From an uncultured Candidatus Saccharibacteria bacterium (GTDB lineage: Bacteria > Patescibacteriota > Doudnabacteria > UBA920): a stretch of 64,000 nucleotides of DNA. Location of the stretch: assembly GCA_964372905.1 (NCBI GenBank), contig CAYJQY010000001.1, positions 8,777 through 72,776 of the forward strand. Direction: 5' to 3'. A program made the position numbers and the translations under genes. Below, piece after piece: positions 1 to 64,000 of the stretch. Under the pieces are notes generated by a model. It did no database searches. It was given only the letters and a program-made list of their open reading frames with translations, and was not told the origin of the DNA. How positions within the stretch are numbered: position 1 is the first letter of the stretch; each line of letters starts with the position of its first letter.

Positions 1-478
1 GCGATTTGCCGAGCTTGTATTTTTGTGCATAAATTTTGCCGTCGCGGCGGACCAGCGCGGTCAAATCGCTGGACAGCGCGTTAACTACGGATACCCCGAC
101 GCCGTGCAGCCCGCCCGACACTTTGTAGCCCGAAGCTTCGCCCCCGAACTTGCCGCCCGCGTGCAAAACCGTCAAAACCGTTTCCAGCGCCGACTTCTTC
201 GTAGTCTTATGCACATCCACGGGAATGCCGCGGCCGTTATCGTGCACGGTCACTCCCCCATCCTGCTGCAGAATCACCTCAACGCGATTGGCAAAACCGG
301 CCATGGCCTCATCCACGGCATTGTCCACAACCTCCCACACCAAATGATGCAGTCCGGACTCCGAAGTCGAGCCAATGTACATGCCCGGCCGCTTGCGCAC
401 CGGCTCCAAGCCCTCTAGGACCGTGATTTGCTCGGCGGAGTATTGGGATTTCTTTTGCTTAAGGTATTTTTCGGGCAT
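1..478 (-). CDS. gyrB: DNA gyrase subunit B, N-terminal GHKL ATPase part (gene continues beyond window start)
   Basis: Reverse-complement translation from ATG at 476-478 gives [62 protein letters not shown]..., matching the classic GyrB N-terminal motifs ([18 protein letters not shown], LHHLVxEVVDN). The +strand ORF 23..418 is its antisense shadow. Confidence 0.85.
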
Positions 479-929
479 CGATTTTTTCTGCCAATTCAAG
501 CCCTAAATCATATTGACGATTATGAATAATATCAATCTCATCCGTAAGTGCCCTAATCTCATCTCGAATTTTCGTACTGGCTTCACTAAGTTTCCGCCCA
601 ATATCGAGCTCCGGGTGACTAGAACCTAAATTAACCCTGTTTAAATCATCGATCTGTCTATTTAAGCAAAGTATTAAATCTCTAGTAATGTTTTCTAGCT
701 CACTACTTATTCTCAATTCATCCGAAGCGGCATTTTCGTTTAAATGATCTCTTTGGAGCTCACTTGCCCGTGATTTTAAACCGGCAATTACGGACTTAAT
801 CCGATCTTCTTCTTTTTTTAAATCATCAAGAAATCTGGGCTTTCTCCATCCCAGCCAGTCAAATCCCTCCTCTGAAACTGGAGGTCCTAAATCTGGGGGT
901 TTTGGTAATGTATAGTCGCGTTTAGGCAT
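459..929 (-). CDS. hypothetical coiled-coil protein
   Basis: 156 aa ORF, charged and helical ([22 protein letters not shown]...). No recognisable motif. AT-rich relative to neighbours. Confidence 0.4.
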
Positions 930-1040
930 AGGCTTCAGCTAATTCCAGTACGCACTCCTTACTCTAATTTTATCACAATTTGGTTCATAATTCCAGTGAT
1001 TTCTATGTCGGCGAATGTACGATTGTTCACCATATTATTG

Positions 1041-2180
1041 CTAGCGAACCGTGGCCTTGAATTGGCTGGCCGTAAGCTCGTAAAGTTTATCTTGCAGCGG
1101 CTGGATTTCGGCCGTTTCCAGGGTGCGGTCGGTGCTGCGGTAGACAATGCGATAAGTGTAACTAACTTTGTCCGCGCCGAATTTTTCCGCATTTTTGTAT
1201 TTATCTAAGAGCTTAACTGCCTCCACCAAGTCGCCTCCCACATCGCGGATTAAATCAAAATAATTGTTGGGCACGAAATCGTGGTCAACCACAAAAGAAA
1301 TGTCGCGCGTTATCTGCGGATATTTGCTGACCGGCACAAACTTATTTCCCAAATGAAGCTGCTTTTTTACTCGCGGATCCTGCGACCACAGCAATCTAAT
1401 ATCCGGCAGTTCCATGCTCAAAATAGCCCAGCGCTCCAGGCCCGAACCGAATGCCCAGCCCGAGTAGGTATTTGGCTCAAGGCCGAGCTTTTCCAAAACC
1501 ACTGGCTGGACCATGCCGCTGCCCAAAATTTCCAGCCAGCGCCCGTCCTTGTTGATTTCCATCTCTAACGATGGCTCCGTATAGGGGAAGGTATCATGAT
1601 TAAAACGGACTTCAATTTTCGGACCATAAATCGTCTTGGCGATATCAGTGAGCGCACTTTTTAGATCTTCCAGGGTCAGCGCCGAGTCCTGATTTGAACG
1701 CAAGTACAGCCCATCAAACTGGTGGAAGATATTCATGTGATGACGATCAATCTCATCTTTGCGGTAAACTTTCCCCCAGCTAAAGACGGGCAGAGGCAAA
1801 TTTTGTTTAATTTTTTTTTGAATGGCCGGATGTTTGAAATAGTAGTACCACATAACAGTAGTATGCGTGCGCAAAATATTATTATCATCAACATAATAAG
1901 TATCGGACCTGCTGCGCGCGGGATGGTCAGGCGGGAAATTGAATAAATCGAAACTCAAGCTCGCTGACACGATTTCCGGGGCTTGAATAGTGTCAAAATC
2001 CTTGAATTGAGGGATGGACAAAATGCGCTCTACCATTTCCTGCAGCGGACTTCCCGGCGTGCGGGACAAATCGGGCATGTTTAAATAGCGTTTGATGCGT
2101 TCGCCTTCGGCGTCATGCCTGCTCTCTAGCTGTTTGCGCAACTGTTTTTCTTCGTCTGATTTGATAATAATATTTTCCAT
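1041..2180 (-). CDS. pheS: phenylalanyl-tRNA synthetase, monomeric mitochondrial-like form: class II PheS catalytic core fused to C-terminal FDX-ACB anticodon-binding domain
   Basis: PheS signature motifs FPPDHPARSRSDTYY, LRTHTT and GLERWAILSMELPDIRLL are present. The C-terminal ~95 aa (ITRDISFVVDHDFVPNNYFDLIRDVGGDLVEAVKLLDKY...YRIVYRSTDRTL) closely resembles the FDX-ACB domain of human FARS2 / bacterial PheT C-terminus. The N-terminal coiled-coil of bacterial PheS is absent. Confidence 0.85.
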   Translation of the reverse strand: MENIIIKSDEEKQLRKQLESRHDAEGERIKRYLNMPDLSRTPGSPLQEMVERILSIPQFKDFDTIQAPEIVSASLSFDLFNFPPDHPARSRSDTYYVDDNNILRTHTTVMWYYYFKHPAIQKKIKQNLPLPVFSWGKVYRKDEIDRHHMNIFHQFDGLYLRSNQDSALTLEDLKSALTDIAKTIYGPKIEVRFNHDTFPYTEPSLEMEINKDGRWLEILGSGMVQPVVLEKLGLEPNTYSGWAFGSGLERWAILSMELPDIRLLWSQDPRVKKQLHLGNKFVPVSKYPQITRDISFVVDHDFVPNNYFDLIRDVGGDLVEAVKLLDKYKNAEKFGADKVSYTYRIVYRSTDRTLETAEIQPLQDKLYELTASQFKATVR

Positions 2181-2200
2181 GTAAGGTTTTCGAGAATTGG

Positions 2201-2563
2201 CTAGTATAAAATTTTACCAGGAGCTTCGGTCTTAGGCAAGACCATAATTCCCTCTCCCGGCTCATCGCTTAAGCCTAATTCAAAGCCCGCGCAAATCATA
2301 CCATTGCTTTCCACACCCCGAATTTTGGCTTTGTCCAAAGTAAAACTTTCGTGTTCCGGAGTGTGAATATTGTGTTTGATTTCCGCTCCGGGCAAAGCCA
2401 GCGCCACCATAGCGCCTACCTCAAAATTAAACGCGCCGCAAACCACGGGACCAAATTCCTGGCCATCGGTAGCGGCGCTTCCCACATCCAAATAAACTAC
2501 GCGGAGGCGGTCGGCATTAGGGTGTGGTTCAATTCTTAAAACCTTGGCGGCTATAATGCTCAT
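2201..2563 (-). CDS. standalone tRNA-binding (Myf/EMAP-fold) domain protein, CsaA/Trbp111/PheT-B1-like
   Basis: 120 aa with the tRNA_bind pattern (AKVLRIEPHPNADRLRVVYLDVG...VVCGAFNFEVGAMVALALPGAEI...KIRGVESNGMICAGFELGL...GIMVLP). Confidence 0.7.
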   Translation of the reverse strand: MSIIAAKVLRIEPHPNADRLRVVYLDVGSAATDGQEFGPVVCGAFNFEVGAMVALALPGAEIKHNIHTPEHESFTLDKAKIRGVESNGMICAGFELGLSDEPGEGIMVLPKTEAPGKILY

Positions 2564-2577
2564 CTATACATTGATTG

Positions 2578-2658
2578 CCGACCCGTATTGCCCAGCAAGT
2601 AGCATTTGCTACCTGCCGACATGTGAGCAACTCTGCTGCTTGCGGGCACCGGCGAGGC
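2578..2658 (-). repeat. intergenic hairpin repeat element, copy A (orientation opposite to copies C-F)
   Basis: Reverse complement reads gcctcgccggtgcccgcaagcagcagagttgctcacatgtcggcaggtagcaaatgctacttgctgggcaa..., alignable with copies at 38796, 41503, 56108 and 61367. Lies between two minus-strand genes. Confidence 0.8.
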
Positions 2659-2666
2659 CATTAAAT

Positions 2667-4169
2667 TTAGTAATTCTGGCACAGCTCCTGGGTGCATTGG
2701 TATCCGGTCTGGCCCGGCGGCGGATTTTCCAGAATGGTCTTAAGTGCAAAAGAGTCAAATTGATCGGAGACCGTGTAAACATAATCCTTGCCGGTAATCG
2801 GATCTGTGGGAATGCTGCTCAAATACGCCGGCGACAACTCGGTCTTATAGTTTTCCACGGGCGGAAACACATAATTTATGGTGGCGTTAACCGGCCGATG
2901 GGCCTCGGAATAAATCAGCAAGGCCGACTTTATGCTTTCAAGATCACGCACCCGCTGGTCATCATTCAAATTAGCCGTTTCCCGCGAAGCGCTTTTCTCG
3001 GCATCAGGCGCGGTAAATTTAATAAGCTGGTTCTGGCTTTCGCTGTAATAAGTAATAGTAAAGTCGAGCGCGGTCTGCGATACTAAATAGCCGTAGACTA
3101 GAGGCGAGAGGTTGACCGGATCGACGGGATTGGTGGCCACGGTCAGGTAGGGCCTTATTTCATTGACCATACTTAAAAAGTCCGGTGATTTGGGAAAAGT
3201 GGGGCGCTCTTTTTTATATTTGATGAGCGCCGCGCCGACTTTGCGGATGGTAGTGAGCCGTTGGGTGTCGCGGTCGAGTACGGCCTGGGGCGAGCGGTCA
3301 AAAGACGAGGGCAGATTTATGCTCGTTCCCCCGGGCGCTCCGCCGCCTTCCACAAAATCGTAGCGGATCAAATTATTCTCCCCAAGCGTGCCAATAGTGG
3401 GTTGGCGCAGCCCAGATTGCTTGACTTTTAATTTAACCTGGGCCAACCGCTCATCAGAATATTTGGTGTTATTGCTGGGATCATAGCCGCCGGCGGCATT
3501 GTCCGCATCGTCGTAGTCCGGATTGCCTGCCGTTCGTTGGTTTAAGGGACTGCCGCCAAAGACGTGGACCTCATCGCCGTCAGCCAGACCATCGCCGTCA
3601 CTGTCAGGATTATTGGGGTCGGTACCATAAGTATATTCCTCAATGTTGGTGAGGCCGTCCTGGTCAGGATCAGCCGCATCGCCGCAGGCGGCCACGTTCT
3701 GACAGGTTTCATTATTGAAAAAGCGGAGCTGCCAATCTGACGGCGTGGTAACGCCCTCAATTTGGGTTGTCGGCGGGGGGGCTTCCTCAACCGGCGGGGT
3801 TTCAGCGGGAGCGGCGGGTTCGTTAACAGGTTCAGTTTGGGTACGGCCGCGGTACAGCATGTACCCGACTACGCCCAGCACAATTAATACTATTACCGCG
3901 ATGCCGGCAATAATGGCTCGCCGCGGCAACGCAGACCTAGCCGCGGCCATAGACGCATCAGCATCTGATAGTTCAAAATTTGGCTCCGCACTGACCTGGG
4001 TTGGGCCTGCGCCTCCGTCTGCGGCGCCGGAAGCGTCAGAGCTGCTTACCAGCGGCCCGGTTGCCCGCTGTTTGGGCAGAAAATTATAGAAAATGTTTTG
4101 GGGCTCGCCCCCGGCCGACGCAGGCGATATAGAACCCGATGGTAACGCAGAAGCCGAATTTTCATCCAT
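2667..4169 (-). CDS. membrane-anchored protein with thrombospondin-type-3-like calcium-binding repeats
   Basis: Single predicted TM helix (IIAGIAVIVLIVLGVVGYMLY). Pro-rich linker. DxDxDG repeats (DPDQDGLTNIEEY, DSDGDGLADGDE). The C-terminal region has a faint pilin-like flavour. Function unknown. Confidence 0.5.
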   Translation of the reverse strand: MDENSASALPSGSISPASAGGEPQNIFYNFLPKQRATGPLVSSSDASGAADGGAGPTQVSAEPNFELSDADASMAAARSALPRRAIIAGIAVIVLIVLGVVGYMLYRGRTQTEPVNEPAAPAETPPVEEAPPPTTQIEGVTTPSDWQLRFFNNETCQNVAACGDAADPDQDGLTNIEEYTYGTDPNNPDSDGDGLADGDEVHVFGGSPLNQRTAGNPDYDDADNAAGGYDPSNNTKYSDERLAQVKLKVKQSGLRQPTIGTLGENNLIRYDFVEGGGAPGGTSINLPSSFDRSPQAVLDRDTQRLTTIRKVGAALIKYKKERPTFPKSPDFLSMVNEIRPYLTVATNPVDPVNLSPLVYGYLVSQTALDFTITYYSESQNQLIKFTAPDAEKSASRETANLNDDQRVRDLESIKSALLIYSEAHRPVNATINYVFPPVENYKTELSPAYLSSIPTDPITGKDYVYTVSDQFDSFALKTILENPPPGQTGYQCTQELCQNY

Positions 4170-4203
4170 AAATTATTTCTTGATTTTTATTATAGGATTT
4201 TTA

Positions 4204-4572
4204 TTACAGGTTAAGGAAAATTTCAGTGGTGATTAAAAACAATATAAGCAAGACCTCAACCCACCAAAATAGCAACCCCGCAGCACTCAACCCCAACGAC
4301 GCAGTCACAAAAATGGCTAAGAACAGAGCTTGGCGAAAACTGGCGGCGAGGTGGAGCACGTAGAGCCCGGGCCGCAGTCGCTGGCGCACCGTAATTCCGA
4401 TTAAACTAAAAAGCCCGAGCGTAAACAAAAATGTGCTTAAATAAAACAGTAAATGTGTGATCCAGCCGGCGCTGTCCGGGTTTGTAAAGCTAATAATCGA
4501 TCCCAGGGAAAATCCCGAAAGAATCGTGCCCGCGCCAATCAGCCAAAGATGGGTTTTAACCGTTTCCGGCAT
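4204..4572 (-). CDS. small hydrophobic membrane protein (hypothetical)
   Basis: 122 aa, 3-4 predicted TM helices, no motif. Confidence 0.4.
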   Translation of the reverse strand: MPETVKTHLWLIGAGTILSGFSLGSIISFTNPDSAGWITHLLFYLSTFLFTLGLFSLIGITVRQRLRPGLYVLHLAASFRQALFLAIFVTASLGLSAAGLLFWWVEVLLILFLITTEIFLNL

Positions 4573-4599
4573 TTAGAGTTTTGAACTCAATAAATTATA

Positions 4600-7524
4600 T
4601 CACATTATGAGATAATTTGCCATTTGGCACGCGTGCTGTTTGGCTTTGGTATGGCGCTCGGCGAATAAATCGTACTTAATGGTGTGGCGTATGTCTTCAA
4701 TCCTTTCGAGTATGGCTTGCTTTAGTTTTCCGATTTGCCCGTTTGTTGCCGGCTGTTTTATGCTTCTTTGGTTATCCTGCAGGTACCAATATTGGAGTTC
4801 CTTGACGGTTTCGTGGAGATAATTTTGTGCAGCCCATTGGTAAACTTCAAGCTGGTCAAGCGAAGTGCGAACTTTGGATTTTGTTGAGCTGGAAGTTTTG
4901 TAATCGATAAGCACTGCCTCCCCATCTGTTTCATCAATGCGATCAATCTTGCCGGTAAATTTGTAGTCGCCGAGCGGCAGAACAAATTTCTGCTCTATGA
5001 ATTTTATGTTGGGTTTATTGCCTTCAAAATCAGCATAGACCAATTTCAGCATTTCCTGACCCAGCTTTTTATACCCCTGCTGTTCTTTTTTAGAATGATA
5101 CCAGTCATCGATCCAGTACTGCTGGTAAAATTGTTCCATCATTTTATATTCAGGAAGAGTTGAGGCGGCCTTGGCGCCAAACAGGGCTTGCTGCGGGGCT
5201 TGCGCATTATTTTTGTAGAGCAGGGCAAATTGCTGCAGGACTTTGTGGATGGTTTTGCCAAAACTCAAGGCCGGCGTTCCCGGCATAGGCAGATGCAGGT
5301 AGTAACGAAATTTATAATCGAGCGGGCAGGTTTCAAAAGCGGCCAGCTCGGTAAAAGAATAGGTGGTTGGTAAATTTTGATAAACTATTTGTTTTGATGA
5401 TCCCGCCGGCCGGGTAAATACGACTTTGCCGGTTGCCGTGGCCACCTTCTCGCTGGGCACAAGGTTGGTTTCCACTAAAAACTGGGAAGGTTTTTTAGCT
5501 TTGCCGCCGCCGTAGTCGCGCGCCCAGGATAAATATAGATGGGTCTTAGCGCGGGTCAGCGCCACGTAAAACAAGCGCCGCTCTTCTTGAAGATGAAAAT
5601 CGCCGGCCGGCAAAATATCTTTGATGAGCGCTTCAGGGATTTCTATGGGGTCGCGATGGGTGCGCGTAGGAAAGCGCTGGTCCACCAAATTGACGAGAAA
5701 AACAAACTTAAATTCCAGGCCCTTGGCCGAGTGCACGGTCATGAGCTTGAGACTTTCCGGGCCGAGTTCGGGATCAAATTTAATCGGTCCGTCGCTGCCG
5801 GCCTGCATCTCCAGGTCCAGGTTGACCAGAAAATTGCGCAGGGTTTTATCGTCATTTTGCTCTTCGAACGTCTCAATTTTTTTGTAAAATTGCTCCAGGT
5901 ATTCGCGGTTTTCCGCGTTTTGCAAAGTGTCGGGTTCCAGAAGTTCGCGCACGCCCAGGTCCTCTACAACGGTGACGAACAATTCGACCGCGGTTTGCGT
6001 TTTGGCTAGTTCCGCGTGCTTGCTTATTAAACCCAGCAGAAGTTCAGTTCTGATAATTGCGGCTTCGGAAATTCCCGGAACAGTGCGAATACCTATAAGC
6101 GCTTCGTAAAGCGACACTGCTTTCTTATGGGCAAAATCGCTTATGGCCGCCATCTTATTAGGATCAATAGCAAATTTAGGAAAGCTAAACAAGCGATAAA
6201 AAGTAGCCGAGTCGTGGCGGCTAATGAGCAGTTTGCAGTAGCTGATGAGGTCATGAATCAGGCGTTTGCGATAAAGTCCGCGGTTGGCCATAAAGGTCAA
6301 GGTTATTCCCGCAGCTTCCAGGCGCGGGATAATTTCGTTGGCCGCGGCGTTGGCCCGAACCAGAACGGCAAAGTCGTTCCAGTTGCTGTCTTTGTATGCC
6401 TGCTTTAATTCCAGAATTTTCTTGACTACCAGGTCCAGTTCCTCGCTTAAATCGCGGCCTTCAAGAACCTGAATCGCGCCTTTTTCGTTGCTACCGCTTA
6501 CCAAATGTTTATCAATTTTTAATTTGGGCTCAAGCCGGTCCGGGTTGTTGGCCTGGATAAAGTTATAAGCCAGGTCAAGAATGTTTTGCGCGCTGCGATA
6601 ATTTTTGACCAAAGTAATTTCTTTTACGCCGGAAAATTCGTCCTTAAATTTTAAGATGTTGGAAACCGAAGCCCCGCGGAATTTATAAATAGATTGGTCA
6701 TCGTCCCCTACGACCACTACATTTGACGAGTCGGACAGCAGTTTTATCAGTCGGTACTGGGCATAATTTGTGTCCTGGAATTCATCGACCAGGATAAACT
6801 TGAATTTTTTTTGATAATATTTCAGAACATTGGGTCGTTTTTGAAAAAGTTCCAGAGTATAATTGATCAGATCGCCAAAGTCGAGATTGGCGTTGTCCAG
6901 GAGCAATTTGTTATAAGTGTGGTAAGCGTCTGCGATTTCCTTGATCCGCTGGATCTCCATAACTTGCTCCGGATCAGATCCTTTTACTACATCCGGATTA
7001 TCTAACTCTAATTTTATCTGCTCTGCGTAATTGAAATAATCTTCGGGCTTGATAATTTCGTCCTTGCACTTGCTAAAATGATCAAGCAGCGCGTCTATGA
7101 ACCGGTTTGGGTTACCCAGCGGCCGGTAATAGTTTAGATTAAAGTTGTCAAAATTTTTATAAACTAGAATCCATTGCTGGACCCCATCAAGCAGCTGAAA
7201 ATTATTGGGTAGGCCGATATCAAGACCGTGCTGCTCTAAAACGCGCTGACAGAAACTGTGGAAAGTGGAAATCCACAGGTCATAGTTTCCCAGCGGCAGG
7301 AGTTGGTCTACGCGCGACTCCATTTCCTCGGCCGCTTTTTCGGTAAAGGTCAGGGCAAGGATTTCGTCGGGTTTAGCCAGTTTTTGTTCCACCAGGTAGG
7401 CAATCCGGCGGGTTATCACGGTGGTCTTGCCCGTGCCGGCGCCGGCAACAATGAGCAATGCCCCGCCAGTATGGGTTACGGCGGCCTGTTGCTCGGAGTT
7501 AAGATTTTCCAAAAGCGTCGGCAT
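4600..7524 (-). CDS. UvrD/PcrA-family ATP-dependent DNA helicase fused to C-terminal PD-(D/E)xK (RecB/AddB-like) nuclease domain
   Basis: Walker A AGAGTGKTT. Helicase motifs DEFQDT, VGDDDQSIYKFRGA, VKNYRS and TVHSAKGLEF. C-terminal GKIDRIDETDGEAVLIDYKTS (D...D/E-x-K) plus Cys residues (CPLDY). Confidence 0.85.
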   Translation of the reverse strand: MPTLLENLNSEQQAAVTHTGGALLIVAGAGTGKTTVITRRIAYLVEQKLAKPDEILALTFTEKAAEEMESRVDQLLPLGNYDLWISTFHSFCQRVLEQHGLDIGLPNNFQLLDGVQQWILVYKNFDNFNLNYYRPLGNPNRFIDALLDHFSKCKDEIIKPEDYFNYAEQIKLELDNPDVVKGSDPEQVMEIQRIKEIADAYHTYNKLLLDNANLDFGDLINYTLELFQKRPNVLKYYQKKFKFILVDEFQDTNYAQYRLIKLLSDSSNVVVVGDDDQSIYKFRGASVSNILKFKDEFSGVKEITLVKNYRSAQNILDLAYNFIQANNPDRLEPKLKIDKHLVSGSNEKGAIQVLEGRDLSEELDLVVKKILELKQAYKDSNWNDFAVLVRANAAANEIIPRLEAAGITLTFMANRGLYRKRLIHDLISYCKLLISRHDSATFYRLFSFPKFAIDPNKMAAISDFAHKKAVSLYEALIGIRTVPGISEAAIIRTELLLGLISKHAELAKTQTAVELFVTVVEDLGVRELLEPDTLQNAENREYLEQFYKKIETFEEQNDDKTLRNFLVNLDLEMQAGSDGPIKFDPELGPESLKLMTVHSAKGLEFKFVFLVNLVDQRFPTRTHRDPIEIPEALIKDILPAGDFHLQEERRLFYVALTRAKTHLYLSWARDYGGGKAKKPSQFLVETNLVPSEKVATATGKVVFTRPAGSSKQIVYQNLPTTYSFTELAAFETCPLDYKFRYYLHLPMPGTPALSFGKTIHKVLQQFALLYKNNAQAPQQALFGAKAASTLPEYKMMEQFYQQYWIDDWYHSKKEQQGYKKLGQEMLKLVYADFEGNKPNIKFIEQKFVLPLGDYKFTGKIDRIDETDGEAVLIDYKTSSSTKSKVRTSLDQLEVYQWAAQNYLHETVKELQYWYLQDNQRSIKQPATNGQIGKLKQAILERIEDIRHTIKYDLFAERHTKAKQHACQMANYLIM

Positions 7525-7856
7525 ATATATAGATCATTATAGCCCATATCAAAAAAGCCGCCATGTGAAAGCGGTAAATGTATTATTTCGGGCTTGCGCG
7601 CTTGCCGCGCAAGTTCGATTATTGTGCTGTTTTATTTTTCGAAGATAAATTTGGTCGCAGTGGACCAAAGGTAGTTTTTATCGTTTTCGCTGTAACGTAT
7701 CCAAAACGACTTTCATTGAAGTTTATATTGCCCTCATGGGTTATTCTCCCCCATTTGATTTGTAAGTCCAAGGGCAATCATTTCTTTATCGAATAGTTTT
7801 GGACTCTCGACCAAGGCTGTACTAGACATATTTGCTCCTTTTCTATTTTAATGAAA

Positions 7857-8375
7857 TTAATGATTTGATTTTTTAATCGGCATCAGAAATTTGCGCGGGT
7901 TATCGTCCAAATCTATAAAAAAGTCGGTCAGCTCTTTAATTTTGCCGCTGCAGGATTTGCCGAAAGCAATGGTTTCAGTCATCTGCCCGGTCATTTGCAG
8001 GTATTCCAAAAGTGGCACAAAATCGCCGTCGCCGCTGGCCAGCACAACTACATCAAGTTTGTGCATAAGCTTGATAATGTCCATGGCAATGCCCACATCC
8101 CAGTCCCCTTTTTGGTGTCCGCCGGCAAAAGTTTGCAGTTCTTTGCGTTTGACTTCAAAGCCGGCCTTTTCCAGCGCCTCGAAAAAAGTATGCTCTTCGG
8201 GCATATCGGCCTGGACCACATAGGCAATGGCGCGTACGAGTTTGCGGTCGCCCACGGCGGCTTTCAAGATTTCATTAAAATTCACTCGGGCCTGGTACAT
8301 GTTCCGGGCCGAGTAGTAGAGATTTTGCACATCCACGAACAGACCGACGCGCTGGTCAGGGTAGCGGATAGACAT
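7857..8375 (-). CDS. NYN-domain (LabA-like/PIN-like) protein
   Basis: VGLFVDVQNLYYSA...VVVLASGDGDF pattern typical of NYN/LabA (DUF88) nucleases. Confidence 0.7.
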   Translation of the reverse strand: MSIRYPDQRVGLFVDVQNLYYSARNMYQARVNFNEILKAAVGDRKLVRAIAYVVQADMPEEHTFFEALEKAGFEVKRKELQTFAGGHQKGDWDVGIAMDIIKLMHKLDVVVLASGDGDFVPLLEYLQMTGQMTETIAFGKSCSGKIKELTDFFIDLDDNPRKFLMPIKKSNH

Positions 8376-8566
8376 AAATTTATTTAAAAATTAATGGTTT
8401 AAGGCCTGCTGATGATTTGTAAAAACAACTTTGTTCGCTTGCCGTAAATTGCATAAACTTATTTCCAAAACCTGATTCCTTTGAGAATTTATTGAGGCTT
8501 CGGGTGGGGAAAAAATGGGTGCCGGATTTGGTTTTAAATAAGCATTAAAATTATTTTGCAAAAGGT

Positions 8567-9634
8567 CTATGGTATTTCCTCTACTGCCTGCTCGGATTTG
8601 AGCAATTCCCCCGCTTCCAGGGCCTGCGTTTCCGTAACCTTGGCTTCTTCAAGTTGCAAAGTGGCCGCGTTGGCAATGTTGGATTTTAATTTTAGGAAGT
8701 CGTTGCTGACCGCGCCCATGGTGTTGCCCGCGTTTTTTATGTGCGTGGACAGAACTTCCAGGTTTTTGCCGAACTTATCGCTTTCGCGCTTGATGCCGGC
8801 AATCATATCTAAAATCCGTTCGGCCGCCTCGTTAATCTGCTGGCCGCGCAGGGCAATGTGAATTATTTGGAGATGATGATACAGTGTGTTAGGGCTGACA
8901 AAGTAAACTTTTTTTTCGCGGCCGTAGCCCACAATGCCGGTATCGTCTATAACTTCGCTGAACACGCCCTCGCTGGGAATGTACATGAGCGCAAAATCAA
9001 AGGTGCCCTCCTGGGGCAAAATGTACTTTTTGTGAATTTCGTCCACGCGCTTTTTTACATCTTTCAAAAAGGCTCGTTTCAAATTTTCCGCCGCTTCATC
9101 TTCGTTGGCTTCCTTATAGAGCCGGAAGTTCTCCATGGAAAATTTGCTGTCTATGGGCAGGATTTTTTCGCCCACGCGCACAATTACATCCACGGCCTCG
9201 CCGCTCTTGAATTTATGCTGGGTTGCGTAAGCGGATTTGGGCAAAACTTGGGACAGCATTCCTTCCAGCATTTCCTCGCCAAAGTTCCCGCGCAATTTGG
9301 GGCTGGCCAGGGTTTCGCTAAGGCGGCGAATATCCGGGCCAACCTGGGAGACGCTGCCCAATTCCCGGGTTAGGCCGGCAATAATGCGGCTGGCATTGTC
9401 CAGCCGCTCGCCAATGGCCCGGTTGGTATCGCTGATGCTTTTTTCCATGCTCTGGCGCGTGGAGTTGGTATCCTGCTTTATCTCCTTCATCCACTCCATC
9501 ATTACTTTCATCGGTTCGTTGTCGGCTTGCTGGCCAGCTTTTCGCTTCAGGGCCATCAAAAAAAACAGCAGTATCCCAAAACCGGCCACAAGCAAGACAA
9601 TTATTCCTATGAGGGCATTTATCATACATGCCAA
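8567..9634 (-). CDS. rmuC: DNA recombination protein RmuC
   Basis: N-terminal TM helix, coiled-coil, then the RmuC core (GNFGEEMLEGMLSQVLPKSAYATQ...VDVIVRVGEKILPIDSKF). Confidence 0.75.
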   Translation of the reverse strand: MACMINALIGIIVLLVAGFGILLFFLMALKRKAGQQADNEPMKVMMEWMKEIKQDTNSTRQSMEKSISDTNRAIGERLDNASRIIAGLTRELGSVSQVGPDIRRLSETLASPKLRGNFGEEMLEGMLSQVLPKSAYATQHKFKSGEAVDVIVRVGEKILPIDSKFSMENFRLYKEANEDEAAENLKRAFLKDVKKRVDEIHKKYILPQEGTFDFALMYIPSEGVFSEVIDDTGIVGYGREKKVYFVSPNTLYHHLQIIHIALRGQQINEAAERILDMIAGIKRESDKFGKNLEVLSTHIKNAGNTMGAVSNDFLKLKSNIANAATLQLEEAKVTETQALEAGELLKSEQAVEEIP

Positions 9635-9724
9635 TTATAGCAGATAATACAGGGGCAACCAACGAGGCGACGCGAGGCGTGACATTTCTACTTTGCTTTA
9701 GCACGAGGGCACGAGGCGAGTCTA

Positions 9725-9753
9725 TTGATTTTATTTTACCGTTTGTTTATACT
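9725..9753 (+). promoter_or_regulatory. candidate sigma70-type promoter for the tRNA-fMet/tRNA cluster
   Basis: TTGATT (9725-9730), 17 nt spacer, TATACT (9748-9753), about 35 nt upstream of tRNA position 1. A short palindrome tgccctat-gtt-atagggca (9761-9779) lies between the -10 element and the tRNA. Confidence 0.35.
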
Positions 9754-9821
9754 AGTAGTGCCCTATGTTATAGGGCATTAGCACTCGTCGCGGGATGGAG
9801 CAATTGGCAGCTCGCAAGGCT

Positions 9822-10470
9822 CAATCTCGAGGTAAGCTCTTTTTCATGAGTACTAAGTTAAAAGGAGATATAGCAGAGCAAGCCGCCGTTTTAAGGTTAT
9901 TGGAACTCGGCTGGGGTGTCTCAAAACCAATTGGCGACAGACTCCCCTACGATCTAATAGCCGATGTAGATGGCAAGCTTATTAGGCTTCAAGTTAAATC
10001 CGCTTGGTTTAACGCTTTAGATCAAAATTATTGTATTGATGTGAGGCGCACCAAAACAAATCGGCGGCAGATGGTTAGAAGCTTATATGGCGATAAAGAC
10101 TTTGATTTTGCTTTGGTATATCTTCCGGAAAAACGAATCTTTTATGTTTTTCCAATCAATGTATTCATAGGCTTCGGTAGCACATTGTCTTTGGTAGAAG
10201 CTGATAAACGCCAGCGCAAGCCAAAGTCCGCTAACTACCGGGAGGCATTCAAGCTTATCTCACAATGGGCTGCGCCAAGGGCAACCTTGGCGTGATTCCT
10301 GTCAAATTCGGGGAAGCCTCTAGCGGTGGTAATCCCGAGCCAAGGCCCGATGGACATCGGGCAAGGTGTAGAGACTTAATGGCAGGCATCCCGCCGTTCG
10401 GCGGGATGAAGAGAAAGTCCAGACCACAAACCTAGCTTATTACTAGGACAACGAAAGTTGTAGTGGTATG
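9822..10470 (+). mobile_element. group I intron (IC3-like, tRNA-intron type) carrying an ORF
   Basis: The 3' core (10298-10470) reads GUCAAAUUCGGGGAAGCCUCUAGCGG...CCGAGCCAAGG...AAGGUGUAGAGACUUAAUGGCAGG. This parallels the Azoarcus pre-tRNA-Ile intron (GUCAAAUUCGGCGAAACCUAAGCG...CCGAGCCAAGC...AAGGUGUAGAGACUAGACGGCACC), i.e. the P3/P4/P6/P7 elements. A P2-like hairpin CGCCAAGG-GCAA-CCUUGGCG lies at 10264-10283. Confidence 0.7.
9846..10295 (+). CDS. intron-encoded PD-(D/E)xK family putative homing endonuclease
   Basis: 149 aa from ATG 9846 (the ORF-track start at 9795 would read through the tRNA exon). Motif GDIAEQAAVLRLLELGWGVSKPIGDRLPYDLIADVDGKLIRLQVKS, an E...PD-(D/E)xK arrangement like Hjc-type restriction-fold nucleases. 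The position inside a tRNA-fMet group I intron parallels I-Ssp6803I. Confidence 0.6.
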   Translation: MSTKLKGDIAEQAAVLRLLELGWGVSKPIGDRLPYDLIADVDGKLIRLQVKSAWFNALDQNYCIDVRRTKTNRRQMVRSLYGDKDFDFALVYLPEKRIFYVFPINVFIGFGSTLSLVEADKRQRKPKSANYREAFKLISQWAAPRATLA

Positions 10471-10586
10471 CATAACCTTGAGGTTCCGGGTTCGAATCCC
10501 GGTCCCGCAACCAAAAAATTTGAAACTCGTGACAGAGATCGTTTGATCAAAGCCCCTCTGTCCGAGGGGTCTTTGATTGGCCGCGC

Positions 10587-10663
10587 GCCGGCGTAGCTCA
10601 GTTGGTTAGAGCGAGGGACTCATAAGCCCTAGGTCGCAGGTTCGATCCCTGCCGCCGGTACCA
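10587..10663 (+). tRNA. tRNA-Met(CAU), elongator type (could alternatively be lysidine-modified tRNA-Ile2)
   Basis: GCCGGCG-TA-GCTC-AGTTGGTTA-GAGC...CTCATAA...GGTC-GCAGG-TTCGATC-CCTGC-CGCCGGT-A-CCA. Normal 1-72 pairing and a C11:G24 pair, so not an initiator. Confidence 0.8.
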
Positions 10664-10701
10664 GAAAAGAATTTTTTTGGAAGTTCCTATCAATAATACT
10701 T

Positions 10702-10780
10702 GGACCGGTAGTGTAGTCTGGTTTAACACGCCTCCCTGTCACGGAGGAGATCGCGGGTTCGAATCCCGTCCGGTCCGCCA
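10702..10780 (+). tRNA. tRNA-Asp(GUC)
   Basis: GGACCGG-TA-GTGT-AGTCTGGTTTA-ACAC-G-CCTCC-CTGTCAC-GGAGG...TTCGAAT...CCGGTCC-G-CCA. Confidence 0.85.
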
Positions 10781-10842
10781 GAAGAAAATAATATCGAGCA
10801 ACCCGAATGCTTCAAAGCTCGGTTAATTGATATACTGTAAAA

Positions 10843-11415
10843 ATGGACAAACCTCGGGTAAACATACTTACAAAAGGATTTGCTGATGAAACGAATTTAG
10901 TAGATCGCGGAGCTGCGCGCTATCTGCCGAATATCGTCTTAATTAGGACGGAAAGTGCTGTCATTGTTGTGGATCCGGGAACAGTCGAAAAACAAAGCGA
11001 TATTGCGGATGCCCTCGCAAGGCACGATGTTGCAGTGTCCGATGTCACGCACGTGGTTCATACGCATCATCATATTGATCATAACCGAAATGCGGGCATG
11101 TTTCCGGATATTCCCGTTATCGCTGAATGGGCGACATGGAGTGGCGTTGATTACGTAACGACTGCGTTCGTATTACCCGAAGGCCTTCGCATTGAAAAAA
11201 CTCCCGGCCATACTTATGACAGCCTAACGGTATTTGTTGATACAGAAGAGGGTATTGTGGCGATTTGCGGTGATGTGATGTGGTGGGAAGGCGACACGCA
11301 ATCGGATGTATATGCAGAAGATATCAAGATTCTCAGGAAGAGCAGACAACATGTTCTCGAAAATGCCGATATTGTTATCCCGGGACACGGCCCGAAATTC
11401 ACGGTCAAGAAATAA
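10843..11415 (+). CDS. metallo-beta-lactamase-fold hydrolase
   Basis: HTHHHIDH (HxHxDH) motif, later GD and GHG motifs. Confidence 0.75.
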   Translation: MDKPRVNILTKGFADETNLVDRGAARYLPNIVLIRTESAVIVVDPGTVEKQSDIADALARHDVAVSDVTHVVHTHHHIDHNRNAGMFPDIPVIAEWATWSGVDYVTTAFVLPEGLRIEKTPGHTYDSLTVFVDTEEGIVAICGDVMWWEGDTQSDVYAEDIKILRKSRQHVLENADIVIPGHGPKFTVKK

Positions 11416-11550
11416 CATCCCCGACCCGCAAGCCTCGAATTGATCCCTAGTCATGACCCCAAAGGATCCTTACGCTGTTTGTATACCCCGGGTACTTAAC
11501 CCGAATGTCCCGCCACAAATTCACCCACTAGCATTTAGAATCTGGTCTTT

Positions 11551-11583
11551 ATAAAAAGCCAAACCGCCCCTATTTTGGGGGCG
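11551..11583 (-). terminator. intrinsic terminator (minus strand) downstream of the small peptide ORF
   Basis: GC hairpin ccgcccc-tatttt-ggggcgg (11564-11583), followed on the minus strand by TTTGGCTTTTTAT. Confidence 0.5.
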
Positions 11584-11616
11584 GTCAGGTTCCCCGATGT
11601 TCATCGGGGTAGGCGA

Positions 11617-11676
11617 CTAGCGGCGCTTCTTTTTTTTGCCGCCGGACTTCTTTTTCGCCTTTTTCTTCTTTGCCAT
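11617..11676 (-). CDS. candidate 19-aa lysine-rich micropeptide (MAKKKKAKKKSGGKKKKRR)
   Basis: ATG at 11674-11676 (minus strand) is preceded 8 nt upstream by GGAGAC, a Shine-Dalgarno-like sequence at 11685-11690. Stop at 11617-11619, followed by a strong terminator. Not in the ORF track (too short). Confidence 0.3.
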   Translation of the reverse strand: MAKKKKAKKKSGGKKKKRR

Positions 11677-11846
11677 GTTGGCTAGTCTCCCTGGAGTGCC
11701 GCAAAATTTTGGCGACTCTCCTTAATTTTCTACTCCCGAGGAATCGGGAAATAGATAAAATAAATTCTGTTCTGTGTTTCTCGTTTAATGTTCACTACGC
11801 CGGTCACTCCGCGCTTTATAAATTTATTATATCAGCAAGATAAAGT

Positions 11847-12569
11847 TTATGTCAAGTTGGCTTTATTGTTGATAACATCCATCATTTTTATCCTGTCTGC
11901 TCGGTTGGCAATTTTATTAATTTCTTTTTGCCGGCGTGAAACAGTCAGCATGTCCAGTAAAGGCAAATTTTTTTTGATGGCTCTTATTGTCGCCGGCGTG
12001 AAACTAAACTTTAGTTCATAGTGCAACCGCACGGCCCGGATTATTCGCAGCGGATCCTGTTTTATTCTTTCTTCCGGTTTATCTATAAACCGGATCAACC
12101 TTTGTTTTAGATCGCGCAGGCCATTATGAAAATCTAAAACTTTTCCTGTTTTTTGGCTTAAATATAAAGAATTTATCGTAAAATCACGGCGCCTGCTATC
12201 CAGGCGCGGCGTTGTAACAAAGCTAACTTTAGGGTAGCGGCCGAGAGTTTGGCGGTCGGTTCGGAAAGTCGCGATTTCCACTCTGTGAGAGCGGTGTGGA
12301 ACAAAAATAATTCCAAATCTTTTTGCTAAAGCATCGTATGCGATGCGGTTTTGTTCCAGCAAGGCACAGATTTGCTCTGGACGCGCAACCGTAGCCACAT
12401 CAATATCCTTAATCGTCCGGCCTAAAAGGAGGTCGCGGACCATGCCTCCGACGAAATAGGTCGCGGGAAAGTTTTCCACAAGCAAAAAATACAATTTCAG
12501 GCCGAAGCGCCCGTAATCCGAGCGCGGTTGAAAGCGCAAAAGCGGCGCGGCGCGGCGCGATTTTGTCAT
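11847..12569 (-). CDS. cca: tRNA nucleotidyltransferase (CCA-adding family), short head+neck form
   Basis: VGGMVRDLLLGR...DIDVAT, the Pol-beta nucleotidyltransferase signature of class II CCA enzymes. Only 240 aa. Confidence 0.75.
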   Translation of the reverse strand: MTKSRRAAPLLRFQPRSDYGRFGLKLYFLLVENFPATYFVGGMVRDLLLGRTIKDIDVATVARPEQICALLEQNRIAYDALAKRFGIIFVPHRSHRVEIATFRTDRQTLGRYPKVSFVTTPRLDSRRRDFTINSLYLSQKTGKVLDFHNGLRDLKQRLIRFIDKPEERIKQDPLRIIRAVRLHYELKFSFTPATIRAIKKNLPLLDMLTVSRRQKEINKIANRADRIKMMDVINNKANLT

Positions 12570-12575
12570 AAAAGA

Positions 12576-13037
12576 TTATTCGTGCAATACTCCTTCGCCG
12601 GTTACTGGACTCTTGCGGCGATGCGCGTGCTTCCTGACAATTTTTAGGCGCGACAGGCTTCTCTCCAGGCTTGCGGCAACCTGGGCGTACTCTTGTTCCG
12701 AGAGGCGGACCCCGGCCAATTTTTCTTTGGCGCGCTCCCGGGCCTGCTCGGCCAGCGCCGCATCAATTTCATAAAAGTGTTCGGCCGCGTCAGCGAGTAC
12801 GGTTACGGCGCTGTCCGGCCGCACTTCCACGAAACCGCCGGCGACATGGATGTAGTGTTCTTCCCGGGCGGTGCGGGCCGTAAGTTCGCCCGGCGCCAGT
12901 TCGGCCACTAAAGGGGCGTGGTTCGGCAGTATTGTAATTTCGCCCAGGCGGGTGGGGCAGGACAGGCTGGTTAAATCTTCTTCCAGCACCACGCGCTCCG
13001 GCGTGACAAGTTGTAAGTGGAGATGCGAATCGGTCAT
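12576..13037 (-). CDS. atpC: F1 ATP synthase epsilon subunit
   Basis: LHLQLVTPERVVLEEDL...ITILPNHAPLV, the epsilon N-terminal beta-sandwich, at the operon end after atpD. Confidence 0.8.
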   Translation of the reverse strand: MTDSHLHLQLVTPERVVLEEDLTSLSCPTRLGEITILPNHAPLVAELAPGELTARTAREEHYIHVAGGFVEVRPDSAVTVLADAAEHFYEIDAALAEQARERAKEKLAGVRLSEQEYAQVAASLERSLSRLKIVRKHAHRRKSPVTGEGVLHE

Positions 13038-13076
13038 GGCAGATTTAAAATTTTTAAACTAAAATTTAAGTTTAGT

Positions 13077-14480
<1,404 letters not shown>

Positions 14481-15371
14481 TTATTCCAGCGCGATTCTCC
14501 CCGCGGTTATTTCCGAAAGTTCCGTGGTAATTTTGTTCTGCCGCAGCTGGTTAAAAGTCAGGGTAAGATCGTCAACCAGGTCGCTCGCCGCGTCCGTGGC
14601 GTTCTTCATCATCACCATGCGGGCCGAGTGCTCCGAGGCGTCGCTTTCCAGAATGGCTTGGTAAAGCTGGCTTTCAATGATGCGCGGCAGTAAATGGTTG
14701 ATGACCTGCTCGGTTGTGGGTTCAAATTGGTATTCGACAGGCGCGGTAGTAGATGCAGTTGGCTGTGAGGCGATGGAGGCGGAGCCGGATTGGGGCATAG
14801 TCAGTGGCAGCAGCTGTTTTATCGTCACAGTCTGGCTCAAAGTTGATACAAAATGGTTGTAAATTACTAAAATTTTGCTAAATTGGCCGGTTTCAAACTG
14901 CTGGGTCAAAAATTTTGCCAAAGCATAGATTGAAGAAATGTCCGGCCGGGTATCCAGCTTGGGAAATTCCGCGACTACGGTTTGGCGCAGGCGCGCCATG
15001 CCCATTTTGGCTTTTTTACCCAAGACAATCAATTCATACAACAACTCTGGTTCATTTTTTTGCTGTTTTAGTATCGTCCCAAACAGATTGGTATTGAAAC
15101 TTCCTACCAGCCCGCGATTGGTGGAAATTACTACGATGCCTGTTTTTTTTGCCTTGGGATAGCTTGTCAGCAAAGGGTGGCTGATGGCTTCTTGTTGTGC
15201 GCTAATTTGGTTGATGAGTTTCCAGGCCGCGCCGGAATAGGAGCGGGTGGCCAGTGTGGCGGCTTGCGCGCGGCGCATTTTGGCCGCGGACACTAATTGC
15301 ATGGCCCGCGTAATTTTGCGCGTGCTTTTTACGGATTTTATTCGGCGTGTTAATTCTCGGGTGGCGGGCAT
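14481..15371 (-). CDS. atpG: F1 ATP synthase gamma subunit
   Basis: N-terminus MPATRELTRRIKSVKSTRKITRAMQLVSAAKMRRAQ and C-terminus ITTELSEITAGRIAL. Confidence 0.9.
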   Translation of the reverse strand: MPATRELTRRIKSVKSTRKITRAMQLVSAAKMRRAQAATLATRSYSGAAWKLINQISAQQEAISHPLLTSYPKAKKTGIVVISTNRGLVGSFNTNLFGTILKQQKNEPELLYELIVLGKKAKMGMARLRQTVVAEFPKLDTRPDISSIYALAKFLTQQFETGQFSKILVIYNHFVSTLSQTVTIKQLLPLTMPQSGSASIASQPTASTTAPVEYQFEPTTEQVINHLLPRIIESQLYQAILESDASEHSARMVMMKNATDAASDLVDDLTLTFNQLRQNKITTELSEITAGRIALE

Positions 15372-15384
15372 AAATTAATTTGAA

Positions 15385-16887
15385 TTAATTATATTTTTGC
15401 TTAAATTGTTCAATTGTTTGTTTTAAATGCGCTTCTGATTTCTCGCCAAGTTCCTTACTGTCGGCAATCGTCTTCAACACTTCCCGGCCTTGCGTATCCA
15501 TAAATTCATGGAACTTGGCTTCAAAGTCCGCGACTTTCTCCACCGGTACATCATCCAAATAGCCATTGGTGACGGCGTAGAGAATGGCCACCTGGTGCTC
15601 CATGCTCACCGGCTGGTATTGCGGCTGCTTGAGAATTTCGGTAAGCCGTCGGCCGAACTCCAACTGCTTGCGTGTGGCTTCGTCCAGGTCGGAACCGAAC
15701 TGGGCGAATGCTTCAAGTTCACGGAATTGCGCCAGAGACAGTTTAAGTTTACCTGCTACCTTTTTCATAGCCTTGGTTTGCGCCGAACTGCCCACGCGCG
15801 AAACTGAAGCGCCTATGTTCAAAGCCGGACGAATGCCCTTATAGAACAAATCGCTTTCCAAAAAAATTTGTCCGTCGGTAATGGAAATGACATTTGTGGG
15901 AATGTAGGCGGAGATATCGCCGGCCTGGGTCTCAATAATGGGCAAAGCCGTCAAACTGCCGTTGCCGTGCTCCTTGTTGAGTTTGGCCGCGCGTTCCAGC
16001 AACCGCGAATGGAGATAAAACACATCGCCCGGGTAAGCTTCGCGGCCCGGCGGGCGGCGCAGCAACAGAGAAATTTCGCGGTATGCCACAGCCTGCTTGG
16101 ACAGATCATCGTAAATAATCAAAACATCTTTGCCTTGGTCCATAAAATATTCACCCATAGCGCAGCCGGCGTACGGCGCAATGTAAGCCAGCGCCGCCGA
16201 TTCGCTCGCCGCCGCCGAAACCACAATGGTGTATTCCATGGCGCCGCGCGCTTCCAGCTCCGCCACAATCTTGGCCACCTTGCTTTCCTTTTGCCCGATA
16301 GCCACATAAATGCAAATCATGTTCTGGCCTTTTTGATTGATGATGGTGTCCAGGGCCACGGCCGTCTTGCCCGTCTGCCGATCGCCGATAATAAGTTCGC
16401 GCTGGCCGCGGCCAATGGGAATTAAAGCGTCAATGGTCTTAATTCCGGTTTGCACGGGCTGTTTGACCGATTCGCGGGTAATGACCCCCGGCGCGATTTT
16501 TTCTATGGGATAATTTTTTTCGGCCTTGATTTCGCCTTTGCCGTCTTTGGGCTGGCCGAGCGCGCTGACCACGCGGCCAATCAACGCCTCGCCCACCGGT
16601 ACGGACAAAATTTTTCCCGTACCGCGGACAATATCGCCTTGCTTAATTTTATGAAATTCGCCGAGAATTATCGCCCCAATAATATGTTCTTCCAAGTTCA
16701 AGGCCACGCCGAAAATATCCTGCCCAAAATCCAGCATTTCCATGCTGGCAACTTCCCGCAGGCCGGAAACGCGGGCAATGCCATCCCCCACTTCCAACAC
16801 CGTGCCGACTTTTTCCACTGTGGCCGCAGCGCTGAAATTAGCGATTTTTTCTTTTAATTGTTTGACGATGATGTCTGATTGGATCAT
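15385..16887 (-). CDS. atpA: F1 ATP synthase alpha subunit
   Basis: [18 protein letters not shown] Walker A; alpha-subunit sequence throughout. Confidence 0.95.
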
Positions 16888-16894
16888 AAAAACT

Positions 16895-17134
16895 TTAATC
16901 TAGATATGAAATCTTGCCTCCCTGCTGTAAGCACGAAATTAGATCGGCAAGTACAAAATCCTCATCTATACTGGCGTGTAAAAAACCTTCCACATGTGCG
17001 CCTATCAAAAAATACATAACCGGCCGAGTTCCTGTGCTGTATGATGCATATTTATAACCTCTACTAATGGCATCTGCTATTATACCTTGTGCTTGCTCGC
17101 TAATTGTTTCTGGCGAGCGTTCATGTTTTACCAT
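16895..17134 (-). CDS. hypothetical 79-aa protein inserted between atpH and atpA
   Basis: ORF tightly packed in the operon (7 nt from atpA, 3 nt from atpH). No motif recognised. Confidence 0.4.
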
Positions 17135-17137
17135 GCA

Positions 17138-17530
17138 TTAAGTATTTAGAAATTTTTTCAGGCGATTAAGCTGGCCTTTGACGCTGGCGTCAAGCAAGAG
17201 GTCGTCAATTCGCACCACTACTCCGCCAATCAGCGATTCGTCTACCTTGGTTTCTATCTCCAACTTGGTTTTGGCGAATTCGTTAAGCTGCCGTATAAAT
17301 TCATCGCTAACTTCCGTTTCCCTGGCAAATGCGACATTTGCCCGGGCCACGCCACGCTCCTGCCGGTCCAGGGCCTCGTAGGCTTCAATAACTTTTTCAT
17401 AATGCGCCAAGTCGTTATTGTTTTTAAGTACGACAATAAAATTGTCTATGACCTGGTTTTGATCCTTGGGCGCGGCTTCCTGCAAGGCCTGGTATAGGGC
17501 TGCGGCGTATTGTTGGGCGCTATATTTCAT
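17138..17530 (-). CDS. atpH: F1 ATP synthase delta (OSCP) subunit, short form
   Basis: C-terminal IGGVVVRIDDLLLDASVKGQLNRL, typical of delta/OSCP. 130 aa. Confidence 0.75.
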   Translation of the reverse strand: MKYSAQQYAAALYQALQEAAPKDQNQVIDNFIVVLKNNNDLAHYEKVIEAYEALDRQERGVARANVAFARETEVSDEFIRQLNEFAKTKLEIETKVDESLIGGVVVRIDDLLLDASVKGQLNRLKKFLNT

Positions 17531-17563
17531 GTGTTCGTATTGGTCTGGTATCTAGATAATCAA

Positions 17564-18157
17564 CTAGCTGACCCACCGTGAGTTTAAGGATGCTTTAATC
17601 AGTTCTTTATCGGCTTTTTCGTCAAGCTTGCCGCGCAGAATTTTTTCCGAAGCTGCTACCACCAATGTTGCCAACTCCTGCCTGGCCTCGGCCACGCTCC
17701 GATTTTTTTCTTCCGCGAGCTGGGACCTAGTTTGGGCCATCACGCGCTCCTGCTCGGCTCTGGTTTTGGACAGTAACTCTTGTCTTACTGTTTGAGCATC
17801 GGCTTTTGCTTTGTCAATAATTTCCCCGGCTTCTTTCCTGGTGTTGAACAACTCGGCATTTTTCCAGACGGAAAAGTCCTGTTTTTCTTTGGCGATATTT
17901 CGCGCGTCCTCTAACGATTGCCCAATTTTTTTTGACCGGGCTTCCAGGGCTTTAACAATGGGCGGGAAGGCCCATTTCCACAGCACAAACAGGACAATGC
18001 CGAAATTAATCAGTTGGGCCAGAAATAATTTGCCGTTCAGCCCGAACATGGTGGCAACGCCGGGGCTGGCCGCTTCTGCGGCTGTTTCCGTGGCGGCCTC
18101 GGTCACGGCGTACGCAGCGCGGATTATTTCTGAATGGATGAAAAAATCAGCTATCAT
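17564..18157 (-). CDS. atpF: Fo ATP synthase subunit b
   Basis: N-terminal TM helix (FLAQLINFGIVLFVLWKWAFPPI), then a long charged helix. Confidence 0.75.
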   Translation of the reverse strand: MIADFFIHSEIIRAAYAVTEAATETAAEAASPGVATMFGLNGKLFLAQLINFGIVLFVLWKWAFPPIVKALEARSKKIGQSLEDARNIAKEKQDFSVWKNAELFNTRKEAGEIIDKAKADAQTVRQELLSKTRAEQERVMAQTRSQLAEEKNRSVAEARQELATLVVAASEKILRGKLDEKADKELIKASLNSRWVS

Positions 18158-18271
18158 AAATCAAGCAAGAAACTTTTTTAACGACTGTTGGCGGCTTATT
18201 CCCTACCATACAAAGGTTAATAACTGGCTAACTTGGTGGCAGGCCCTCCCTTTTGCCACCTGGCCAACCAA

Positions 18272-18490
18272 CTAAATAATAAAGGTTATGACTAAAGCGT
18301 AAATGGCGATGGCTTCGGCGAAAGCCATGCCGAGCAACATCGGCACAAACAATTTGTCGGTTGCTTCGGGGTTGCGGCCGATTGATTCCATGGCTTTGGC
18401 GCCAATCTTGCCGATGGCGTAAGCCGGCAATGTACCGCCAATGGCGATAGTAAGGGCTTTGGCCAAAAATCGCACTGCTTCTGGTTCCAT
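18272..18490 (-). CDS. atpE: Fo ATP synthase subunit c
   Basis: 72 aa two-helix hairpin with GRNPEA loop and conserved acidic residue region (AFAEAIAIYALV). Confidence 0.85.
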   Translation of the reverse strand: MEPEAVRFLAKALTIAIGGTLPAYAIGKIGAKAMESIGRNPEATDKLFVPMLLGMAFAEAIAIYALVITFII

Positions 18491-18593
18491 ACTGCTCCTT
18501 TAGTTTGCTTTGATCGACCGGATTTTTTATTGTTTAAGGTCGTCGTTGCAAACGTTAATTAGTTAATAAATGATGGATAAATTGGTTTATAAA

Positions 18594-19484
18594 TTAGGGA
18601 TTAAAATTGGCAATTGCCGGGACCGCCTCTTGCGCCTGATGCGCCTTTTCGTGGTTTTTATCCTTATCACCATGCCCGCGAATTTCCGCGGTCGCCATAG
18701 TTAAGTATACCAGAGTGAGAATAGAAAAGACCGCGGCCTGGACCAAGCCCACCAGCAGTTCTAAGGCCATAAACGGCAGAGGCACGAGGTAGGCAATAAG
18801 TGAGGCCAGGACCGTGAGCAGCACCTCGCCGGCAAAAATATTGCCAAAAAGACGAAGGGAAAGTGAAACCATCTTGGCAATTTCGGAAAAAATTTCTATA
18901 AAACCAACAAAGAATTCCACCACCGCGGTCAAAATGGCAACGGGCTTGCCGCCGCGCACGGCGTGCCAGAGGTCGCCCAGTTTGATGAATTTGTTGGCGT
19001 ACTTGAAAAAACCAATTGCGATGATGCCGAACAAATGAGAAACTACCACGGCCAAAACCGCCATAGCCAGGGTCATGTTGAGATCGGTGTTGGCCGGGCG
19101 GAACATGGGGATTAGTTCCAAATGGCCATGGCGTGCTTGGTAGACGCCGATTGAGCCAATTCCGGGTAAAAGCCCGGACCAGTTGGAGATCAAAATAAAA
19201 AGGAATAAGCTGCCGACAATCGGCAAAAAGCGCATGGACTTTTTGCGGTCGCCGGTCACCCGATCCAAATAAGTAAAAAGAAATTCGAGCACGCTTTCAA
19301 AGAAATTGACTAAGCCTCGGGGCGCGCGGTCCTGGCTATAGGCCTTTTTGGCAACATAGTTTACAAGCAAAGCGAACAACACAAACCCAATCATCACCAG
19401 CGTGGAATTGATGTAGGTATTAGTTATGGTGAAATTTCCGATGCTAAAAATTGGTTCGGCGGCAAGGGGTGGTAAAGCAAACAT
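18594..19484 (-). CDS. atpB: Fo ATP synthase subunit a
   Basis: SLSLRLFGNIFAGEV motif with essential Arg; polytopic. Confidence 0.9.
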   Translation of the reverse strand: MFALPPLAAEPIFSIGNFTITNTYINSTLVMIGFVLFALLVNYVAKKAYSQDRAPRGLVNFFESVLEFLFTYLDRVTGDRKKSMRFLPIVGSLFLFILISNWSGLLPGIGSIGVYQARHGHLELIPMFRPANTDLNMTLAMAVLAVVVSHLFGIIAIGFFKYANKFIKLGDLWHAVRGGKPVAILTAVVEFFVGFIEIFSEIAKMVSLSLRLFGNIFAGEVLLTVLASLIAYLVPLPFMALELLVGLVQAAVFSILTLVYLTMATAEIRGHGDKDKNHEKAHQAQEAVPAIANFNP

Positions 19485-19486
19485 AA

Positions 19487-19768
19487 TTATTGGTTGCGTA
19501 GGTCCTTGAGAATTTCTTTAATTCGTCTGTACAGCCAGGTCGTGCTGATAATTAAAGCCAGCAAGATACCGATTAGTTTCAGATACTGCGTGGCGTTACG
19601 CTCATCAAGGAGTTTGCCCAGATAGCCGAACGCCAACAGCGGCAGGGCGATTATAAAACCAAATTCTAAAACCAGATTGCCGGCTTTTAACAACGTTATC
19701 CTGCGCTTATCTTGGACGATTTTTTCAGCTTGAGGGTCGCGCGGCTTATCTTGTTCAATATCTGACAT
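19487..19768 (-). CDS. small 2-TM protein at head of atp operon (AtpI/AtpZ-like)
   Basis: Position immediately upstream of atpB; 93 aa, two TM helices. Confidence 0.4.
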   Translation of the reverse strand: MSDIEQDKPRDPQAEKIVQDKRRITLLKAGNLVLEFGFIIALPLLAFGYLGKLLDERNATQYLKLIGILLALIISTTWLYRRIKEILKDLRNQ

Positions 19769-19845
19769 AATTTAATTTAACGTGAAAAATAGTAACACAA
19801 ATTACCGATTTTGACAAGACGAGGTTAAAAATCCGGGCTTGACAT

Positions 19846-20409
19846 CTAGCCAAAAATCACCTTTTTGAACTTTGCCCTAAATTTGGCATCATCTCGGGCT
19901 TGCTTGAGCAACTTTTTGATTTCACCCTCAATAAATTTTCCCTCGCCGGCGAGCTTAAGAAAGCGTTCGAATGAATATAAGAGGACCTTGATTTTTTCGC
20001 CCGCGTCCAACTTTTGTTCAGCCACCTTAACACAGTTTTGAGCGATGAAAATATATATTTTGTGCTCAATTTTTCGCGATGGGTCTTCGGTCAGCTTCCA
20101 TAGAAACAACTTTTTTGGGCGAAGTCCAGCTTCTTCCAGTAACTCGCGCTTGGCGGTCTGTTTGGGGGTTTCCCCTTTTGCGTCCATTCGGCCGGCCGGC
20201 AAACTAAAAAACCATTTGCTTCCCGGCTGCAACTGCTCTATAATCACTATCTTATTATTTAGCTCGGCAATTACTAAGACGGTGCTTTCCCGCCTGACTG
20301 CTTCAAACGTTTCGTAGCTGCCGTCAAACATTTTTTGGCGCCAATGATAAACGTCAAAAATTATTCCCTTAAAAACCTTCTTGGCATGCTTGGGTATTCT
20401 AGGCATCAC
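19846..20409 (-). CDS. NUDIX hydrolase
   Basis: Nudix box GRMDAKGETPKQTAKRELLEEAGL (GX5EX7REUXEEXGU). Confidence 0.75.
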   Translation of the reverse strand: MMPRIPKHAKKVFKGIIFDVYHWRQKMFDGSYETFEAVRRESTVLVIAELNNKIVIIEQLQPGSKWFFSLPAGRMDAKGETPKQTAKRELLEEAGLRPKKLFLWKLTEDPSRKIEHKIYIFIAQNCVKVAEQKLDAGEKIKVLLYSFERFLKLAGEGKFIEGEIKKLLKQARDDAKFRAKFKKVIFG

Positions 20410-20434
20410 TGAATTAATTTAACTCTTATTACCG

Positions 20435-20510
20435 TGGAGCCGGCTGTCGGACTCGAACCGACCACCTGCGGTTTACGATACCGCTGCTCTACCAGATGAG
20501 CTAAGCCGGC
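20435..20510 (-). tRNA. tRNA-Thr(CGU)
   Basis: Reverse complement GCCGGCT-TA-GCTC-ATCTGGTA-GAGC-A-GCGGT-ATCGTAA-ACCGC-AGGTG-GTCGG-TTCGAGT-CCGAC-AGCCGGC-T-CCA. Confidence 0.85.
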
Positions 20511-20527
20511 GTGACATAAAATTATCC

Positions 20528-20601
20528 TGGAGCGGGTAACGGGAATCGAACCCGTGCCACAACCTTGGGAAGGTCGCGTACTGCCACTATACGATACCCG
20601 C
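20528..20601 (-). tRNA. tRNA-Gly(CCC)
   Basis: Reverse complement GCGGGTA...CGACC-TTCCCAA-GGTTG...CACGG-GTTCGAT-TCCCG-TTACCCGC-T-CCA. The anticodon stem has one G.U pair. Confidence 0.8.
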
Positions 20602-20619
20602 AAGGGTTAAGCAACTATT

Positions 20620-22347
20620 TTAATTTCTCAAGGGCAGCGCGTTTGACGCGTCCAGCGGAAATTGCCGTTGCTGCTTAATCATTTCGTTCAGATCGATGAA
20701 ATCTGTCGGAGCTTCAACGGTAACCTGATTACCGTAATCAGAATAATCAATATCAAACTTGAGCTCGGCCGAGAAATCGACCTGGTCAAACGCACGGCCC
20801 TGCGCTTGCTCCCGGGGCGCGGGCAGAAGACAATTGGGTGAATTCGCCGGGCAGGGCTGGGCGGTGGAAATACCGGAAGGCGTAAGGATACCCAGACCCG
20901 CCTTATATTCGCCCACATTATCACCCAAGCAAAAAATAAGCTGATAATTGGGGTAAACTCTTGCGCCGTTTCTGCCCGTCGTTGAGCCCCCAACCGGAGT
21001 ATAAGTATAAGTATTTGCGGCTTCAGTGCACAAGCCGCTTGGCGGTGGGGCTACGGGTAAGAGGGCCAGGTAGGCCGGCTTGTCTTTGGGTGTATTAGAA
21101 AGGTCAGATAAATTCTGCGGGTAGCCGCCAGTATCGTTATAATATAATTCCGAGGCGCCGGCAATTTGCCTGACGTGGGCCAAGCGCTGGGAGTCATCTG
21201 ATCCCGGATTAAAACGCAGGCCAGCCATGGACAATTTTAGGAGCGAAATCAGCGAGGGCGCGTTGCCGACAAAATGAATGCGGTACGGCCGCTGGTCGAG
21301 AATGCCCACCCAGACTTCAAACTCCCTGGTCTCCAGGCGGCTTAAGAGTTGGGTTGTTGCGCTTGTTATAGCGCTCAACAAGTCATTGGAAAAATTTTGG
21401 GAGTCAGTTTCGCTCAACAAGGCTGCGGTATCCTTCAGGGCGCGCTCAATATTTGGCCGATCCAAAGCCAGCCTGAAATGAAATGTCTGCGTGTTGTTTA
21501 CGCGCTCAATGCCGAGATATTTATCAAGCTTAATGATTTGATGACGGAGCCAGATGTCATTAATTTTTTCGCGGAGCGCTTCAGCATCCAATATTTGCAT
21601 CAAAGCGGAAGTTTGTCCCCCCCCTGGCTCCCTAACTAACTGGTGGAAATTCATTTTAGCCCAATCTTTTTTTGTTTCGCGGGCCTGTAAATAGAATAAA
21701 TTGAGCAGAATGTTATCCTTGGTATTCAAATAAATATCCTGGTCAATCTGGCGGTATTTTAAAGCCGTGCCGAAATTGCTTCCCCCGCCGCTTATGTTGT
21801 AGTTAATCTCGCCCTGGCTTGCGGAATGGCCGGATTCAATGGCGCGAAACTCCCCTGTGCCGGAAATTTCGAATGCCAAATTGCTTAAGGCCAGGCCCAG
21901 GTCAGAAGGGAGTTCAGCGGTGCCCCCGTCAGTATAGCTCATTACAAACTTGGTGTGATGTGATTTGCTTGATGCTTCATTAATAAAGCGATTAAACACG
22001 CGGGCGGGCGCATATACTGCGGCCAGAACCCCCGCGCCTACAACAATTACTCCCATACCTGTCCCGACTAACATGAGCCATCTTTTTGATTTTTTGCCGT
22101 GCGGGGGTTGTGGCAGCAAGGTTGGCTCCTGACGGGCTCCCGTTTCCGAAATGCTAACACTAGCCACAGGCGCCGCGGGCGGGCTGGCGGCTGCCTTGGC
22201 AAGCTGCTGTTCTGAATCAACCTCGGCAAATCCGTTGTCCACGGCTCGCGCGTTCCAACCCACGGTTAAAAGATTGCGGCGAATTTCCTCGTCATTGTGC
22301 CCATAGGAACGGGCTTCGCGGATATAGGCAACTATGTCTTCGTCCAT
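20620..22347 (-). CDS. membrane-anchored hypothetical protein with internal type IV pilin/pseudopilin-like domain
   Basis: TM helix near residues 90-115. Motif LAHVRQIAGASELYYNDTGGYPQNLSDL resembles the pilin globular-domain pattern (xxYYxDNGxYP). Cys-rich C-terminal part. Confidence 0.45.
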   Translation of the reverse strand: MDEDIVAYIREARSYGHNDEEIRRNLLTVGWNARAVDNGFAEVDSEQQLAKAAASPPAAPVASVSISETGARQEPTLLPQPPHGKKSKRWLMLVGTGMGVIVVGAGVLAAVYAPARVFNRFINEASSKSHHTKFVMSYTDGGTAELPSDLGLALSNLAFEISGTGEFRAIESGHSASQGEINYNISGGGSNFGTALKYRQIDQDIYLNTKDNILLNLFYLQARETKKDWAKMNFHQLVREPGGGQTSALMQILDAEALREKINDIWLRHQIIKLDKYLGIERVNNTQTFHFRLALDRPNIERALKDTAALLSETDSQNFSNDLLSAITSATTQLLSRLETREFEVWVGILDQRPYRIHFVGNAPSLISLLKLSMAGLRFNPGSDDSQRLAHVRQIAGASELYYNDTGGYPQNLSDLSNTPKDKPAYLALLPVAPPPSGLCTEAANTYTYTPVGGSTTGRNGARVYPNYQLIFCLGDNVGEYKAGLGILTPSGISTAQPCPANSPNCLLPAPREQAQGRAFDQVDFSAELKFDIDYSDYGNQVTVEAPTDFIDLNEMIKQQRQFPLDASNALPLRN

Positions 22348-22351
22348 CGTT

Positions 22352-23188
22352 TTAATTTAAGCGGACCAGAATGCGCACCGGCACGGTTTGGAGTTGGCTC
22401 TCATGCCATGCGGAAAAACCGTCCTGTCTAAGAAATATGCTCTGAAGCTGAAGCTGGCTGTTATCTTTTCCCAGAATCTTTATGACATGCTGGCCGTAAC
22501 GGCTGGTTAAATATATAATATCGCCCTGCCGGGAATTTGCGAGACCTTCTTGAAGTTCAGGCAAAAGAATTTTCGGATCGATAAACCCAGAATCGCCGGA
22601 AAAAACCCGGCTCGATTGGTCATCAGAATATTTTTTCACCACCTGGGCAAACGCGCGTCCCGCGAACAACTCTTGCCGTATTTGCTCAAGACGGTTAAAG
22701 ACGCTTGGGTCCAGACCGCGCTGGCTGTTATGCCAAATATTCAGTTTAACTAGGCGCAGTTGCGGAAGCAAAACCCTGATCTGAAACTCCTCGGGCGTCA
22801 TACCGAAACTGCTTTTAAGCAATTGGCGAAACTCGCCGGAGCCACCGCCCTGCTGCTTGACCAGATTATTGTATTCATCCCTGACTTCTTGTGCTGATAT
22901 GGCAATGCCGTAACGTGCCGCGATTTTCTCCGTGGCCCGTTCATCAATAATATTTTGGAAAATTTGGGCACCTTTAACTCCTGGGCTCCCGGCCAATAAA
23001 GCGCGGGTTTCAACCTCGTTTAAGCTGATGAATGAACCACCTGCTACAGCAATGGGCAAATGGCTGAAGCGAAACATTCCCCTTTTAGCCGGGGTCAGCG
23101 TACCGGTATACAGCCATAGCGGTAGCAGTAGTCCTACAATAACGAGAATGCCGCCAAGGCCGAGAATGAGCTTTTCAGTTTTAGTCAT
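22352..23188 (-). CDS. PpiC/parvulin-type peptidyl-prolyl isomerase (SurA/PrsA-like), membrane-anchored
   Basis: Parvulin domain FAQVVKKYSDDQSSRVFSGDSGFIDPKILLPELQ. Likely start MTKTEK (the ORF track extends to 23290). Confidence 0.7.
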   Translation of the reverse strand: MTKTEKLILGLGGILVIVGLLLPLWLYTGTLTPAKRGMFRFSHLPIAVAGGSFISLNEVETRALLAGSPGVKGAQIFQNIIDERATEKIAARYGIAISAQEVRDEYNNLVKQQGGGSGEFRQLLKSSFGMTPEEFQIRVLLPQLRLVKLNIWHNSQRGLDPSVFNRLEQIRQELFAGRAFAQVVKKYSDDQSSRVFSGDSGFIDPKILLPELQEGLANSRQGDIIYLTSRYGQHVIKILGKDNSQLQLQSIFLRQDGFSAWHESQLQTVPVRILVRLN

Positions 23189-23189
23189 T

Positions 23190-23573
23190 TTAATTATGGA
23201 ATAAATACTGCCACCAAGCTTCCAGGTTTGAAGGCCGATGGTTTGCGCCGTCCCGGCCAGATGCATCTCCCTGGCTGGCCGGTTCATCACCGAAGCTATA
23301 AATTATTTCGCCGCTTTTTTTCAAACCCAATTGCTGGCGGGCGATGCGGTCTTTATAATCTGCGCTCGTCAAATATTGGAGAGACTGGGACAGTTCCGTA
23401 TTTTTTTGCTCCAGGGCCTGCTGCTGCTGCTGCAGGTGATTGATTTCGCTGTCCAGCATCCTCCGCTGCGCAAACTGGCGGTATTGAACAAACAGCAAGC
23501 CCATAAGGCCAAGGCCCAAAAGCGCGAGCGTGGGCTTAGCGGTTAAAATTTGCTTTAGGCGCGCTTTGGTCAT
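23190..23573 (-). CDS. FtsB/DivIC-like septum-formation initiator
   Basis: 127 aa with N-terminal TM helix and a Q/L-rich coiled-coil (EINHLQQQQQALEQKNTELSQS). Confidence 0.55.
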   Translation of the reverse strand: MTKARLKQILTAKPTLALLGLGLMGLLFVQYRQFAQRRMLDSEINHLQQQQQALEQKNTELSQSLQYLTSADYKDRIARQQLGLKKSGEIIYSFGDEPASQGDASGRDGANHRPSNLEAWWQYLFHN

Positions 23574-24133
23574 AGGATTCTTTGGTCGTGCTTGGTATAT
23601 CCGATGCGGTTCTGGAGCCGGTTAACTGGCCCCTGGTCAACTTGGATATCGGAATGACTGTGCTGTTTATGAAGCTGCCATAAATAATCCTTAATGCGAG
23701 CAGGATAGTTTATGCGTTCCAGAATTATTGGCTCGACCAAACCGACAACCTGAACTTCAACGTCGCCAAAATGGCCGAGGACAGAGCCCAGACCCGTGGT
23801 TTTATAGCTAACATTCAGGATGCGCTCCAGCGGCGTTTCGACCACGAACTTTTTAAACACGCCGACGTGAGCGATTTTGACTAAGCGTTTGTCGGTAATG
23901 AGGTACTGGTTCAGGTGCCAAATAAACAGCGCGCGCAGAGTGGTAAAAGCCACCAGCACTGTCCATAAATATAGCAGTCCGGCGTAATCGCGCCAAAGTC
24001 CGTATTTTGCCAGGAAATACCAGGGCGCGGCCACCACAATTACTGCGAGAAGCAAGGGCTTCACCAGAACAAACCCGGATCTGCGGTAACGGTTGAGAAG
24101 CCGTTCCCCCGGCTGAAAGGGCACCTTAGCCAT
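23570..24133 (-). CDS. membrane protein with bacterial PH (YdbS/YdbT-like) domain
   Basis: Two TM helices, then a beta-rich domain of about 80 aa. Family assignment tentative. Confidence 0.4.
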   Translation of the reverse strand: MAKVPFQPGERLLNRYRRSGFVLVKPLLLAVIVVAAPWYFLAKYGLWRDYAGLLYLWTVLVAFTTLRALFIWHLNQYLITDKRLVKIAHVGVFKKFVVETPLERILNVSYKTTGLGSVLGHFGDVEVQVVGLVEPIILERINYPARIKDYLWQLHKQHSHSDIQVDQGPVNRLQNRIGYTKHDQRIL

Positions 24134-24302
24134 TCAAACTCCTTAGTACTTATTTTAGTGCTAAAAGAAATTAGTGCTAAAAGAAATTGGGGCCGATTGT
24201 AAGCACGAGCATACTGGCGATAATTGCGATCGCCACCACGTACATAATTCGGTTCAAGCGCTTACGGTCACGAAACATACGCTTCATTATACCACGGAAT
24301 GG

Positions 24303-24392
24303 CCGTCGAGCCAGCTTGCTCGGCGATCAGTATTTGCTCCGGGGGACATATGTGCAACTCTGCTGATCGCGGGCAACTGGCGAGGCGGTCAA
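24303..24392 (-). repeat. intergenic hairpin repeat element, copy B (orientation as copy A)
   Basis: ccgtcgagccagcttgctcggcgatcagtatttgctccgggggacatatgtgcaactctgctgatcgcgggcaactggcgaggcgg. Inner stem gatcagca/tactgatc is compensatory relative to other copies. Confidence 0.8.
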
Positions 24393-24434
24393 CGGCGAGG
24401 ACAGGGACAAGATCATGCATTTTCGGCTCCCGCA

Positions 24435-26231
24435 TTACCTTTTTAAAACGGCTAAAAACGCTTCCTGTGGGATATCGACCTTGCCTACTTTCTTCATCCG
24501 CTTCTTGCCTTTTTTTTGTTTGCTAAGCAATTTCATTTTTCTGGTCACGTCCCCGCCATAGAGATAGCCGGTTACGTCTTTGCGCAGGGCTGAAATTGTT
24601 TCCCGCGCGATAATTTTGCCGCCTATGGCCGCCTGGAGCGCGATTTCAAACTGCTGTCTCGGAATCAGCGACTTCAACCGAGCAACCAGAGCACGCCCCT
24701 CGGTTTCAGCCACGGACTTATGCATAATGGCTGATAGGGCGTCAACCTTTTCGCTGGCCACTAAAATATCGACCTTGACTAAATCGCCCGCCCGGAATTC
24801 TAGAAATTCATAGTTGAGCGAAGCATACCCGCTGGAAATGCTCTTCAATTTATCGTAGAAATCTACAATGATGCTGGACAGCGGCGCCTCGAACAAAAGT
24901 TCGACCCGGTCCGGCCCCAAGTATTTAATATCCTTGCTGATGCCGCGGCGTTGGGTCACCAGCTCAAGGATGGGTCCAATGTACAAGCCGGGCGAGAGAA
25001 TATTAACCAGCACCCAGGGCTCCTCAATAACTTTGAGCATAGAAGGGTCAGGCAGCTGTGAAGGATTGTGTATGATCTGGCGCTGACCTTGGGTAGTAAT
25101 CAATTGATATGCCACGCTCGGCGCGGTCAAAATTAAATCTAGATTATATTCGCGCGTCAGGCGCTCCTGCACAATATCCATATGGAGCAGGCCCAAAAAG
25201 CCAGTGCGGAAGCCAAAGCCAATGCTGGGAATATTTTCCGGTGCAAATTCCAGACTGGCGTCGTTAAGTTTAAGTTTTTCCATGGCATCGTGCAGTAAAG
25301 GGTAGTCGTCTCCCGACGTGGGAAAAATACTCGCGTAAACCATGGGCTTCACGTGCTTATAGCCCGGCAAGACGGGCACCGAGGTTTTATGTTGAATTTC
25401 AGTAACGGTGTCGCCTACCCGAGCGCGGTTAACGTCGCGCAAACCGGTCACTATGTAACCGACTTCGCCCGTGCCAAGCGTTTCCTGCTTTTGCATCTTT
25501 GGCTTGAAAAACCCCACCTCGAGCGCGTCGGCCGGGGCCTGACCCGCTACAAAATAAAGCTGCTGGCCGGATTTCACGGCTCCGTCCATAATTCGCACGT
25601 AAGCTATAACGCCGCGGTGGACGTCGTAAATTGAATCAAAAATTAGCGCCCGCAGAGGCGCTTCCGGTTTGCCCGCCGGACCGAGAACGCGCTCAATAAC
25701 AGCCTGAAGCAGCTGCCCAACGCCCTCGCCGGTCTTACCCGATGTAAAAATTATATCTTCGCGCCTAAAGCCAAAAGCGGCAACGAGCTCCTGGGCCGTG
25801 CGCTCCCGCTCGGCGTTCGGCAAATCTATTTTGTTAACCACGGGGATAATTTTCAAATTGTGCCCCAGCGCCAAATGGGCGTTTGCCAGAGTTTGGGCCT
25901 CAATGCCCTGGGTGCTGTCAACAACTAAAATTGCGCCTTCGCAGCAAGCCAGACTGCGGGAAACCTCGTAACTAAAATCGACGTGGCCGGGGGTGTCAAT
26001 AAGATTCAGGACGTACGGCGTCCCTTTATAAACGTAATCCATGCGCACGGGCTGGAGTTTTATGGTTATTCCGCGCTCGCGCTCAAGGTCCATCTGATCC
26101 AACAGCTGGTCCTTCATTTCACGCGCCGCAACCGTGTGCGTAATTTCCAGCAGACGATCAGCCAATGTGCTTTTGCCGTGGTCAATATGCGCGATAATAC
26201 AAAAATTGCGGATGCGTTCCAAATCAGACAT
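24435..26231 (-). CDS. lepA: elongation factor 4 (LepA)
   Basis: NFCIIAHIDHGKSTLADRLL, DTPGHVDF, NKID; full-length EF4. Confidence 0.95.
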   Translation of the reverse strand: MSDLERIRNFCIIAHIDHGKSTLADRLLEITHTVAAREMKDQLLDQMDLERERGITIKLQPVRMDYVYKGTPYVLNLIDTPGHVDFSYEVSRSLACCEGAILVVDSTQGIEAQTLANAHLALGHNLKIIPVVNKIDLPNAERERTAQELVAAFGFRREDIIFTSGKTGEGVGQLLQAVIERVLGPAGKPEAPLRALIFDSIYDVHRGVIAYVRIMDGAVKSGQQLYFVAGQAPADALEVGFFKPKMQKQETLGTGEVGYIVTGLRDVNRARVGDTVTEIQHKTSVPVLPGYKHVKPMVYASIFPTSGDDYPLLHDAMEKLKLNDASLEFAPENIPSIGFGFRTGFLGLLHMDIVQERLTREYNLDLILTAPSVAYQLITTQGQRQIIHNPSQLPDPSMLKVIEEPWVLVNILSPGLYIGPILELVTQRRGISKDIKYLGPDRVELLFEAPLSSIIVDFYDKLKSISSGYASLNYEFLEFRAGDLVKVDILVASEKVDALSAIMHKSVAETEGRALVARLKSLIPRQQFEIALQAAIGGKIIARETISALRKDVTGYLYGGDVTRKMKLLSKQKKGKKRMKKVGKVDIPQEAFLAVLKR

Positions 26232-26250
26232 ACGCTCATTGTATCAGATA

Positions 26251-27861
26251 CTAGGACTGGGGGCTATCCGAGGCCACCTGGCTTTTATACACCAATTTTT
26301 TTAGAAACGATAACAGCTGCTTGGTTTCGTGCAGCCCGATCAAGTACCCGATTACAGCGTAAATAATAATCCCCGCGGCAACGGCCGTACCGGATTGGAT
26401 TAAGATTCCGAGCGTGGTGCGCGTATTAACCAGCGGGGCTATGGCATAAAGAGTCCCGTAGGATACAACACCCATACCTATAGTGGCCAGCAGAATCTTG
26501 CTTATGGCCGCGATTAAGGTCAGATCAAATTTAGATATTTTCTGGGCAGAGTGCACCGCTTCGCGGCCGAGCTGCCGCCGCAAAACGATGAACAACATCA
26601 AGCAATTTATAATGCTGGCTATGGTAAAACCCAGAGCTACCCCCACTACGCCAAACCGCATGGCAAAGATATAAGAAAGGGTCGCGTTGAACGCCAAAGT
26701 GATAAGACCGATGATGACCGGCAATTTGGTATTATGCCGGGCGTAAAAAGCCCGGGCCAGCAGCGGTATCAGACTTTGGCTGAACAGGGAAAAAGTAAAC
26801 ACTCCGAAAGTGTTAAAAGTTAAAATCGTGTTGTCCCAGTTGAATTGGCCGTGGCCAAGAATCAGCCGGACAATATGGGCTCGCAACAAAAGCATTAGAA
26901 TGGATAAAGGAATGATGAAAAATAAAACCTGGATTATGGCTTCACCCAGAGCGTCCAAATAGCCCTTGCCGTCGCGTTGATTATAGCGTTCGCTTAAAAC
27001 CGGAAAGACGGCAATTGCCGTGGACACGGCAATAATTCCCAGCGGCGCGGCCTGCAGATCGTTGGCTAAGTTAAAAACAGAGATCGAACCAGCGGCCAAA
27101 ACCGATCCTATGACTGAAGCAATGAGCAGGCTTATCAGCGATGGATCCAAACTGAAAATTCTGGGAATGAACAAAGTAAAAATCGCCCGCACTCCGCTGT
27201 GTTTCCAAAGCAGGACGGGCGACCAAGTAAATCCCCCCCGAATGACCCCGGGAATTTGTATCAGAAAGTGGAGCGCGGCCCCGACAATCACGCCCAGACC
27301 AAGACCGAGCAACCCCAGGCGCGGATACAAGACCTCCAGTCCGAAAATAATGCCCAGGTTGTAAAAAATTGGCGCGAGATTAACCAGAAAGAAACGTTTA
27401 AAGGACATAAGAATGCTCGATATAAGATTCGACAGCGTAAACAAGAGCGGCGATACCAGCATCAATCTGGTTAAGCTTACTGTGGCCTCAAGTTTCGCTT
27501 CATCAAAACCCGGCAGTAATGCGTTCATAATGGGACGAGCGGCGAAAAACAAAATCAAACACAGCGCAAACATAATAATCATGGCCGCGTTGAGCACGCT
27601 ACTGGCCACACGGTTGGCTTCTTCACGGTCCCGGGCCCAATAGCCGCTAAAGACCGGAATAAATGCCGCTGACAAAGTCCCTAAAATGAGCAAATTAAAA
27701 ATGAGGTCCGGGATGCGGAACGAGGCGTAGTAGATATCCAGGATGTCGCCGGCGCCAAAGCGGCTGGCAAAAAGCTCCAGCCGAAGTAATCCCACCAATC
27801 GGGAAAACAGCGTGAGTACGGCAATGAGCGCGGCCGCCCGCCGGATACTGAAATTGCCCAT
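26251..27861 (-). CDS. murJ: lipid II flippase MurJ
   Basis: 536 aa polytopic MOP-family protein; the N-terminus MGNFSIRRAAALIAVLTLFSRLVGLLR...FGAGD is typical of MviN/MurJ. Confidence 0.85.
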   Translation of the reverse strand: MGNFSIRRAAALIAVLTLFSRLVGLLRLELFASRFGAGDILDIYYASFRIPDLIFNLLILGTLSAAFIPVFSGYWARDREEANRVASSVLNAAMIIMFALCLILFFAARPIMNALLPGFDEAKLEATVSLTRLMLVSPLLFTLSNLISSILMSFKRFFLVNLAPIFYNLGIIFGLEVLYPRLGLLGLGLGVIVGAALHFLIQIPGVIRGGFTWSPVLLWKHSGVRAIFTLFIPRIFSLDPSLISLLIASVIGSVLAAGSISVFNLANDLQAAPLGIIAVSTAIAVFPVLSERYNQRDGKGYLDALGEAIIQVLFFIIPLSILMLLLRAHIVRLILGHGQFNWDNTILTFNTFGVFTFSLFSQSLIPLLARAFYARHNTKLPVIIGLITLAFNATLSYIFAMRFGVVGVALGFTIASIINCLMLFIVLRRQLGREAVHSAQKISKFDLTLIAAISKILLATIGMGVVSYGTLYAIAPLVNTRTTLGILIQSGTAVAAGIIIYAVIGYLIGLHETKQLLSFLKKLVYKSQVASDSPQS

Positions 27862-30143
27862 TATTGATTTTCCTCCGGGCGATCAAAGACCAAACCGAAG
27901 AAGTAATCGCGATTAAACTCAAGCGCGGGTAAAGTCAGCGCGCCTCCGGAAACTTCGGCGTCAAAATTTTTCCAAGCAATGGCGCGGGGCAAAAATTCCA
28001 CCTTATAAGAAAAACTTTGATTCACGGCGCCAGGCTGTTTTTGCAGCAATAAACTATGATGATCAAGCTGATTGAGTTCAAAGGGAAGGCGATAGGTTAT
28101 CGTAACGGTTTGACTGGCCTGCCCCGCAACTTTAACCCAGTTACCGAACACGGTGTTGCCGTTCTCTTCGCTGATAAGCGTATTAGACAGGACGTGACGC
28201 ACCGAGCCATTTTCCAAAGCATAAACGTCCGGGTCAGTTTGCTGGTCTTCTCCTAGCCGGTCCGGCAGCGGCATTGAACTGAATCCCTGTGTACTGATGA
28301 GCGCCGCGCCTTTGGGCACGTAAATGCGCATGAAGCTTAAATTTTCCAAGCCCGGCTGCGCCGGCAACGGGTTAATCCGCGTAACGGTCAGCGTATTGAC
28401 GATGGCGCCGCTGTGGTCAATAACGCTGTCTAACGATATTTTTTGTTCGATGGCCAGGTCGGTTTTTGTCCCGCCGAGGTTACTATTAACCACAGCTAAA
28501 TAATCTCTGTCCGTGGCGCGGACTTCCCCATTCCAATTAAAAGCCGCAAACTGCGCTTGCACGCCCGGATCCCGCGAATAAAACATTATATGCTTGGCAG
28601 CCAAGTTGCGTTGCAGCGTCTCAAAGACCAATAGCCATTGATCAGCAGATAAACTGTTTAGGCGCTCCAGCAAAGCCGGAGTAAAATCGGCCAGCATTTG
28701 CTTGGGTTGGTTTTCAACTTTGTCATAGTTGACAGACGTTTCCAGCTGGGTCAATTCAACGAAATTTTCCGCGGTCAATGTGACATTGTATTTAGACAAG
28801 TTTACCGGACCGGTAATTTTGAGCAGGTCCACCATGACCGTTGGTGTGATGGCTATAACCAAATCCGGGGTTTCCCCGCCTTCTTTCTCGTAGAAGCTGA
28901 TGATTTTTTTGACCGAGGTCGGAAAGTCAAAAAACCAATTACTGTCCCTCATATACCAGCGGTTGTTCACGGCCCAAAGCGGCCGCGGCGGCGTTATGGA
29001 TTCCTTGAGTTGCCCGTCGAGGGCGTAAATACTCTCAATTTTCATATTGCCGATGGCGCCGTTGCTCAAACTGATGTCGCCATAAGTGCCGATGAAGCCC
29101 CCGGTGGCGCGCAGTTCATTATTGTTTTGGGATAGCAGCAGAATCGTCTTGTGGCCGCTACTCAAAGTTGCCACAATTTTGATAACCTCGCTAAGCGTGG
29201 CCAGTCCGGTTCGGGCCGCGGCAACTTGATTTTTCGCTTGCGCAAAGATTAATCTTTGATCGCCCGGCACACTGCTTTCGTTCACGCGCGCCAGATTCTC
29301 TTCAGCCTGCCTTACATTATTGAGTGCCTGGGCAAGACTGGCGTTAAGGGCGGTCAGGGTTTTCTCGGCTCCGCCCGGGGCGCTTAACCCCTGGGCACCT
29401 AAATGCAAGCTCTCCCAGTCTTGGTAAAACCTCGTCAGATCAAGTCCGGCCTGGCCTAGTGTCCGGACCGCCTTGATGAGTTCCTCGCCGTCGCGCTTTT
29501 GGGGCAGGACATTGAGCAAGCCATTCATAATTCCGCCCACGGCCTTAAGGTCACGCTGGGTTTGATCGAAACTGGAAATAGCCTCGGCAAAGCGCACGCC
29601 GGCCAAATCAACAGACTGATCTTTTAATAATTTCTCGGCTGCGGACAGCTGGCCTAAACCCCTTTGAGCCGAACCGGCTAGGCGATCTCTGATGTCCCAG
29701 GCACGGCCAACCAGTTGAACCGATTGTAAGCCCCCTACGGTCAAGCCAATAAGAAAAATAAACACGACCAGGGCTAGACGAAACTCCCGATTTGAAAGTT
29801 TCCCCAATTTTGACCGGCTGATAACGAACCAGCGGCGCCATTGCCGCGATTGGTCAGCATCGAAAGAAAAAGATCGTAATGTTTTCGCGCGTTGTCCGCG
29901 AGATGCGCGTCCACCGAGCAGCAAGGTCAAAACGTAGACTAGCTCACGGGCAGCAACCAGGAGTCCCAGGCCGACATAGTAGCAAACAATAAAGGCAATA
30001 TACCCTACCGCTTTGGCCACTAAAATTATTTCGGGCCAGACCTTGCCAGCCATCAATATTACACTCCTGCGTTGCCTTAGTGCAGTAACGCTTTGATAGA
30101 GCGAGTGATGCAAATATAGAGGGATTTTTTTAGACCGTTTCAT
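27861..30143 (-). CDS. large membrane-anchored DUF4012-like protein
   Basis: N-terminal TM helix. Motif ELRATGGFIGTYGDISLSNG, characteristic of the DUF4012 family, which often neighbours cell-wall genes. Confidence 0.5.
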   Translation of the reverse strand: MKRSKKIPLYLHHSLYQSVTALRQRRSVILMAGKVWPEIILVAKAVGYIAFIVCYYVGLGLLVAARELVYVLTLLLGGRASRGQRAKTLRSFSFDADQSRQWRRWFVISRSKLGKLSNREFRLALVVFIFLIGLTVGGLQSVQLVGRAWDIRDRLAGSAQRGLGQLSAAEKLLKDQSVDLAGVRFAEAISSFDQTQRDLKAVGGIMNGLLNVLPQKRDGEELIKAVRTLGQAGLDLTRFYQDWESLHLGAQGLSAPGGAEKTLTALNASLAQALNNVRQAEENLARVNESSVPGDQRLIFAQAKNQVAAARTGLATLSEVIKIVATLSSGHKTILLLSQNNNELRATGGFIGTYGDISLSNGAIGNMKIESIYALDGQLKESITPPRPLWAVNNRWYMRDSNWFFDFPTSVKKIISFYEKEGGETPDLVIAITPTVMVDLLKITGPVNLSKYNVTLTAENFVELTQLETSVNYDKVENQPKQMLADFTPALLERLNSLSADQWLLVFETLQRNLAAKHIMFYSRDPGVQAQFAAFNWNGEVRATDRDYLAVVNSNLGGTKTDLAIEQKISLDSVIDHSGAIVNTLTVTRINPLPAQPGLENLSFMRIYVPKGAALISTQGFSSMPLPDRLGEDQQTDPDVYALENGSVRHVLSNTLISEENGNTVFGNWVKVAGQASQTVTITYRLPFELNQLDHHSLLLQKQPGAVNQSFSYKVEFLPRAIAWKNFDAEVSGGALTLPALEFNRDYFFGLVFDRPEENQ

Positions 30144-30170
30144 GCAATATCATAATGCCCCTAACCCATA

Positions 30171-31280
30171 CTAACGGGCCTGGCGGGAAATGTTAAGCAA
30201 TATGCCCATCGACGCCAGCACTACGATCAACGAGCTGCTCCCATAACTGAAAAACGGCAAGGTAATTCCAGTTAAAGGCAAAAGGCCGCTTATCGCCCCA
30301 ATGTTAATAATAACCTGAATGATAATGGATGAAATTATTCCCACTCCCAGCATTTTACCAAATAAATCCGGCGCTGCCAGGCTGATTTTCATGCCGCGTA
30401 GAGCCAGCGCCAAAAATAAAGCCAAAACCCCGAGAATGCGGAAAAATCCCAGCTCCTCGGCCATAATAGCAAAAATAGAATCGCCCAGGGCTTCGGGTAA
30501 ATAATTATGCTTTTGGCGCGACAGGCCATAACCATAGCCCCACAGCCCGCCTGAACCAATCGCCAGAAGGGCCTGATTAATCTGGTAACCAATGCCCAGA
30601 GGATCAATCGAGGGATTGAGAAACGTGGTTATTCGTTTAGCGCGGTAGGGTTCAAGCTTGATTATGGCCAGCAGCATAATGAACCCGGTCGCTACGAGAC
30701 CAAATAAATGCTTCAAAGGAATTCCGCCGACGTAAAGCATGACCAAACCGGTCGCGACCATTACGAGCATAGTGCCGAGATCGGGCTGCCAGAGAATCAA
30801 CAAGGCCAGGACACCCAAAATTACAAGAGCCGGTAAGGTATCATAATAGAATCCCCGGCCGCGGTGAGACCGCTCGCTCATCCAGCCGGCTAAGTACAAG
30901 ACCAGGGCCAGCTTGGCGATTTCCGAGGGCTGGAACAAAATTGGCCCGAATTGCAGCCAGCGCGTGGCTCCTCCGGCGGCAAAGCCGAACTGGGAAACTT
31001 TAACCAACAGCAGCAGGATTATGGAAGCCAAAAGCGCCAAAGGAATAAATTTTTTCCAGACATGATAATCGATCCGGGAACAGAGGTACATGGCAAGCAA
31101 ACCAATGCCCGCTCCGTAAACCAGCTGGTGAATAAAATAGCGGCTGGTATTGCCGAAATTTTCCCACGATTCAACCACGGAGGCCGAATAAATCACAATG
31201 AGGCCGGCCACAACCAGGGCCAGCACAATGCCCAGCAGCATATAATCCGGGTTAGGAAGTTTTTTGGATCGTAGATTCAT
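30171..31280 (-). CDS. ftsW: SEDS-family peptidoglycan glycosyltransferase FtsW/RodA
   Basis: 10-TM SEDS pattern and position in the dcw-like cluster. Confidence 0.85.
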   Translation of the reverse strand: MNLRSKKLPNPDYMLLGIVLALVVAGLIVIYSASVVESWENFGNTSRYFIHQLVYGAGIGLLAMYLCSRIDYHVWKKFIPLALLASIILLLLVKVSQFGFAAGGATRWLQFGPILFQPSEIAKLALVLYLAGWMSERSHRGRGFYYDTLPALVILGVLALLILWQPDLGTMLVMVATGLVMLYVGGIPLKHLFGLVATGFIMLLAIIKLEPYRAKRITTFLNPSIDPLGIGYQINQALLAIGSGGLWGYGYGLSRQKHNYLPEALGDSIFAIMAEELGFFRILGVLALFLALALRGMKISLAAPDLFGKMLGVGIISSIIIQVIINIGAISGLLPLTGITLPFFSYGSSSLIVVLASMGILLNISRQAR

Positions 31281-31286
31281 AGCAAG

Positions 31287-32705
31287 TCAATTCCACTGCG
31301 CGACATGCTGCTTAAATTGATTGCCGCGATCAGCATAGTTCTTGAACATACCGAACGAAGCGCAGGCCGGGCTAAGCAGTACAACGTCGCCGGGCGCGGC
31401 CGCAGATTTAATTTGTTTGAAGATCCCACTCATGCTTGTAGCGCCGGTTAAAAGTTCGCCCAGAAAGTTTCCGGCCTGTCTTAGGTTCTCCAAAATTTCC
31501 GGAGCGGTTGCGCCGATCACGGCTAGAGCCTTAATATTTTTCTTGGCGATAATCGCGCTAGCCAATTCAGAGTAGTCCGATTTCTTTTTCGATCCGCCCA
31601 GAATAACAACCAGCGGCTGGTTAAACGAGCTGATCGCAGCCAAAGTCGATTCCGGTGTGGTAGACAGCGAATCATTGTAAAAAGAAATACCGTTATGCCG
31701 CCCGACAAATTCTAGGCGGTGGGGCAGGCCCGGAAAATCTTTGGCCGTAACAATGGCATGTTCTATTGCTGCGCCCGCGACTACGGAAGCAGTCAGAGCT
31801 GCAGCGACATTTTCCCAGTTGTGCGGGCCTATTAATTTTAGATCAGCGGTTGTGAGAGGCAATGGCCCGTCAGCGACGCCAGGCAGGTTTACGGCCATAA
31901 AACAGCCCTCTGGATTTACATAGCAGCCCCGTTCAACTTTGATTCGCCGGCTAATAAAATATATCTTGGCCGGGGTCAGATCGGCCAATTCAAGCGAGGC
32001 CGGGTAATCTTGATTTATTACCGCAAAGTCGGCCGGGCGCTGATGCCGCACAATCTGCTGCTTGGCCTCGCGATATTCCTGAAGCGAGGCGTGAGTGTCG
32101 AGATGTTCGCTGGTAATCATAAGCGCTACGGCGAGTCGCGGGCTGCGGTCAAGGTCCTGAAGCTGGAAGCTTGAAAGCTCAAACACTACGCGGTCTTCAG
32201 GGCGCAACTCATCTAAAAATTCAAACGGATCGATTTGGGTGATATTTCCCGTTAGATAAACTCTGCCTTTTTTGGCGGCGCTATTCTCGACCAAGCCCCT
32301 CTTAAGCATAGCTGCAATTAGGGCGCTGGTCGTCCCCTTTCCTTTCGTACCGGTGACCCCCACAATCATTGCGGGACAATGCTCGAAAAACCACTCGGTT
32401 TGGCTGGTAATTTGCAGTCCTCGCTGTTCTTCCTCAAGCAAACGCGGGTGACGCCTCCACAATCCCGGACTGCGAAACGCCACATTAAAACCACGCAGTT
32501 CATGTAAGTAACCGTCGCCGAAAATGAAGTTTAATTTGCGGTGTTTGATGTCTTCCTGATCGGTTTCGTTCCATTCCTCCCACGGCCGCGAATCAAACAG
32601 GACGGGGCGAATCCCATGACCGTGGAGATACTTGGTCACTGCCTTACCCTCCTGGCCGTAGCCGAGCACGGCCACCATTTTGTCGTTCAAATCAATCAGG
32701 TTCAT
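31287..32705 (-). CDS. murD: UDP-N-acetylmuramoylalanine--D-glutamate ligase
   Basis: GVTGTKGKGTTSALIAAML P-loop and Mur ligase architecture, adjacent to ftsW. Confidence 0.85.
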   Translation of the reverse strand: MNLIDLNDKMVAVLGYGQEGKAVTKYLHGHGIRPVLFDSRPWEEWNETDQEDIKHRKLNFIFGDGYLHELRGFNVAFRSPGLWRRHPRLLEEEQRGLQITSQTEWFFEHCPAMIVGVTGTKGKGTTSALIAAMLKRGLVENSAAKKGRVYLTGNITQIDPFEFLDELRPEDRVVFELSSFQLQDLDRSPRLAVALMITSEHLDTHASLQEYREAKQQIVRHQRPADFAVINQDYPASLELADLTPAKIYFISRRIKVERGCYVNPEGCFMAVNLPGVADGPLPLTTADLKLIGPHNWENVAAALTASVVAGAAIEHAIVTAKDFPGLPHRLEFVGRHNGISFYNDSLSTTPESTLAAISSFNQPLVVILGGSKKKSDYSELASAIIAKKNIKALAVIGATAPEILENLRQAGNFLGELLTGATSMSGIFKQIKSAAAPGDVVLLSPACASFGMFKNYADRGNQFKQHVAQWN

Positions 32706-32740
32706 ATATCACATTTCCGCTTTGATGTACCAGCCGTACC

Positions 32741-34264
32741 CTAGCGTTTAAGCACAAATCGCCCCGCACGCGCTCCGGTTATTGTGCCCTTAAAAACGAC
32801 CGGCTGCCCTGCCACTAAAACTGACTCTACGCCAGCTGGAAACTGGTAGGGATTTTGAAGCGTGGCACGGCCATTAATAACGTCGGGATCAAAAATAACT
32901 ATGTCGGCCTTGTTTCCGACCCGAAGTTCGCCGCGGTTGGCCAGGCCCATGACGCGCGCCGGCAGACTGGTTAATTTACGAATCGCTTCTTCAAGCGTTA
33001 TGTGGGGATGATCCAGGGCTGACCTTAAATAAGCCGGGGCCGTACCGAAGCAGCGCGGGTGTATCAGCCGGTTGCGCGGCCCGGTGGCGGACAGGGGAAA
33101 ACCGCCGCCATCTGTAGCGATCACGCCAAGCGGATGAAATGTCAGTTCCAAAACCTGCCGAGCATCTAAATTACAATCAAAAACCAAAATTTCCGCTCCG
33201 CCTGTCCGCAAAATCTCCACGAGGGCCTGTTCACTCGATCCGCCCAAATTCTTTGCCACTTCAGCTAAAGTCTTGCCGGCAACATTCAGCTGATTGGCCG
33301 TAGAAGCAATAATCAGGTTTCGCGGGTCAGGGATGCGGTTGCTTAAATAGTCGAGAAGCTTCTTGCTATCGTTTTTATCGATCCAATCCGGCAGGTAACT
33401 AAACAGGCTTTGCCAGGTTGAGTCATATGGGTAGACGTCGAAATAAATTGGTCTGCCGCGCTGACGAGAAGTTTCCAACAATTCAAGGACATGGTTGAGC
33501 TGATGCCGCTGGTCTTGTCCGTGAACCTTAAGGTGAGAAATTTTGAGATTGACATCCGAATCAGCGGCTAATCCCAGGCACCGCTCTACGCCATTGGTCA
33601 GGCCTCCGGCTTCATTCTCAATATGGACAGACAGCAAAGCATTTTTTTCGGCAACCAGGTCGCCGAGCTGCTTAAATTTTAGCTCCGCTCTCGGATCAAG
33701 ATCATTGGCCAGACGATAGGACACGCCAAACGCCCCGGCATCTAAACTGGCCTTTATTAAGTTCATGCTAATCTCAAAAGGATCTCCGCTTTCAAATCCT
33801 CTCCCCTCCTCGTTATCCACCATATCGAAACCGACCAAGCTGCCAACATTGCAGCCAAAAGAGCGCTCCTGCACCACCTCGACAAATTCACGGAAAGTTT
33901 GCCAGTTAACGTTGCCTGCGACCTTATCGCGCCACCGTAGAAAGGGCTTAACCGCCCCGGGCGATATCAGCGGAGCCAGACTGGCTCCGCACTGGCCAAC
34001 TAGGATACTCGTGTAGCCCTGCATGATTAAACTATCCAATTGCGGGTTCTCAAACAATTGCCAATAGGCATCGCTATGATTTTGGATGTCGATAAAACCC
34101 GGGCAAACTATTTTGCCGGAGGCGTCAATTACAGTCGCGGCGCGGGTAGGGATATGAGGCGCGATATTAACTACTTTATCATTCTCAACAGCCACGTCCA
34201 TAACGGCCCCGGGCTGTCCCGTGCCGTCCACGACTTTACCTTGTCGGATGATAAGAGAATACAT
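32741..34264 (-). CDS. amidohydrolase, N-acyl-D-amino-acid deacylase (D-aminoacylase) family
   Basis: N-terminal GKIVCPGFIDIQNHSD metal-binding motif of the amidohydrolase-3 / D-aminoacylase family; 507 aa. Confidence 0.7.
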   Translation of the reverse strand: MYSLIIRQGKVVDGTGQPGAVMDVAVENDKVVNIAPHIPTRAATVIDASGKIVCPGFIDIQNHSDAYWQLFENPQLDSLIMQGYTSILVGQCGASLAPLISPGAVKPFLRWRDKVAGNVNWQTFREFVEVVQERSFGCNVGSLVGFDMVDNEEGRGFESGDPFEISMNLIKASLDAGAFGVSYRLANDLDPRAELKFKQLGDLVAEKNALLSVHIENEAGGLTNGVERCLGLAADSDVNLKISHLKVHGQDQRHQLNHVLELLETSRQRGRPIYFDVYPYDSTWQSLFSYLPDWIDKNDSKKLLDYLSNRIPDPRNLIIASTANQLNVAGKTLAEVAKNLGGSSEQALVEILRTGGAEILVFDCNLDARQVLELTFHPLGVIATDGGGFPLSATGPRNRLIHPRCFGTAPAYLRSALDHPHITLEEAIRKLTSLPARVMGLANRGELRVGNKADIVIFDPDVINGRATLQNPYQFPAGVESVLVAGQPVVFKGTITGARAGRFVLKR

Positions 34265-34268
34265 AATG

Positions 34269-35312
34269 CTATCTATCCAAAAAGAAAATAATTACCCCGA
34301 TAAGACTGGCTACGGCGGAAATGATCCAAAAGCGCATGGTGACTTTGGTTTCCGGCCAGCCCAGAGCTTCCAAATGGTGGTGGACTGGCGAGGAGCGAAA
34401 CAGTTTTTTTTTGAATACGGCTTTCCACAGCAGTTGCAGAAGCAGAGACAAAGCCTCAATTACGAAGATAGCTCCAATAATCGGCAGCAGGAAAACGCTA
34501 TTGGTAAGAAACGCGACCACGGCCAAGCCCACGCCCAGACCCATTGAACCCGTGTCCCCCATAAAAAATCGCGCCGGATAAACATTGAACCACAGGAAAG
34601 CCAGCAGACTGCCGATAATCACCGCGAGAAAGCTGGCTAGATTTTCCCGGCCTTGGGCGTAAGCGATAATGGTATAAGCAAAAAATGACATGAGTAGTAT
34701 TCCGCCGGCCAAACCGTCCAGGCCGTCAGTTTGGTTCACGGCAAAGCTCGTGCCTATCACCACCAAAATAAAAAAGGGAATAAACAGCCAACCCAATTGC
34801 AAATTGCCATAAAATGGAATACGGACCAGGTCAAAGCCCAGTTTGTCATAAAACCACCAGGCCCCGACAATGGCCACCAGAGTATAGAGGATGACCTTAA
34901 AGCGAAACCGGAAGCCGCGGCCCTTATGGCCGAGCTGCTGGATGTCTAAAAAGTCATCCATGAGCCCGACTGCGGCGGCGCCGAGCAAAGCGCCAAGCGG
35001 AAGCAAAGTTTCGCGGCGGGTCAAAAAATTGAGCTGATGAAAAAAATCAATGTGAGCCACCCGGTCAAGCGACCAAAACGCTATGGCCAGCAACGCTAGA
35101 GTCCCCCAAACTAAAACACCGCCCATGCTCGGCGTGCCCTGTTTTCCGGCGTGCAGCTGCGAAAAAACCGGCGTCGAGCCGTCATTACGGATCTGCTTGC
35201 CGAATTTGTACTTATATAAATAATGCGTGAGGAGCGGCGTGGACAAAAATGAAATAACAAAAGCAATTGTCGCGAGTCCGAATATTTTTATTAGCGCTTC
35301 GATGGAGGCCAT
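34269..35312 (-). CDS. mraY: phospho-N-acetylmuramoyl-pentapeptide transferase
   Basis: MraY motifs (PSMGG, DDxxD region DDFLD, HHH near C-terminus: VHHHLEALGW). Confidence 0.9.
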   Translation of the reverse strand: MASIEALIKIFGLATIAFVISFLSTPLLTHYLYKYKFGKQIRNDGSTPVFSQLHAGKQGTPSMGGVLVWGTLALLAIAFWSLDRVAHIDFFHQLNFLTRRETLLPLGALLGAAAVGLMDDFLDIQQLGHKGRGFRFRFKVILYTLVAIVGAWWFYDKLGFDLVRIPFYGNLQLGWLFIPFFILVVIGTSFAVNQTDGLDGLAGGILLMSFFAYTIIAYAQGRENLASFLAVIIGSLLAFLWFNVYPARFFMGDTGSMGLGVGLAVVAFLTNSVFLLPIIGAIFVIEALSLLLQLLWKAVFKKKLFRSSPVHHHLEALGWPETKVTMRFWIISAVASLIGVIIFFLDR

Positions 35313-35362
35313 AACCTGGTAATTGTACCATTTTTAGCCGCAATTTCCAAACAATTTCCAAA

Positions 35363-36322
35363 TTATTGGCTCCAGACATAAGCATCAAACACGGCTTGTT
35401 TAAGGATCAGCGTGTCGTGCTCGCGGTTCGGGCTGTCAAGTACGATCATAATGAGATTGTGGCTATTGCGGCTGGCCGAGGTGATCATTGCGCCCTGCGC
35501 CGCAAGAGTGTAGCCTGTTTTTATCGCGCTAATCTCCGGGTCAACGGCGATAAGCGTATTGGTCGCGGTTATTGAATAATTGTGGCCCTGTTCGCTGGTA
35601 AACGCGTAGCTCGTCGAATGTCCGAGCAGTTGAAACGCGAGGTGGCGCCGAGTGGCGTTGACCAGCAAAGCCAGGTCACGGGCGCTGGAAAAATTGTTTT
35701 GATTGTCGAAACCCAGGGGATTGCTGAAGTTGGTTTCAAACATGTTAAGCTGACGCGCAGTATTATTCATAAGAATCGAAAATGCGACCTTCTGTGTACG
35801 TTCAACCACGCGGGCCAAAGCCAAGGCCGCATCATTGGCCGAACCAACCAGCATGGCGTGAAACAAATCACCAACCGTGACCGTATCGCCGATTCGCAAG
35901 CCCAGCACAGGCTCTTCCTTTATAGAATCACTTTCTGTAATAGTGACGGTATCAGTGAATGGAGTGTTGTTATAGACCACCAGCGCGGTCATAAGCTTAG
36001 TCAAACTAGCAATGGCCAGCTTTTTACTGCTGCCCCTTTCGGCCAGCGTAACGCCAGAATCCGCATCATACACCAAAAAACTTCCTGCCTCAACCGAATC
36101 CAGATTGAGCGTTTTAGCGAGTGTGGGCGCTGAAGCGGCCGATGCTGAACCGCCCGCCTGGCCGCGGGTATTTATCGGCAATGTAATTTCCCCCAAAACC
36201 TCGGGGGACGCTGCGGGCTGACGCGCTGTTTGATATAATTTGATAACAATCAGACTGTCGGCAATACCGAGTACCGCCACAGCGAGATATAACAGCCAAT
36301 AATAACGGGACATCTTGATCAA
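35363..36322 (-). CDS. D-alanyl-D-alanine carboxypeptidase (S11, PBP5/DacA-like)
   Basis: SxxK active-site motif IASLTKLMT; signal/TM at N-terminus. Confidence 0.7.
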   Translation of the reverse strand: MIKMSRYYWLLYLAVAVLGIADSLIVIKLYQTARQPAASPEVLGEITLPINTRGQAGGSASAASAPTLAKTLNLDSVEAGSFLVYDADSGVTLAERGSSKKLAIASLTKLMTALVVYNNTPFTDTVTITESDSIKEEPVLGLRIGDTVTVGDLFHAMLVGSANDAALALARVVERTQKVAFSILMNNTARQLNMFETNFSNPLGFDNQNNFSSARDLALLVNATRRHLAFQLLGHSTSYAFTSEQGHNYSITATNTLIAVDPEISAIKTGYTLAAQGAMITSASRNSHNLIMIVLDSPNREHDTLILKQAVFDAYVWSQ

Positions 36323-36377
36323 CAGCTAGGCATTACTTTGGTTAGACTTATTACATTATACGTAGCTGGACAGATTA

Positions 36378-36406
36378 TTGACAAAACCTTCTGTTGTGGA
36401 TAACAT
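36378..36406 (+). promoter_or_regulatory. sigma70-type promoter of trxA
   Basis: TTGACA (36378-36383), 17 nt spacer, TAACAT (36401-36406), 48 nt upstream of the trxA ATG. Confidence 0.45.
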
Positions 36407-36454
36407 GTAAGGGCGTGAAAATTTAGTCTGCGAAAATTAACCAAGAAAAAAACT

Positions 36455-36775
36455 ATGAATGAAGTATTACTAGATGAAACCAATTTCGACAGGGAGGTGT
36501 TGCAATCTCCCATTCCCGTACTGGTTGACTTTTGGGCCGACTGGTGCGGCCCATGCAAGATTGTCGGGCCGCTAGTGTCAGAATTGGCTGAACAATACAA
36601 AGGCAAGCTGAAAGTCGGCAAGCTCAATGTCGACGATAATAACAGCGTGGCCATGCGCTATAATGTTATGAGCATCCCAACGCTTAAAATTTTTAAGAGC
36701 GGTAAACAGGTTGGCGAAGTGATAGGAGCAGCGCCGAAAAATACGCTGGAGGCAGAAATAAAAAAGTACCTTTAG
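36455..36775 (+). CDS. trxA: thioredoxin
   Basis: WCGPCK active site; 106 aa. Confidence 0.9.
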   Translation: MNEVLLDETNFDREVLQSPIPVLVDFWADWCGPCKIVGPLVSELAEQYKGKLKVGKLNVDDNNSVAMRYNVMSIPTLKIFKSGKQVGEVIGAAPKNTLEAEIKKYL

Positions 36776-36812
36776 AAATTCTATCCCAGCCGCGCCCATA
36801 GGCAAGAAATAA

Positions 36813-36837
36813 AAGCCACCCGCATCAAGGGTGGCTT
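36813..36837. terminator. hairpin terminator between convergent trxA and the VirD4-like gene
   Basis: AAGCCACCC-gcatcaa-GGGTGGCTT; T-run on the minus-strand side (TTTATTTCTT). Confidence 0.5.
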
Positions 36838-36852
36838 GAAAGTAAAATAAAG

Positions 36853-38721
36853 CTAAAATTTATAGACTTCGCCGGGTTTAATAACCGTAGCTTGTTGTGG
36901 AGTGGCTGATTCGGCGGCTTTAGGGCTGGGAATTGTGGGCGGTGAGGGAGCAGGCGGAGAAACTGGAGCCGGGGTTTGGGCCGGGGTTCGGTCGGAAGAC
37001 GCAGCCGTTGCCGGCGGAACGGATTTTGGGGGCTGACTTTTTTGCTGCTCCAATTGTCTGACCGTGTTCCACACAGGATGCTCTATTTTTCTTGGCTTAT
37101 CTTGCTGCTGTCTTGGTTTCTGACGTTTGCCGCGCTTGCCGTCGAAGCGCGGGTTGGGAGTCGGGCGGTCCATAACTGGTCTGCGCTCCGCAGGTCGCTC
37201 AAAAACAGATTGAGTACGTTTAATTGGCGCCGGAGGTGAAGGTACTTGGCGCGCCGGTTCCTTAACAGCTGGCGCAGGACTTGCCTCTAATTCAACTTCT
37301 GTTTCCCGAACTGCGGCCTGCTGAACTTGCGGCTGCTGTGCCGGCGCCAGCGGCGTTTGGGCTGCCTCAATTTGCTCCGCTTGATCCTGCCCGACCACCA
37401 AGGCAGTCTGTTCATGAAATTCCGCGCCCATCCAGCGGGAAATTTTTCCTTCCACCTCGGCCGCCGGATTGGCGTAGCGCTCCCGCGAAACTTTAATAAT
37501 CTTCTCCGCGTTGCCGGTACGCCAGGCCTCGTTGGGCGGCAAAGTCACGGCTGAAAAGGGGTCGCTGGCAATGCCGTTTATCATCAATTTTAAGATAATA
37601 TTATATTTCGGCAAGTTAACAAGGTCGGTCATGGTAAAAATCGGGCCGACTTCCTTTTCCAAAACCTCGGCGTCTTCCGCGCCGACGCGAAACGATACTA
37701 TGGTGCCTACGTTGCCGAACACCGCGTCGCGAACTTTAGTATTGCCCCGCTCTGGCACCAGTTGGCCGATATACTGATGGCCTATGACTAAATTAAGATG
37801 ATACTTGCGCGCCTCGCTCAAAATAGTAGCGAAACTGTCAGTGACAAAATTTTGGAATTCGTCGACATAGAGGTAAAAATCCTGACGATCTTCCTCGCGG
37901 GGAATGTCGACCCGGGATAGCGCGGCCAACTGCAGCTTGGTAACTAGCATTGAACCAAGCAATTCGGAGTTATCTTCCCCAACCCGGCCCTTAGACAAGT
38001 CCACCAACAAAATCTTTTTTTCGTCCATAATTTCCCGCAAATCAATCGTGGAGCGGGTCTGACCGACAATATTGCGGATAATAGCCGAGGACAAAAACTG
38101 CCCGACCTTGTTCTGAATCGGCGCTATGGCTTCGGTGCGGTACTTTTCGTTATAGTTGGCAAACTCATCAGTCCAAAAAGCCCGGACCATGGGGTCCTTA
38201 ATGTTGTCGACAATTTTTTTGCGGTATTTTTTATCGATATACATGCGGGCAATCCCCAACATAGTATTGCCGGGGCTGTCGAGCAAAGCCAGAATCGTGT
38301 TATTCAAAATGTACTCCATACGGGCCGACCACAGGTTTGCCCAAATTTTCGTAAACACGCCCATCAAGCCCGAAGCCACTAAGTGCTTATACTTTGGATC
38401 CACGGCTTCCAGGATGTTGAAGGCAATAGGGTGTTCCAGATCGGCCGGATTGAAATAAATCACGTCGTTGATCCTGTGGTTCGGGATAAAGCTCATTATT
38501 TTGGTAATGGAGTCTCCATGCGGGTCGATAAAGCACACGCCATGCCCATTATAGATGTCCTGGATAACCATGTTTTCCATCATGGTGGTTTTGCCCATGC
38601 CAGTCTTACCGATAACATAAAGGTGCCGGCGGCGGTCATCGGCTTTAATGCCAAAGGGCACCTCTTTGTTGCGGAAGTTGGTTTTAGCAAAAAATGTGAT
38701 TTGTTTATTGAGTTCGGTCAT
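36853..38721 (-). CDS. VirD4/TraG/TraD-like type IV coupling protein ATPase with long Pro/Gln-rich C-terminal tail
   Basis: Walker A IGKTGMGKTT followed by a DPHGD motif (cf. DPKGE of TraG/VirD4). Later Walker B/aspartate box motifs (LLVDL, VDEFQNF). About 200 aa low-complexity P/Q/A tail. Confidence 0.6.
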   Translation of the reverse strand: MTELNKQITFFAKTNFRNKEVPFGIKADDRRRHLYVIGKTGMGKTTMMENMVIQDIYNGHGVCFIDPHGDSITKIMSFIPNHRINDVIYFNPADLEHPIAFNILEAVDPKYKHLVASGLMGVFTKIWANLWSARMEYILNNTILALLDSPGNTMLGIARMYIDKKYRKKIVDNIKDPMVRAFWTDEFANYNEKYRTEAIAPIQNKVGQFLSSAIIRNIVGQTRSTIDLREIMDEKKILLVDLSKGRVGEDNSELLGSMLVTKLQLAALSRVDIPREEDRQDFYLYVDEFQNFVTDSFATILSEARKYHLNLVIGHQYIGQLVPERGNTKVRDAVFGNVGTIVSFRVGAEDAEVLEKEVGPIFTMTDLVNLPKYNIILKLMINGIASDPFSAVTLPPNEAWRTGNAEKIIKVSRERYANPAAEVEGKISRWMGAEFHEQTALVVGQDQAEQIEAAQTPLAPAQQPQVQQAAVRETEVELEASPAPAVKEPARQVPSPPAPIKRTQSVFERPAERRPVMDRPTPNPRFDGKRGKRQKPRQQQDKPRKIEHPVWNTVRQLEQQKSQPPKSVPPATAASSDRTPAQTPAPVSPPAPSPPTIPSPKAAESATPQQATVIKPGEVYKF

Positions 38722-38795
38722 CAGAAGTTGAAATTAGGCCAATAATGGTTAGGATGGCGCATGGTAGGTACTTGTTACCGTCCGCGTCGCTCTTA

Positions 38796-38882
38796 GCCGC
38801 CTCGCCAGTTGCCCGCAAATAACAGAGTTGCGCATATGTCTCTCGGTGCAAATGCTATTTGCCGGGCAAGCTGGCTCGGCGT
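38796..38882 (+). repeat. intergenic hairpin repeat element, copy C
   Basis: gccgcctcgccagttgcccgcaaataacagagttgcgcatatgtctctcggtgcaaatgctatttgccgggcaagctggctcggcg. Inner stem caaataaca/tgctatttg shows paired compensatory changes vs caagtagca/tgctacttg. Confidence 0.85.
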
Positions 38883-38929
38883 CCTGCTGGGAAGTTCAAG
38901 GACTAGCATATGCCATCCTAATCTTACCT

Positions 38930-40309
38930 CTAACCTACGGGCAAATTCACGGGGGCTTGCGACTTCTTGCTCTCAATGGCTTCAACTGGCGCCGCGGTTG
39001 GTTTCTCGGCTTCGGACAATGGGAAGTGATAAATGGTGGCCAGCTCCTCTATGTTCATAACGCTCGCCGGCAGGCCAATCCACACACTGCGGTCTTTGTA
39101 GGCGTTAAATAGCCAGCGCTTGCGCCGGCGCACCTCCCAGTCAATATACGGCTTTTCCAAAGTCGGCGAAAGCAGATAATTTAATTTTGTCCAAGTGTGC
39201 TTAAGATCTGGCTTAAAACCGTTTAACTGCTGCGACTTAAACGGCCTAAGCGCGCCAATGACGCCCGAGCGCTTGTTCAAGTCCAACTGGTTTTTCGGAG
39301 CAATGTAGAGGTTGCGGATCTTGGTTTTGTAGCCGGGCTTGCTGAGCTTGCGCTGAATGGCATTGACCCGTTCCTTTTCCACGTCCGTCATTCTCATCCA
39401 GTTGTTTTTTTCCTTCTGCATGTTTTCGGCTAAGGCACGAGCGTTGCCGCTAAGCAGTGCAGTCCAGCGGAAATTGGCCACAAGCTCGAACGGAGCCAAA
39501 AACAGCCTTTTAAAACTAAAGTCATAAGGCATTTCTTCTCCGATTAGTTCTTTAACCAACCTCTCACCCTTATTTTTCCATTCATTATCGTCCAACGGCT
39601 GAATTAAAATTTGAACGCCGTAAAATTCGTCCGGCTCAACCTGCGCCAGCGCTTCAAACAAGCCGGCCAAAGGATCAATAATTTTCTTTTCGGCTGCCGG
39701 ATGTTCAAATTCCTTATAAGTCTTTATCGGGATAGCCTGATTTTCCAGAACCTTGTATTCAAAGCCAAACAGGTCAAAATCGCCGGTTTCGGGATCGTAA
39801 GTAACGTTTTTGAGGTAATCCTCTACCTCGGTAATTTCCGCCGCAGGGAACTGGGCATAAATGGCTGATTCCACGGTGACGCGCTGCTTTTTGGGAATTC
39901 GCATAATGAAAGAAATTTTTCCCCCCAGACTGACAATTTCCAGCGAATACCACAACTGGATTTTCCCCTCGATATATTTTTCGGCAAAGGTAAAATTCAG
40001 ATGGAGTTGGTGTAACTGGGAAAAAATCTGTTCCACTCCCAGGAGGCTGTGCTCGTTTTCCTTGGGAACCTTGATATGCAAGAAGGTCCAGTTCTGGCTC
40101 AAGCGGAATTGCAGCTGGATTTCTTCCTTATAATGATACCAAAACATGTAAACTACAGCCCAAACAATGGCGATCCAGCCGCCATGGACGGTGAGATACC
40201 ACAAATCGGCCAGGGTTTTACCGAAATCTAAAAAGATACTTTGCAACGAAGCCATACTGTTTGTTTTTTTAGGAGCCTTGCGCCGCGAGGGCGTAAAGAT
40301 TCCGGCCAA
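38930..40309 (-). CDS. hypothetical membrane protein (1 TM) transcribed immediately upstream of the VirD4-like gene
   Basis: 459 aa; TM helix LWYLTVHGGWIAIVWAVVYMFWY; no motif recognised. Confidence 0.4.
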   Translation of the reverse strand: MAGIFTPSRRKAPKKTNSMASLQSIFLDFGKTLADLWYLTVHGGWIAIVWAVVYMFWYHYKEEIQLQFRLSQNWTFLHIKVPKENEHSLLGVEQIFSQLHQLHLNFTFAEKYIEGKIQLWYSLEIVSLGGKISFIMRIPKKQRVTVESAIYAQFPAAEITEVEDYLKNVTYDPETGDFDLFGFEYKVLENQAIPIKTYKEFEHPAAEKKIIDPLAGLFEALAQVEPDEFYGVQILIQPLDDNEWKNKGERLVKELIGEEMPYDFSFKRLFLAPFELVANFRWTALLSGNARALAENMQKEKNNWMRMTDVEKERVNAIQRKLSKPGYKTKIRNLYIAPKNQLDLNKRSGVIGALRPFKSQQLNGFKPDLKHTWTKLNYLLSPTLEKPYIDWEVRRRKRWLFNAYKDRSVWIGLPASVMNIEELATIYHFPLSEAEKPTAAPVEAIESKKSQAPVNLPVG

Positions 40310-41363
40310 CTTTTTTGAACTGTTTCTTATTGGACAAACCGACTAAAATAGTGTTTTTCTTGACCAGCCGGCGCTTGAGCACCTCGTCCACGATTTCGTC
40401 CCGGGACAGGGGCCGCCCGCGCTCGGCCAGAATTTGCTTAATTATATCGGCGACCACGCCGGGTTTGTAACCCCATTCGGCCAGGGCGTAAATGCCACGG
40501 CCGACCAGAACAAATCGCGAGTCTTTAATGAGCTTATTATGCACCGTTTCCTTGTACGCCGTGCGCTTATCCAGGCGATTCTTGTTAATCAAATCGGTAA
40601 TGAGAGAATAGTGCTCGGGCTTACCATGATGCTTCATAACCAAATAGGCCTTGTCGCCCACATCCCTGGGCTTGATTTCATTCCAATGCTTAAGGCCAAA
40701 CTCGTCGAATGAGTTTTTTTCCACCTCGGCCGAGGTATGGAGGAAATTGCCGATAACTTTATCGGCGAAAGCCGCGCTGTTGGCACGGTAAAATTCGGTT
40801 TGTTTGAAGGCTTCCAAAAACTGCTCCAGGGACATGGGCTTACCTTGCGATTCAAATATCCTCTTGGCCTCATTGAGAAAGTCATCAAGCAGCTGTTTGC
40901 TGAAACCGACGCCGGCCCAGGAATGCCGGAGCTTATCGTGCTTCACCGGCTCGAGCTCCTGCAGGACGTTGAGCAAAAATCTCACGGCATTGGCCTCTTC
41001 TTCCGAGGTGACGCTTAAAAATTGCATAAGCTGGAGTTCTGCCATAATGCCGCCATGCTCCAAAATGGAGTTGAGCAGGAGATCGCGCGCTTGGGCCAGC
41101 TCACGTTCGTTCTGGATGCTGCGGCGGAGCTGCTTGAGCAGTTCCTTTTCAATCTGGCGCACGCGCTCGCGGGTTAACCCCTGCTCCTCGCCTACGGTTT
41201 TTAGCGTAGCAATGGAGTGGCCTTGCAAGCCATAGCGCTTGGCTAAAATATTCCGCTCTCGTTCCTTGAGAGGCTCAAAAATCTTATTAACAATCATGCT
41301 TAACTCAAATTGGCGCAATGATTGCTGTTGCTGCGTATCAATGATTTTATCTAAAATTCCCAT
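40269..41363 (-). CDS. protein with N-terminal sigma-70 region 4 helix-turn-helix followed by ~290-aa uncharacterised domain
   Basis: ERNILAKRYGLQGHSIATLKTVGEEQGLTRERVRQIEKELLKQLR matches sigma70 region 4.2 (xLRLRFGL...TLEEVG...TRERIRQIE.KALRKLR). The rest is unassigned. Confidence 0.5.
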   Translation of the reverse strand: MGILDKIIDTQQQQSLRQFELSMIVNKIFEPLKERERNILAKRYGLQGHSIATLKTVGEEQGLTRERVRQIEKELLKQLRRSIQNERELAQARDLLLNSILEHGGIMAELQLMQFLSVTSEEEANAVRFLLNVLQELEPVKHDKLRHSWAGVGFSKQLLDDFLNEAKRIFESQGKPMSLEQFLEAFKQTEFYRANSAAFADKVIGNFLHTSAEVEKNSFDEFGLKHWNEIKPRDVGDKAYLVMKHHGKPEHYSLITDLINKNRLDKRTAYKETVHNKLIKDSRFVLVGRGIYALAEWGYKPGVVADIIKQILAERGRPLSRDEIVDEVLKRRLVKKNTILVGLSNKKQFKKVGRNLYALAAQGS

Positions 41364-41502
41364 ATATAAGAGGAAAAACTACTTGCGTAGACATTAACTA
41401 CGTTTCATTAACCACAGTATAGCACAAATTTCTCTTATTGTCAAATATTTGGCCTAACAAAATTCTAACCAAAAATAGGCAAGGATCTTGTCCCTATCCT
41501 AA

Positions 41503-41593
41503 GCCGCCTCGCCGGTTGCCCGCCAGCAGCAGAGTTGCACATATGTTTCTCGGTGCAAATGCTGCTGGCTGGACACACCGGCTTCGGCGGCCT
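41503..41593 (+). repeat. intergenic hairpin repeat element, copy D
   Basis: gccgcctcgccggttgcccgccagcagcagagttgcacatatgtttctcggtgcaaatgctgctggctggacacaccggcttcggcggcc. Inner stem ccagcagca/tgctgctgg is compensatory. Confidence 0.85.
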
Positions 41594-41643
41594 GTGGATC
41601 ATTTCAAAACCTTTGCCTCTTTCTAGATTAGATATAGGCAAAC

Positions 41644-42534
41644 TTATGCTTTTCGTGTCCGCCATTTCTGCCATAGCACCAAAATGGGACTGGCCACGAA
41701 AATTGAGGAATAGGTTCCCGTAATTATTCCAATAAATAAAGCCAAAACGAAATAGCGGATAGTTTCGCCGCCGAAAAGCAAGAGCGCCAGCAAAACAAAA
41801 AGCACCGTTAAGCTCGTATTGAGCGAGCGCACCAGGGTTTGAGTGATGCTGCGGTTAACAACGAACTCCAGGGTCTGGCCAGCGTAAACTTTCAAATTTT
41901 CGCGGATGCGGTCGAACACGACTATAGTATCATGCACGCTGAAGCCCAGCACGGTGAGCATAGCCGTAACAAACATACTGTCTATCTCCACTCCTTTGAA
42001 ATGGCCGAGCAAAGAAAAAATCCCCAGCACCACCAGCAAGTCATGAAGTAAAGCGATAATCGCCGCCCAACCAAACCGCCAGGGCGTAACAGGCCGGCTC
42101 ACGCGCCGGAACGCGTAAGCAATATACAGCACAATTCCTATCGAAACTAAAGCCAACTGCTTTATGGCATTGCTCGTCAGTTCCTTGCCGATAACCGGAT
42201 CAATAAACTCAAAACGGCTTTCATCAAACTCGCCGACTTCGGATTTAAGCTTATCCAAAATTTGGTTGTGCTGGTCATTATCGATTCTTTTGGTGCGAAT
42301 GATCAGCCCGCTATTATCCGTGGTTTGCAAAAGGAACTCGCCGACTTGCGCCCCCGTCAGCACTTCCCGTACCTTTGCCGCGTCATAGGACTGCTTGAAC
42401 CGCAATTCCATCAAACTGCCGCTGGTAAAGTCAATGCCCGGCTTGAGTCCGAACAAAATCAGCGAAACAATCCCCGTGAGCACTATGACTCCGGAAAAAG
42501 CAAAAAGGTATTTGTAATAATTAAGTAATTTCAT
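41644..42534 (-). CDS. secF: protein translocase subunit SecF
   Basis: 296 aa, 6 TM helices, SecD/SecF family sequence; downstream of secD. Confidence 0.85.
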   Translation of the reverse strand: MKLLNYYKYLFAFSGVIVLTGIVSLILFGLKPGIDFTSGSLMELRFKQSYDAAKVREVLTGAQVGEFLLQTTDNSGLIIRTKRIDNDQHNQILDKLKSEVGEFDESRFEFIDPVIGKELTSNAIKQLALVSIGIVLYIAYAFRRVSRPVTPWRFGWAAIIALLHDLLVVLGIFSLLGHFKGVEIDSMFVTAMLTVLGFSVHDTIVVFDRIRENLKVYAGQTLEFVVNRSITQTLVRSLNTSLTVLFVLLALLLFGGETIRYFVLALFIGIITGTYSSIFVASPILVLWQKWRTRKA

Positions 42535-42546
42535 ACTGGTTTTTTC

Positions 42547-44076
42547 TCAAATTGATGCTGGCGGCGTAACCCCCTGCGCCTGCTCCGGCATTTCTTTCTT
42601 GAACCGCCTCACGCCAAACAGCCAGGGATGGGTCAGCACATGATTGCCCACAAATAATTTCAGGAATGTCCGGGTAATTGAAATGGCGGTAAACATCGAA
42701 ATTAAAATACCCACACCTAAAGTTACGGCAAATCCTTTAATGGACGGCGTGCCGAAGGCGTACAAAATAATTGTGGTAATCAGACTCGATACGTTGGAGT
42801 CACGGATGGACAGCCAGGCCCGGTTGAATCCATCGTCAATGGCCTTTTCGATGTCTTTGCCGGCGCGGATTTCTTCCTTGATTCTTTCAAAAATCAGAAT
42901 GTTGGCATCCACGGCCATGCCAACTGATAAAATAAAGCCGGCGATTCCGGCCAAAGTTAAAGTCACCGGCGACAAACCGTGCAAAAACAGCAGGCCGATA
43001 TAGCTTACCAGGGCGAGTAGCCCAAACCAGCCGCTTACAGTTAGTCCGAGGAGAAAGAACAACCCCACTAAAATTATCGCCGTAAAAGAAATTCCGACCT
43101 TAAAAATGGCAAAAGCGATAAGGGCGTAAATAATCAAGGCTAACACCGCCAGGAATCCAGGGAAGCGGTAATAGCCAATCATGAACACGGCAATCAGTAT
43201 CAGTCCGATAATTCCGGCGACAATTGATTTCTGTATTGACTCCTGCCCGAGCGTGGCGCCGACATTCTGCTGGGAAATTAAGCGAATCGGCACGGGCAAA
43301 GCCCCGCTGTTGAGGCGGGTGGCCAACTCTTTGGCCTGCTGGGTCGTGAAGTTGCCGGAGATGATGGCTGTGCCGTTGGTAATGGCGCTTTGGACTACGG
43401 GCGCGCTTAGAATCTCGCCATCGAGAAAGATGGCGATGCGCTTGCCAATATTCTGGCTGGTAAGTTCGGAAAAGAGTTTCGTTCCTTCAGAATCAAATTC
43501 TAGGCGCACCACCACTTCCTGGCCTACTCCCGCCCCCTGCTGGATATCGGCCGTGGCGCGCTTTAAGTTTTTGCCGGACAAGCCCGTGGGCAACCATGAA
43601 TCGCCGCCTATGGGATCCAATTGAACTTTGCCGCTGGCATCTATGGTAGGAGTTGGCGCCTGGGTATTAGGATTTTCCAGCTTAAACTCCATAAACGGGG
43701 TCTGGCCAATTTGCTTGATGGCTTCGTTAACATCTTTAATGCCCGGCAGTTCCACAATGATTTTATCGCTTCCCTCTACCTGGATCAGCGGTTCGGCCAC
43801 GCCAAAAGCGTTGACGCGGCGCTCGACTATGTCGCGCGCGCCGATTAAAGCGTCCCGACGGTTGGCCTGATCAACCTGGCTTAAATCGGCCTGGTAAACC
43901 AAGTGCGACCCGCCCTGCAAATCCAAACCCAATTTAACCGGAAAATTCTGGCTGTAGCGGATTCCAATCTTATTTAAGTCGATTTTACTGTACTTAGGGT
44001 AGTCAATATAGGCCGCGCCGGCAGCAAGGAGAACAATGCCCAGGAGGGCGGCAAATAATCGTAAATTTCGTTTCAT
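42547..44076 (-). CDS. secD: protein translocase subunit SecD
   Basis: 509 aa with large periplasmic domain and C-terminal 5-TM bundle typical of SecD. Confidence 0.85.
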   Translation of the reverse strand: MKRNLRLFAALLGIVLLAAGAAYIDYPKYSKIDLNKIGIRYSQNFPVKLGLDLQGGSHLVYQADLSQVDQANRRDALIGARDIVERRVNAFGVAEPLIQVEGSDKIIVELPGIKDVNEAIKQIGQTPFMEFKLENPNTQAPTPTIDASGKVQLDPIGGDSWLPTGLSGKNLKRATADIQQGAGVGQEVVVRLEFDSEGTKLFSELTSQNIGKRIAIFLDGEILSAPVVQSAITNGTAIISGNFTTQQAKELATRLNSGALPVPIRLISQQNVGATLGQESIQKSIVAGIIGLILIAVFMIGYYRFPGFLAVLALIIYALIAFAIFKVGISFTAIILVGLFFLLGLTVSGWFGLLALVSYIGLLFLHGLSPVTLTLAGIAGFILSVGMAVDANILIFERIKEEIRAGKDIEKAIDDGFNRAWLSIRDSNVSSLITTIILYAFGTPSIKGFAVTLGVGILISMFTAISITRTFLKLFVGNHVLTHPWLFGVRRFKKEMPEQAQGVTPPASI

Positions 44077-44257
44077 TTCAAAGCTTAATAAAAAGGCTCA
44101 AATCAGCCTGGGAATATTATATGACAGTATGAGATTTTTTGCAATTTTAGCTGTCAAAAAAATTACCCTTGCCGCTTTTATTACCTAATTCTTTTAAGGC
44201 GTTGGAAGTGCTTGGTTCGTTTAAAAGATAATTTCCGGCTGATCTGGCAATTATATC

Positions 44258-44611
44258 TCAAGAGGTGGCGAGCAGCTCCTCCACTGCCGAACGCAGCGTT
44301 TTCAACTTTGACTTAAACATGTTTTTGGAAAGAATGCTTGGAACATCATATACCAGATAAAATGGGATCAATTCTATTCCGGTAATGCCGTGCTGTCGTA
44401 ATTCTGATTTAACCTGGCGAGAATTAGTTAGCGGCTGCTTGCCCTGTTTGATCCACAAAGCAGTTGTATTGGGACACATCTTTTGGTTGCCAATAAAGGA
44501 GTGAGCACAAATTTCATTAGCATTCAGGCGCTGGTCGAGTTCAAACAACTGATCTCTGGATAAATTCAGTTTCTTTAGAATGCGTCTATATAAACCGGCA
44601 GTAATAGACAT
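44258..44611 (-). CDS. hypothetical protein
   Basis: 117 aa ORF between secA and secD; no motif. Confidence 0.35.
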   Translation of the reverse strand: MSITAGLYRRILKKLNLSRDQLFELDQRLNANEICAHSFIGNQKMCPNTTALWIKQGKQPLTNSRQVKSELRQHGITGIELIPFYLVYDVPSILSKNMFKSKLKTLRSAVEELLATS

Positions 44612-44614
44612 AAG

Positions 44615-47398
<2,784 letters not shown>

Positions 47399-47495
47399 TT
47401 ACGTAAATATAATGAGTAAATACTAACCTAGTATACAGGAAACCGGTCAATAAAAAAAGCTGGCTGCGAGCGTTAATCGTCCTGACATTTTTAGA

Positions 47496-47822
47496 CTAGC
47501 GTTTGAAAATCGACCCCAAACGGCGCCGCAAACTGACGCGCTTGTCTTTGGGCTTTACTAATTGTTCCTTGATCTTGGGGATGACTAGATCCAAGGCCTC
47601 GTAAAAGTCGTTACCGTGGACATCAGCATATTGCCCATGGGGCTGAATATGAACCTCTGCCCGATAGGCGCCGGAGCCGGCATGCTTTAAATCATATTCA
47701 ACTTCAACATGGATTTTGTCTTCGGGCTGCAGAAATCTGTCCAAAACCGAAAGCTTGTCCTCTACAGCGGCGCGAATCGCCGGCGTGAGGGTTGTGTTAG
47801 TGGCTTTGATGTTGATGTACAT
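47496..47822 (-). CDS. hpf: ribosome hibernation promoting factor (short HPF/RaiA)
   Basis: MYINIKATNTTLTPAIRAAVEDKLSVLDRF...VHIQ, the sigma-54 modulation protein/S30EA fold. Confidence 0.8.
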   Translation of the reverse strand: MYINIKATNTTLTPAIRAAVEDKLSVLDRFLQPEDKIHVEVEYDLKHAGSGAYRAEVHIQPHGQYADVHGNDFYEALDLVIPKIKEQLVKPKDKRVSLRRRLGSIFKR

Positions 47823-47852
47823 AGATTTGTATTATAAGTTGGCCTACAGAAA

Positions 47853-47882
47853 AAGTCTATTCTGCTGCTCGCGAGCACCTGG
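47853..47882 (-). repeat. truncated copy (3' half only) of the intergenic hairpin repeat
   Basis: ctgctgctcgcgagcacctggcgaggctg matches the terminal arm (ctgctgcttgcgggcaccggcgaggcc) of copy A; lies between hpf and murB. Confidence 0.55.
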
Positions 47883-47890
47883 CGAGGCTG

Positions 47891-48985
47891 TTATAGGGCA
47901 AAATAATTTTTAAGCTCGGCTTCGCTAAATCCCACCAGTTCCGGCTCCAAATCCAATTTCATACCGGTCCTGGCATAGACCGTTTGGCGGACCTGCTTCA
48001 TTAGACTTAACACATCATGAGCGGTGGCCGTACCGCTATAATTGAGCAGGACCAGGGGTTGGGTTTCGTTGATTTTTGCGCCGTCAACGCGCGCGCCTTT
48101 CAGACCACAAAGATCGATTAAAAAAGCCGTGGGGATTTTTATGCCTTCTGGTCCGCTAAGCCGCGCGCGGTAATTCTGAAGTTTGTCTAAAATCACATCA
48201 TTAAAATTTTCTTTAATTTTTTTTGATAAAAACTCGAAGTCAGTTTCGGATATAACCAAATTTTTGAAAAACGAACCGGCATTGGGAATTTTATCGGGCG
48301 TAGTAAATTTCTTGTTTCTGATTTCGATGATAGCCGCGCGGATTTGACTCAAAGTCGGTTGACTGATACCGCGTTGGGTGAAATATGCTTGAACATCGGC
48401 ATAACTTAAATTGGGCCGCCCGCCGGGATGCAGCCGCAAAGCCGTTTGTAAAATTATGTAACGGCCTTTTTGCGTGGTGTTAAAAATGCTTTTGCGATAA
48501 GCGAAACCGCACTCCGAGTTAAACAATAATTTGATAGTATTATCGGTTAAATCTAAAGCCCTGACCCATTCCACGACCTGACTGGCCTCCTGCCCGTAAG
48601 CGCCCACGTTTTGCACGGCAAAAGCGCCCACGCTGCCGGGAATGTGAGAAAGATTTTCTATTCCCCACCAGCCGCGTTCCGCGGCCAGCGTCGCCACATC
48701 ATCCCAGCGTTCGCCAGCCGAACAATGTAGCAATATGTCGCCATTGGCTTCAGCCGAAGTTATGCCGGTAATTTCCAGTTTGATCACCAAGCCGTCGAAG
48801 CCGCGGTCACTAATGAGCAGATTGCTGCTGCCTCCGATCAATAAAATTGGCAGATGCTCTTGTTTGGCGCGTTCAATGGCTTGGCGAAGTTCGCCCAGAG
48901 TTTTGACGCGACAAAACAAGCGGGCCGGGCCGCCGATGAGGAAACTGGCGTATCGGGCTAGCGGGATATTGTTTTGAAAATCCAT
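47891..48985 (-). CDS. murB: UDP-N-acetylenolpyruvoylglucosamine reductase
   Basis: FAD-binding N-terminus (LIGGPARLF...ILLIGGSSNLL) and MurB C-terminal domain. Confidence 0.8.
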   Translation of the reverse strand: MDFQNNIPLARYASFLIGGPARLFCRVKTLGELRQAIERAKQEHLPILLIGGSSNLLISDRGFDGLVIKLEITGITSAEANGDILLHCSAGERWDDVATLAAERGWWGIENLSHIPGSVGAFAVQNVGAYGQEASQVVEWVRALDLTDNTIKLLFNSECGFAYRKSIFNTTQKGRYIILQTALRLHPGGRPNLSYADVQAYFTQRGISQPTLSQIRAAIIEIRNKKFTTPDKIPNAGSFFKNLVISETDFEFLSKKIKENFNDVILDKLQNYRARLSGPEGIKIPTAFLIDLCGLKGARVDGAKINETQPLVLLNYSGTATAHDVLSLMKQVRQTVYARTGMKLDLEPELVGFSEAELKNYFAL

Positions 48986-49043
48986 TGGTCAGAAATTACC
49001 CGGTAGGGTTGAGAATTATACTCCTAAAAGTTTAAGTCGAGAA

Positions 49044-50474
49044 TTACGCGCCTGGCCCCGAGGCAAAGGCCTCCAGCAACTCATAACCGAGGCGGTAAAA
49101 ATCGCCCACGGCCATAACGATAATCACATCGCCGGGTTGGGCCTGCGCTTTCAGCAACTTCAGCACTTCGGTTTTGGTGTGAACTAATCGCGCGCCGGGA
49201 TGATTTTTTTGCACCGAGGCCACGACTTCATCAGAAGTGATATCATGCTGTTTGGCGTTTTCCCGCGCCGGATAAATATCAGAAATTATTACCTGATCTG
49301 CCGCTTTGAAACTTAAGGCCAACTCGGGCAAAGTGGCGCGGGTGCGGCTAAAGGTATGCGGTTCAAAAATTGCCCAAATCCGCTTGTTCGGGTAGCGCAA
49401 CCGCGCCGCTTCCAAAGTGCGCGCTATGGCCGTAGGATGATGGGCATAATCATCTATTACAATAATTCCATTGTGCTCGCCAAGCACTTCAAACCGCCGT
49501 TTAATGCCAGTGTAAGTTTTTAGATGTTGGCTGACGAGTTCGTAGGGAAACCCCAGGGCGCGGAGAGTAGTAATCGCCGCCAAGGCGTTGCGAACGTTCA
49601 TTGCGCCGGGCAAAGCTATAGTATAGCTTTCCCGACGCGGCGCGCCTTTGTTAATGGCATTTACGATCTCGAATTCGGTCCGGTCCGGCAAATATTTAAT
49701 GTTTTCGGCGCGCGCATCTGCCGGGCTGTCAATGCCAAAACTGAAATTGCGGGCGTGGCCGCGAAAGGCCAAATCGTGCAGTAAGGCGTCATCGGCGTTG
49801 TAAATCACCAGTCCGTCTTCGGGCACATTGGCCAACATCTGGCCGAATTCGTCTTTGAGCTGGTCGAGACTTTCGAACACATCCGGATGATCATACTCAA
49901 GATTGGTGAGAACGGCTATGTCCGGACGATAATGGTGAAATTTCGGCGTCGGGTCGTCAAAAGTTGACCGGTATTCATCGCCCTCAAAAATAAAATAATG
50001 TCCGCTGCCCGAATGAAAATTACTCCCTTCGTTATTGAGCACCGCGCCCACCATAAACGAGCTGTTATCCAACTGCTTTAAGACAAAGCCCAGCCAACCG
50101 GCGGTAGTAGATTTTCCGTTGGTCCCGGCGACAACAATGCGGATACGCTCGCGGGCCAGCGCCGCGGCCAGCGCGCTAAAAGAATAATAAGGAACGTTGT
50201 TTTTAGCCAGATAGGATACTTCGGGATTAGTCAGATCCTCGCCGGCCGAAACAATATAGAGATCGGTGTGGGCCCGTGCAATATTATCCTCACTGTAGCC
50301 TTTATTATACTCAATTTTGAGACGCTCCAACATGCTGGCTGCCGGCTCATAAACTTGCGCTTGGTCACTGCCGGAAACAGAAAAACCCGCCTCCTCGGCC
50401 AAGCCGGCCACTGCTGACATCCCGATTCCGCCGATGCCAATAAAATAAATTTTTTCGACTAGTTCAAGCTCCAT
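49044..50474 (-). CDS. murC: UDP-N-acetylmuramate--L-alanine ligase
   Basis: IYFIGIGGIGMSAVA N-terminal motif and VAGTNGKSTTAGWL P-loop. Confidence 0.85.
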   Translation of the reverse strand: MELELVEKIYFIGIGGIGMSAVAGLAEEAGFSVSGSDQAQVYEPAASMLERLKIEYNKGYSEDNIARAHTDLYIVSAGEDLTNPEVSYLAKNNVPYYSFSALAAALARERIRIVVAGTNGKSTTAGWLGFVLKQLDNSSFMVGAVLNNEGSNFHSGSGHYFIFEGDEYRSTFDDPTPKFHHYRPDIAVLTNLEYDHPDVFESLDQLKDEFGQMLANVPEDGLVIYNADDALLHDLAFRGHARNFSFGIDSPADARAENIKYLPDRTEFEIVNAINKGAPRRESYTIALPGAMNVRNALAAITTLRALGFPYELVSQHLKTYTGIKRRFEVLGEHNGIIVIDDYAHHPTAIARTLEAARLRYPNKRIWAIFEPHTFSRTRATLPELALSFKAADQVIISDIYPARENAKQHDITSDEVVASVQKNHPGARLVHTKTEVLKLLKAQAQPGDVIIVMAVGDFYRLGYELLEAFASGPGA

Positions 50475-50476
50475 GG

Positions 50477-51490
50477 CTAAACAACTTTTATTGAATCGGG
50501 TCGGCGCTGCGGCTGACGCTGGCGCTTATCTTGGTGCTCGGCCACGGCTTGTTTGATTTGGGGCGCGTACTCGCGGCCTGTGCTGCGGCCTAGTTCGTAC
50601 AACAACGGGATTTGGCTAAAATTAGTTAGGCCCAAATTTTCGAAGGAGGGACGGATAAAAATGTCGCATTGCTGTTTAAGCGCTTCGATGTTGTCGTGCT
50701 TCTCGGCTTCAATGGCCAGATCAATAGCGCGTCCAAGTACCGTAAACATGCCGGGACGGGCGCGCGCTATCTCTTCCAGACTGGGGAAGTAGCTTAGAAA
50801 ATCCGAACCCACGAACAGGCGGTAAAGCCAATTATACAAACGTTCAGCGCGGTCTATCAAAAAAATTTTCTTGAACAGTTTCAGTATCTGCCGCGCGCGC
50901 ATTTGATTTTTGGTAAAGATGTGACTGGTGCCGCGCATGTTTATGCCGACCACAACATCCATGCCCGCCTGGCGCGCCACGTCCACCGGCATAATATTCA
51001 ACAGCCCGCCGTCAATCAACATGCGGCTGCCCCACTGCACCGGCTCAAAAATCCCCGGCAGAGTGCAGGAAATGCGGGCCGCGTGGGCGATATCTCCCAT
51101 GCTCAACACTACCTGCTCGCCTTTTTCGAGATCCACGCCGACAAAACCCATGAGCGGCCTGACGTCTTCAAACCGCAGATTCCTGGTCAGAACCCGCAAA
51201 GTTTCCTCGCCTTTATCTAAATTATAATAACCGCCCTTCTGGCTCCGTTCGAACAAACTAAACATAAATTCTTTATTCAAAGACAACGCCCGCTCCTTGA
51301 GCAAAGGCAAGGTTTTGCAGGCATAGCAAGCCGCCACAATGCAGGCGCTCGAGCACGCAACAATGTAGTCAAATTCAATTCCGGCTTCCTCCATGCTTTC
51401 CAGAAAGCCAATGTAAAACACGGAACGCTGGGCCGCGCCGCTTAAAGCCAAACCAAGTTTAGGGCTTCCATGTTTAAGACTTCCATTCAT
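50477..51490 (-). CDS. patatin-like phospholipase with non-canonical motifs
   Basis: Gly-rich oxyanion region LALSGAAQRS. Nucleophile-elbow position reads ACSSA rather than GxSxG. Catalytic DGG (IDGGLLNIMP) present. Confidence 0.55.
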   Translation of the reverse strand: MNGSLKHGSPKLGLALSGAAQRSVFYIGFLESMEEAGIEFDYIVACSSACIVAACYACKTLPLLKERALSLNKEFMFSLFERSQKGGYYNLDKGEETLRVLTRNLRFEDVRPLMGFVGVDLEKGEQVVLSMGDIAHAARISCTLPGIFEPVQWGSRMLIDGGLLNIMPVDVARQAGMDVVVGINMRGTSHIFTKNQMRARQILKLFKKIFLIDRAERLYNWLYRLFVGSDFLSYFPSLEEIARARPGMFTVLGRAIDLAIEAEKHDNIEALKQQCDIFIRPSFENLGLTNFSQIPLLYELGRSTGREYAPQIKQAVAEHQDKRQRQPQRRPDSIKVV

Positions 51491-52658
51491 GATATTTTGA
51501 AATTACCTTGAGAATTTCGTTAGCAATCTTTGCGGCCGACTGTCGCGGCATGAGCGCGCGCATATTTTCCTTCAGAATCTTCTGCACAGAAAGATCGAAT
51601 AGCAATCTCGTGATAACTTTCACGAGATGCCCCGGCGTTATTTCGCGCTGGTCGAGCACAATGGCCGCGCGGTTCTGCCACAACAACCAGGCATTATCTT
51701 CCTGATGGGTGTCCGGCATGGGTATGATAATGCTGACTCTTTCAAGATTCGACAATTCGGTAATAGTCGATAATCCCGCCCGCGAAATTATTATATCAGA
51801 GACGGCATAGGCCTGTCCTATGTTATCAAGAAATTCATATTGATGATAACGGGGCCAGCGGCTCGCGCCGGCTTCCTGCTTAGCCGCAAGGCCTTTACCC
51901 CGGCCGGTAACATGGATAATTTGCACTTTCCGGGTCAGTTGGGGCAGAGCCGAAACAATAAGCTGGTTGATTGGCGCGGCGCCGGTGCCGCCCCCAAGAA
52001 CCAGCACAGTCGGCCAGCTTGGATCCAGTTGAAATGCTTCTTGTCCAGCCGCGCGATTGCCGTCAAAAATCTCGCTCCGGCAAGGGTTGCCGGTAAGAAC
52101 TGTTTTCGGCGAAATTCGTTCGCGGTACAGACCCAGGCCTTGATGGAAATCTTGAAGCGAATGTTCAAAGGTCACGGTAATTCTTTTGGCGATTGGCGCG
52201 CAAAGCGAATTAGCCATGCTGGACGCAGCATCTTGCTGGTGAATGACTATGGGCACGCGCAGCACCCAGGCCGCCCACAAGGCCGGCACCTGGACAAAAC
52301 TTCCCGACCCAACCGCACAAAAAGGACGGAAGCGTTTAATGATCCGCAGCGCCTGGAAAAAACCAATAACAACCAAAAAAGGGGCAAACAAACTTTTTAA
52401 GGAAAAATAGCGGCGCAGTTTGCCGGCGCTAATAGCTTTAAATTCCCAGCCGGCCCGCTCCACCATGGCGCGCTCCGGGCCGTAGCCCGTTCCCAAAAAT
52501 AAGGCTTTTAGGGTAACTTTCCCGCTGGCGGCAAAATCGTTGAGTTCCCCGGCCACGGCCAAAAGAGGCGCTACCGGCCCGCCGCTGCCGCCGCCTGCAA
52601 AAAGTATGGGCAATTTGCGGGGGTACGATTTAGTCCGATTAGTCTGGTTCTGGAGCAT
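51474..52658 (-). CDS. murG: UDP-N-acetylglucosamine--N-acetylmuramyl-(pentapeptide) pyrophosphoryl-undecaprenol GlcNAc transferase
   Basis: ILFAGGGSGGPVAPLLAVAGEL N-terminal G-loop. GT28 architecture. Start taken at internal MLQNQ (the ORF-track start at 52820 overlaps the upstream GT gene by ~180 nt). Confidence 0.8.
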   Translation of the reverse strand: MLQNQTNRTKSYPRKLPILFAGGGSGGPVAPLLAVAGELNDFAASGKVTLKALFLGTGYGPERAMVERAGWEFKAISAGKLRRYFSLKSLFAPFLVVIGFFQALRIIKRFRPFCAVGSGSFVQVPALWAAWVLRVPIVIHQQDAASSMANSLCAPIAKRITVTFEHSLQDFHQGLGLYRERISPKTVLTGNPCRSEIFDGNRAAGQEAFQLDPSWPTVLVLGGGTGAAPINQLIVSALPQLTRKVQIIHVTGRGKGLAAKQEAGASRWPRYHQYEFLDNIGQAYAVSDIIISRAGLSTITELSNLERVSIIIPMPDTHQEDNAWLLWQNRAAIVLDQREITPGHLVKVITRLLFDLSVQKILKENMRALMPRQSAAKIANEILKVISKYHEWKS

Positions 52659-53805
52659 AACTTCTTGCTGAATGGTTGGCCAACAACACTTCCTGGTAAA
52701 CAGCCAAAGTTTCTGTCGCGGTTTTGTCCCAGCTAAACACGTGGGCGCGGTGAAAGCTTTTCTCCTGCATCTTTTGATGAAACTGCGGATCGCGCGCCAG
52801 TAAATGAAAGCGCTCGGCAAGGTCGGACGGGTCTAAAGGGTCGAAATAAACGGCCGCGTCATCATAAACTTCATTGAACACGTCTGTATTGGAAGCCAGA
52901 ACGGGCAAGCCAAATTGCATGGCTTCTACCCCGGGCAGACCGAACCCTTCGTGAAGGGACGCGGTGACAAAAGCGTGGGCGCCTTGGTACAAGGCAGCTA
53001 GTTCATCATTCTCGACGAAACCCGTAAACACAAGCCGGTCGCGGTGCTTAATATCCAGCGCCTCGTGCTTGATTTCCGGATAATACTCATCGGGCTTGCC
53101 GGCAATCACCAGGTCAACGTCCATGTTGTATCGCTCAACAAATTCATCAAAACCGCGAGTCAGGCCGACAACATTTTTTTTGCGCTCCAGCGTGCCGACA
53201 AAGAGAAAATACGGCCGGGACAAAAAATATTTGCGCTTGACCTCGGTGACCCGGGCTTCTGTCGCCGGGGCCAGCGCCGGCGCCTCATAAATCACCCGGA
53301 TTTTTTCAGGCTCGATCCGCAAGTAATCTACGATATCTTGTTTGGACGCTTGAGTCACGGTAATAATTTTTTTTGCGCGCTCGGCTGCCTTTTGAATAAC
53401 ATATTTGTAGCCCTGGAAGTGAAGCCAGTGGCGGGGCTTATGGCCGCTGATTTTATGATGAACCAGGTCATGGATTGTAACTATATAGGGCCTGCGGTAG
53501 CGCACCGGCGCGTTGAAGTTCGGAAAATGAACCAGATCAAAATGATGGCGATTTAACAAGCGCAAAAAACCAGTTTGTTCAGCCAAAGAGTAATGACGGA
53601 TGCGGGTAGGAACTAAGGCGATGTTGGAAAGCTTTTCCAGCTCGGCCAGGTCAACTTCGTCCACGTTGCACTCGTTATAAAACACCGTAAACTCAACACT
53701 TGGGTCGGCCGCGGCCACGTGTTTGAGCAATTCAAAAACGTACCGGCCGATACCGGAATTAATACTCCCGCCCATCCGAAAATCAAAGCCGATACGCATA
53801 ATCAA
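52639..53805 (-). CDS. GT4-family (group 1) glycosyltransferase
   Basis: GT-B fold with EGFGLPGVEAM E-x7-E region. Confidence 0.75.
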   Translation of the reverse strand: MIMRIGFDFRMGGSINSGIGRYVFELLKHVAAADPSVEFTVFYNECNVDEVDLAELEKLSNIALVPTRIRHYSLAEQTGFLRLLNRHHFDLVHFPNFNAPVRYRRPYIVTIHDLVHHKISGHKPRHWLHFQGYKYVIQKAAERAKKIITVTQASKQDIVDYLRIEPEKIRVIYEAPALAPATEARVTEVKRKYFLSRPYFLFVGTLERKKNVVGLTRGFDEFVERYNMDVDLVIAGKPDEYYPEIKHEALDIKHRDRLVFTGFVENDELAALYQGAHAFVTASLHEGFGLPGVEAMQFGLPVLASNTDVFNEVYDDAAVYFDPLDPSDLAERFHLLARDPQFHQKMQEKSFHRAHVFSWDKTATETLAVYQEVLLANHSARSYAPEPD

Positions 53806-54913
53806 GCACTGCCTTAAAATCTTTCGCGGTGCGCTCCCAAGAAAACTGTTTGGCCCGCTCTAAACCGCGCTGAATTAATTTCTCTCGCAACTCATCATCC
53901 CCGAGAACGTCTTCAATCGCGCGGGCTAAATCGCTGCTGTCATGAGGGTTGACAAGCAACGCCGCCTGGCTCAACACTTCAGGCAAACTAGCCACCTGAC
54001 TGGCAATAACCGGGACGGCCAAAGCCATGGCTTCCAAGGGTTGAAAACCAAAGCCTTCATAAAAACTCGGGTAAATCAGAGCCCGGGCTAATTTCATGAT
54101 AAAGGGCTTGTCGGCAGCCGACACGTAGTCCAGATAGCTAATATAGCGCGCCCGCGGGCTCCGTTCAATGCTATCCAAAATACTGCGGTACTTCCACCCG
54201 CGCTTCCCGGCAATGACCAGATGAGTCGGGCGCGGCAACCGTTCCATGGCAGAAATAACCCCAGAAAGATTTTTCCGCGGCTCAATGGTATTAAGGAAAA
54301 GTATAAAATCGCCGGGCAAATTGTAGCGATTGCGCACGTCGCGCAGCTGCTCCACGGCCAAATCCGGATGGAACAGTTTATGGTCAATTCCCGGATGGAC
54401 CACGCGGATCTTTTCGGACGGGATCTCAAACAGTCGGACTATCTCATCTTTAGTAAATTGCGACACCGGGCAAATAACTGTGGCGCGCTCCAGCGTTCGG
54501 CGCACGTTCAGCAGTTTGTGCCACAACCGACCTTTAAAATTATACAATTCGGGAAACACAAACGGCGAAAGATCATGGACCGTAACCGCTAACTTGGTTT
54601 TAGGCGAAATACTAAATTGATTCAAATTCGGCAAAAACAGCAAATCAAAATCGCCGACCAGGCGCTCAAAGGTGGGCTGTCTTGTGAGCTTGAGCGACAA
54701 ATTAAGCAAACGGTTGGGAATGCGCCGCGCTACCAAGCGCGAATTGACAAAATGAAGCTGGCCGAAACTGCGCCGGCTAAAGCCGGTATAAAAAAGGGTA
54801 TACGTATTGGAGCGATCCAGCGGAATCAGATGCTCCAAAACATTAATAATGTAATTTTCCACTCCGCTGTATTCCTTAGAATGCAATGAACGGAGGTCAA
54901 CGACTATGTTCAT
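53783..54913 (-). CDS. GT4-family (group 1) glycosyltransferase
   Basis: YEGFGFQPLEAMALAVPVIAS motif of GT4 enzymes. Confidence 0.75.
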   Translation of the reverse strand: MNIVVDLRSLHSKEYSGVENYIINVLEHLIPLDRSNTYTLFYTGFSRRSFGQLHFVNSRLVARRIPNRLLNLSLKLTRQPTFERLVGDFDLLFLPNLNQFSISPKTKLAVTVHDLSPFVFPELYNFKGRLWHKLLNVRRTLERATVICPVSQFTKDEIVRLFEIPSEKIRVVHPGIDHKLFHPDLAVEQLRDVRNRYNLPGDFILFLNTIEPRKNLSGVISAMERLPRPTHLVIAGKRGWKYRSILDSIERSPRARYISYLDYVSAADKPFIMKLARALIYPSFYEGFGFQPLEAMALAVPVIASQVASLPEVLSQAALLVNPHDSSDLARAIEDVLGDDELREKLIQRGLERAKQFSWERTAKDFKAVLDYAYRL

Positions 54914-56094
54914 GCTTCACGACCTCCTGTCGGGGTCGTGTCCCGGTTCACCTCCGCTGGGTGCTCGGCTGCCGCCTGCGCGCCCAGCGGAGGGCCTCCA
55001 AACCGGGCCACCCCTCCGCTAAGCATTACTTGCTCGACGAAGCCCCTAATTTTTTTTATAAACTCATCTTTACTAAAAATGACTGCGTGATCCTGAAGTG
55101 CTTGCTGATTATAGCGCTTTTCGTCCCACTCGAGGAAATATTTTTTGATGATCCTGGGGTCGGCGCTGGGAAAAAGTTCGCCGGTTACACCCGGTATTAC
55201 CGTTTCCAAGGACCCTCCCTGGCCTAAGGCCAAAGTGGCCGTGCCGCAGGCCGCGGCTTCCAGCGGCATCAAACCAAAATCCTCTTTATGGGGATAGATG
55301 AAACCGCGCGCACCGCTGTACTCGTCGCGCAAAACTTCATCGGGAACGGGACCCAAAAATTTTATATTTGGCTTGGCCACCGCTTGCAAAAATTTTTCCC
55401 GCCGCCCGGTTCCCACCACGTGCAACTCCCAACCCAGTTCATTAAACAGCTCGACGATGAGTTGATTATCTTTATGGGCATGAAGACGGCCGCCGATCAA
55501 AAAATAATTTTGTTTGGCTCTGGTGGAATGCCAAAATCTGGTATCAACATAGGGATGAATAATTGTGCTTGGTTTGTGATAATAGCGTTCAATTCTTTGC
55601 TGCACCTCGCGGGAATTGGCAATAAAATGGTCAACGCGCTGGGCCGCGGCTAAATCCCAACGGCGCAGCCAGCGCAAAAAAAGTTTAGCGAGCGGGCGGA
55701 CTGGCCAGGACACTTCCTCATTTACGTAGCTTAAATCGGTCCAAAGAAAGCGCGTGGGCGTATGGCAATAACTGATGTGAACCGCGCCTTTGGGCACCTT
55801 CACGCCTTTTGCAAACGCCGAGCTTGACGATAAAACCACCTGGCAATCAGGCAAGCCTAAAGACCTTACGGCTGCGGGGATGAAAATCAGCCAATACTGC
55901 AGCCGGGGCAACAGATTATAAAAGCCCTGCAGCCAACTCGTGACCACGCGCCAATTTTGAAAACGTCCCGCAAGTCTACGATCAAGGACCAAAGTAAAAA
56001 GCGGCGCGTCGGGAAAGCACTCGCGCAGCGCCTCGAGCACGCGCTCCGCTCCCCCCAGCTGCGTTAACGAATCATGAACCAGAGCGATTTTCAT
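54910..56094 (-). CDS. GT4-family (group 1) glycosyltransferase
   Basis: GT-B fold, KEDFGLMPLEAAACG motif. Confidence 0.75.
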   Translation of the reverse strand: MKIALVHDSLTQLGGAERVLEALRECFPDAPLFTLVLDRRLAGRFQNWRVVTSWLQGFYNLLPRLQYWLIFIPAAVRSLGLPDCQVVLSSSSAFAKGVKVPKGAVHISYCHTPTRFLWTDLSYVNEEVSWPVRPLAKLFLRWLRRWDLAAAQRVDHFIANSREVQQRIERYYHKPSTIIHPYVDTRFWHSTRAKQNYFLIGGRLHAHKDNQLIVELFNELGWELHVVGTGRREKFLQAVAKPNIKFLGPVPDEVLRDEYSGARGFIYPHKEDFGLMPLEAAACGTATLALGQGGSLETVIPGVTGELFPSADPRIIKKYFLEWDEKRYNQQALQDHAVIFSKDEFIKKIRGFVEQVMLSGGVARFGGPPLGAQAAAEHPAEVNRDTTPTGGREA

Positions 56095-56107
56095 TTAGGT
56101 TATTTGC

Positions 56108-56194
56108 CGCTGCCTCGCCAGTTGCCCGCAAGTAGCAGAGTTGCGCGTATGGCTACAGGTAGCAATGCTACTTGCGCGGCAAGCTGGCTCGGCA
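56108..56194 (+). repeat. intergenic hairpin repeat element, copy E
   Basis: gctgcctcgccagttgcccgcaagtagcagagttgcgcgtatggctacaggtagcaatgctacttgcgcggcaagctggctcggcagc. Confidence 0.85.
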
Positions 56195-56206
56195 GCTAAA
56201 ACTTAG

Positions 56207-57688
56207 CTAATAATCCGCACTCGACTTTTCTCCAAAAAACAACATAACAAATGACTTAGCCAGAATGGTAACGTCCAGCCGCAAACTCCAGTTCTCAATA
56301 TAATAAGTGTTGAGCCGGATTTCCTCCTCAAAAGGCAGGTCCGGCCAGGTGACCTGCGCCAACTGCGACATGCCAAAAACTCCGGGCTTAATGGAAAACA
56401 TGCGGCGGTAGCGCGCGCGGTACTTTTCCACCTCGTCCAAGACATGGGCGCGCGGCCCCACCATGCTCATATCGCCGTTAAATACGTTCCAGAACTGCGG
56501 GATCTCGTCGAGCTTGGTGCGGCGCAAAAACCGGCCCACGCGGGTAACGCGCGGGTCGTCCTTTATCTTCAAGAACGGACTCTGCTCGCCGCCGCGGTCA
56601 TTTTTTTTCCACAATTCCTGGCGCACGCGGTTGGCCTGCTCGCCGCCGAAATCCTCGCCGACGCTTAAATGCGCGTACATCGTCCGAAATTTATAAAACC
56701 GAAAGTCTTCACCGTGCCCACCGCGCATCGCGTGATAAATTGCCGGCCCGCTACTGTCCAGCTTTATGGCCAGATAAATCAGGACAAACAGCGGCGAGGT
56801 AATAATCAAACAGACCGCACTAACCAGAATGTCCGTGGCGCGTTTGGCTACTTTTCCCCATCCGTCCAGGGGCGTATTTTTTAAACTGATAACCGGGACG
56901 CCGTAAAAATCATTAACTTCAATAGCATTGCGCTGAACTTCAAATAGATTAGGCGCAAAACTAAATTGCAGCCCCTTGTTGCGGGCGAATTCGACCAGAC
57001 GCAAGTTGCGCTCATCGGACAGAGCGGGGTTAGTCTGCAAAATTTCGTCAATCTGACTGTCGTTGTAAAGCTGCTGCAGTTCATCAAAAATATTTTCCGA
57101 ATAGGCCAATTCGCGGACCACGCGATAACCGTGGTTCTTATCATGCAGCATTGACTTAATAATTTTCGATTCCGGATTGCTGCCGTTAATAATGACTAAT
57201 TTATGAAGTCCCCGGCCGCGGCCAAATTGATAATTCTGGATTAGGCGCAAAATTGACCGGCCCAGCATCACAAAAATGATGCCCAAAACCCAACCGGCCA
57301 GAATAATGAAACGGGAAGGGAATAAAGATTGGTTAAAGAAAAACAAAACTATCACAACAAACAGTCCCAGCGATACCCCAATGACGACACGACCCAACTC
57401 CTGACTGAATTTTCTGGTGCCGCGCAAATTGTATAGGCCTAGGGCGGCAAAGGCCAAAAGAAGAAGCGGAATCACCAAGTAAACAATGCCCAAGAATTCG
57501 GGCAACTGCAACTGATAGATTACCGGCCCCACAAGGTTTAGGGAGTGCAGGCGCAAATAAAAAGAAGCGAGCCCTGCCGCACACAGCATCAGGGCATCAA
57601 CAGGCAAAGAAACGAGATTAAAAATAAGTTCGGTGCGTTTCATTTCGTAGATATCATTATACGATTTTCCGCACCATTTGGCAATCAA
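56207..57688 (-). CDS. undecaprenyl-phosphate sugar phosphotransferase (WbaP/bacterial sugar transferase family)
   Basis: C-terminal catalytic domain [20 protein letters not shown]...[29 protein letters not shown]. Possible later start at MKRTELIF (~57643). Confidence 0.8.
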
Positions 57689-57788
57689 TTTGCTTCCGGG
57701 GCTACACTGATAGTGTATAACTCCTAAACGCTCGGCCTGGCTGGTTTGGGAACGGTAAAATCCGAATCAAATCAAATAAAAATTTGTA

Positions 57789-57814
57789 TCAAAAAATCCG
57801 CGCCATGGCGGATG
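57789..57814 (-). terminator. intrinsic terminator of rnpB
   Basis: Hairpin around the cgccatggcg palindrome (57796-57814), followed on the minus strand by TTTTTTGA. Confidence 0.5.
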
Positions 57815-57817
57815 CTT

Positions 57818-58190
57818 TGAGGCTCCAAGCAAACTCGTAAGCCGAATTCTGTTTTTAAATAATCATCTATCTGGGCGGGTCATTGCTGGCACGCTCGTCG
57901 CAGCCTACCTAACTTGGCTTTGCACTCAAGTAAGAGTTTTGCCGTTTCACCTCTGGCGTTGCCGTCAGAGTTCATCCCGCCATGCCTTGCGGCAAAAGCG
58001 GCATGCCTTAACCTTTCGGGTCGGGCGTCACTGTTCGCATCTCGCGGATTACTCCGGGCGGGTGTTACCCGCTACCTGCGTTGATATCTCTATAGAGGGT
58101 ATCAACCGAGTGTTCGGACTTTCCTCCCCTGACTGACTGCAATAATTTGCCGCCGGCCAGGAGCGATTATTCGATTTGCTTGAAGCCCAC
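57818..58190 (-). ncRNA. rnpB: RNase P RNA, bacterial type A
   Basis: The minus-strand read contains GGAGGAAAGUCCGAAC (P4 5' strand), AGGUAGCGGGUAACACCCGCC, GGUGAAACGG and GUAGGCUGC...GCCAGCAAUGACC...AGAUAGAUGAUUA...ACAGAAUUCGGCUUAC (P4 3' strand). These closely parallel the E. coli M1 RNA blocks. P1 is formed by GGGCUUCAAGCAAAUCG and CGAGUUUGCUUGGAGCCUC. Confidence 0.8.
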
Positions 58191-58254
58191 AAATATTATC
58201 AGTTTTCAGCGGCGGCGTCAAGACCGCGTGAGGCAGACCGCCATGGTCTGGTAG

Positions 58255-58539
58255 TCAGACTGCCCCATGGTCAGACTTCCCGCCAGGTTGCTTGTCCGGT
58301 TCCGCGTTGGTTTGAGGCCCGTTGTCGCGCTTTTCTTTGCCCCAATGCACACTATTCCAGGCCCGCTCGTGAAACACATAAAGAATGGTATTGGCTACGG
58401 TGGAAACGCCGATGACGCCGGCCGTAATATCCCAGCGGCGGGTGAGCGCGTAAACAATGGCGCCGTCGGAAATAATTATAAGCAAGCGGTAGGTTAGAGC
58501 CTTGACCAGCGAGCGGCTAATGTGTTCGTGGAAAACCAT
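58255..58539 (-). CDS. small 2-TM membrane protein, DUF2061-like
   Basis: 94 aa; LTYRLLIIISDG...VANTILYVFHERAWN pattern reminiscent of DUF2061. Confidence 0.4.
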   Translation of the reverse strand: MVFHEHISRSLVKALTYRLLIIISDGAIVYALTRRWDITAGVIGVSTVANTILYVFHERAWNSVHWGKEKRDNGPQTNAEPDKQPGGKSDHGAV

Positions 58540-58640
58540 AAGGTTTATTTTTTCTGTTTTTAATCTCCCTCACAAGCATACTAAAAAACAGCATATCGTG
58601 CCAACGGCCGGATAGCATGTTCATGAAAAGACATTGAAAT

Positions 58641-59075
58641 TTACTCATGCTTATTTAGCTTCAATCTTTCTTTCACATTTAAAAAAACCTGGTGTAGTAG
58701 TTCCTCATCAACTGCATTAACCCGTTCTCGTAACGCATTTAACAAGGAACCATAAGCCACACTACCGCTATGTTTAAGTATTTGTACAATAAGAGCTTCG
58801 TAGAAATTTACTTTCACGGCGGAAGTAAGTGCTCCGCGTTCCGCTACGGCTGTATGACCGTAAAGCTCCCGTAACTGATCGAAATTAGATGCCTGGAGTC
58901 GATCTAGTCTCTCTAATGTTTCAGGAATACTAGACGCATCAATAGTTTCGTCCAGCCTAACTTCCGGGTTGTAAATTTCTCCATTCATATACAGGGCAAG
59001 AAAATATCGATAAATTACGCCTAGCGCTTTTTCCATTCCGGCGCCAAAATCGCGTGCAACACTGTGTCGCGCCAT
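58641..59075 (-). CDS. hypothetical protein
   Basis: 144 aa, helical, lower GC than surroundings; no motif. Confidence 0.35.
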   Translation of the reverse strand: MARHSVARDFGAGMEKALGVIYRYFLALYMNGEIYNPEVRLDETIDASSIPETLERLDRLQASNFDQLRELYGHTAVAERGALTSAVKVNFYEALIVQILKHSGSVAYGSLLNALRERVNAVDEELLHQVFLNVKERLKLNKHE

Positions 59076-59590
59076 TTGCCGTAACGCAGGCGGCGATGCC
59101 GCAACACGCCTTCGCGCTTGAAACCGTTTTTCATAAGTACTTTTACCGAAGCCGGATTATCGGCGAACACGCCGGCGCGCACGCGGTGCAATTTAAGCTT
59201 ACGGAAGGCCAATTCAAGCATTAACCCTATCGCCTCGGTCATAAGGCCTTTGCCCCAAAATGGCTTGCCCAGCCAGTAGCCCAATTCGGCGCTTTGATTG
59301 GGCCAGTCAAAATCCTGAAAACCAATGACGCCGACTACCTCATCAAAACCCTTTACGGTAATTGCGTAATTAATGATCTTGTCCGCACGCTGCAAAGCCC
59401 AAGAATGCCGGATAAATTTTATAGCGCCGTTTTTCGGATAAGGATACGGAATGTGCAAGGTCCACCTGGTGATGTCGCGGTGCTTGACATAGCGATAAAT
59501 ACTAGGCGCGTCAGAGAGCTTTAGTTTTCGAAGTAAAACTTTTTTGCCGATAATTTGCTCGGGTAATTTTTTCAAGCTACCGGATTCCAT
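59021..59590 (-). CDS. GNAT-family N-acetyltransferase (RimJ/RimL-like)
   Basis: Acetyl-CoA binding core VVGVIGFQDFDWPNQSAELGYWLGKPFWGKGLMTEA. Start at internal MESGSL (the ORF-track start at 59725 overlaps the upstream gene). Confidence 0.75.
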   Translation of the reverse strand: MESGSLKKLPEQIIGKKVLLRKLKLSDAPSIYRYVKHRDITRWTLHIPYPYPKNGAIKFIRHSWALQRADKIINYAITVKGFDEVVGVIGFQDFDWPNQSAELGYWLGKPFWGKGLMTEAIGLMLELAFRKLKLHRVRAGVFADNPASVKVLMKNGFKREGVLRHRRLRYGKWRDTVLHAILAPEWKKR

Positions 59591-59592
59591 AA

Positions 59593-59973
59593 TTATTGCA
59601 GCAGTTGCTGAATGTCTTGCTGTCTGATTTGCTCGATTTGCTGTGGGGTCACGCCGGCCGTAGAGAATAGCGCTTTGATGAACAACCAAGTACCGATGAT
59701 AACGACGGCGGTTAGCACCAGGCACATCAAAGCTACGGATTTGCCGTCATCGCGGTCATCAAAAAAATAATATTTTACGGCGAAAAGCAAGCCAAAGGGC
59801 GGCACGAGCAAAGAAACCACATACGCCCTCGTTTTGGCCTTGCTGGAAATGCGGTTCTCGTCTTGCTTCTGCAGGGCGCTCATCATCAAACCGGCCACAT
59901 CAACATTTTTGTCCTGTTTGGCCAGTTCCTGATACTGTTCTAAAGTTTCGCTTAATTGTTTGTCTTCGTCCAT
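59593..59973 (-). CDS. hypothetical small membrane protein
   Basis: 126 aa, two TM helices, Q-rich C-terminus. Confidence 0.35.
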   Translation of the reverse strand: MDEDKQLSETLEQYQELAKQDKNVDVAGLMMSALQKQDENRISSKAKTRAYVVSLLVPPFGLLFAVKYYFFDDRDDGKSVALMCLVLTAVVIIGTWLFIKALFSTAGVTPQQIEQIRQQDIQQLLQ

Positions 59974-60018
59974 AATTTGATTAGATCGCGCTCTTTGTAT
60001 AACATTCTCAAAATATTG

Positions 60019-60606
60019 CTACCTTTTTTGATAATGCAGCAGCACTGCGCCGGCATCGTTCAGCTGTTTCATCTCTACTAATTTGAGGCGACGCAACTCG
60101 TACTCCAGGCCTGCCAACAGCGGCACGCCGGCGCCAAACAAAAACGGCTCAATGGTAATGTACCAATCATCAATCAAGCCGTGGTCGACAAAGTAACCGT
60201 AGGTGCGCGCGCCGCCGAGCAGGCCGACCTGTTGAAAATTTTGCCGGCGGCAAAACTCCACCACATCGGTTTGGCTGGGATTTATGAACCAGACATGGGG
60301 ATGGCGCTCTTCGACCCCCTGGGCGCTGCCGGTAAAGACAATAGTGTTGCGCTTCATCAGCGGCGCTTGGGCTGTCTCAAAAGTGTTGCGGCCCACCACC
60401 ACGGCCTGGCACTGCCGAAGCTGCTCGCGCATAAACTGCTTGTCCTCGGGCGAGGTCCAGTCGGAAAAATGTTTGGCGTCGCGGCCGATTTTGCCGTCAA
60501 TGCTAACGGCGACGATGGCCGCGAAACGGGGCCGGCTTGCGGCTGGCGCGCCTGCCTGCTTTAGTTCTTGCGTTTGCTGTCCGTTTTGTGCTGTATTTTC
60601 GTTCAT
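60019..60606 (-). CDS. RibD C-terminal domain / dihydrofolate-reductase-like reductase
   Basis: FAAIVAVSIDGKIG...VVGRNTFE...GGARTYGYFVDHGLIDDWYITIEP pattern of DHFR-like (bacterial bifunctional deaminase-reductase C-terminal) proteins. Start taken at internal MNENTAQ. Confidence 0.6.
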   Translation of the reverse strand: MNENTAQNGQQTQELKQAGAPAASRPRFAAIVAVSIDGKIGRDAKHFSDWTSPEDKQFMREQLRQCQAVVVGRNTFETAQAPLMKRNTIVFTGSAQGVEERHPHVWFINPSQTDVVEFCRRQNFQQVGLLGGARTYGYFVDHGLIDDWYITIEPFLFGAGVPLLAGLEYELRRLKLVEMKQLNDAGAVLLHYQKR

Positions 60607-61351
60607 ACAAATGCTTAAGAATAGGATAATACAAATCTTGTTTTGGCGCGATAGTAATTTTTTTGGCGCTTGGTATATCAACAAATTTGATAAACTTGGC
60701 GCCGCGCAGCACCAACAGCGGCGTGCGTTCGCTCCCCTCGCCCATCATCAGCACGGCCATGCTGGAAAGCACGTCAACAATGTTAGCGCGAGTATATTTC
60801 AAAGTACGCCCAAACACGTCCTTTTTGCCGCGATAATCGTAAAGCGGCTCGAGCCCGTAAAAACCCACTGAAATTCCGGTGACGCCGGCGCGCAACGGCT
60901 GGGTATGGCTATCCGTAGCCACCAACGCCAGCTTCTTTATTTTAAATTTATTTTTTAAATAACTGCGCAACTCTTTGAGCAAACCGTTAACGTTGCGCGG
61001 CCACAATACATAATAACCCCGCCCGTTGCTTTCATCAATCCCGGCCGAAGGAATAAGCGCGTGGTCTTTTATGGTGAGATAAAAATCGTGTTCCGCAACT
61101 TTGCTTGGCGGGAGCCAGGCCCTGGCTTCGCGTTTTATCAATTGAGTTTTCAATTTCTCCTGCGATTTTTTATCGATAGGAATTTTTACTGTTCGCGCTT
61201 GATGAATGGCTAAAATTTTAGAAGTTATGAATAACGCGTCGCCCTCGCGCAGGCGGCCGGCACGCGAACGCGCCAGCGATTCATCGAGCAAATCAAACAA
61301 ATTGTCCCGCGGCGGCCGAAAGGCGCGGGTCTTTATCGGAATAAATTCCAT
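60503..61351 (-). CDS. CofE-like (F420-0:gamma-glutamyl ligase family) protein
   Basis: LIPSAGIDESNGRGYYVLWP and overall ~250-aa core reminiscent of the F420_ligase family. Basic C-terminal tail overlaps the next gene. Tentative. Confidence 0.45.
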   Translation of the reverse strand: MEFIPIKTRAFRPPRDNLFDLLDESLARSRAGRLREGDALFITSKILAIHQARTVKIPIDKKSQEKLKTQLIKREARAWLPPSKVAEHDFYLTIKDHALIPSAGIDESNGRGYYVLWPRNVNGLLKELRSYLKNKFKIKKLALVATDSHTQPLRAGVTGISVGFYGLEPLYDYRGKKDVFGRTLKYTRANIVDVLSSMAVLMMGEGSERTPLLVLRGAKFIKFVDIPSAKKITIAPKQDLYYPILKHLYERKYSTKRTANARTKAGRRASRKPAPFRGHRRR

Positions 61352-61366
61352 TAGAAATCATTTAGT

Positions 61367-61456
61367 CGCCACCTCGCCAGTTGCCCGCAAGTAGCAGAGT
61401 TGCGCATATGTTTCTCGGTGCAAACATTACTTGCCGGGCAAGCTGGCCCGGCGGCG
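61367..61456 (+). repeat. intergenic hairpin repeat element, copy F
   Basis: gccacctcgccagttgcccgcaagtagcagagttgcgcatatgtttctcggtgcaaacattacttgccgggcaagctggcccggcggcg. Confidence 0.85.
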
Positions 61457-61463
61457 ATAAAAA

Positions 61464-62126
61464 TTATTCTTGCGCGCGCGGAACAGAAGCCTGTCGCTTC
61501 AGCCAGGCTTCCTTAATTGCCACGCCCGCCAAGTAAGTAACCGAAATTCCCGCGGCAAAAAGCAGGCGCTCAATGACTACTACCGGAATCAAGCCGATCC
61601 AAACCTCGCGCGGCATATTGAAAAACCAAATCCACAGCGCGCCGCCCACGGCGTGAGCAGCAAAAGTGGCGCCAAGCGCCCGCGCAACAACCCATCGATC
61701 CTGAAAGTAATACATTACCACAGGAATCAACCAGAACAGTGAAAAGTACCACACTGAACGCCCAACGGGATTAAGATTGAACAAAAAGATGGCCAGCAGC
61801 GGCACGGCAATGCTCCACTGGGTTTTCTTGGCGAAGTAAAAAGTCGCCATAAGAATCGGGAAAAAGCGGATGATGGTGCCCGCGTCCAGGGCCTTGGCTC
61901 CATGAGCAAAAAAGTTAGTAAATTCAGCTAGCGCTACGGCGATAAGTCCGGGCACGCCGCCCAAAAAACCGCCAATGGCCGGGGCAAATGCGTCAAAAAC
62001 CGTGAACTGGGCGCGCGAGCCGACCAGATGAGTTACCGGGAGCTGCAGAGCGATGAGCCCGAGTGCGGCAAAACCAAGTACCAAAAGAATTTGTCTTTTC
62101 CTGATCTTTATGGAACTGATTTTCAT
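61464..62126 (-). CDS. polytopic membrane protein (possible ECF-transporter S-component-like)
   Basis: 220 aa, ~6 TM helices; family assignment uncertain. Confidence 0.4.
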   Translation of the reverse strand: MKISSIKIRKRQILLVLGFAALGLIALQLPVTHLVGSRAQFTVFDAFAPAIGGFLGGVPGLIAVALAEFTNFFAHGAKALDAGTIIRFFPILMATFYFAKKTQWSIAVPLLAIFLFNLNPVGRSVWYFSLFWLIPVVMYYFQDRWVVARALGATFAAHAVGGALWIWFFNMPREVWIGLIPVVVIERLLFAAGISVTYLAGVAIKEAWLKRQASVPRAQE

Positions 62127-62181
62127 AGTTGGTGCAATATTAATTTTTAAAATTGTTGATAAGTCCTGTGAGGCGAAAATG

Positions 62182-62772
62182 TCACGCGAAAAATAACGAG
62201 ACGCCAGTCAGAACGATCGCCGCGCCTGCATAGCGAACAGCACGAGCGCCAAAATCTTTTGACATCAACGTACCTAAAACTATACCGCTCGCATGAAGCA
62301 AGGCAGTGGTTAAGACAAATCCTACACCATAAGCGAGGCCAGCCGCGGAAACAGACATTTCAGCGCCGTGGGCATGACCGTGGAAAACAGCAAACAAACC
62401 GACCAGCAAAGAAGCTGCTGCCAATGGCATACGCACTGCCGCGGCGATCAACACGCCTAATATTAAAACTGACGCTAGCACGCCGGTTTCAACAAAAGGT
62501 AAAGCAACACCAACTGCGCCCAAAATACCGCCAAGTGCCATCACCCCTCCAAAAGCCAATGGAATGGCCCAGATTGCCCTACCGCCATTTTGCTTAGCCC
62601 ACAATCCGACCCCAACCATTGCCAGAATGTGATCAAGTCCGCCCAAAGGGTGTAAAAAACCCTGCCAAAGGCCTGTGGTTTGACCGACGCCAACGTGAGC
62701 TTGGACTAGGCTGGGCATCAACGCCAGACCAATGGCTAAAAATGGCATAAATTTGAGTAATTTGTGTTTCAT
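62182..62772 (-). CDS. HupE/UreJ family metal (Ni/Co) transporter
   Basis: Signal peptide then HPLGGLDHILAMVGVGLWA and C-terminal FHGHAHG motifs. Confidence 0.75.
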   Translation of the reverse strand: MKHKLLKFMPFLAIGLALMPSLVQAHVGVGQTTGLWQGFLHPLGGLDHILAMVGVGLWAKQNGGRAIWAIPLAFGGVMALGGILGAVGVALPFVETGVLASVLILGVLIAAAVRMPLAAASLLVGLFAVFHGHAHGAEMSVSAAGLAYGVGFVLTTALLHASGIVLGTLMSKDFGARAVRYAGAAIVLTGVSLFFA

Positions 62773-62988
62773 AGCCGGTCAAATAGTTTATATATGTCCT
62801 ATTATAGCAAAATCGCGGCCTTTTTCCAGGACCCGAGTTATAGCAGCTAAATCTTAGTGCCAAACTCTCTATTTTTTTAAATTTTCGTTAACTGCATCCA
62901 TAGATGGCTCGGTATGCTTGGCTTCAATTCATTTGCGGAGCAGAAAACTAATATATTCATATGTCTAAAGAATTGGGGGGTGCGAATT

Positions 62989-63480
62989 TTACTTTTTAGC
63001 GTTTGCCTTTTCCACTGACGGAAATTGATCCCACGGCACAACAACACCATATAAGGCAATGTAGGTGCCGGGTAATTGAATAGTCTGAATTGCGCCAATT
63101 GCCAGGCCCAGGTTAAACATGGCATCGGACCGGCTGAACCCGGCGGGCAGCATGGCGCCAGTGAGAATTACTTTCTTATCCTTGATCCTGGAAAGTTTTT
63201 CGGCGGTTTTGTAAATTGTGTCCGTGCCATGGGTAATGATTATGTCGGAATTTTTGCAGCCGCTTACAGCGTCAAAAACAGTTTGCCTGTCTGCGTCCGT
63301 AAAATCCAAGCTGTCCTTCTTAATCACGGACATGCTCTCAAATTCAAAAGCGTGATTAACTTGTTGTAAAATCAAAATAAAAGCCGGATCCCCTATTTCA
63401 AAATTATAACCATGCGTGGTTTCTGTTTGCGGGTAAGCCTTGTCGATGGTGCCGCCGGTTTGGATAAAGGTTATTTTCAT
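62989..63480 (-). CDS. asparaginase/glutaminase family protein, N-terminal domain only
   Basis: KITFIQTGGTIDK (TGGTI threonine motif), HGTDT. Only 163 aa (canonical enzymes ~330). Confidence 0.6.
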   Translation of the reverse strand: MKITFIQTGGTIDKAYPQTETTHGYNFEIGDPAFILILQQVNHAFEFESMSVIKKDSLDFTDADRQTVFDAVSGCKNSDIIITHGTDTIYKTAEKLSRIKDKKVILTGAMLPAGFSRSDAMFNLGLAIGAIQTIQLPGTYIALYGVVVPWDQFPSVEKANAKK

Positions 63481-63555
63481 CTCTTTCTAAATTTTAACAC
63501 TTATTATTTTCAACAATTCTTAAACCCATTATAAGTCTATTGGGTGATATTGTGC

Positions 63556-63629
63556 TGGCAGGGGGTGTAGGAATCGAACCCACGTATGCGGATTTGGAGG
63601 CCGCCGTATTACCACTATACGAACCCCCC
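63556..63629 (-). tRNA. tRNA-Trp(CCA)
   Basis: Reverse complement GGGGGGT-TC-GTAT-AGTGGTA-ATAC-G-GCGGC-CTCCAAA-TCCGC...GTGGG-TTCGATT-CCTAC-ACCCCCT-G-CCA. Confidence 0.8.
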
Positions 63630-63688
63630 GTGAAAACGCCGGACCGGCGACAGCCAACAGCGGCGCGGCCGCCGCATGGCTATTTAAG

Positions 63689-63844
63689 CTACTTGTCTTC
63701 TTTGTGCAATTGCATCTTCTTGCAGAACTTGCAGAACTTTTTGATTTCCAGACGCTTGGTGGTATTTTTCTTATTTTTCTGGGTCTGATAATTCTGATTC
63801 TTGCAGACCGTGCAGGTCAGAGTGATGCGCGTATCTTGCGACAT
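63689..63844 (-). CDS. rpmG: 50S ribosomal protein L33
   Basis: The minus-strand translation is [51 protein letters not shown], the L33 zinc ribbon (CxxC...CxxC). Not in the ORF track (51 aa). Confidence 0.85.
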
Positions 63845-63864
63845 AAGTTATATCGATTAATTTT

Positions 63865-63940
63865 TGGAGCCGGCTGTCGGACTCGAACCGACCACCTGCG
63901 GTTTACAAAACCGCTGCTCTACCAGATGAGCTAAGCCGGC
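63865..63940 (-). tRNA. tRNA-Thr(UGU)
   Basis: Body identical to tRNA-Thr(CGU) at 20435-20510 except anticodon loop UUUGUAA vs AUCGUAA. Confidence 0.85.
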
Positions 63941-64000
63941 GCGGTATCCAACCGTTGTCCGGCCGAAGCGGACTGACTAATTTTAGCACAAAAGCCCAAA

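What the first reader, a model, noticed from the sequence alone, without database searches (positions are those of the whole stretch)
1041..2563. Mitochondrial-type monomeric PheRS (PheS core + FDX-ACB) with no pheT; only a standalone PheT-B1-like tRNA-binding domain upstream
Canonical bacterial PheRS is (alpha-beta)2, with pheT immediately downstream of pheS; PheT carries the B3/4 editing domain and the C-terminal FDX-ACB anticodon-binding domain.

Here the 379-aa PheS lacks the N-terminal coiled-coil that contacts beta. Its C-terminal ~95 aa strikingly match the FDX-ACB domain of human mitochondrial FARS2 (DISF...DFYDLIRDVGGDLVE.V.L.DKY...YRIVYRS.DRTL).

No pheT follows; gyrB and a coiled-coil ORF do. 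Immediately upstream, co-transcribed, is a 120-aa standalone tRNA_bind (Myf) domain corresponding to PheT domain B1.

This implies an editing-deficient, FARS2-like monomeric PheRS in a bacterium, with the B1 domain possibly supplied in trans. It is relevant to the origin of the mitochondrial enzyme and to translational fidelity in reduced genomes.
Basis: partly seen in the sequence, partly recalled or inferred. Interest (0 to 1): 0.65.

Follow-up and report, generated by a model that had tools for sequence, protein, structure and literature searches.

The report
Single-chain PheRS that displaced pheS/pheT
This candidate-phyla-radiation bacterium makes its phenylalanine-tRNA synthetase as one mitochondrial-style chain, and a close relative with the same gene order still carries the normal two-subunit genes, which indicates that the classical enzyme was replaced on the spot and only a small tRNA-binding piece of the old beta subunit was kept.

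Summary
Window 1041-2180 (-) encodes a 379-aa PheS catalytic core fused to a C-terminal FDX-ACB anticodon-binding domain. Window 2201-2563 (-) encodes a 120-aa standalone tRNA_bind protein 20 nt upstream. This domain is B2 of PheT, not B1.

- **Resemblance to FARS2:** sequence, profile scores and an AlphaFold model (pLDDT 91, TM 0.78 to 3CMQ) match human mitochondrial PheRS.
- **Family size:** more than 7000 homologs with the same architecture occur in Patescibacteria (Doudnabacteria, Paceibacteria, and a code-25 lineage).
- **Decisive locus:** L053, from a close relative, has the same gene order. It carries a canonical pheS and a full-length pheT exactly where the window has nothing and B2 + fused PheRS.
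- **Origin of the parts:** the window's B2 is 63% identical to that PheT's B2, which is an orthologue-level match. The fused core and FDX-ACB are only 31% and 28% identical to the resident PheS and PheT. In split tests both fall on the mitochondrial-type side.
- **Reading:** an old single-chain PheRS lineage displaced pheS/pheT in place. The B2 remnant is under purifying selection.

Genome-wide absence of pheT, the monomeric state, the loss of editing and any B2 action in trans are inferred, not shown. I found no published description of this in the searched literature.

The parts
1041..2180 (-). Single-chain (mitochondrial-type) phenylalanyl-tRNA synthetase, 379 aa
   Evidence: Pfam finds tRNA-synt_2d + FDX-ACB. 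The best PDB match by sequence is human mtPheRS (202 bits), against 144 bits for bacterial PheS-alpha. The AF2 model has pLDDT 91 and TMq 0.78 to 3CMQ. More than 7000 homologs share the architecture.
1359..2051 (-). Class IIc catalytic core (aa 44-274) with motifs 1-3
   Evidence: Pfam PF01409 scores 202 bits. Identity to E. coli PheS aa 108-326 is 36%. Across 22 homologs the following are invariant: HPAR (H86, P87, R89), motif 2 GKVYRKDEIDR.HMN.FHQ.DG (136-157), FPYT..S.E (198-206) and motif 3 GWAFG.G.ER (241-250).
1044..1328 (-). C-terminal FDX-ACB anticodon-binding domain (aa 285-379), equivalent to PheT domain B8
   Evidence: Pfam PF03147 scores 78 bits. Against FARS2: 42% identity, 77 bits. 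Against E. coli PheT B8: 29%, 40 bits. Against the B8 of the syntenic relative's PheT: 28%, 40 bits. The split between fused-type FDX and PheT B8 has 75% bootstrap support.
2201..2563 (-). Standalone B2 (tRNA_bind, OB-fold) protein, 120 aa: conserved remnant of pheT
   Evidence: Pfam tRNA_bind scores 49.7 bits and pheT_bact positions 46-147 score 93.7 bits. It is 63% identical to aa 47-153 of the full-length PheT at the syntenic position in L053. The AF2 model has pLDDT 91.7, and the best fold match is PheT B2 (4p71_A, TMq 0.80). Median aa identity across genomes is 0.68, against 0.65 for the PheRS. dN/dS is about 0.1-0.17.
2181..2200 (-). 20-nt spacer between the B2 stop codon and the PheRS start codon
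   Evidence: Read directly from the sequence. No terminator-like site lies between the two genes. No Rfam element occurs in 1-8000.
4170..4203 (.). 34-nt intergenic gap at the position where the syntenic relative carries canonical pheS
   Evidence: L053 order: UvrD-like, 123 aa, PheS (343 aa), 504 aa, PheT, gyrB. Window order: UvrD-like (4600-7524), 122 aa (4204-4572), 500 aa (2667-4169), B2, fused PheRS, gyrB.
2667..4169 (-). 500-aa TSP3-repeat protein, used as an upstream synteny anchor
   Evidence: 41% identical to the 504-aa ORF that separates pheS and pheT in L053. It is conserved upstream of B2 in the related loci.
1..478 (-). gyrB 5' part (cut by the window edge), used as a downstream synteny anchor
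   Evidence: The translation has the GyrB N-terminus. L003 shows the full 688-aa gene. gyrB follows pheT in L053 and lies next to the fused PheRS in nearly all 38 GTDB loci.
459..929 (-). 156-aa ORF between PheRS and gyrB, specific to this organism
   Evidence: No Pfam or NCBIfam family. It is found only in L001-L003, which come from the same organism.

Best explanation
The 379-aa protein is the housekeeping phenylalanyl-tRNA synthetase of a Doudnabacteria-related CPR bacterium.

**How it is built and works.** It is built like mitochondrial PheRS. One chain carries the alpha-type class II catalytic core and its own ferredoxin-fold anticodon-binding domain. It therefore needs no beta subunit. 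By analogy with FARS2, it would work as a monomer in which the anticodon-binding domain swings from a closed to an open state to hold tRNAPhe. It has no B3/B4 editing domain, so it cannot clear Tyr-tRNAPhe in cis.

**How it arose.** In this lineage a gene of an old single-chain PheRS family displaced the resident canonical genes at their own locus. Canonical pheS was lost. All of pheT was lost except the part that encodes the B2 OB-fold. That part survives as a separate, selectively maintained gene directly upstream.

**Role of B2.** B2 most likely acts as a tRNA-binding helper in trans.

**Shown:** the architecture, the family affinity of both domains, the syntenic replacement, and the conservation of B2.

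**Inferred:** monomeric activity, absence of any pheT elsewhere in the genome, loss of editing, and B2's role.
For: **Architecture and fold.**

**Catalytic motifs.** All are invariant in 22 homologs.

**Family size and spread.** 7037 homologs were found, and the top 120 all carry both domains. The gene is present in 38 GTDB species of Yanofsky-, Taylor-, Colwell-, Nomura-, Zambryskii- and Doudnabacteria. A code-25 CPR lineage also has it.

**Nearest relatives.** In the exhaustive search, the next relatives outside CPR are other fused proteins, including yeast Msf1 and fern, Trichoplax and Vitrella organellar PheRS. They rank ahead of canonical PheS.

**Split tests on each domain.**
- Core only: canonical PheS (including the CPR one from L053) separates from fused proteins with 100% bootstrap support.
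- FDX-ACB: PheT B8 (30 CPR PheTs, L053, E. coli) separates from fused proteins with 75% support.

**Syntenic relative L053.** Flanking genes are 52-86% identical (UvrD-like 52%, 504 aa 41%, gyrB 76%, NusG 86%, L11 73%). L053 carries canonical PheS and a full PheT (tRNA_bind, B3_4, B5, CLM, FDX-ACB) at the corresponding sites. The window's B2 is 63% identical to that PheT's B2. The fused core and FDX-ACB are only 31% and 28% identical to the resident proteins.

**Conserved gene order.** The order with B2 + fused PheRS appears in 12 further loci. Every standalone B2 locus with downstream DNA is followed by the fused gene, 6 of 6.

**No trace of the editing region.** No B3_4/B5 signal appears in about 0.65 Mb around 38 homologs.

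**No shared contig.** No contig length is shared between the lists of PheT-bearing and fused-PheRS-bearing contigs.

**B2 is constrained.** Its conservation matches that of the PheRS.
Against: - The rest of this genome could not be searched, so a second pheS/pheT copy is not excluded.
- Some MAGs labelled Doudnabacteria do carry full PheT.
- The window protein falls below every curated NCBIfam cut-off: pheS_mito 234 vs 258, SrmL 241 vs 300, pheS 181 vs 237.
- The trees are neighbour-joining, unrooted and use a limited canonical sample. Raw core distances to canonical PheS and to eukaryotic fused forms are similar.
- An AF2 single-chain model says nothing about oligomeric state.
- B2 is absent from the 10-kb flanks in Paceibacteria-type loci, so it is not required by the fused enzyme in general.
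- There are no biochemical data.
Confidence: 0.78

Rival explanations
1. The fused protein is an accessory paralog, like NCBI's 'PheS-related mystery ligase SrmL'. Under this reading the genome keeps a canonical pheS/pheT pair elsewhere for housekeeping.
For: - The best NCBIfam hit by E-value is SrmL (241 bits), although that is below its cut-off of 300.
- Fused or PheS-like paralogs sit in non-translational contexts in ordinary bacteria (P0243 in Oligoflexia, P0246).
- Full PheTs exist in some Doudnabacteria MAGs.
- The genome outside the window was not searched.
Against: - The ancestral pheS and pheT sites are empty or reduced to B2 in this lineage.
- The gene sits among housekeeping genes (gyrB, nusG, rplK).
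- All PheRS catalytic and Phe-pocket motifs are invariant.
- The CPR cluster representative passes the pheS_mito cut-off (264 vs 258).
- No tested relative reaches the SrmL cut-off.
- No contig is shared between the PheT and fused-PheRS lists.
Confidence: 0.08
2. The gene is a recent in-place fusion. The resident pheS core recombined into the resident pheT and replaced B3-B7. This would leave B2 upstream and the resident B8 fused downstream. No foreign or old lineage would be involved.
For: The layout B2, core, FDX-ACB at the pheT locus next to gyrB mirrors the domain order of PheT (B2 ... B8).
Against: - B2 is 63% identical to the relative's PheT, but the FDX-ACB is only 28% and the core only 31% identical to the resident proteins. 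That is less than the core's identity to E. coli PheS (36%).
- In split tests both domains fall with the mitochondrial-type fused proteins and not with CPR PheS/PheT.
- The same fused gene lies next to gyrB in distant Paceibacteria without B2.
Confidence: 0.08
3. A rearranged multi-subunit enzyme. A residual beta core (B1, B3/4, B5, B6/7) would be encoded elsewhere and assemble with PheS-B8 and B2, so editing would be retained.
For: - The genome outside the window was not searched.
- Mukai 2017 notes CPR PheRS-beta proteins that lack B2.
- B2 is retained under selection.
Against: - The alpha N-terminal domain is absent.
- The whole chain superposes on monomeric FARS2 in its closed form.
- No B3_4/B5 signal appears in 0.65 Mb of related flanks.
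- The PheTs nearest to this lineage all carry all five domains, including B2 and FDX-ACB.
Confidence: 0.05
4. An assembly or gene-calling artefact, such as a chimeric contig or a frameshifted pheS-pheT.
For: None found.
Against: - An identical protein occurs on three independent Logan assemblies and one NCBI contig.
- Thousands of full-length homologs exist.
- Gene order is conserved in 12 loci.
Confidence: 0.01

Closest known systems
Mitochondrial/organellar PheRS (human FARS2, yeast Msf1; TIGR00469 pheS_mito; PDB 3CMQ, 3TUP)
   Same: - One chain carries the alpha-type catalytic core and a C-terminal FDX-ACB domain.
- It has no alpha N-terminal coiled coil and no editing domain.
- It is the best sequence and fold match (202 bits; TMq 0.78 to the closed form).
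- It shares GWAFG in motif 3. The FDX-ACB is 42% identical.
- It falls on the same side of the core and FDX splits.
   Different: - This protein is bacterial and presumably cytosolic.
- It is shorter (379 aa) and lacks the FARS2 insertion at about aa 176-203, so the alignment breaks into two stretches.
- Overall identity is about 32%.
- It scores below the TIGR00469 cut-off (234 vs 258).
- It is accompanied by a separate B2 protein.
- It forms its own CPR clade, with an Oligoflexia protein and a code-25 CPR protein as nearest neighbours.
Canonical bacterial (alpha-beta)2 PheRS (PheS TIGR00468 / PheT TIGR00472)
   Same: - The catalytic core is homologous (36% to E. coli PheS).
- The FDX-ACB corresponds to B8 of PheT and the standalone protein to B2.
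- The gene occupies the ancestral pheT locus.
   Different: - It lacks B1, B3/4 (editing), B5, B6/7 and the alpha coiled coil.
- B8 is on the catalytic chain.
- It scores below both curated cut-offs.
- The syntenic relative L053 shows the canonical state.
NCBIfam NF051887 'PheS-related mystery ligase SrmL'
   Same: The profile aligns over nearly its full length (positions 14-345 of 349), covering both the core and the C-terminal domain.
   Different: The score of 241 is below the cut-off of 300. None of 16 related representatives reaches it. The window protein keeps all PheRS motifs and sits at the pheT locus.
Standalone tRNA_bind proteins (Trbp111, YtpR, CsaA; EMAPII/Arc1p C-domains)
   Same: B2 is a small OB-fold tRNA-binding protein that can act on tRNA in trans (established knowledge for Trbp111 and Arc1p). 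Structural matches have TMq 0.6-0.8.
   Different: By sequence and fold it is closest to the B2 domain of PheT (38% to P. aeruginosa PheT). It scores below the YtpR cut-off (70 vs 100). It is demonstrably derived from the resident pheT.
aaRS genes of huge phages
   Same: Single-chain PheRS homologs lie on 160-340 kb phage-like contigs. One is also present in the 635-kb phage record LR745206.1.
   Different: Those proteins are 348-354 aa and about 34-35% identical. In the neighbour-joining trees they fall on the side that also holds the eukaryotic organellar sequences. The window itself is cellular, with ATP synthase, SecA and the mur operon.

Membership tests
Single-chain (mitochondrial-type) PheRS | Alpha-type class IIc catalytic core with motifs 1-3 | tested here: met
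   PF01409 scores 202 bits. The motifs are invariant.
Single-chain (mitochondrial-type) PheRS | FDX-ACB anticodon-binding domain on the same chain, C-terminal to the core | tested here: met
   PF03147 scores 78 bits at aa 285-379. The domain is 42% identical to that of FARS2.
Single-chain (mitochondrial-type) PheRS | No alpha N-terminal coiled-coil domain and no B3/B4 editing domain | tested here: met
   There is no PF02912 or PF03483 hit. The alignment to E. coli PheS starts at aa 108.
Single-chain (mitochondrial-type) PheRS | Whole-chain fold of FARS2 | tested here: met
   The AF2 model has pLDDT 91. Against 3CMQ: TMq 0.78, E 5e-33. Against bacterial alpha chains: TMq 0.55 or less.
Single-chain (mitochondrial-type) PheRS | Curated cut-off of TIGR00469 (pheS_mito) | tested here: not met
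   The window protein scores 234.4 against a cut-off of 258.35. The representative of its 50% cluster, P0241, passes at 264.3.
Single-chain (mitochondrial-type) PheRS | Groups with organellar PheRS rather than with canonical PheS/PheT, tested domain by domain | tested here: met
   The core split has 100% and the FDX split 75% bootstrap support, with CPR canonical PheS and PheT included. The trees are unrooted neighbour-joining trees.
Single-chain (mitochondrial-type) PheRS | Active as a monomer without a beta subunit | not testable with these tools
   Indirect evidence only: the pheS and pheT sites are vacated in synteny.
Canonical bacterial PheS (alpha subunit) | TIGR00468 cut-off, N-terminal domain, pheT partner | tested here: not met
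   The score is 181 against a cut-off of 237. There is no PF02912 hit. No pheT lies in the window or in related flanks.
NF051887 SrmL (PheS-related mystery ligase) | Curated cut-off of 300 bits | tested here: not met
   The score is 241 bits.
PheT (beta subunit), for the 120-aa ORF | Full domain set B1-B8 and the TIGR00472 cut-off | tested here: not met
   Only positions 46-147 match, at 93.7 against a cut-off of 402. This is a B2-only remnant.
tRNA_bind (PF01588) OB-fold domain, for the 120-aa ORF | Pfam gathering score and OB fold | tested here: met
   The score is 49.7 against 27. The AF2 model matches PheT B2 with TMq 0.80.
YtpR family tRNA-binding protein, for the 120-aa ORF | NF045760 cut-off of 100 | tested here: not met
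   The score is 69.9.

The most novel reading that the evidence does not exclude
The single-chain 'mitochondrial' PheRS is an old bacterial invention rather than a eukaryotic fusion. It would be housekeeping in large parts of the CPR, would sit at the former pheT locus next to gyrB, and might be spread by huge phages. Eukaryotes would have acquired it for their organelles. In Doudnabacteria-type lineages the retained B2 fragment of PheT would work with it as a two-protein enzyme. Whole bacterial classes would then translate Phe codons without PheRS editing.
Probability: 0.3. Interest if true: 0.8.

Novelty: new variant of a known kind. Interest (0 to 1): 0.68.

Why it matters
Textbook accounts give bacteria an (alpha-beta)2 PheRS and reserve the monomer for organelles. 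This locus challenges that in four ways.

- **Scale.** Thousands of CPR bacteria appear to rely on the single-chain type. Natural 'before' and 'after' versions of the same chromosomal locus are available for comparison.
- **Origin of mitochondrial PheRS.** The origin of this enzyme, which is not alphaproteobacterial in any obvious way (established knowledge), becomes testable with rooted phylogenies.
- **Life without editing.** These lineages offer a natural test of whether bacteria can live without PheRS editing.
- **A role for B2.** B2 is dispensable for aminoacylation in E. coli, according to the title of Roy & Ibba 2006 as cited in PMC5370408. Here it appears to have a function worth keeping on its own.

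There is also a practical consequence. NCBI names these proteins 'hypothetical', and JGI names the B2 fragment 'beta chain'. Marker-gene and KEGG-based surveys of CPR genomes would therefore be misled.

Tried and rejected
**Literature.** The terms combined monomeric/PheRS/CPR, Patescibacteria, Parcubacteria, PheRS-M, FDX-ACB, SrmL, and 'beta' with CPR. I also read AARS Online, Douglas 2023, Meheust 2019, Mukai 2017 and 2022, and Kantor 2013. None describes a bacterial single-chain PheRS. Only Mukai 2017 was useful, for the B2 nomenclature and for CPR PheRS-beta proteins that lack B2. Subscription journals were not searchable.

**SrmL membership.** Rejected on the curated cut-off.

**Obtaining a CPR PheT from the top canonical PheS representatives.** This failed because those representatives were eukaryotic.

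**Searching the rest of the genome.** The look-up of the exact protein returned only three short Logan contigs. The 141-kb NCBI contig was not retrievable. Genome-wide absence of pheT therefore stays untested.

**Promoter and terminator scan.** It gave no more sites than shuffled sequence.

**Rfam.** Nothing was found in 1-8000, including no T-box leader.

**dS estimates.** They are saturated for most pairs, so only the bound dN << dS and the comparison of identities are used.

**First neighbour-joining bootstrap rerun.** It timed out and was redone with a faster implementation.
Full report
**What is in the sequence.**

On the minus strand, window 1041-2180 encodes a 379-aa protein. Pfam finds the PheRS class II core (tRNA-synt_2d, aa 44-274, 202 bits) and a C-terminal ferredoxin-fold anticodon-binding domain (FDX-ACB, aa 285-379, 78 bits).

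The protein aligns to E. coli PheS only from residue 108 to the last residue (36% identity). It therefore lacks the alpha N-terminal domain. Its extra C-terminus aligns to the B8 end of E. coli PheT (29%).

Twenty nucleotides upstream, 2201-2563 encodes a 120-aa tRNA_bind protein. It matches positions 46-147 of the bacterial PheT profile.

Downstream come a 156-aa ORF and gyrB. No other large ORF of the window is a PheT.

One correction concerns nomenclature. The OB-fold tRNA_bind domain of PheT is B2, not B1 (PMC5370408). Its best solved-structure matches are PheT residues 45-140.

**What the protein resembles.**

- **By sequence,** the best solved relatives are human mitochondrial PheRS entries (202 bits). 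Bacterial alpha subunits score 144 bits or less, and beta subunits match only the tail.
- **By fold,** an AlphaFold model built on 22 homologs (pLDDT 91, pTM 0.87) superposes over its whole length on the closed form of human mtPheRS (3CMQ, TMq 0.78). Bacterial alpha chains cover only the core (TMq 0.55 or less).
- **By conservation,** all residues of motifs 1-3 and the FPYTEPS Phe-pocket segment are invariant across the family.
- **By curated models,** the protein misses every cut-off: pheS_mito 234 vs 258, SrmL 241 vs 300, pheS 181 vs 237. The representative of its 50% cluster passes pheS_mito.

**How widespread it is.**

The word-indexed search found 7037 homologs. The best 120 all have both domains and are 64-81% identical. 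Their names include Doudnabacteria, Paceibacterota and Yanofskybacteria. NCBI calls them 'hypothetical protein' and JGI calls them 'PheRS alpha chain'.

A scan of GTDB species genomes found the gene in 38 Patescibacteria species.

The exhaustive search of 50%-identity representatives collapsed this CPR group to one full-length representative. The next relatives were these:

- a 414-aa Oligoflexia protein;
- a 456-aa protein whose gene has 13 in-frame UGA codons at conserved glycine columns, which indicates a code-25 CPR lineage;
- organellar PheRS of yeast, fern, Trichoplax and Vitrella;
- 348-354-aa proteins on phage-like contigs of 160-340 kb.

Canonical PheS proteins rank lower.

**The decisive comparison.**

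A metagenome scan with the B2 alignment returned two kinds of locus.

The first kind carries a standalone B2 gene (57-69% identity). Wherever downstream DNA exists, the fused PheRS follows directly (6 of 6).

The second kind is a single locus, L053, from 0.1-um-filtered groundwater. Its B2 match is just as close (63%) but lies inside a 795-aa PheT with all five Pfam domains.

L053 is collinear with the window:

| Position | L053 | Window | Identity |
|---|---|---|---|
| 1 | UvrD/PDDEXK helicase | 4600-7524 | 52% |
| 2 | 123-aa protein | 4204-4572 | 32% |
| 3 | canonical PheS, 343 aa, with N-terminal domain | 34-nt gap, no gene | n/a |
| 4 | 504-aa protein | 2667-4169 | 41% |
| 5 | full PheT, 795 aa | B2 (120 aa) + fused PheRS (379 aa) | B2 63%; FDX-ACB vs B8 28% |
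| 6 | gyrB | gyrB | 76% |
| 7 | YdjM | YdjM | 39% |
| 8 | NusG | NusG | 86% |
| 9 | L11 | L11 | 73% |

(Identities. In the window a 156-aa ORF, found only in this organism, lies between the fused PheRS and gyrB.)

The window has nothing between the 122-aa and 500-aa genes. It has B2 plus the fused PheRS where L053 has pheT.

The window-type order recurs in 12 other loci: L004, L006, L007, L009, L010, L011, L013, L041, L052, L054, L055 and L057.

B2 therefore diverged from the relative's PheT about as much as the flanking genes did. The fused core is only 31% identical to the relative's PheS, which is less than its identity to E. coli PheS. The FDX-ACB is only 28% identical to the relative's B8.

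**Split tests.**

On the core alone, canonical PheS sequences separate from all fused proteins in 100% of bootstraps. The canonical set comprised E. coli, P. aeruginosa, S. haemolyticus, six database representatives and the CPR protein of L053.

On the FDX-ACB alone, 32 PheT B8 domains (30 of them from CPR PheTs) separate from 67 fused domains in 75% of bootstraps.

These are unrooted neighbour-joining trees. They show which side of each split the window protein lies on. They do not show the direction of evolution.

**Reading.**

The fused gene belongs to an old single-chain lineage. It replaced the resident pheS and pheT in place. It is not a recent fusion of the local genes.

The fused gene lies next to gyrB in nearly all 38 GTDB loci, including distant Paceibacteria that have no B2 nearby. 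A plausible route is therefore import of a fused-PheRS-gyrB segment. One crossover would fall in gyrB and the other inside pheT just after B2, followed by loss of the now useless pheS. This route is inference.

**The B2 protein.**

B2 is not a decaying relic.

- Across the same genome pairs its median amino-acid identity (0.68) equals that of the PheRS (0.65).
- dN/dS is about 0.1-0.17 where dS is not saturated.
- Many positions are invariant.
- The other roughly 640 codons of pheT have vanished without trace.

Its predicted fold is the PheT B2 OB-fold. The best-supported guess is a trans-acting tRNA-binding helper for the single-chain enzyme. It is not universal to the family, since Paceibacteria-type loci lack it within 10 kb.

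**What remains open.**

- I could not search the rest of this genome.
- Full PheTs do occur in some MAGs labelled Doudnabacteria, Saccharibacteria, Kerfeldbacteria and Parcubacteria. The CPR is therefore mixed.
- Among the listed hits, no contig carries both a PheT and a fused PheRS or standalone B2. The lists are truncated, so this is weak evidence.
- The monomeric state, the lack of editing and B2's role need experiments.
- Ten literature searches and six papers gave no description of a bacterial single-chain PheRS. Subscription journals were not covered.

**Verdict.**

It is a new variant of a known kind. The known kind is the mitochondrial-type PheRS. The variant is that enzyme serving as a bacterial housekeeping enzyme, with a retained B2 fragment.

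Noticed in passing
L044:10001-11047 (341-kb contig), L045:10001-11065 (160-kb contig); GenBank LR745206.1 613869-614858: Single-chain PheRS homologs (348-354 aa, core + FDX-ACB) sit in phage-like contigs. Their neighbours are dense small hypothetical ORFs together with PhageMetallopep, PcfJ, SNF2, Thy1 and dCMP deaminase. A 635-kb 'uncultured phage' record also holds a homolog covering 92% of the query. Huge phages may carry and spread this one-gene PheRS.
   Followed up: partly
L048:9463-10833: The 456-aa fused PheRS P0248 is encoded with 13 in-frame UGA codons that align with conserved glycines. This indicates genetic code 25, as in Gracilibacteria/Absconditabacteria. The database translated these codons as Trp (code 4).
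   Followed up: yes
window 1041-2563; There is an annotation pitfall. NCBI names the fused PheRS proteins 'hypothetical protein'. JGI names the 116-173-aa B2 proteins 'phenylalanyl-tRNA synthetase beta chain'. KO-based or marker-based surveys would then score these genomes as having a normal PheS/PheT pair, or as missing PheRS.
   Followed up: partly
L004-L041 (38 GTDB loci): The fused PheRS gene lies next to gyrB in nearly all loci. It is co-directional in Doudnabacteria-type and some Paceibacteria loci and divergent in most Paceibacteria-type loci. In the canonical relative L053, pheT precedes gyrB.
   Followed up: partly
window 1-64000: All 37 ORFs of at least 200 aa are on the minus strand, so the whole 64-kb window is co-directional.
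   Followed up: no
window 459-929: A 156-aa ORF with no family match lies between PheRS and gyrB and overlaps the gyrB start by 20 nt. It is found only in contigs of this same organism (L001-L003) and in none of the related loci.
   Followed up: partly
L047:10001-11197 (P0246); L043:10001-11245 (P0243): Non-CPR bacteria carry PheS-like paralogs in non-translational contexts. P0246 has a PheS core and a 127-aa C-terminal domain with no Pfam hit. P0243, from an Oligoflexia MAG, is a full core + FDX-ACB protein annotated as hypothetical. Both score below the SrmL cut-off.
   Followed up: partly
P0299 (872 aa), P0338 (761 aa), P0298 (704 aa): Three representatives have unusual architectures. P0299 has an AlaRS core + PheRS core + FDX-ACB. 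P0338 is a fused PheRS with a C-terminal methyltransferase. P0298 is a fused PheRS with a 366-aa N-terminal extension that has no Pfam hit. Their origin is unknown, and they may be eukaryotic gene-model artefacts.
   Followed up: no
window 20620-22347 and 38930-40309: Two large ORFs (575 aa and 459 aa) have no Pfam family. Nearby, 36853-38721 is a TrwB/VirD4-like coupling ATPase and 40269-41363 combines sigma-70 region 4 with a HARE-HTH domain.
   Followed up: no
alignment A2 (B2 family): Most standalone B2 proteins have an extra N-terminal segment of about 15-30 aa with a conserved L..LF-like motif. The window protein and a few others (P0122, P0124, P0155) lack it. Its meaning is unknown.
   Followed up: no

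Follow-up and report, generated by a model that had tools for sequence, protein, structure and literature searches.

Palindromic MITEs that are co-transcribed are known from several bacteria, including ERIC/IRU in enterobacteria, Correia/NEMIS in Neisseria and RUP/BOX in pneumococci. Once co-transcribed, REP/BIME and Correia elements have been proposed to protect mRNA 3' ends or to serve as RNase III-type processing sites. Integron attC sites are imperfect palindromes as well, of 57-141 nt; they are located behind the ORFs of co-directional arrays, and the form that is recombined is a folded single strand. Additionally, in the REPINs mobilised by RAYT transposases in Pseudomonas fluorescens SBW25, hairpin-dependent transposition leads to covariation of the two arms (PMC3116915). 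According to three reports, replication template switching between imperfect inverted-repeat arms, by which quasipalindromes are corrected and grow, gives the same covariation (PMC7202029, PMC8604942, PMC13100816). Here, we describe a family of imperfect ~90-bp palindromes in a 64-kb window (the whole stretch of DNA analysed) from a Patescibacteria genome whose closest named relatives are Candidatus Doudnabacteria. With a probability of roughly 0.6, we regard the element as a dispersed DNA repeat that is lineage-specific, non-autonomous and of the MITE/REPIN kind.

Composition of the repeat family

Six full copies, each 85-92 nt long, and a half copy consisting of the left arm make up the family; they are listed here with their neighbouring genes and, for the full copies, with the bit scores of a covariance model that was built from these six.

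2576-2660, minus strand: copy 1, core only, the most diverged (82 bits); separated by 6 nt from the stop codon of the preceding TSP3-repeat protein gene (2667-4169) and by 12 nt from the ATG of the following tRNA_bind gene (2201-2563)
24301-24392, minus strand: copy 2 core (95.6 bits); downstream of lepA (24435-26231), with a TGGTATAAT box and a conserved ORF of 33 codons coming after it
38796-38884, plus strand: copy 3 core (105.4 bits); its neighbours are a hypothetical gene (38930-40309) and a gene for a TrwB/TraG-like ATPase (36853-38721)
41503-41593, plus strand: copy 4 core (104.8 bits); between secF (41644-42534) and a sigma70_r4/HARE-HTH gene (40269-41363)
47861-47892, minus strand: half copy, left arm only, CCTCGCCAGGTGCTCGCGAGCAGCAGAATAG; 1-2 nt after the murB stop codon and upstream of hpf (47496-47822)
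56109-56196, plus strand: copy 5, core only (92 bits); separated by 10 nt from the stop codon of the preceding Bac_transf sugar transferase gene (56207-57688) and by 14 nt from the ATG of the following GT4 glycosyltransferase gene (54910-56094)
61368-61458, plus strand: copy 6, core only (99.2 bits); separated by 5 nt from the stop codon of the preceding hypothetical gene (61464-62126) and by 16 nt from the ATG of the following F420-ligase-like gene (60503-61351)

A repeat search of the window recovered the direct copies at 38796-38881, 41503-41588, 56109-56194 and 61368-61453 with 78-90% identity, and the reverse-complement copies at about 24301-24392 and 2576-2660 with 74-84% complementarity to the others. 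Differences between copies thus amount to 10-26%, at which divergence recent movement of the element is not demonstrated. The pattern CCTCGCCN{2,3}TGCCCGCNNNNNNCAGAGTTGC matched six times, precisely at the full copies, against 0 expected from 100 shuffles, and with filters off the covariance model scored its own copies at 82-105 bits and the next independent match in the window at 18 bits. The half copy was matched without mismatches by the left-arm pattern CCTCGCCRGNTGCYCGCNANNNRCAGA at 47861-47887 on the minus strand (0 expected); it agrees with the consensus at 27 of 32 positions by manual count on the alignment, and has neither a right arm nor a significant fold of its own. Repeat search, pattern and covariance model together bear out a first-pass annotation of the same DNA, which had listed six full copies and one half copy at these places.

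The whole unit is an inverted repeat with the termini GCCGCCTCGCC...GGCTCGGCGGC. The spacing of the copies is fairly even, at roughly one every 10 kb, and their orientations along the window (minus, minus, plus, plus, half copy minus, plus, plus) show no clean switch; no new copy was found in the 4 kb past the left edge of the window, which brings the genome covered to 68 kb in all. The apical module, described in the first-pass annotation as conserved, is so only in part, its half GGUGCAAA being altered in copies 1 and 5 (2576 and 56109), and in copy 1 the altered apex is accompanied by a 1-nt deletion in the left arm that had gone unmentioned. An identical copy 1 is present in the Logan contigs L096 and L097, and within copy 4 three independent Logan contigs of the same organism all stop at one identical base, as is expected of a repeat.

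Copies 2, 3 and 4 (24301, 38796 and 41503) also have homologous or palindromic flanks that the first-pass annotation did not mention:

24393-24425, minus strand: copy 2 left extension, CCGAAAATGCATGATCTTGTCCCTGTCCT..., homologous to the copy 4 left flank
38749-38774, plus strand: copy 3 outer repeat, left arm, TTAGGATGGCGCATGGTAGGTACTTG
38897-38921, plus strand: copy 3 outer repeat, right arm, CAAGGACTAGCATATGCCATCCTAA
41464-41502, plus strand: copy 4 left extension, composed of an outer-repeat arm TCTAACCAAAAATAGGCAAGGATCTTG and a spacer TCCCTATCCTAA
41605-41632, plus strand: copy 4 outer repeat, right arm, CAAAACCTTTGCCTCTTTCTAGATTAGA

The local alignment of the copy 2 extension with the left flank of copy 4 scored 31, a value reached by none of 200 shuffles. 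Copies 3 and 4 sit within copy-specific outer inverted repeats, which create super-hairpins of 169-173 nt (38749-38921 and 41464-41632); the whole spacer of copy 3 folds at -79.6 kcal/mol (z -4.6), and the 207-nt spacer of copy 4 forms a single hairpin at -98.8 kcal/mol (z -9.7). In copy 4 the outer stem has a terminator-like look when read along the transcribed strand, with an A-tract, the stem and then UAUUUUUGG, and it is the only outer stem ending in TATTTTTGG. These copy-specific outer repeats may be explained by template switching.

Gene context

As annotated at first, the two genes flanking any copy are co-directional on the minus strand, and copies occur in either orientation with respect to transcription; in copy 1 the consensus strand is the transcribed strand. 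The flanking genes belong to the core housekeeping set (lepA, secDF, murB, glycosyltransferases). Extensions included, copies begin 1-17 nt past a stop codon, and they are wedged 5-16 nt from neighbouring coding sequences. No U-tract or T-run follows any core hairpin, which sets the cores apart from intrinsic terminators, and consensus scans found no terminator-like or promoter-like signals in the cores; clear sigma-70-type promoters and canonical A-stem-T terminators are recognisable at other loci of this genome. Pfam searches of the ~60 ORFs of the window found no transposase, RAYT or integrase. None of the six full copies has a direct repeat common to both flanks that could represent a target-site duplication, and filled and empty orthologous sites are too diverged for base-by-base alignment. 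We know of no autonomous IS with ends matching the element.

Folding and compensatory changes

Every full copy forms one long hairpin on both strands, with RNA folding energies of -34 to -60 kcal/mol (z -2.4 to -7.0), and the hairpins also form under DNA folding parameters. The two strands fold about equally, with 8 G.T versus 11 A.C mismatches, and wobble-type mismatches are without strand bias. Neither arm, folded singly, does better than shuffles (z +0.33 for the left arm and -0.71 for the right). The outer and middle stem are conserved and changes in the inner stem are compensated: across the six copies, two-sided compensatory changes affect 7 of 33 stem pairs (11 cells), compared with 3.2 pairs and 3.5 cells in shuffles, which reached the observed values in 2/500 and 0/500 cases, and with 0-2 in slid controls. 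The arms thus change in concert, as the first-pass annotation had it, at a level above both controls. Its further description of this pattern as classic covariation is correct in that the signal is real, but in a DNA palindrome such changes do not discriminate between RNA and DNA; hairpin-dependent transposition and template switching yield the same pattern. Invariant paired columns number 22/33 in the left arm versus 12/33 in the right, an asymmetry that amounts to no more than a trend (sign test, p about 0.1).

Distribution in relatives and databases

The element is missing at all three orthologous sites available from relatives with 69-85% protein identity, namely after lepA, after secF and before the F420-ligase-like gene, and gene order is syntenic at each of the three. 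The lepA site is empty in the contigs L001 and L002, in which LepA is 83-84% identical. At the secF site, the contigs L088-L092 (SecF 79-85% identical) have an ordinary A-stem-T terminator in place of the element and retain the downstream promoter TTGACA-17-TGTGCTATACT. In L093 (69% identical, gene order kept), the F420-ligase-like gene is preceded by an empty spacer of 32 nt. As side observations, the terminator hairpin of the relatives at the secF site, an 8-bp hairpin in a relative's spacer before the F420-ligase-like gene and the copy-specific nature of the outer arms are hints, none of them decisive, of a homing to hairpins that is taken up below.

In about 190 kb of related Patescibacteria DNA scanned with the covariance model, no copy was found, neither in 158 kb of other Patescibacteria loci nor in 24 kb of close-relative contigs or 12 kb of L093/L094. 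Pattern scans detected no family member in GTDB species genomes, IMG/VR, plasmids or phages, and in the JGI metagenomes both pattern matches were coding DNA. Searched with Rfam 15 at the gathering threshold, the whole window yielded only RNase P, a group I intron and tRNAs, and the region 38700-41700, which includes two copies, gave only a chance snoRNA match at E<=10. The arm pattern is thus confined to the 6.5 copies of the window among all public collections scanned, and the initial statement that no known family was recognised held in every library searched.

Interpretation

Three readings had been offered in the first-pass annotation, of which the REP/BIME-like or MITE-like DNA repeat is favoured here because of the empty orthologous sites, the occurrence in both orientations, the equal folding of the two strands, the half copy and the assembly breaks within copy 4; a structured RNA or terminator family is not supported, since the cores lack a U-tract and terminator or promoter signals and have no Rfam match. 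As a MITE/REPIN-like repeat, the element would have spread within this Patescibacteria lineage after its split from the nearest sampled relatives and would persist only in short spacers following stop codons. The element would presumably be mobilised in trans; the enzyme, whose gene would lie outside the window, may recognise the better-conserved left arm and the apical module (CCTCGCCAGTTGCCCGC-N6-CAGAGTTGCRCATATG), probably as a folded single strand. Arm complementarity could be upheld if only hairpin-competent copies propagate, by template switching between the arms during replication, or by both. Given their position inside co-directional gene strings, the copies are probably co-transcribed. 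The mRNA would then contain a hairpin of -35 to -60 kcal/mol, which might alter the stability of 3' ends, processing by RNases or how the next gene is translated; we regard such effects as a by-product and not as the reason for the existence of the family. Against the MITE/REPIN reading stand the lack of a transposase, RAYT or integrase gene among the ORFs of the window and of a visible target-site duplication, the divergence between copies and the restriction of the copy count to 68 kb of the genome. Further, absence in the relatives could also be loss, core-only copies without flanking extensions fit poorly with a long form as the mobile unit, and the position right after stop codons equally fits a host-selected 3' mRNA element.

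Such a host-selected element, i.e. a cis-acting RNA hairpin that punctuates operons by protecting the upstream mRNA 3' end from exonuclease or by serving as an RNase III-type processing site, is the alternative that survives best, and we consider it unlikely. The location of all copies within co-directional gene strings and close behind stop codons, the very stable RNA folds and the complementarity preserved via two-sided changes are what it would predict. However, two orientations with respect to transcription would mean two different RNAs for one job, the wobble mismatches show no strand bias, conservation is strongest in one arm and the apex and not in the pairing as such, Rfam holds no match, and relatives do without the hairpin at all three sites, using ordinary terminators or very short spacers.

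It is also conceivable, at still longer odds, that the core is a self-propagating hairpin which targets the apex of hairpins already present between genes, for instance terminators, and that, once it has inserted, template switching keeps the composite palindrome perfect and extends it outward; the super-hairpins at 38749-38921 and 41464-41632 would be the outcome. If true, it would represent a hairpin-targeting miniature element in a streamlined Patescibacteria genome, which rebuilds terminators and operon junctions, and possibly a new kind of mobilising enzyme.

A double-stranded DNA site for a host protein, acting in nucleoid architecture, replication, segregation or regulation and conserved for recognition instead of mobility, appears improbable. 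The asymmetric conservation of the left arm and apical module and the fairly regular spacing are consistent with it, but a protein operator does not need a 90-bp palindrome with compensatory arm changes, a half copy exists, the relatives' orthologous sites lack the element, orientation does not switch cleanly along the window and the asymmetry itself is a trend.

We give even less weight to a family of intrinsic, possibly bidirectional, terminators sharing sequence by chance. Repeated terminator hairpins of mycobacteria and the paired uptake sequences of Neisseria and Haemophilus are comparable, the hairpins do follow stop codons, and copy 4, with its terminator-like outer stem, stands where relatives have a terminator; yet the cores show neither a U-tract nor a terminator consensus, three copies lie 12-16 nt upstream of the next ATG within apparent operons, and canonical A-stem-T terminators are used both by the relatives and elsewhere in this genome. 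Independent small-RNA genes, each with its own promoter, are scarcely credible, for despite the compact, stable 85-92 nt structures with their conserved apical module, the copies are squeezed against coding sequences, have no promoter-like or terminator-like signals in or beside the cores in a genome whose sigma-70-type promoters are otherwise recognisable, match nothing in Rfam and are absent in relatives.

Comparison with known systems

Literature searches found no report of elements of the MITE/REPIN kind in Patescibacteria. Integron attC sites share with the element the imperfect palindrome following ORFs in co-directional gene strings, but were rejected as a match, as there are no RYYYAAC/GTTRRRY core sites at the ends, both orientations occur and the window holds no integrase; further, attC neighbours are cassettes, whereas the neighbours of the element are core housekeeping genes. 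Template switching, as described in the reports cited above, explains why the two arms of one copy resemble each other more closely than corresponding arms of different copies do, but is a mutational mechanism and not an element family, and leaves the dispersal to unrelated loci unexplained.

ERIC/IRU, Correia/NEMIS and RUP/BOX differ from the element in that they have no sequence similarity to it in any library searched, in that the element lacks a TA or other target-site duplication, and in that its shorter variants miss outer parts and not an internal segment. Like the element, they are imperfect palindromes (~100-150 bp) which reside in either orientation in intergenic spacers that are transcribed, vary in size, differ between related genomes in their presence at orthologous sites and, if co-transcribed, fold into long RNA hairpins.

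REPINs, in turn, carry a conserved GTAG-type tetranucleotide, which in the element is not conserved and occurs in copies 5 and 6 only; they are mobilised by RAYT, an IS200/IS605-like Y1 transposase that has no gene in the window; and the single arms of the element are not the short palindromes of a REP doublet. As in a REPIN, however, the element forms a single long hairpin whose ends are conserved and whose inner stem carries compensating changes. Both are extragenic, dispersed and fold into hairpins of ~70-110 nt, both combine highly conserved outer parts with a more variable inner stem in which compensatory changes are common, and both include decayed partial copies and do without a classical target-site duplication (PMC3116915).

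A dispersed hairpin repeat family

This Patescibacteria genome contains a real, dispersed, hairpin-forming repeat family that was previously uncatalogued. The six full copies of a ~90-nt imperfect palindrome and the half copy proposed in the first-pass annotation are all supported, the full copies by a repeat search, a pattern scan and a covariance model, and the half copy by a left-arm pattern:

2576-2660 (-), copy 1, core only, 6 nt after the upstream stop and 12 nt before the next ATG
24301-24392 (-), copy 2, core with additional left flank
38796-38884 (+), copy 3, core flanked by the arms of an outer inverted repeat (38749-38774 and 38897-38921)
41503-41593 (+), copy 4, core flanked by the arms of an outer inverted repeat (41464-41490 and 41605-41632)
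47861-47892 (-), half copy, left arm
56109-56196 (+), copy 5, core only, 10 nt after the upstream stop and 14 nt before the next ATG
61368-61458 (+), copy 6, core only, 5 nt after the upstream stop and 16 nt before the next ATG

The repeat search of the window returned four direct members (38796-38881, 41503-41588, 56109-56194 and 61368-61453; 78-90% identity to the reference), with inverted matches at 24299-24398 and 2576-2648. The left arm and apex pattern, CCTCGCCN{2,3}TGCCCGCNNNNNNCAGAGTTGC, matches the window six times, exactly at the six copies, and had no match in any of 100 dinucleotide-preserving shuffles. The covariance model gives the full copies, on which it was itself trained, 82-105 bits, and the best other independent match in the window, with filters off, reaches 18 bits. 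At 47861-47887 (-) the half copy fits the left-arm pattern with 0 mismatches (expected number of matches, zero); a right arm was sought there and is absent, and a mini-hairpin at this position was rejected as its fold is not significant.

The same organism is present in the independent Logan assemblies of three runs, ERR4904390, ERR4904391 and ERR4904392, and the repeat sequences recur in them. Three Logan contigs stop at the identical base within copy 4, where the sequence becomes common to copy 6, just as a true genomic repeat makes a k-mer assembly stop. Because these independent contigs break inside copy 4, an artefact of the deposited contig is ruled out. Two tRNA-Thr genes, 20435-20511 and 63865-63941 (-), with anticodons CGT and TGT, are 97% identical over 77 nt, and L095, one of this organism's Logan contigs, begins inside the second, so this duplicate also breaks assemblies.

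Genomic setting

A series of housekeeping genes, almost all of them minus-strand, occupies the window; among them are the ATP synthase operon, a mur/ftsW/murJ cluster, lepA, secA, secDF, hpf and several glycosyltransferases. The gene map confirms that each copy is flanked by two co-directional minus-strand genes and that copies occur in either orientation. Of the full copies, two have the consensus on the transcribed strand, as does the half copy, and four have it on the antisense strand. The three core-only copies leave little of their spacers free, and an alignment beginning at residue 1 confirms the gene start at 61351. A TrwB/TraG/HerA-like coupling-protein ATPase with type IV secretion family domains (36853-38721, -) lies among the housekeeping genes, directly downstream of copy 3.

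Fold and compensatory changes

All six full copies form a single long hairpin on either strand, with RNA folding energies of -34 to -60 kcal/mol (z -2.4 to -7.0), and they fold with DNA parameters as well. The concerted changes of the two arms noted in the first-pass annotation were substantiated: 7 of the 33 pairs in the consensus structure, in 11 cells, show pair-preserving changes on both sides, although the two outermost depend on an uncertain alignment of the copy at 2576, so that about five pairs are solid. Shuffles gave 3.2 pairs and 3.5 cells, reaching the observed values in 2/500 and 0/500 cases, respectively, and slid controls gave 0-2.

Conservation is higher in the left arm and apical module than in the right arm, with 22 versus 12 invariant paired columns and 85% versus 72% pairwise identity (sign test p ~0.1), which hints that one side may be recognised in a sequence-specific manner. 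According to PMC8604942, PMC13100816 and PMC7202029, the two arms of an imperfect inverted repeat can be made alike, and also lengthened, by template switching between them. The compensatory changes are real but are the usual behaviour of palindromic DNA repeats, as also reported for REPINs (PMC3116915), and we caution that in such a repeat they are no evidence for a functional RNA.

Nested super-hairpins

The three copies in roomy spacers exceed the core length and carry flanks that had gone unremarked. Left of the core, copies 2 and 4 have ~30 nt in common, CCRAAAAT..GATCTTGTCCCTRTCCT (score 31; 0/200 shuffles), which copy 3 carries weakly. Owing to the outer inverted repeats, the whole spacers of copies 3 and 4 fold as single hairpins, of 173 nt (-79.6 kcal/mol, z -4.6) and 169 nt (-98.8 kcal/mol, z -9.7), respectively. 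The two outer arms of one copy match each other, but hardly match those of another copy.

This curious nesting has three readings. The core may have entered existing hairpins at their apex; hints in this direction are the terminator that relatives have at the secF site and the UAUUUUUGG retained at the end of the outer stem of copy 4. Alternatively, the palindromes may have grown outward by template switching where the spacer allowed, or the long form of ~170 nt may be the full element, in which case core-only copies without ends would be hard to explain.

Orthologous sites and distribution

For both LepA and SecF, the closest relatives come from metagenomic Patescibacteria. A LepA-seeded scan of GTDB species genomes gave Candidatus Doudnabacteria as the nearest named genomes (LepA identity 70-71%), and most of its matches fell in distant phyla. 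At the lepA site, two related contigs (L001 and L002; LepA 83-84% identical) share the order murJ-lepA-small ORF-bPH-divIC-rotamase, and in them the TATAAT box that precedes the conserved small ORF follows the lepA stop codon by 30-40 nt; this interval is ~125 nt longer in the window. At the secF site, L088-L091 (85%) and L092 (79%) retain the downstream promoter of the next gene, TTGACA-17-TGTGCTATACT, and this promoter is conserved in all three lineages. A standard A-tract/stem/T-tract terminator (for example AAAGGCCACCTTTGCGAATCCTCGCAAAGGTGGCCTTT) lies between the secF stop and this promoter in the relatives, and a 169-nt palindromic block takes its place in the window. In L093 (69%, gene order kept), the spacer before the F420-ligase-like gene is 32 nt long and has an 8-bp hairpin and a TATAAT box; the window has a 91-nt core at this site. 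The plain A-tract/stem/T-tract hairpins of the relatives at these sites are:

L088, 1290-1330
L092, 1290-1325
L093, 4968-4990

The covariance model found no copy anywhere in the relatives' contigs that cover the orthologous sites, where a 13-bit match in L088-L091 was rejected as the local terminator hairpin, nor in 158 kb from the lepA neighbourhoods of other Patescibacteria. Because the orthologous sites are empty and the model finds no copy in relatives, the family has been expanded in, or retained only by, a narrow lineage. The 4 kb beyond the left window edge (gyrB-secE-nusG-rplK, in Logan contigs of the same organism) holds no further copy.

The absence of a match to a known family likewise stands. 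Rfam gave none, either for the whole window at the gathering threshold or for two copies at E<=10; an exact-pattern scan of GTDB species representatives gave 0 matches; and no member was found in IMG/VR with two patterns or among plasmids and phages by BLAST. The pattern scan of JGI metagenomes returned no family member, its two matches being chance ones inside a coding sequence. To judge from our literature searches, repeats of the REP, REPIN or MITE type have not been described for Patescibacteria (CPR) genomes.

The small ORF directly downstream of lepA (MFRDRKRLNRIMYVVAIAIIASMLVLTIGPNFF; 33-35 codons) lies at ~24176-24277 (-) in the window, 3597-3698 in L001 and 2404-2508 in L002. It has one predicted hydrophobic helix and is conserved in the two relatives. 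An extended -10 box (TGGTATAAT) stands only ~7 nt before its ATG, a spacing that suggests a leaderless mRNA.

Other features of the window

A tRNA gene is apparently split by a ~650-nt group I intron at 9790-10513 (+):

~9790-9823 (+), tRNA 5' exon-like sequence GCGGGATGGAGCAATTGGCAGCTCGCAAGGCTCA
10251-10463 (+), Rfam Intron_gpI core, 72 bits
~10468-10513 (+), tRNA 3' exon-like sequence ...ATAACCTTGAGGTTCCGGGTTCGAATCCCGGTCCCGCAACCA

Joining the exons would give the anticodon loop CT-CAT-AA, and hence a tRNA(CAU); ARAGORN did not call this candidate. An ORF in the intron region (9795-10295) encodes a PD-(D/E)XK endonuclease (PDDEXK_5, E 6.9e-47).

A 379-aa protein (1041-2180, -) combines a phenylalanyl-tRNA synthetase alpha-type core (tRNA-synt_2d) with a C-terminal FDX-ACB anticodon-binding domain. 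Immediately upstream is a separate 120-aa tRNA_bind protein (2201-2563, -), and no canonical beta subunit adjoins the gene. The bacterial class A RNase P RNA (57822-58182, -) has several shortened helices and scores 103.5 bits against a gathering score of 100, which is consistent with a divergent Patescibacteria lineage.

Significance

Patescibacteria (CPR) genomes are small and streamlined. Here, the repeat reaches about one copy per 10 kb and fills whole intergenic spacers. In practical terms, it causes breaks when CPR metagenome-assembled genomes are assembled, and it is a potential strain-typing and lineage marker. It also offers a natural test of how stable hairpins beside stop and start codons bear on operon expression with minimal regulatory machinery.

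Nature of the element

We favour, with a probability of roughly 0.6, a non-autonomous DNA repeat, mobile or selfish, that is specific to this lineage. The REP/BIME-like or MITE-like interpretation offered initially stands as far as a dispersed palindromic DNA repeat is concerned, but REP-like arms, target-site duplications and, within the window, a transposase are lacking. A REP doublet was rejected as the single arms are not palindromes by themselves. No target-site duplication, as the MITE idea called for, is visible at the six copies; the left flanks of five of them end in TTAA, TTGA, CTTA, CTAA or TTAG, which at n=6 is inseparable from AT-rich spacer composition. The ~60 ORFs of the window include no transposase, RAYT or integrase.

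The structured RNA or terminator reading was not borne out, and the evidence points to a DNA-level rather than an RNA element. We read it so because copies run both with and against transcription, neither strand folds much better than the other, and the cores have no U-tract, promoter or terminator: no U-tract follows any core hairpin, and promoter and terminator scans gave no site overlapping a core, while canonical ones are readily seen elsewhere in this genome and in relatives. A strand-specific wobble test for RNA function showed no bias (8 G.T versus 11 A.C mismatches), and Rfam gave no match. RNA-level effects of the repeat are probably secondary. An attC site was rejected on the housekeeping neighbours, both orientations, and absence of core sites and, within the window, of an integrase.

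Among known systems, the repeat differs from REPINs in having no conserved cleavage tetranucleotide and, while not assignable to either class, it behaves like a REPIN or like those bacterial MITEs that are co-transcribed (ERIC, Correia, RUP).

Follow-up and report, generated by a model that had tools for sequence, protein, structure and literature searches.

Group I introns of subgroup IC3 interrupt tRNA genes as ORF-less elements in tRNA-Ile of Azoarcus and in tRNA-Leu of Anabaena and other cyanobacteria. The tRNA-fMet intron of Synechocystis sp. PCC 6803, which encodes the endonuclease I-Ssp6803I, was reportedly the subject of work by Biniszkiewicz in 1994 and by Bonocora & Shub in 2001. This intron and its enzyme are further documented by the crystal structure and by other studies (PDB 2OST; PMC1995217; PMC3384342), with an intron length of 655 nt and an ORF of 150 aa (PMC1995217). 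A survey by Nakagawa et al. 2026 (PMC13011429) gives 33/34 as the standard insertion site in tRNA-fMet, with PF11645 as the associated homing endonuclease, and reports PF11645-bearing tRNA-fMet introns in two cyanobacteria only among 4,934 complete genomes. The Patescibacteria tRNA introns described there belong to subgroup IA, lie at 35/36 of tRNA-Asn/Asp (or tRNA-Thr) and carry HNH (PF01844) endonucleases; among the complete genomes treated in its main text, no Patescibacteria tRNA intron is typed IC. Collaborative homing is exemplified by F-CphI/psbA in cyanophage S-PM2 and by T4 mobE/I-TevIII (PMC3984707, PMC6083498, PMC2790892).

The stretch of DNA analysed here (64 kb, hereafter the window) very probably carries a mobile IC3-like group I intron between U33 and C34 of a Patescibacteria initiator tRNA gene, with splicing, cleavage and mobility predicted from the sequence. 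An initial annotation had read the locus as an I-Ssp6803I-like arrangement in a tRNA-fMet group I intron, and the matches to RF00028, PF11645 and 2OST agree with that reading, as do the initiator marks of the tRNA.

A split initiator tRNA gene

The tRNA-fMet(CAU) gene at 9789-10513 (+) consists of two exons split by a 649-nt group I intron at 9822-10470. The two tRNA halves, already recognized in the initial annotation, are as follows:

9789-9821, plus strand: tRNA-fMet 5' exon, positions 1-33 (acceptor, D arm, 5' anticodon stem, C32, U33), from the sequence and ARAGORN with intron search
10471-10513, plus strand: tRNA-fMet 3' exon, positions 34-76 (CAU anticodon, 3' anticodon stem, variable loop, T arm, acceptor, ACCA), from the sequence and ARAGORN with intron search

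Intron-aware tRNA detection, which had been proposed as a check, recovers the split gene: ARAGORN with intron search places a tRNA-Met(cat) across 9789-10513 and finds its 649-nt intron at position 34, and the exons form a perfect cloverleaf. In default mode, ARAGORN finds no tRNA at this locus. The predicted spliced product is a 76-nt tRNA with anticodon CAU and an encoded CCA. The final base of the 5' exon is U in 74 of 74 related split genes, and the 3' exon begins with CATAACC in all relatives.

Both initiator hallmarks named earlier are present in the sequence. C1 (9789) is mismatched with A72 (10509), next to pairs 2-7:66-71 that are all Watson-Crick, and the D stem contains A11:U24 (A9799:U9812), a position at which elongator tRNAs have Y11:R24. 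The anticodon stem, with A29:U41, G30:C40 and G31:C39 (au/GC/GC), holds two of the three canonical initiator G-C pairs, and this stem is common to the window and to all seven Patescibacteria-clade loci with a called tRNA. The au/GC/GC stem also occurs naturally in initiators from alpha-proteobacteria and certain mycoplasmas, with G30-C40 as the essential pair (PMC5389676). It lowers strict conformity and leaves the initiator assignment standing.

It is highly improbable that the interrupted gene is instead an elongator tRNA-Met or a tRNA-Ile2(CAU), which can also bear 33/34 IC3 introns. The incomplete set of G-C pairs in the anticodon stem would fit such an identity, as would a 33/34 IC3 intron in tRNA-Ile2(CAT) of Bacillota_B that appears in Table S5 of PMC13011429. 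However, C1xA72 and A11:U24 mark an initiator, the stem variant is a documented initiator form that retains G30-C40, and at all other loci the homologous exons are those of tRNA-fMet. Moreover, the only other CAU tRNA in the 64-kb window, 74 nt downstream at 10587-10663, is a distinct elongator-type molecule with G1.U72 and C11:G24. A second intact tRNA-fMet, whose presence elsewhere had been named as evidence against the reading, is thus absent from the window.

Splice sites

Because 'CA' is present at both borders, three junctions yield identical RNA. Among them, only U33/C34 (9821/9822) combines an exon-terminal U with an intron-terminal G, the latter being G10470, the omega-G; an intron-terminal G is found in 74 of 74 related split genes. 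The junctions C34/A35 and A35/U36 give the same RNA but break the U/G rule, and they are impossible in three relatives (L042, L045 and L078), whose intron begins with T, so that the junction is unambiguous there. The 5' splice site had been left uncertain in the initial annotation; the U/G rule and these three relatives favour U33/C34.

Structure and covariation of the intron

The group I assignment is borne out by the Rfam search that had been recommended. RF00028 (Intron_gpI) matches 10251-10463 with 72.3 bits (E=2e-16, model positions 1-253), well above its gathering score of 50 bits. The catalytic-core signatures noted earlier lie within 10301-10376, namely GUCAAAUUCGGGGAA (10301-10315), CCGAGCCAAG (10335-10344) and AAGGUGUAGAGACU (10363-10376). 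The structural elements are listed below.

9822-10470, plus strand: group I intron, 649 nt, IC3-like, tRNA position 33/34 (Rfam RF00028, covariation)
9818-9823, plus strand: P1 5' strand GGCU/CA (splice site at the slash), paired by hand with 10266-10271; same pairing across relatives and in MFE folds of ORF-less relatives
9829-9838, plus strand: P1a (P1 extension) 5' strand GAGGUAAGCU, 10 bp with 10252-10261, closing the ORF-containing loop
10252-10261, plus strand: P1a 3' strand AGCUUAUCUC, also coding Lys-Leu-Ile-Ser of the ORF (covariation, MFE fold, reading frame)
10266-10271, plus strand: internal guide sequence UGGGCU, read within Gln-Trp-Ala codons (10263-10271), paired by hand with the 5' exon (P1)
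10273-10292, plus strand: P2 hairpin, 8 bp, GCAA loop, overlapping the last codons of the ORF; 8/8 pairs compensatory, 96.6% of cells paired
10298-10466, plus strand: catalytic core (covariation on 62 introns), with the helices below assessed on the 62-intron alignment
10298-10303/10381-10386, plus strand: P3
10308-13/10333-38, plus strand: P4
10317-18/10328-29, plus strand: P5
10340-41/10365-66, plus strand: P6
10345-51/10356-62, plus strand: P6a
10371,10373-76/10416-20, plus strand: P7
10388-95/10400-07, plus strand: P8
10424-27/10463-66, plus strand: P9
10431-35/10443-47, plus strand: P9a
10449-52/10457-60, plus strand: P9b, GAAA loop

Covariation was assessed by pair counting over an alignment of 62 related introns, with slid and shuffled controls. 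In this alignment 92.9% of cells pair, as against at most 44% in the slid controls, none of 500 shuffles reaches the observed values, and compensatory changes occur at 41 of 57 pairs. All six pairs of the pseudoknot helix P3 covary, P4 is nearly invariant, and P7 is fully invariant and therefore uninformative on covariation. The GCAA-capped hairpin previously described as P2-like corresponds to P2, which covaries at each of its eight pairs. Two helices were trimmed or questioned by the relatives: support extends to only 2 bp of the initial P5 pairing, and in P8 the innermost 3-4 pairs fail (66.5% paired), which may make them window-specific or misaligned.

The P1 and P10 pairings at candidate splice sites, which had been proposed for inspection, can both be formed. 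P1 places a wobble, U9821.G10268, at the splice site, and this U.G is conserved in relatives; the guide core GGGC (10267-10270) is invariant in 62/62 aligned introns. P10 was assigned by hand as 3 bp, in which AUG at 10265-10267 can pair with CAU at 10471-10473 of the 3' exon. P1a covaries across loci (GUGA/UCAC, GCAG/CUGC, GCGA/UCGC, GCGG/CCGC and others), and it is recovered by MFE folding of the ORF-deleted intron, which as a whole folds with z=-5.6. The first hairpin of the Rfam model (10255-10275) was rejected as P1, because the comparative data pair its bases with 9818-9838 across the ORF and assign them to the 3' strand of P1a, to the guide sequence and to the beginning of P2.

The IC3-like classification is supported indirectly. 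The intron of locus L078 aligns helix-for-helix with that of the window, the intron of GCF_001988955.1 resembles L078, and tRNA-fMet 33/34 introns with near-identical cores, GCF_001988955.1 among them, are typed IC3 in Table S5 of PMC13011429.

The intron-encoded endonuclease

The intron contains one further feature, an ORF in the loop of the extended P1 helix:

9846-10295, plus strand: homing-endonuclease ORF, 149 aa plus stop (TGA 10293-10295), PD-(D/E)XK, I-Ssp6803I family (PF11645, 2OST)

The 149-aa ORF and its E...PD-x-(D)...QVK motif had been pointed out before, and the motif corresponds to E11, P34-Y35-D36 and Q49-V50-K51. The N-terminus aligns with the M-x-TKLKGD start of the homologues. 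Residues D8, E11, Y35, D36, Q49 and K51 are invariant in 79 homologues; of these, E11, D36, Q49 and K51 are the presumed catalytic residues, a role reportedly assigned by Zhao et al. 2007. The suggested comparison with known nucleases identifies the ORF as a close homologue of I-Ssp6803I: it matches Pfam PF11645 (PDDEXK_5) with 159.9 bits (cut-off 26.1) over profile positions 1-137 of 138, and PDB 2OST with E=1.9e-55 and ~60% identity over 143 residues (residues 2-144). No NCBIfam model matches the ORF. The 2OST sequence has Q where all natural homologues have E11, which is consistent with an engineered inactive crystal construct.

The initial annotation had placed the ORF in the 5' part of the intron. 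It does lie inside the intron, but its position is not simply 5', as it occupies the P1 loop, and the P1a 3' strand, the internal guide sequence and P2 are all formed from its final ~45 nt. A weak Shine-Dalgarno-like GAGG is located 13 nt upstream of the ATG, inside P1a. In the public annotation, the corresponding ORF is 166 aa long and begins inside the tRNA exon.

Locus context and host lineage

The split gene has its own promoter-like and terminator-like signals and opens a small tRNA cluster:

9725-9753, plus strand: sigma-70-like promoter candidate TTGATT-17-TATACT, ~35 nt upstream of the tRNA 5' end (consensus scan, 9/12 matches)
9756-9780, plus strand: leader hairpin TAGTGCCCTAT / ATAGGGCATTA, between the -10 element and the tRNA 5' end (inverted repeat, 11-nt arms, 91% complementary)
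10552-10570, plus strand: terminator-like hairpin downstream of the split tRNA (consensus scan, putative)
10587-10663, plus strand: elongator-type tRNA-Met(CAU) (tRNA detection)
10702-10780, plus strand: tRNA-Asp (tRNA detection)

Relatives keep the order tRNA-fMet - tRNA-Met - tRNA-Asp whether or not they have the intron. A CGAGGCG cluster upstream reflects no window-wide enrichment of this motif (48 observed vs 49.8 expected).

The host chromosome belongs to the Patescibacteria, most likely to Saccharibacteria. The taxon-named close matches of SecA are all Patescibacteria, the window is syntenic with Saccharibacteria MAGs (RmuC 65% identical), and the tRNA exons are of Saccharibacteria type. 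The cyanobacterial or proteobacterial setting implied by the initial annotation is contradicted by these data. As the source is a metagenome-assembled contig, an assembly or binning artefact could in principle have joined an intron-bearing tRNA of another organism to a Patescibacteria contig. This explanation has a negligible probability, given that the exons too are of Patescibacteria type, independent Saccharibacteria MAGs and metagenome contigs show synteny on either side of the gene, an independent Logan assembly matches 9632-10636 at 100% identity, and the same element is present in five further Saccharibacteria/Patescibacteria MAGs. The locus is also present in Logan run ERR4904391.

Relatives, empty sites and activity of the element

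A single protein scan of MAG-rich collections found a relative of the nuclease encoded in 223 species genomes from ~15 phyla. The arrangement of the window, a CAU tRNA whose 33/34 intron encloses the ORF, recurs at 58 of the 80 loci kept, which come from ~15 phyla. At 16 related loci a tRNA-fMet with an ORF-less 33/34 intron is instead followed directly by a free-standing I-Ssp6803I-like gene. The earlier description of the combination as rare therefore holds for complete genomes (2/4,934 in PMC13011429) but not for MAG-rich collections. A scan of viral contigs gave no match, and INPHARED yielded only distant PDDEXK_5-like proteins with at most 43% identity; a phage vehicle for inter-phylum transfer was not found in these searches. 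Signs of decay are visible in some relatives, with the P5-P6 region missing in L017 and the ORF apparently truncated in L026 and L042.

The exact intron-less junction occurs on 35 metagenome contigs. Several of these are syntenic with the window (RmuC ... tRNA-fMet - tRNA-Met - tRNA-Asp) and contain an uninterrupted tRNA without the nuclease gene. Orthologous empty sites thus exist in related genomes and are candidate natural homing targets.

Such uninterrupted genes bear on the proposal that the split gene is a decaying, poorly spliced pseudogene whose function is covered by a separate intact tRNA-fMet elsewhere in the genome. With 64 kb of the genome visible, a second intact copy could lie beyond the window, and the signs of decay in the relatives above speak for this proposal. 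In the window, however, no helix is damaged, the ORF is complete, and the U.G wobble, the omega-G and the invariant core of P4 and P7 are preserved; the exons form a cloverleaf between promoter-like and terminator-like signals, and in syntenic relatives the uninterrupted tRNA-fMet fills the same slot of the cluster. A pseudogene is accordingly very unlikely here.

Greater weight attaches to the view, still an unlikely one, that the intron self-splices but the element has lost its mobility, having descended vertically within Patescibacteria with a nuclease kept for other reasons (domesticated, maturase-like or recently immobilised). An NJ tree of the nuclease groups it largely by phylum and places the window in a distinct, coherent Patescibacteria clade, so a large share of its distribution could reflect ancient vertical descent inside phyla rather than ongoing homing. 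Long residence would also account for the A29:U41 target variant common to all members of this clade and for substitutions specific to it; these include N66V, beside the RRTKTNRR motif, and W135F, at an otherwise invariant position. The ORF tail is also tied to P1a, to the guide sequence and to P2, a constraint that by itself acts on part of the ORF. Against immobility stand the orthologous empty sites and the fact that, when the same pairs of genomes are compared, similarity is higher for the nuclease than for SecA or RmuC: the genome of L004 shares 79% nuclease identity and 69% SecA identity with the window, and L005 shares 72% nuclease identity and 65% RmuC identity. In addition, the invariance of the presumed active-site residues across the 79 homologues argues for selection on nuclease activity. 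The I-Ssp6803I family is not known to have a maturase role. A mobile intron remains the preferred reading.

Proposed mechanism and significance

For this mobile intron, self-splicing, the activity and specificity of the endonuclease, and ongoing mobility are inferred as follows. The gene would be transcribed as a single precursor, in which the intron would fold through P1 (exon end GGCU/CA with guide UGGGCU and the U.G wobble at the splice site), followed by the P3-P9 core and the terminal G. It would then remove itself by two-step guanosine-initiated transesterification with exon ligation, the CAU/AUG pairing of P10 aligning the 3' exon, and the product would be a functional 76-nt tRNA-fMet. 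The 149-aa PD-(D/E)XK endonuclease encoded in the extended-P1 loop would, by analogy with I-Ssp6803I, cut intron-less tRNA-fMet genes at the pseudo-palindromic anticodon stem-loop region, GCTCGCAAGGCT^CATAACCTTGAGG. Repair off the intron-bearing copy would carry the intron and its ORF into the empty site (homing), and the intron-bearing allele would be immune because the intron splits the target.

A broader joint reading is possible, though we hold it only tentatively. In it, the element would be actively homing and would have spread to at least 12 bacterial phyla, including the genome-reduced Patescibacteria, where it would occupy what is probably the sole initiator tRNA gene. Its nuclease would have been retuned to the au/GC/GC stem, with N66V and W135F as candidate determinants, and in three other lineages the same nuclease gene would have left the intron to stand free beside the intron-bearing tRNA gene. 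If this is true, the split gene as sole initiator tRNA would make the ribozyme essential for all translation, and the free-standing nucleases would represent collaborative homing in cellular chromosomes.

The locus corrects the 2026 picture of Patescibacteria tRNA introns, which in PMC13011429 are all IA, at 35/36 and with HNH only. Since the public record has its 166-aa ORF start in the exon and the tRNA escapes ARAGORN in default mode, genomes of this kind will seem to be without an initiator tRNA. Among close relatives, filled as well as empty orthologous sites are present. For enzymology, the Patescibacteria clade would offer a naturally occurring variant in specificity of a homing endonuclease of solved structure, with a target that is altered at defined base pairs. 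The established view of how these elements function is left as it was.

Comparison with known systems

The closest described system is that of Synechocystis sp. PCC 6803, which shares the host gene tRNA-fMet and the insertion site 33/34. The sizes are close (intron 649 nt in the window vs 655 nt; ORF 149 vs 150 aa), the nucleases belong to the same protein family at ~60% identity over 143 residues, and the core helices align and covary together. ORF placement and the overlap of ORF and ribozyme are as in the cyanobacterial relatives L037, L044 and L073. In contrast to Synechocystis, the host is one of the Patescibacteria rather than a cyanobacterium. The target half-sites also differ, the anticodon stem being CAAGG/CCTTG (A29:U41) in the window vs TCGGG/CCCGA in the Synechocystis type, and the Patescibacteria clade has its own substitutions, such as N66V and W135F. 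P2 is capped by GCAA in the window, whereas most relatives have GAAA.

With the ORF-less IC3 tRNA introns, the window intron has in common the compact core motifs GUCAAAUUCGGGGAA, CCGAGCCAAG, AAGGUGUAGAGACU and GAAAGUCCAGACC and a P1-P9 layout with P2 and a three-way P9. It differs from them in the 450-nt ORF in its P1 loop and in its insertion at 33/34, as opposed to 34/35 in tRNA-Leu and 36/37 in tRNA-Ile/Arg. The Patescibacteria introns of PMC13011429 are alike in phylum, in lying in the anticodon loop, in being missed by standard tRNA finders and, in some cases, in carrying a homing endonuclease; unlike them, the window intron is IC3-like, at 33/34, in tRNA-fMet and with PF11645.

Collaborative homing is resembled by the 16 related loci with a free-standing nuclease next to an ORF-less intron, and not by the window, whose ORF lies inside the intron as in a classical composite mobile intron; the published examples are phage-borne and involve other nuclease families. 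The element in the window is of a known selfish type, with nearly all earlier descriptions coming from cyanobacteria, and represents an extension of its host range.

Split initiator tRNA gene and intron fold

The initial annotation proposed an initiator tRNA gene interrupted by a group I intron that encodes a PD-(D/E)XK nuclease. The elements are placed as follows.

9789-9821, plus strand: 5' half of tRNA-fMet, from the sequence
10471-10513, plus strand: 3' half of tRNA-fMet, from the sequence, 649 nt away from the 5' half
9846-10295, plus strand: nuclease ORF, 149 aa, PDDEXK_5, I-Ssp6803I homology
9818-9823 with 10266-10271, plus strand: P1, GGCU/CA with UGGGCU, including a U9821.G10268 wobble
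9829-9838 with 10252-10261, plus strand: P1a, 10 bp, closing the loop that holds the ORF

In default mode, ARAGORN calls no tRNA at 9789-10513. Once long anticodon-loop introns are allowed, it reports a tRNA-Met(cat) gene spanning 9789-10513, interrupted at position 34 by 649 nt of intron. Joining 9821 to 10471 produces a 76-nt cloverleaf with anticodon CAU and encoded CCA, and both halves and the proposed initiator marks, C1xA72 and A11:U24, are present. Three adjacent candidate junctions yield the identical spliced RNA because 'CA' is present at both borders, and only 9821/9822 plus 10470/10471 leaves an exon-terminal U and an intron-terminal G. The ORF protein was used to seed a scan of one genome per species, which yielded 223 ORF relatives; 80 of the loci were kept for comparison. 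An intron-split CAU tRNA occurs in 74 of these 80, and all 74 split genes have a 5' exon ending in ...GGCT and an intron-final G followed by CATAACC. In three loci (L042, L045, L078) the first intron base is T, leaving no ambiguity about their 33/34 junction, which upholds the tentatively assigned 5' splice site U33/C34. At the level of sequence comparison, the relatives fix the predicted splice site and RNA fold.

The Rfam group I model matches 10251-10463 with 72.3 bits (gathering score 50, E=2e-16), in agreement with the proposed group I intron. P1a covaries freely among loci and is recovered by free-energy folding both in ORF-less relatives and in the ORF-deleted window intron (z=-5.6). 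The remaining helices were written by hand and their pairs counted on a 62-sequence alignment, with slid partners and shuffles as controls. In this alignment, 92.9% of cells are paired versus at most 44% with slid partners; two-sided changes affect 41 of 57 pairs, and no shuffle reached the observed values. Every pair of P2, P3 (the pseudoknot helix), P6a, P9a and P9b covaries, as do two of four in P9. P7 is fully invariant and P4 nearly so, as expected of the catalytic centre, whereas support in P5 is limited to 2 bp and in P8 to the outer half. This conservation suggests that the window intron would self-splice.

The window anticodon stem reads au/GC/GC: A29:U41 (9817 and 10478) replaces the first of the three canonical initiator G-C pairs, while G30-C40, the essential pair (PMC5389676), is present. 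This stem is a documented natural initiator variant of alpha-proteobacteria and some mycoplasmas (PMC5389676). A29:U41 occurs in L002-L004, L006, L010, L011 and L026, all Patescibacteria loci but L018; no published description of the variant in Patescibacteria was found. Members of the Patescibacteria nuclease clade all reside in A29:U41 tRNAs and carry substitutions rare or absent elsewhere, namely N66V beside the RRTKTNRR motif and W135F at an otherwise invariant W. Together these features are consistent with, but do not prove, a retuned target specificity.

Predicted homing endonuclease and its relatives

The ORF has a full-length match to Pfam PDDEXK_5 (159.9 bits) and aligns with 2OST, the crystal structure of I-Ssp6803I, at E=1.9e-55 and about 60% identity, bearing out the suggested nuclease fold; by homology, it is a close relative of I-Ssp6803I. 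D8, E11, Y35, D36, Q49 and K51 are invariant among 79 homologues, and we take their catalytic roles to be those described by Zhao et al. 2007. Such conservation argues that the nuclease would cleave DNA. The final ~45 nt of the ORF double as the P1a 3' strand, guide sequence and P2, the guide sequence being read within Gln-Trp-Ala codons; this dual use is common to all intron-borne relatives. The public (NCBI) call of 166 aa starts at an in-frame ATG (9795) inside the tRNA 5' exon, compared with the homology-supported start at 9846, so the split tRNA evidently went unrecognised when the contig was annotated. As default tRNA finders miss the split gene, the genome would appear to lack tRNA-fMet.

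Intron size varies, with 781 and 777 nt in L006 and L030, whose ribozyme part is ~130 nt longer, and 602 nt in L017, which is without the P5-P6 region. By simple translation, the ORF ends after 48 codons in L026 and 31 in L042, which may be decaying copies.

In 16 loci (L039, L043, L047, L058, L059, L061, L062, L064, L066, L068, L071, L076, L077, L078, L079, L081), falling into three separate nuclease clades (cyanobacteria, Anaerolineales, Bacteroidota), the nuclease gene lies outside the intron. At these loci, the 33/34 intron of tRNA-fMet is ORF-less and 243-305 nt long, and a terminator-like hairpin follows the tRNA gene (locus coordinates: tRNA ~1040-1440, ORF from 1501). The nuclease gene has the same orientation and starts ~65-140 nt past the tRNA, except in L043, where the distance is ~800 nt. 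In cyanobacterial ORF-less introns, the P1a loop retains sequence resembling the ORF 3' end, and the '...LILQWA' tail persists in some of the free-standing ORFs. The arrangement resembles collaborative homing known from phages, for which no literature report at tRNA-fMet was found.

Genomic setting and probable mobility

Window genes are those of an ordinary chromosome (SecA, SecD, MurC, ATP synthase, LepA, PheS, RmuC), and the taxon-named close relatives of its SecA are all Patescibacteria. The nearest loci are Saccharibacteria or Patescibacteria MAGs (nucleotide identity 82.7% for L002, 71-77% for L003-L006) that share the tRNA-fMet - tRNA-Met - tRNA-Asp order or upstream RmuC. The exon type, including the CAAGG/CCTTG anticodon stem, was encountered only at these loci. 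Judged by sequence affinities, the host is not a cyanobacterium. A bacterial class A RNase P RNA at 57822-58182 (minus strand; 103.5 against an Rfam gathering score of 100) aligns with several helices non-canonical or missing, a divergence in keeping with a Patescibacteria host.

Other features of the window include three exact CGAGGCG copies within four ACGAGG(C/G)-like units (9663-9718), located in the 150-nt spacer that separates the divergent RmuC start from a tRNA promoter-like site; CGAGGCG is not enriched window-wide (48 observed, 49.8 expected). A VirD4/TraD-like coupling-protein homologue (36853-38718, minus strand, weak NCBIfam matches) and a 759-aa DUF4012 protein (27861-30140, minus strand) may belong to machinery for type IV secretion or DNA transfer.

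A metagenome scan found the exact intron-less junction in 35 contigs. Several of these share the window's gene order, with RmuC upstream and tRNA-Met and tRNA-Asp downstream, but lack a nuclease gene, and their 76-nt tRNA-fMet is uninterrupted; therefore, filled and empty versions of one locus coexist among relatives. This polymorphism, together with sequence conservation, points to current mobility. Relative to the L004 genome, the nuclease shows 79% identity and SecA 69%; relative to L005, the nuclease shows 72% and RmuC 65%. In the tree, nucleases mostly cluster with others from their own phylum, and no close nuclease relatives were found on phage contigs, both of which count against ongoing inter-phylum traffic.

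One empty-site contig, L111 (minus strand, as fetched), has an uninterrupted tRNA-fMet (2299-2374) and a tRNA-Met (1590-1666). The spacer past tRNA-fMet contains an ORF of 83 aa with a GIY-YIG domain (Pfam PF01541, 54.9 bits), and beyond it lies a duplicated 3' fragment of tRNA-fMet (…GGCTCATAATCC…TTCGAGTCCGGGTCCCGCAACCA). Another nuclease-bearing element, distinct from the intron, apparently makes use of this tRNA gene as well.

Comparison with known systems

The paradigm is the Synechocystis PCC 6803 tRNA-fMet intron with I-Ssp6803I (PMC1995217), whose 655 nt and 150-aa ORF compare with 649 nt and 149 aa in the window. The rarity attributed to this combination holds for complete genomes, as the 2026 survey (Nakagawa et al. 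2026, PMC13011429) lists PF11645-bearing tRNA-fMet introns in 2 of 4,934, both cyanobacterial. It does not extend to the I-Ssp6803I-type family, which the 223 relatives reveal to be far more widespread than complete genomes had suggested. The survey gives 33/34 as the standard tRNA-fMet insertion site, and its Table S5 types tRNA-fMet 33/34 introns sharing the window core as IC3. The Patescibacteria tRNA introns reported in its main text include none of subgroup IC; they are IA, at 35/36, with HNH, whereas the window intron lies at 33/34 in tRNA-fMet with a PF11645-family ORF. The initial observation is confirmed and its interpretation supported by sequence evidence. Measured against that survey, with its cyanobacteria-only PF11645 and no Patescibacteria IC, the predicted element is a host-range extension: a known kind of element in a phylum without an earlier report.
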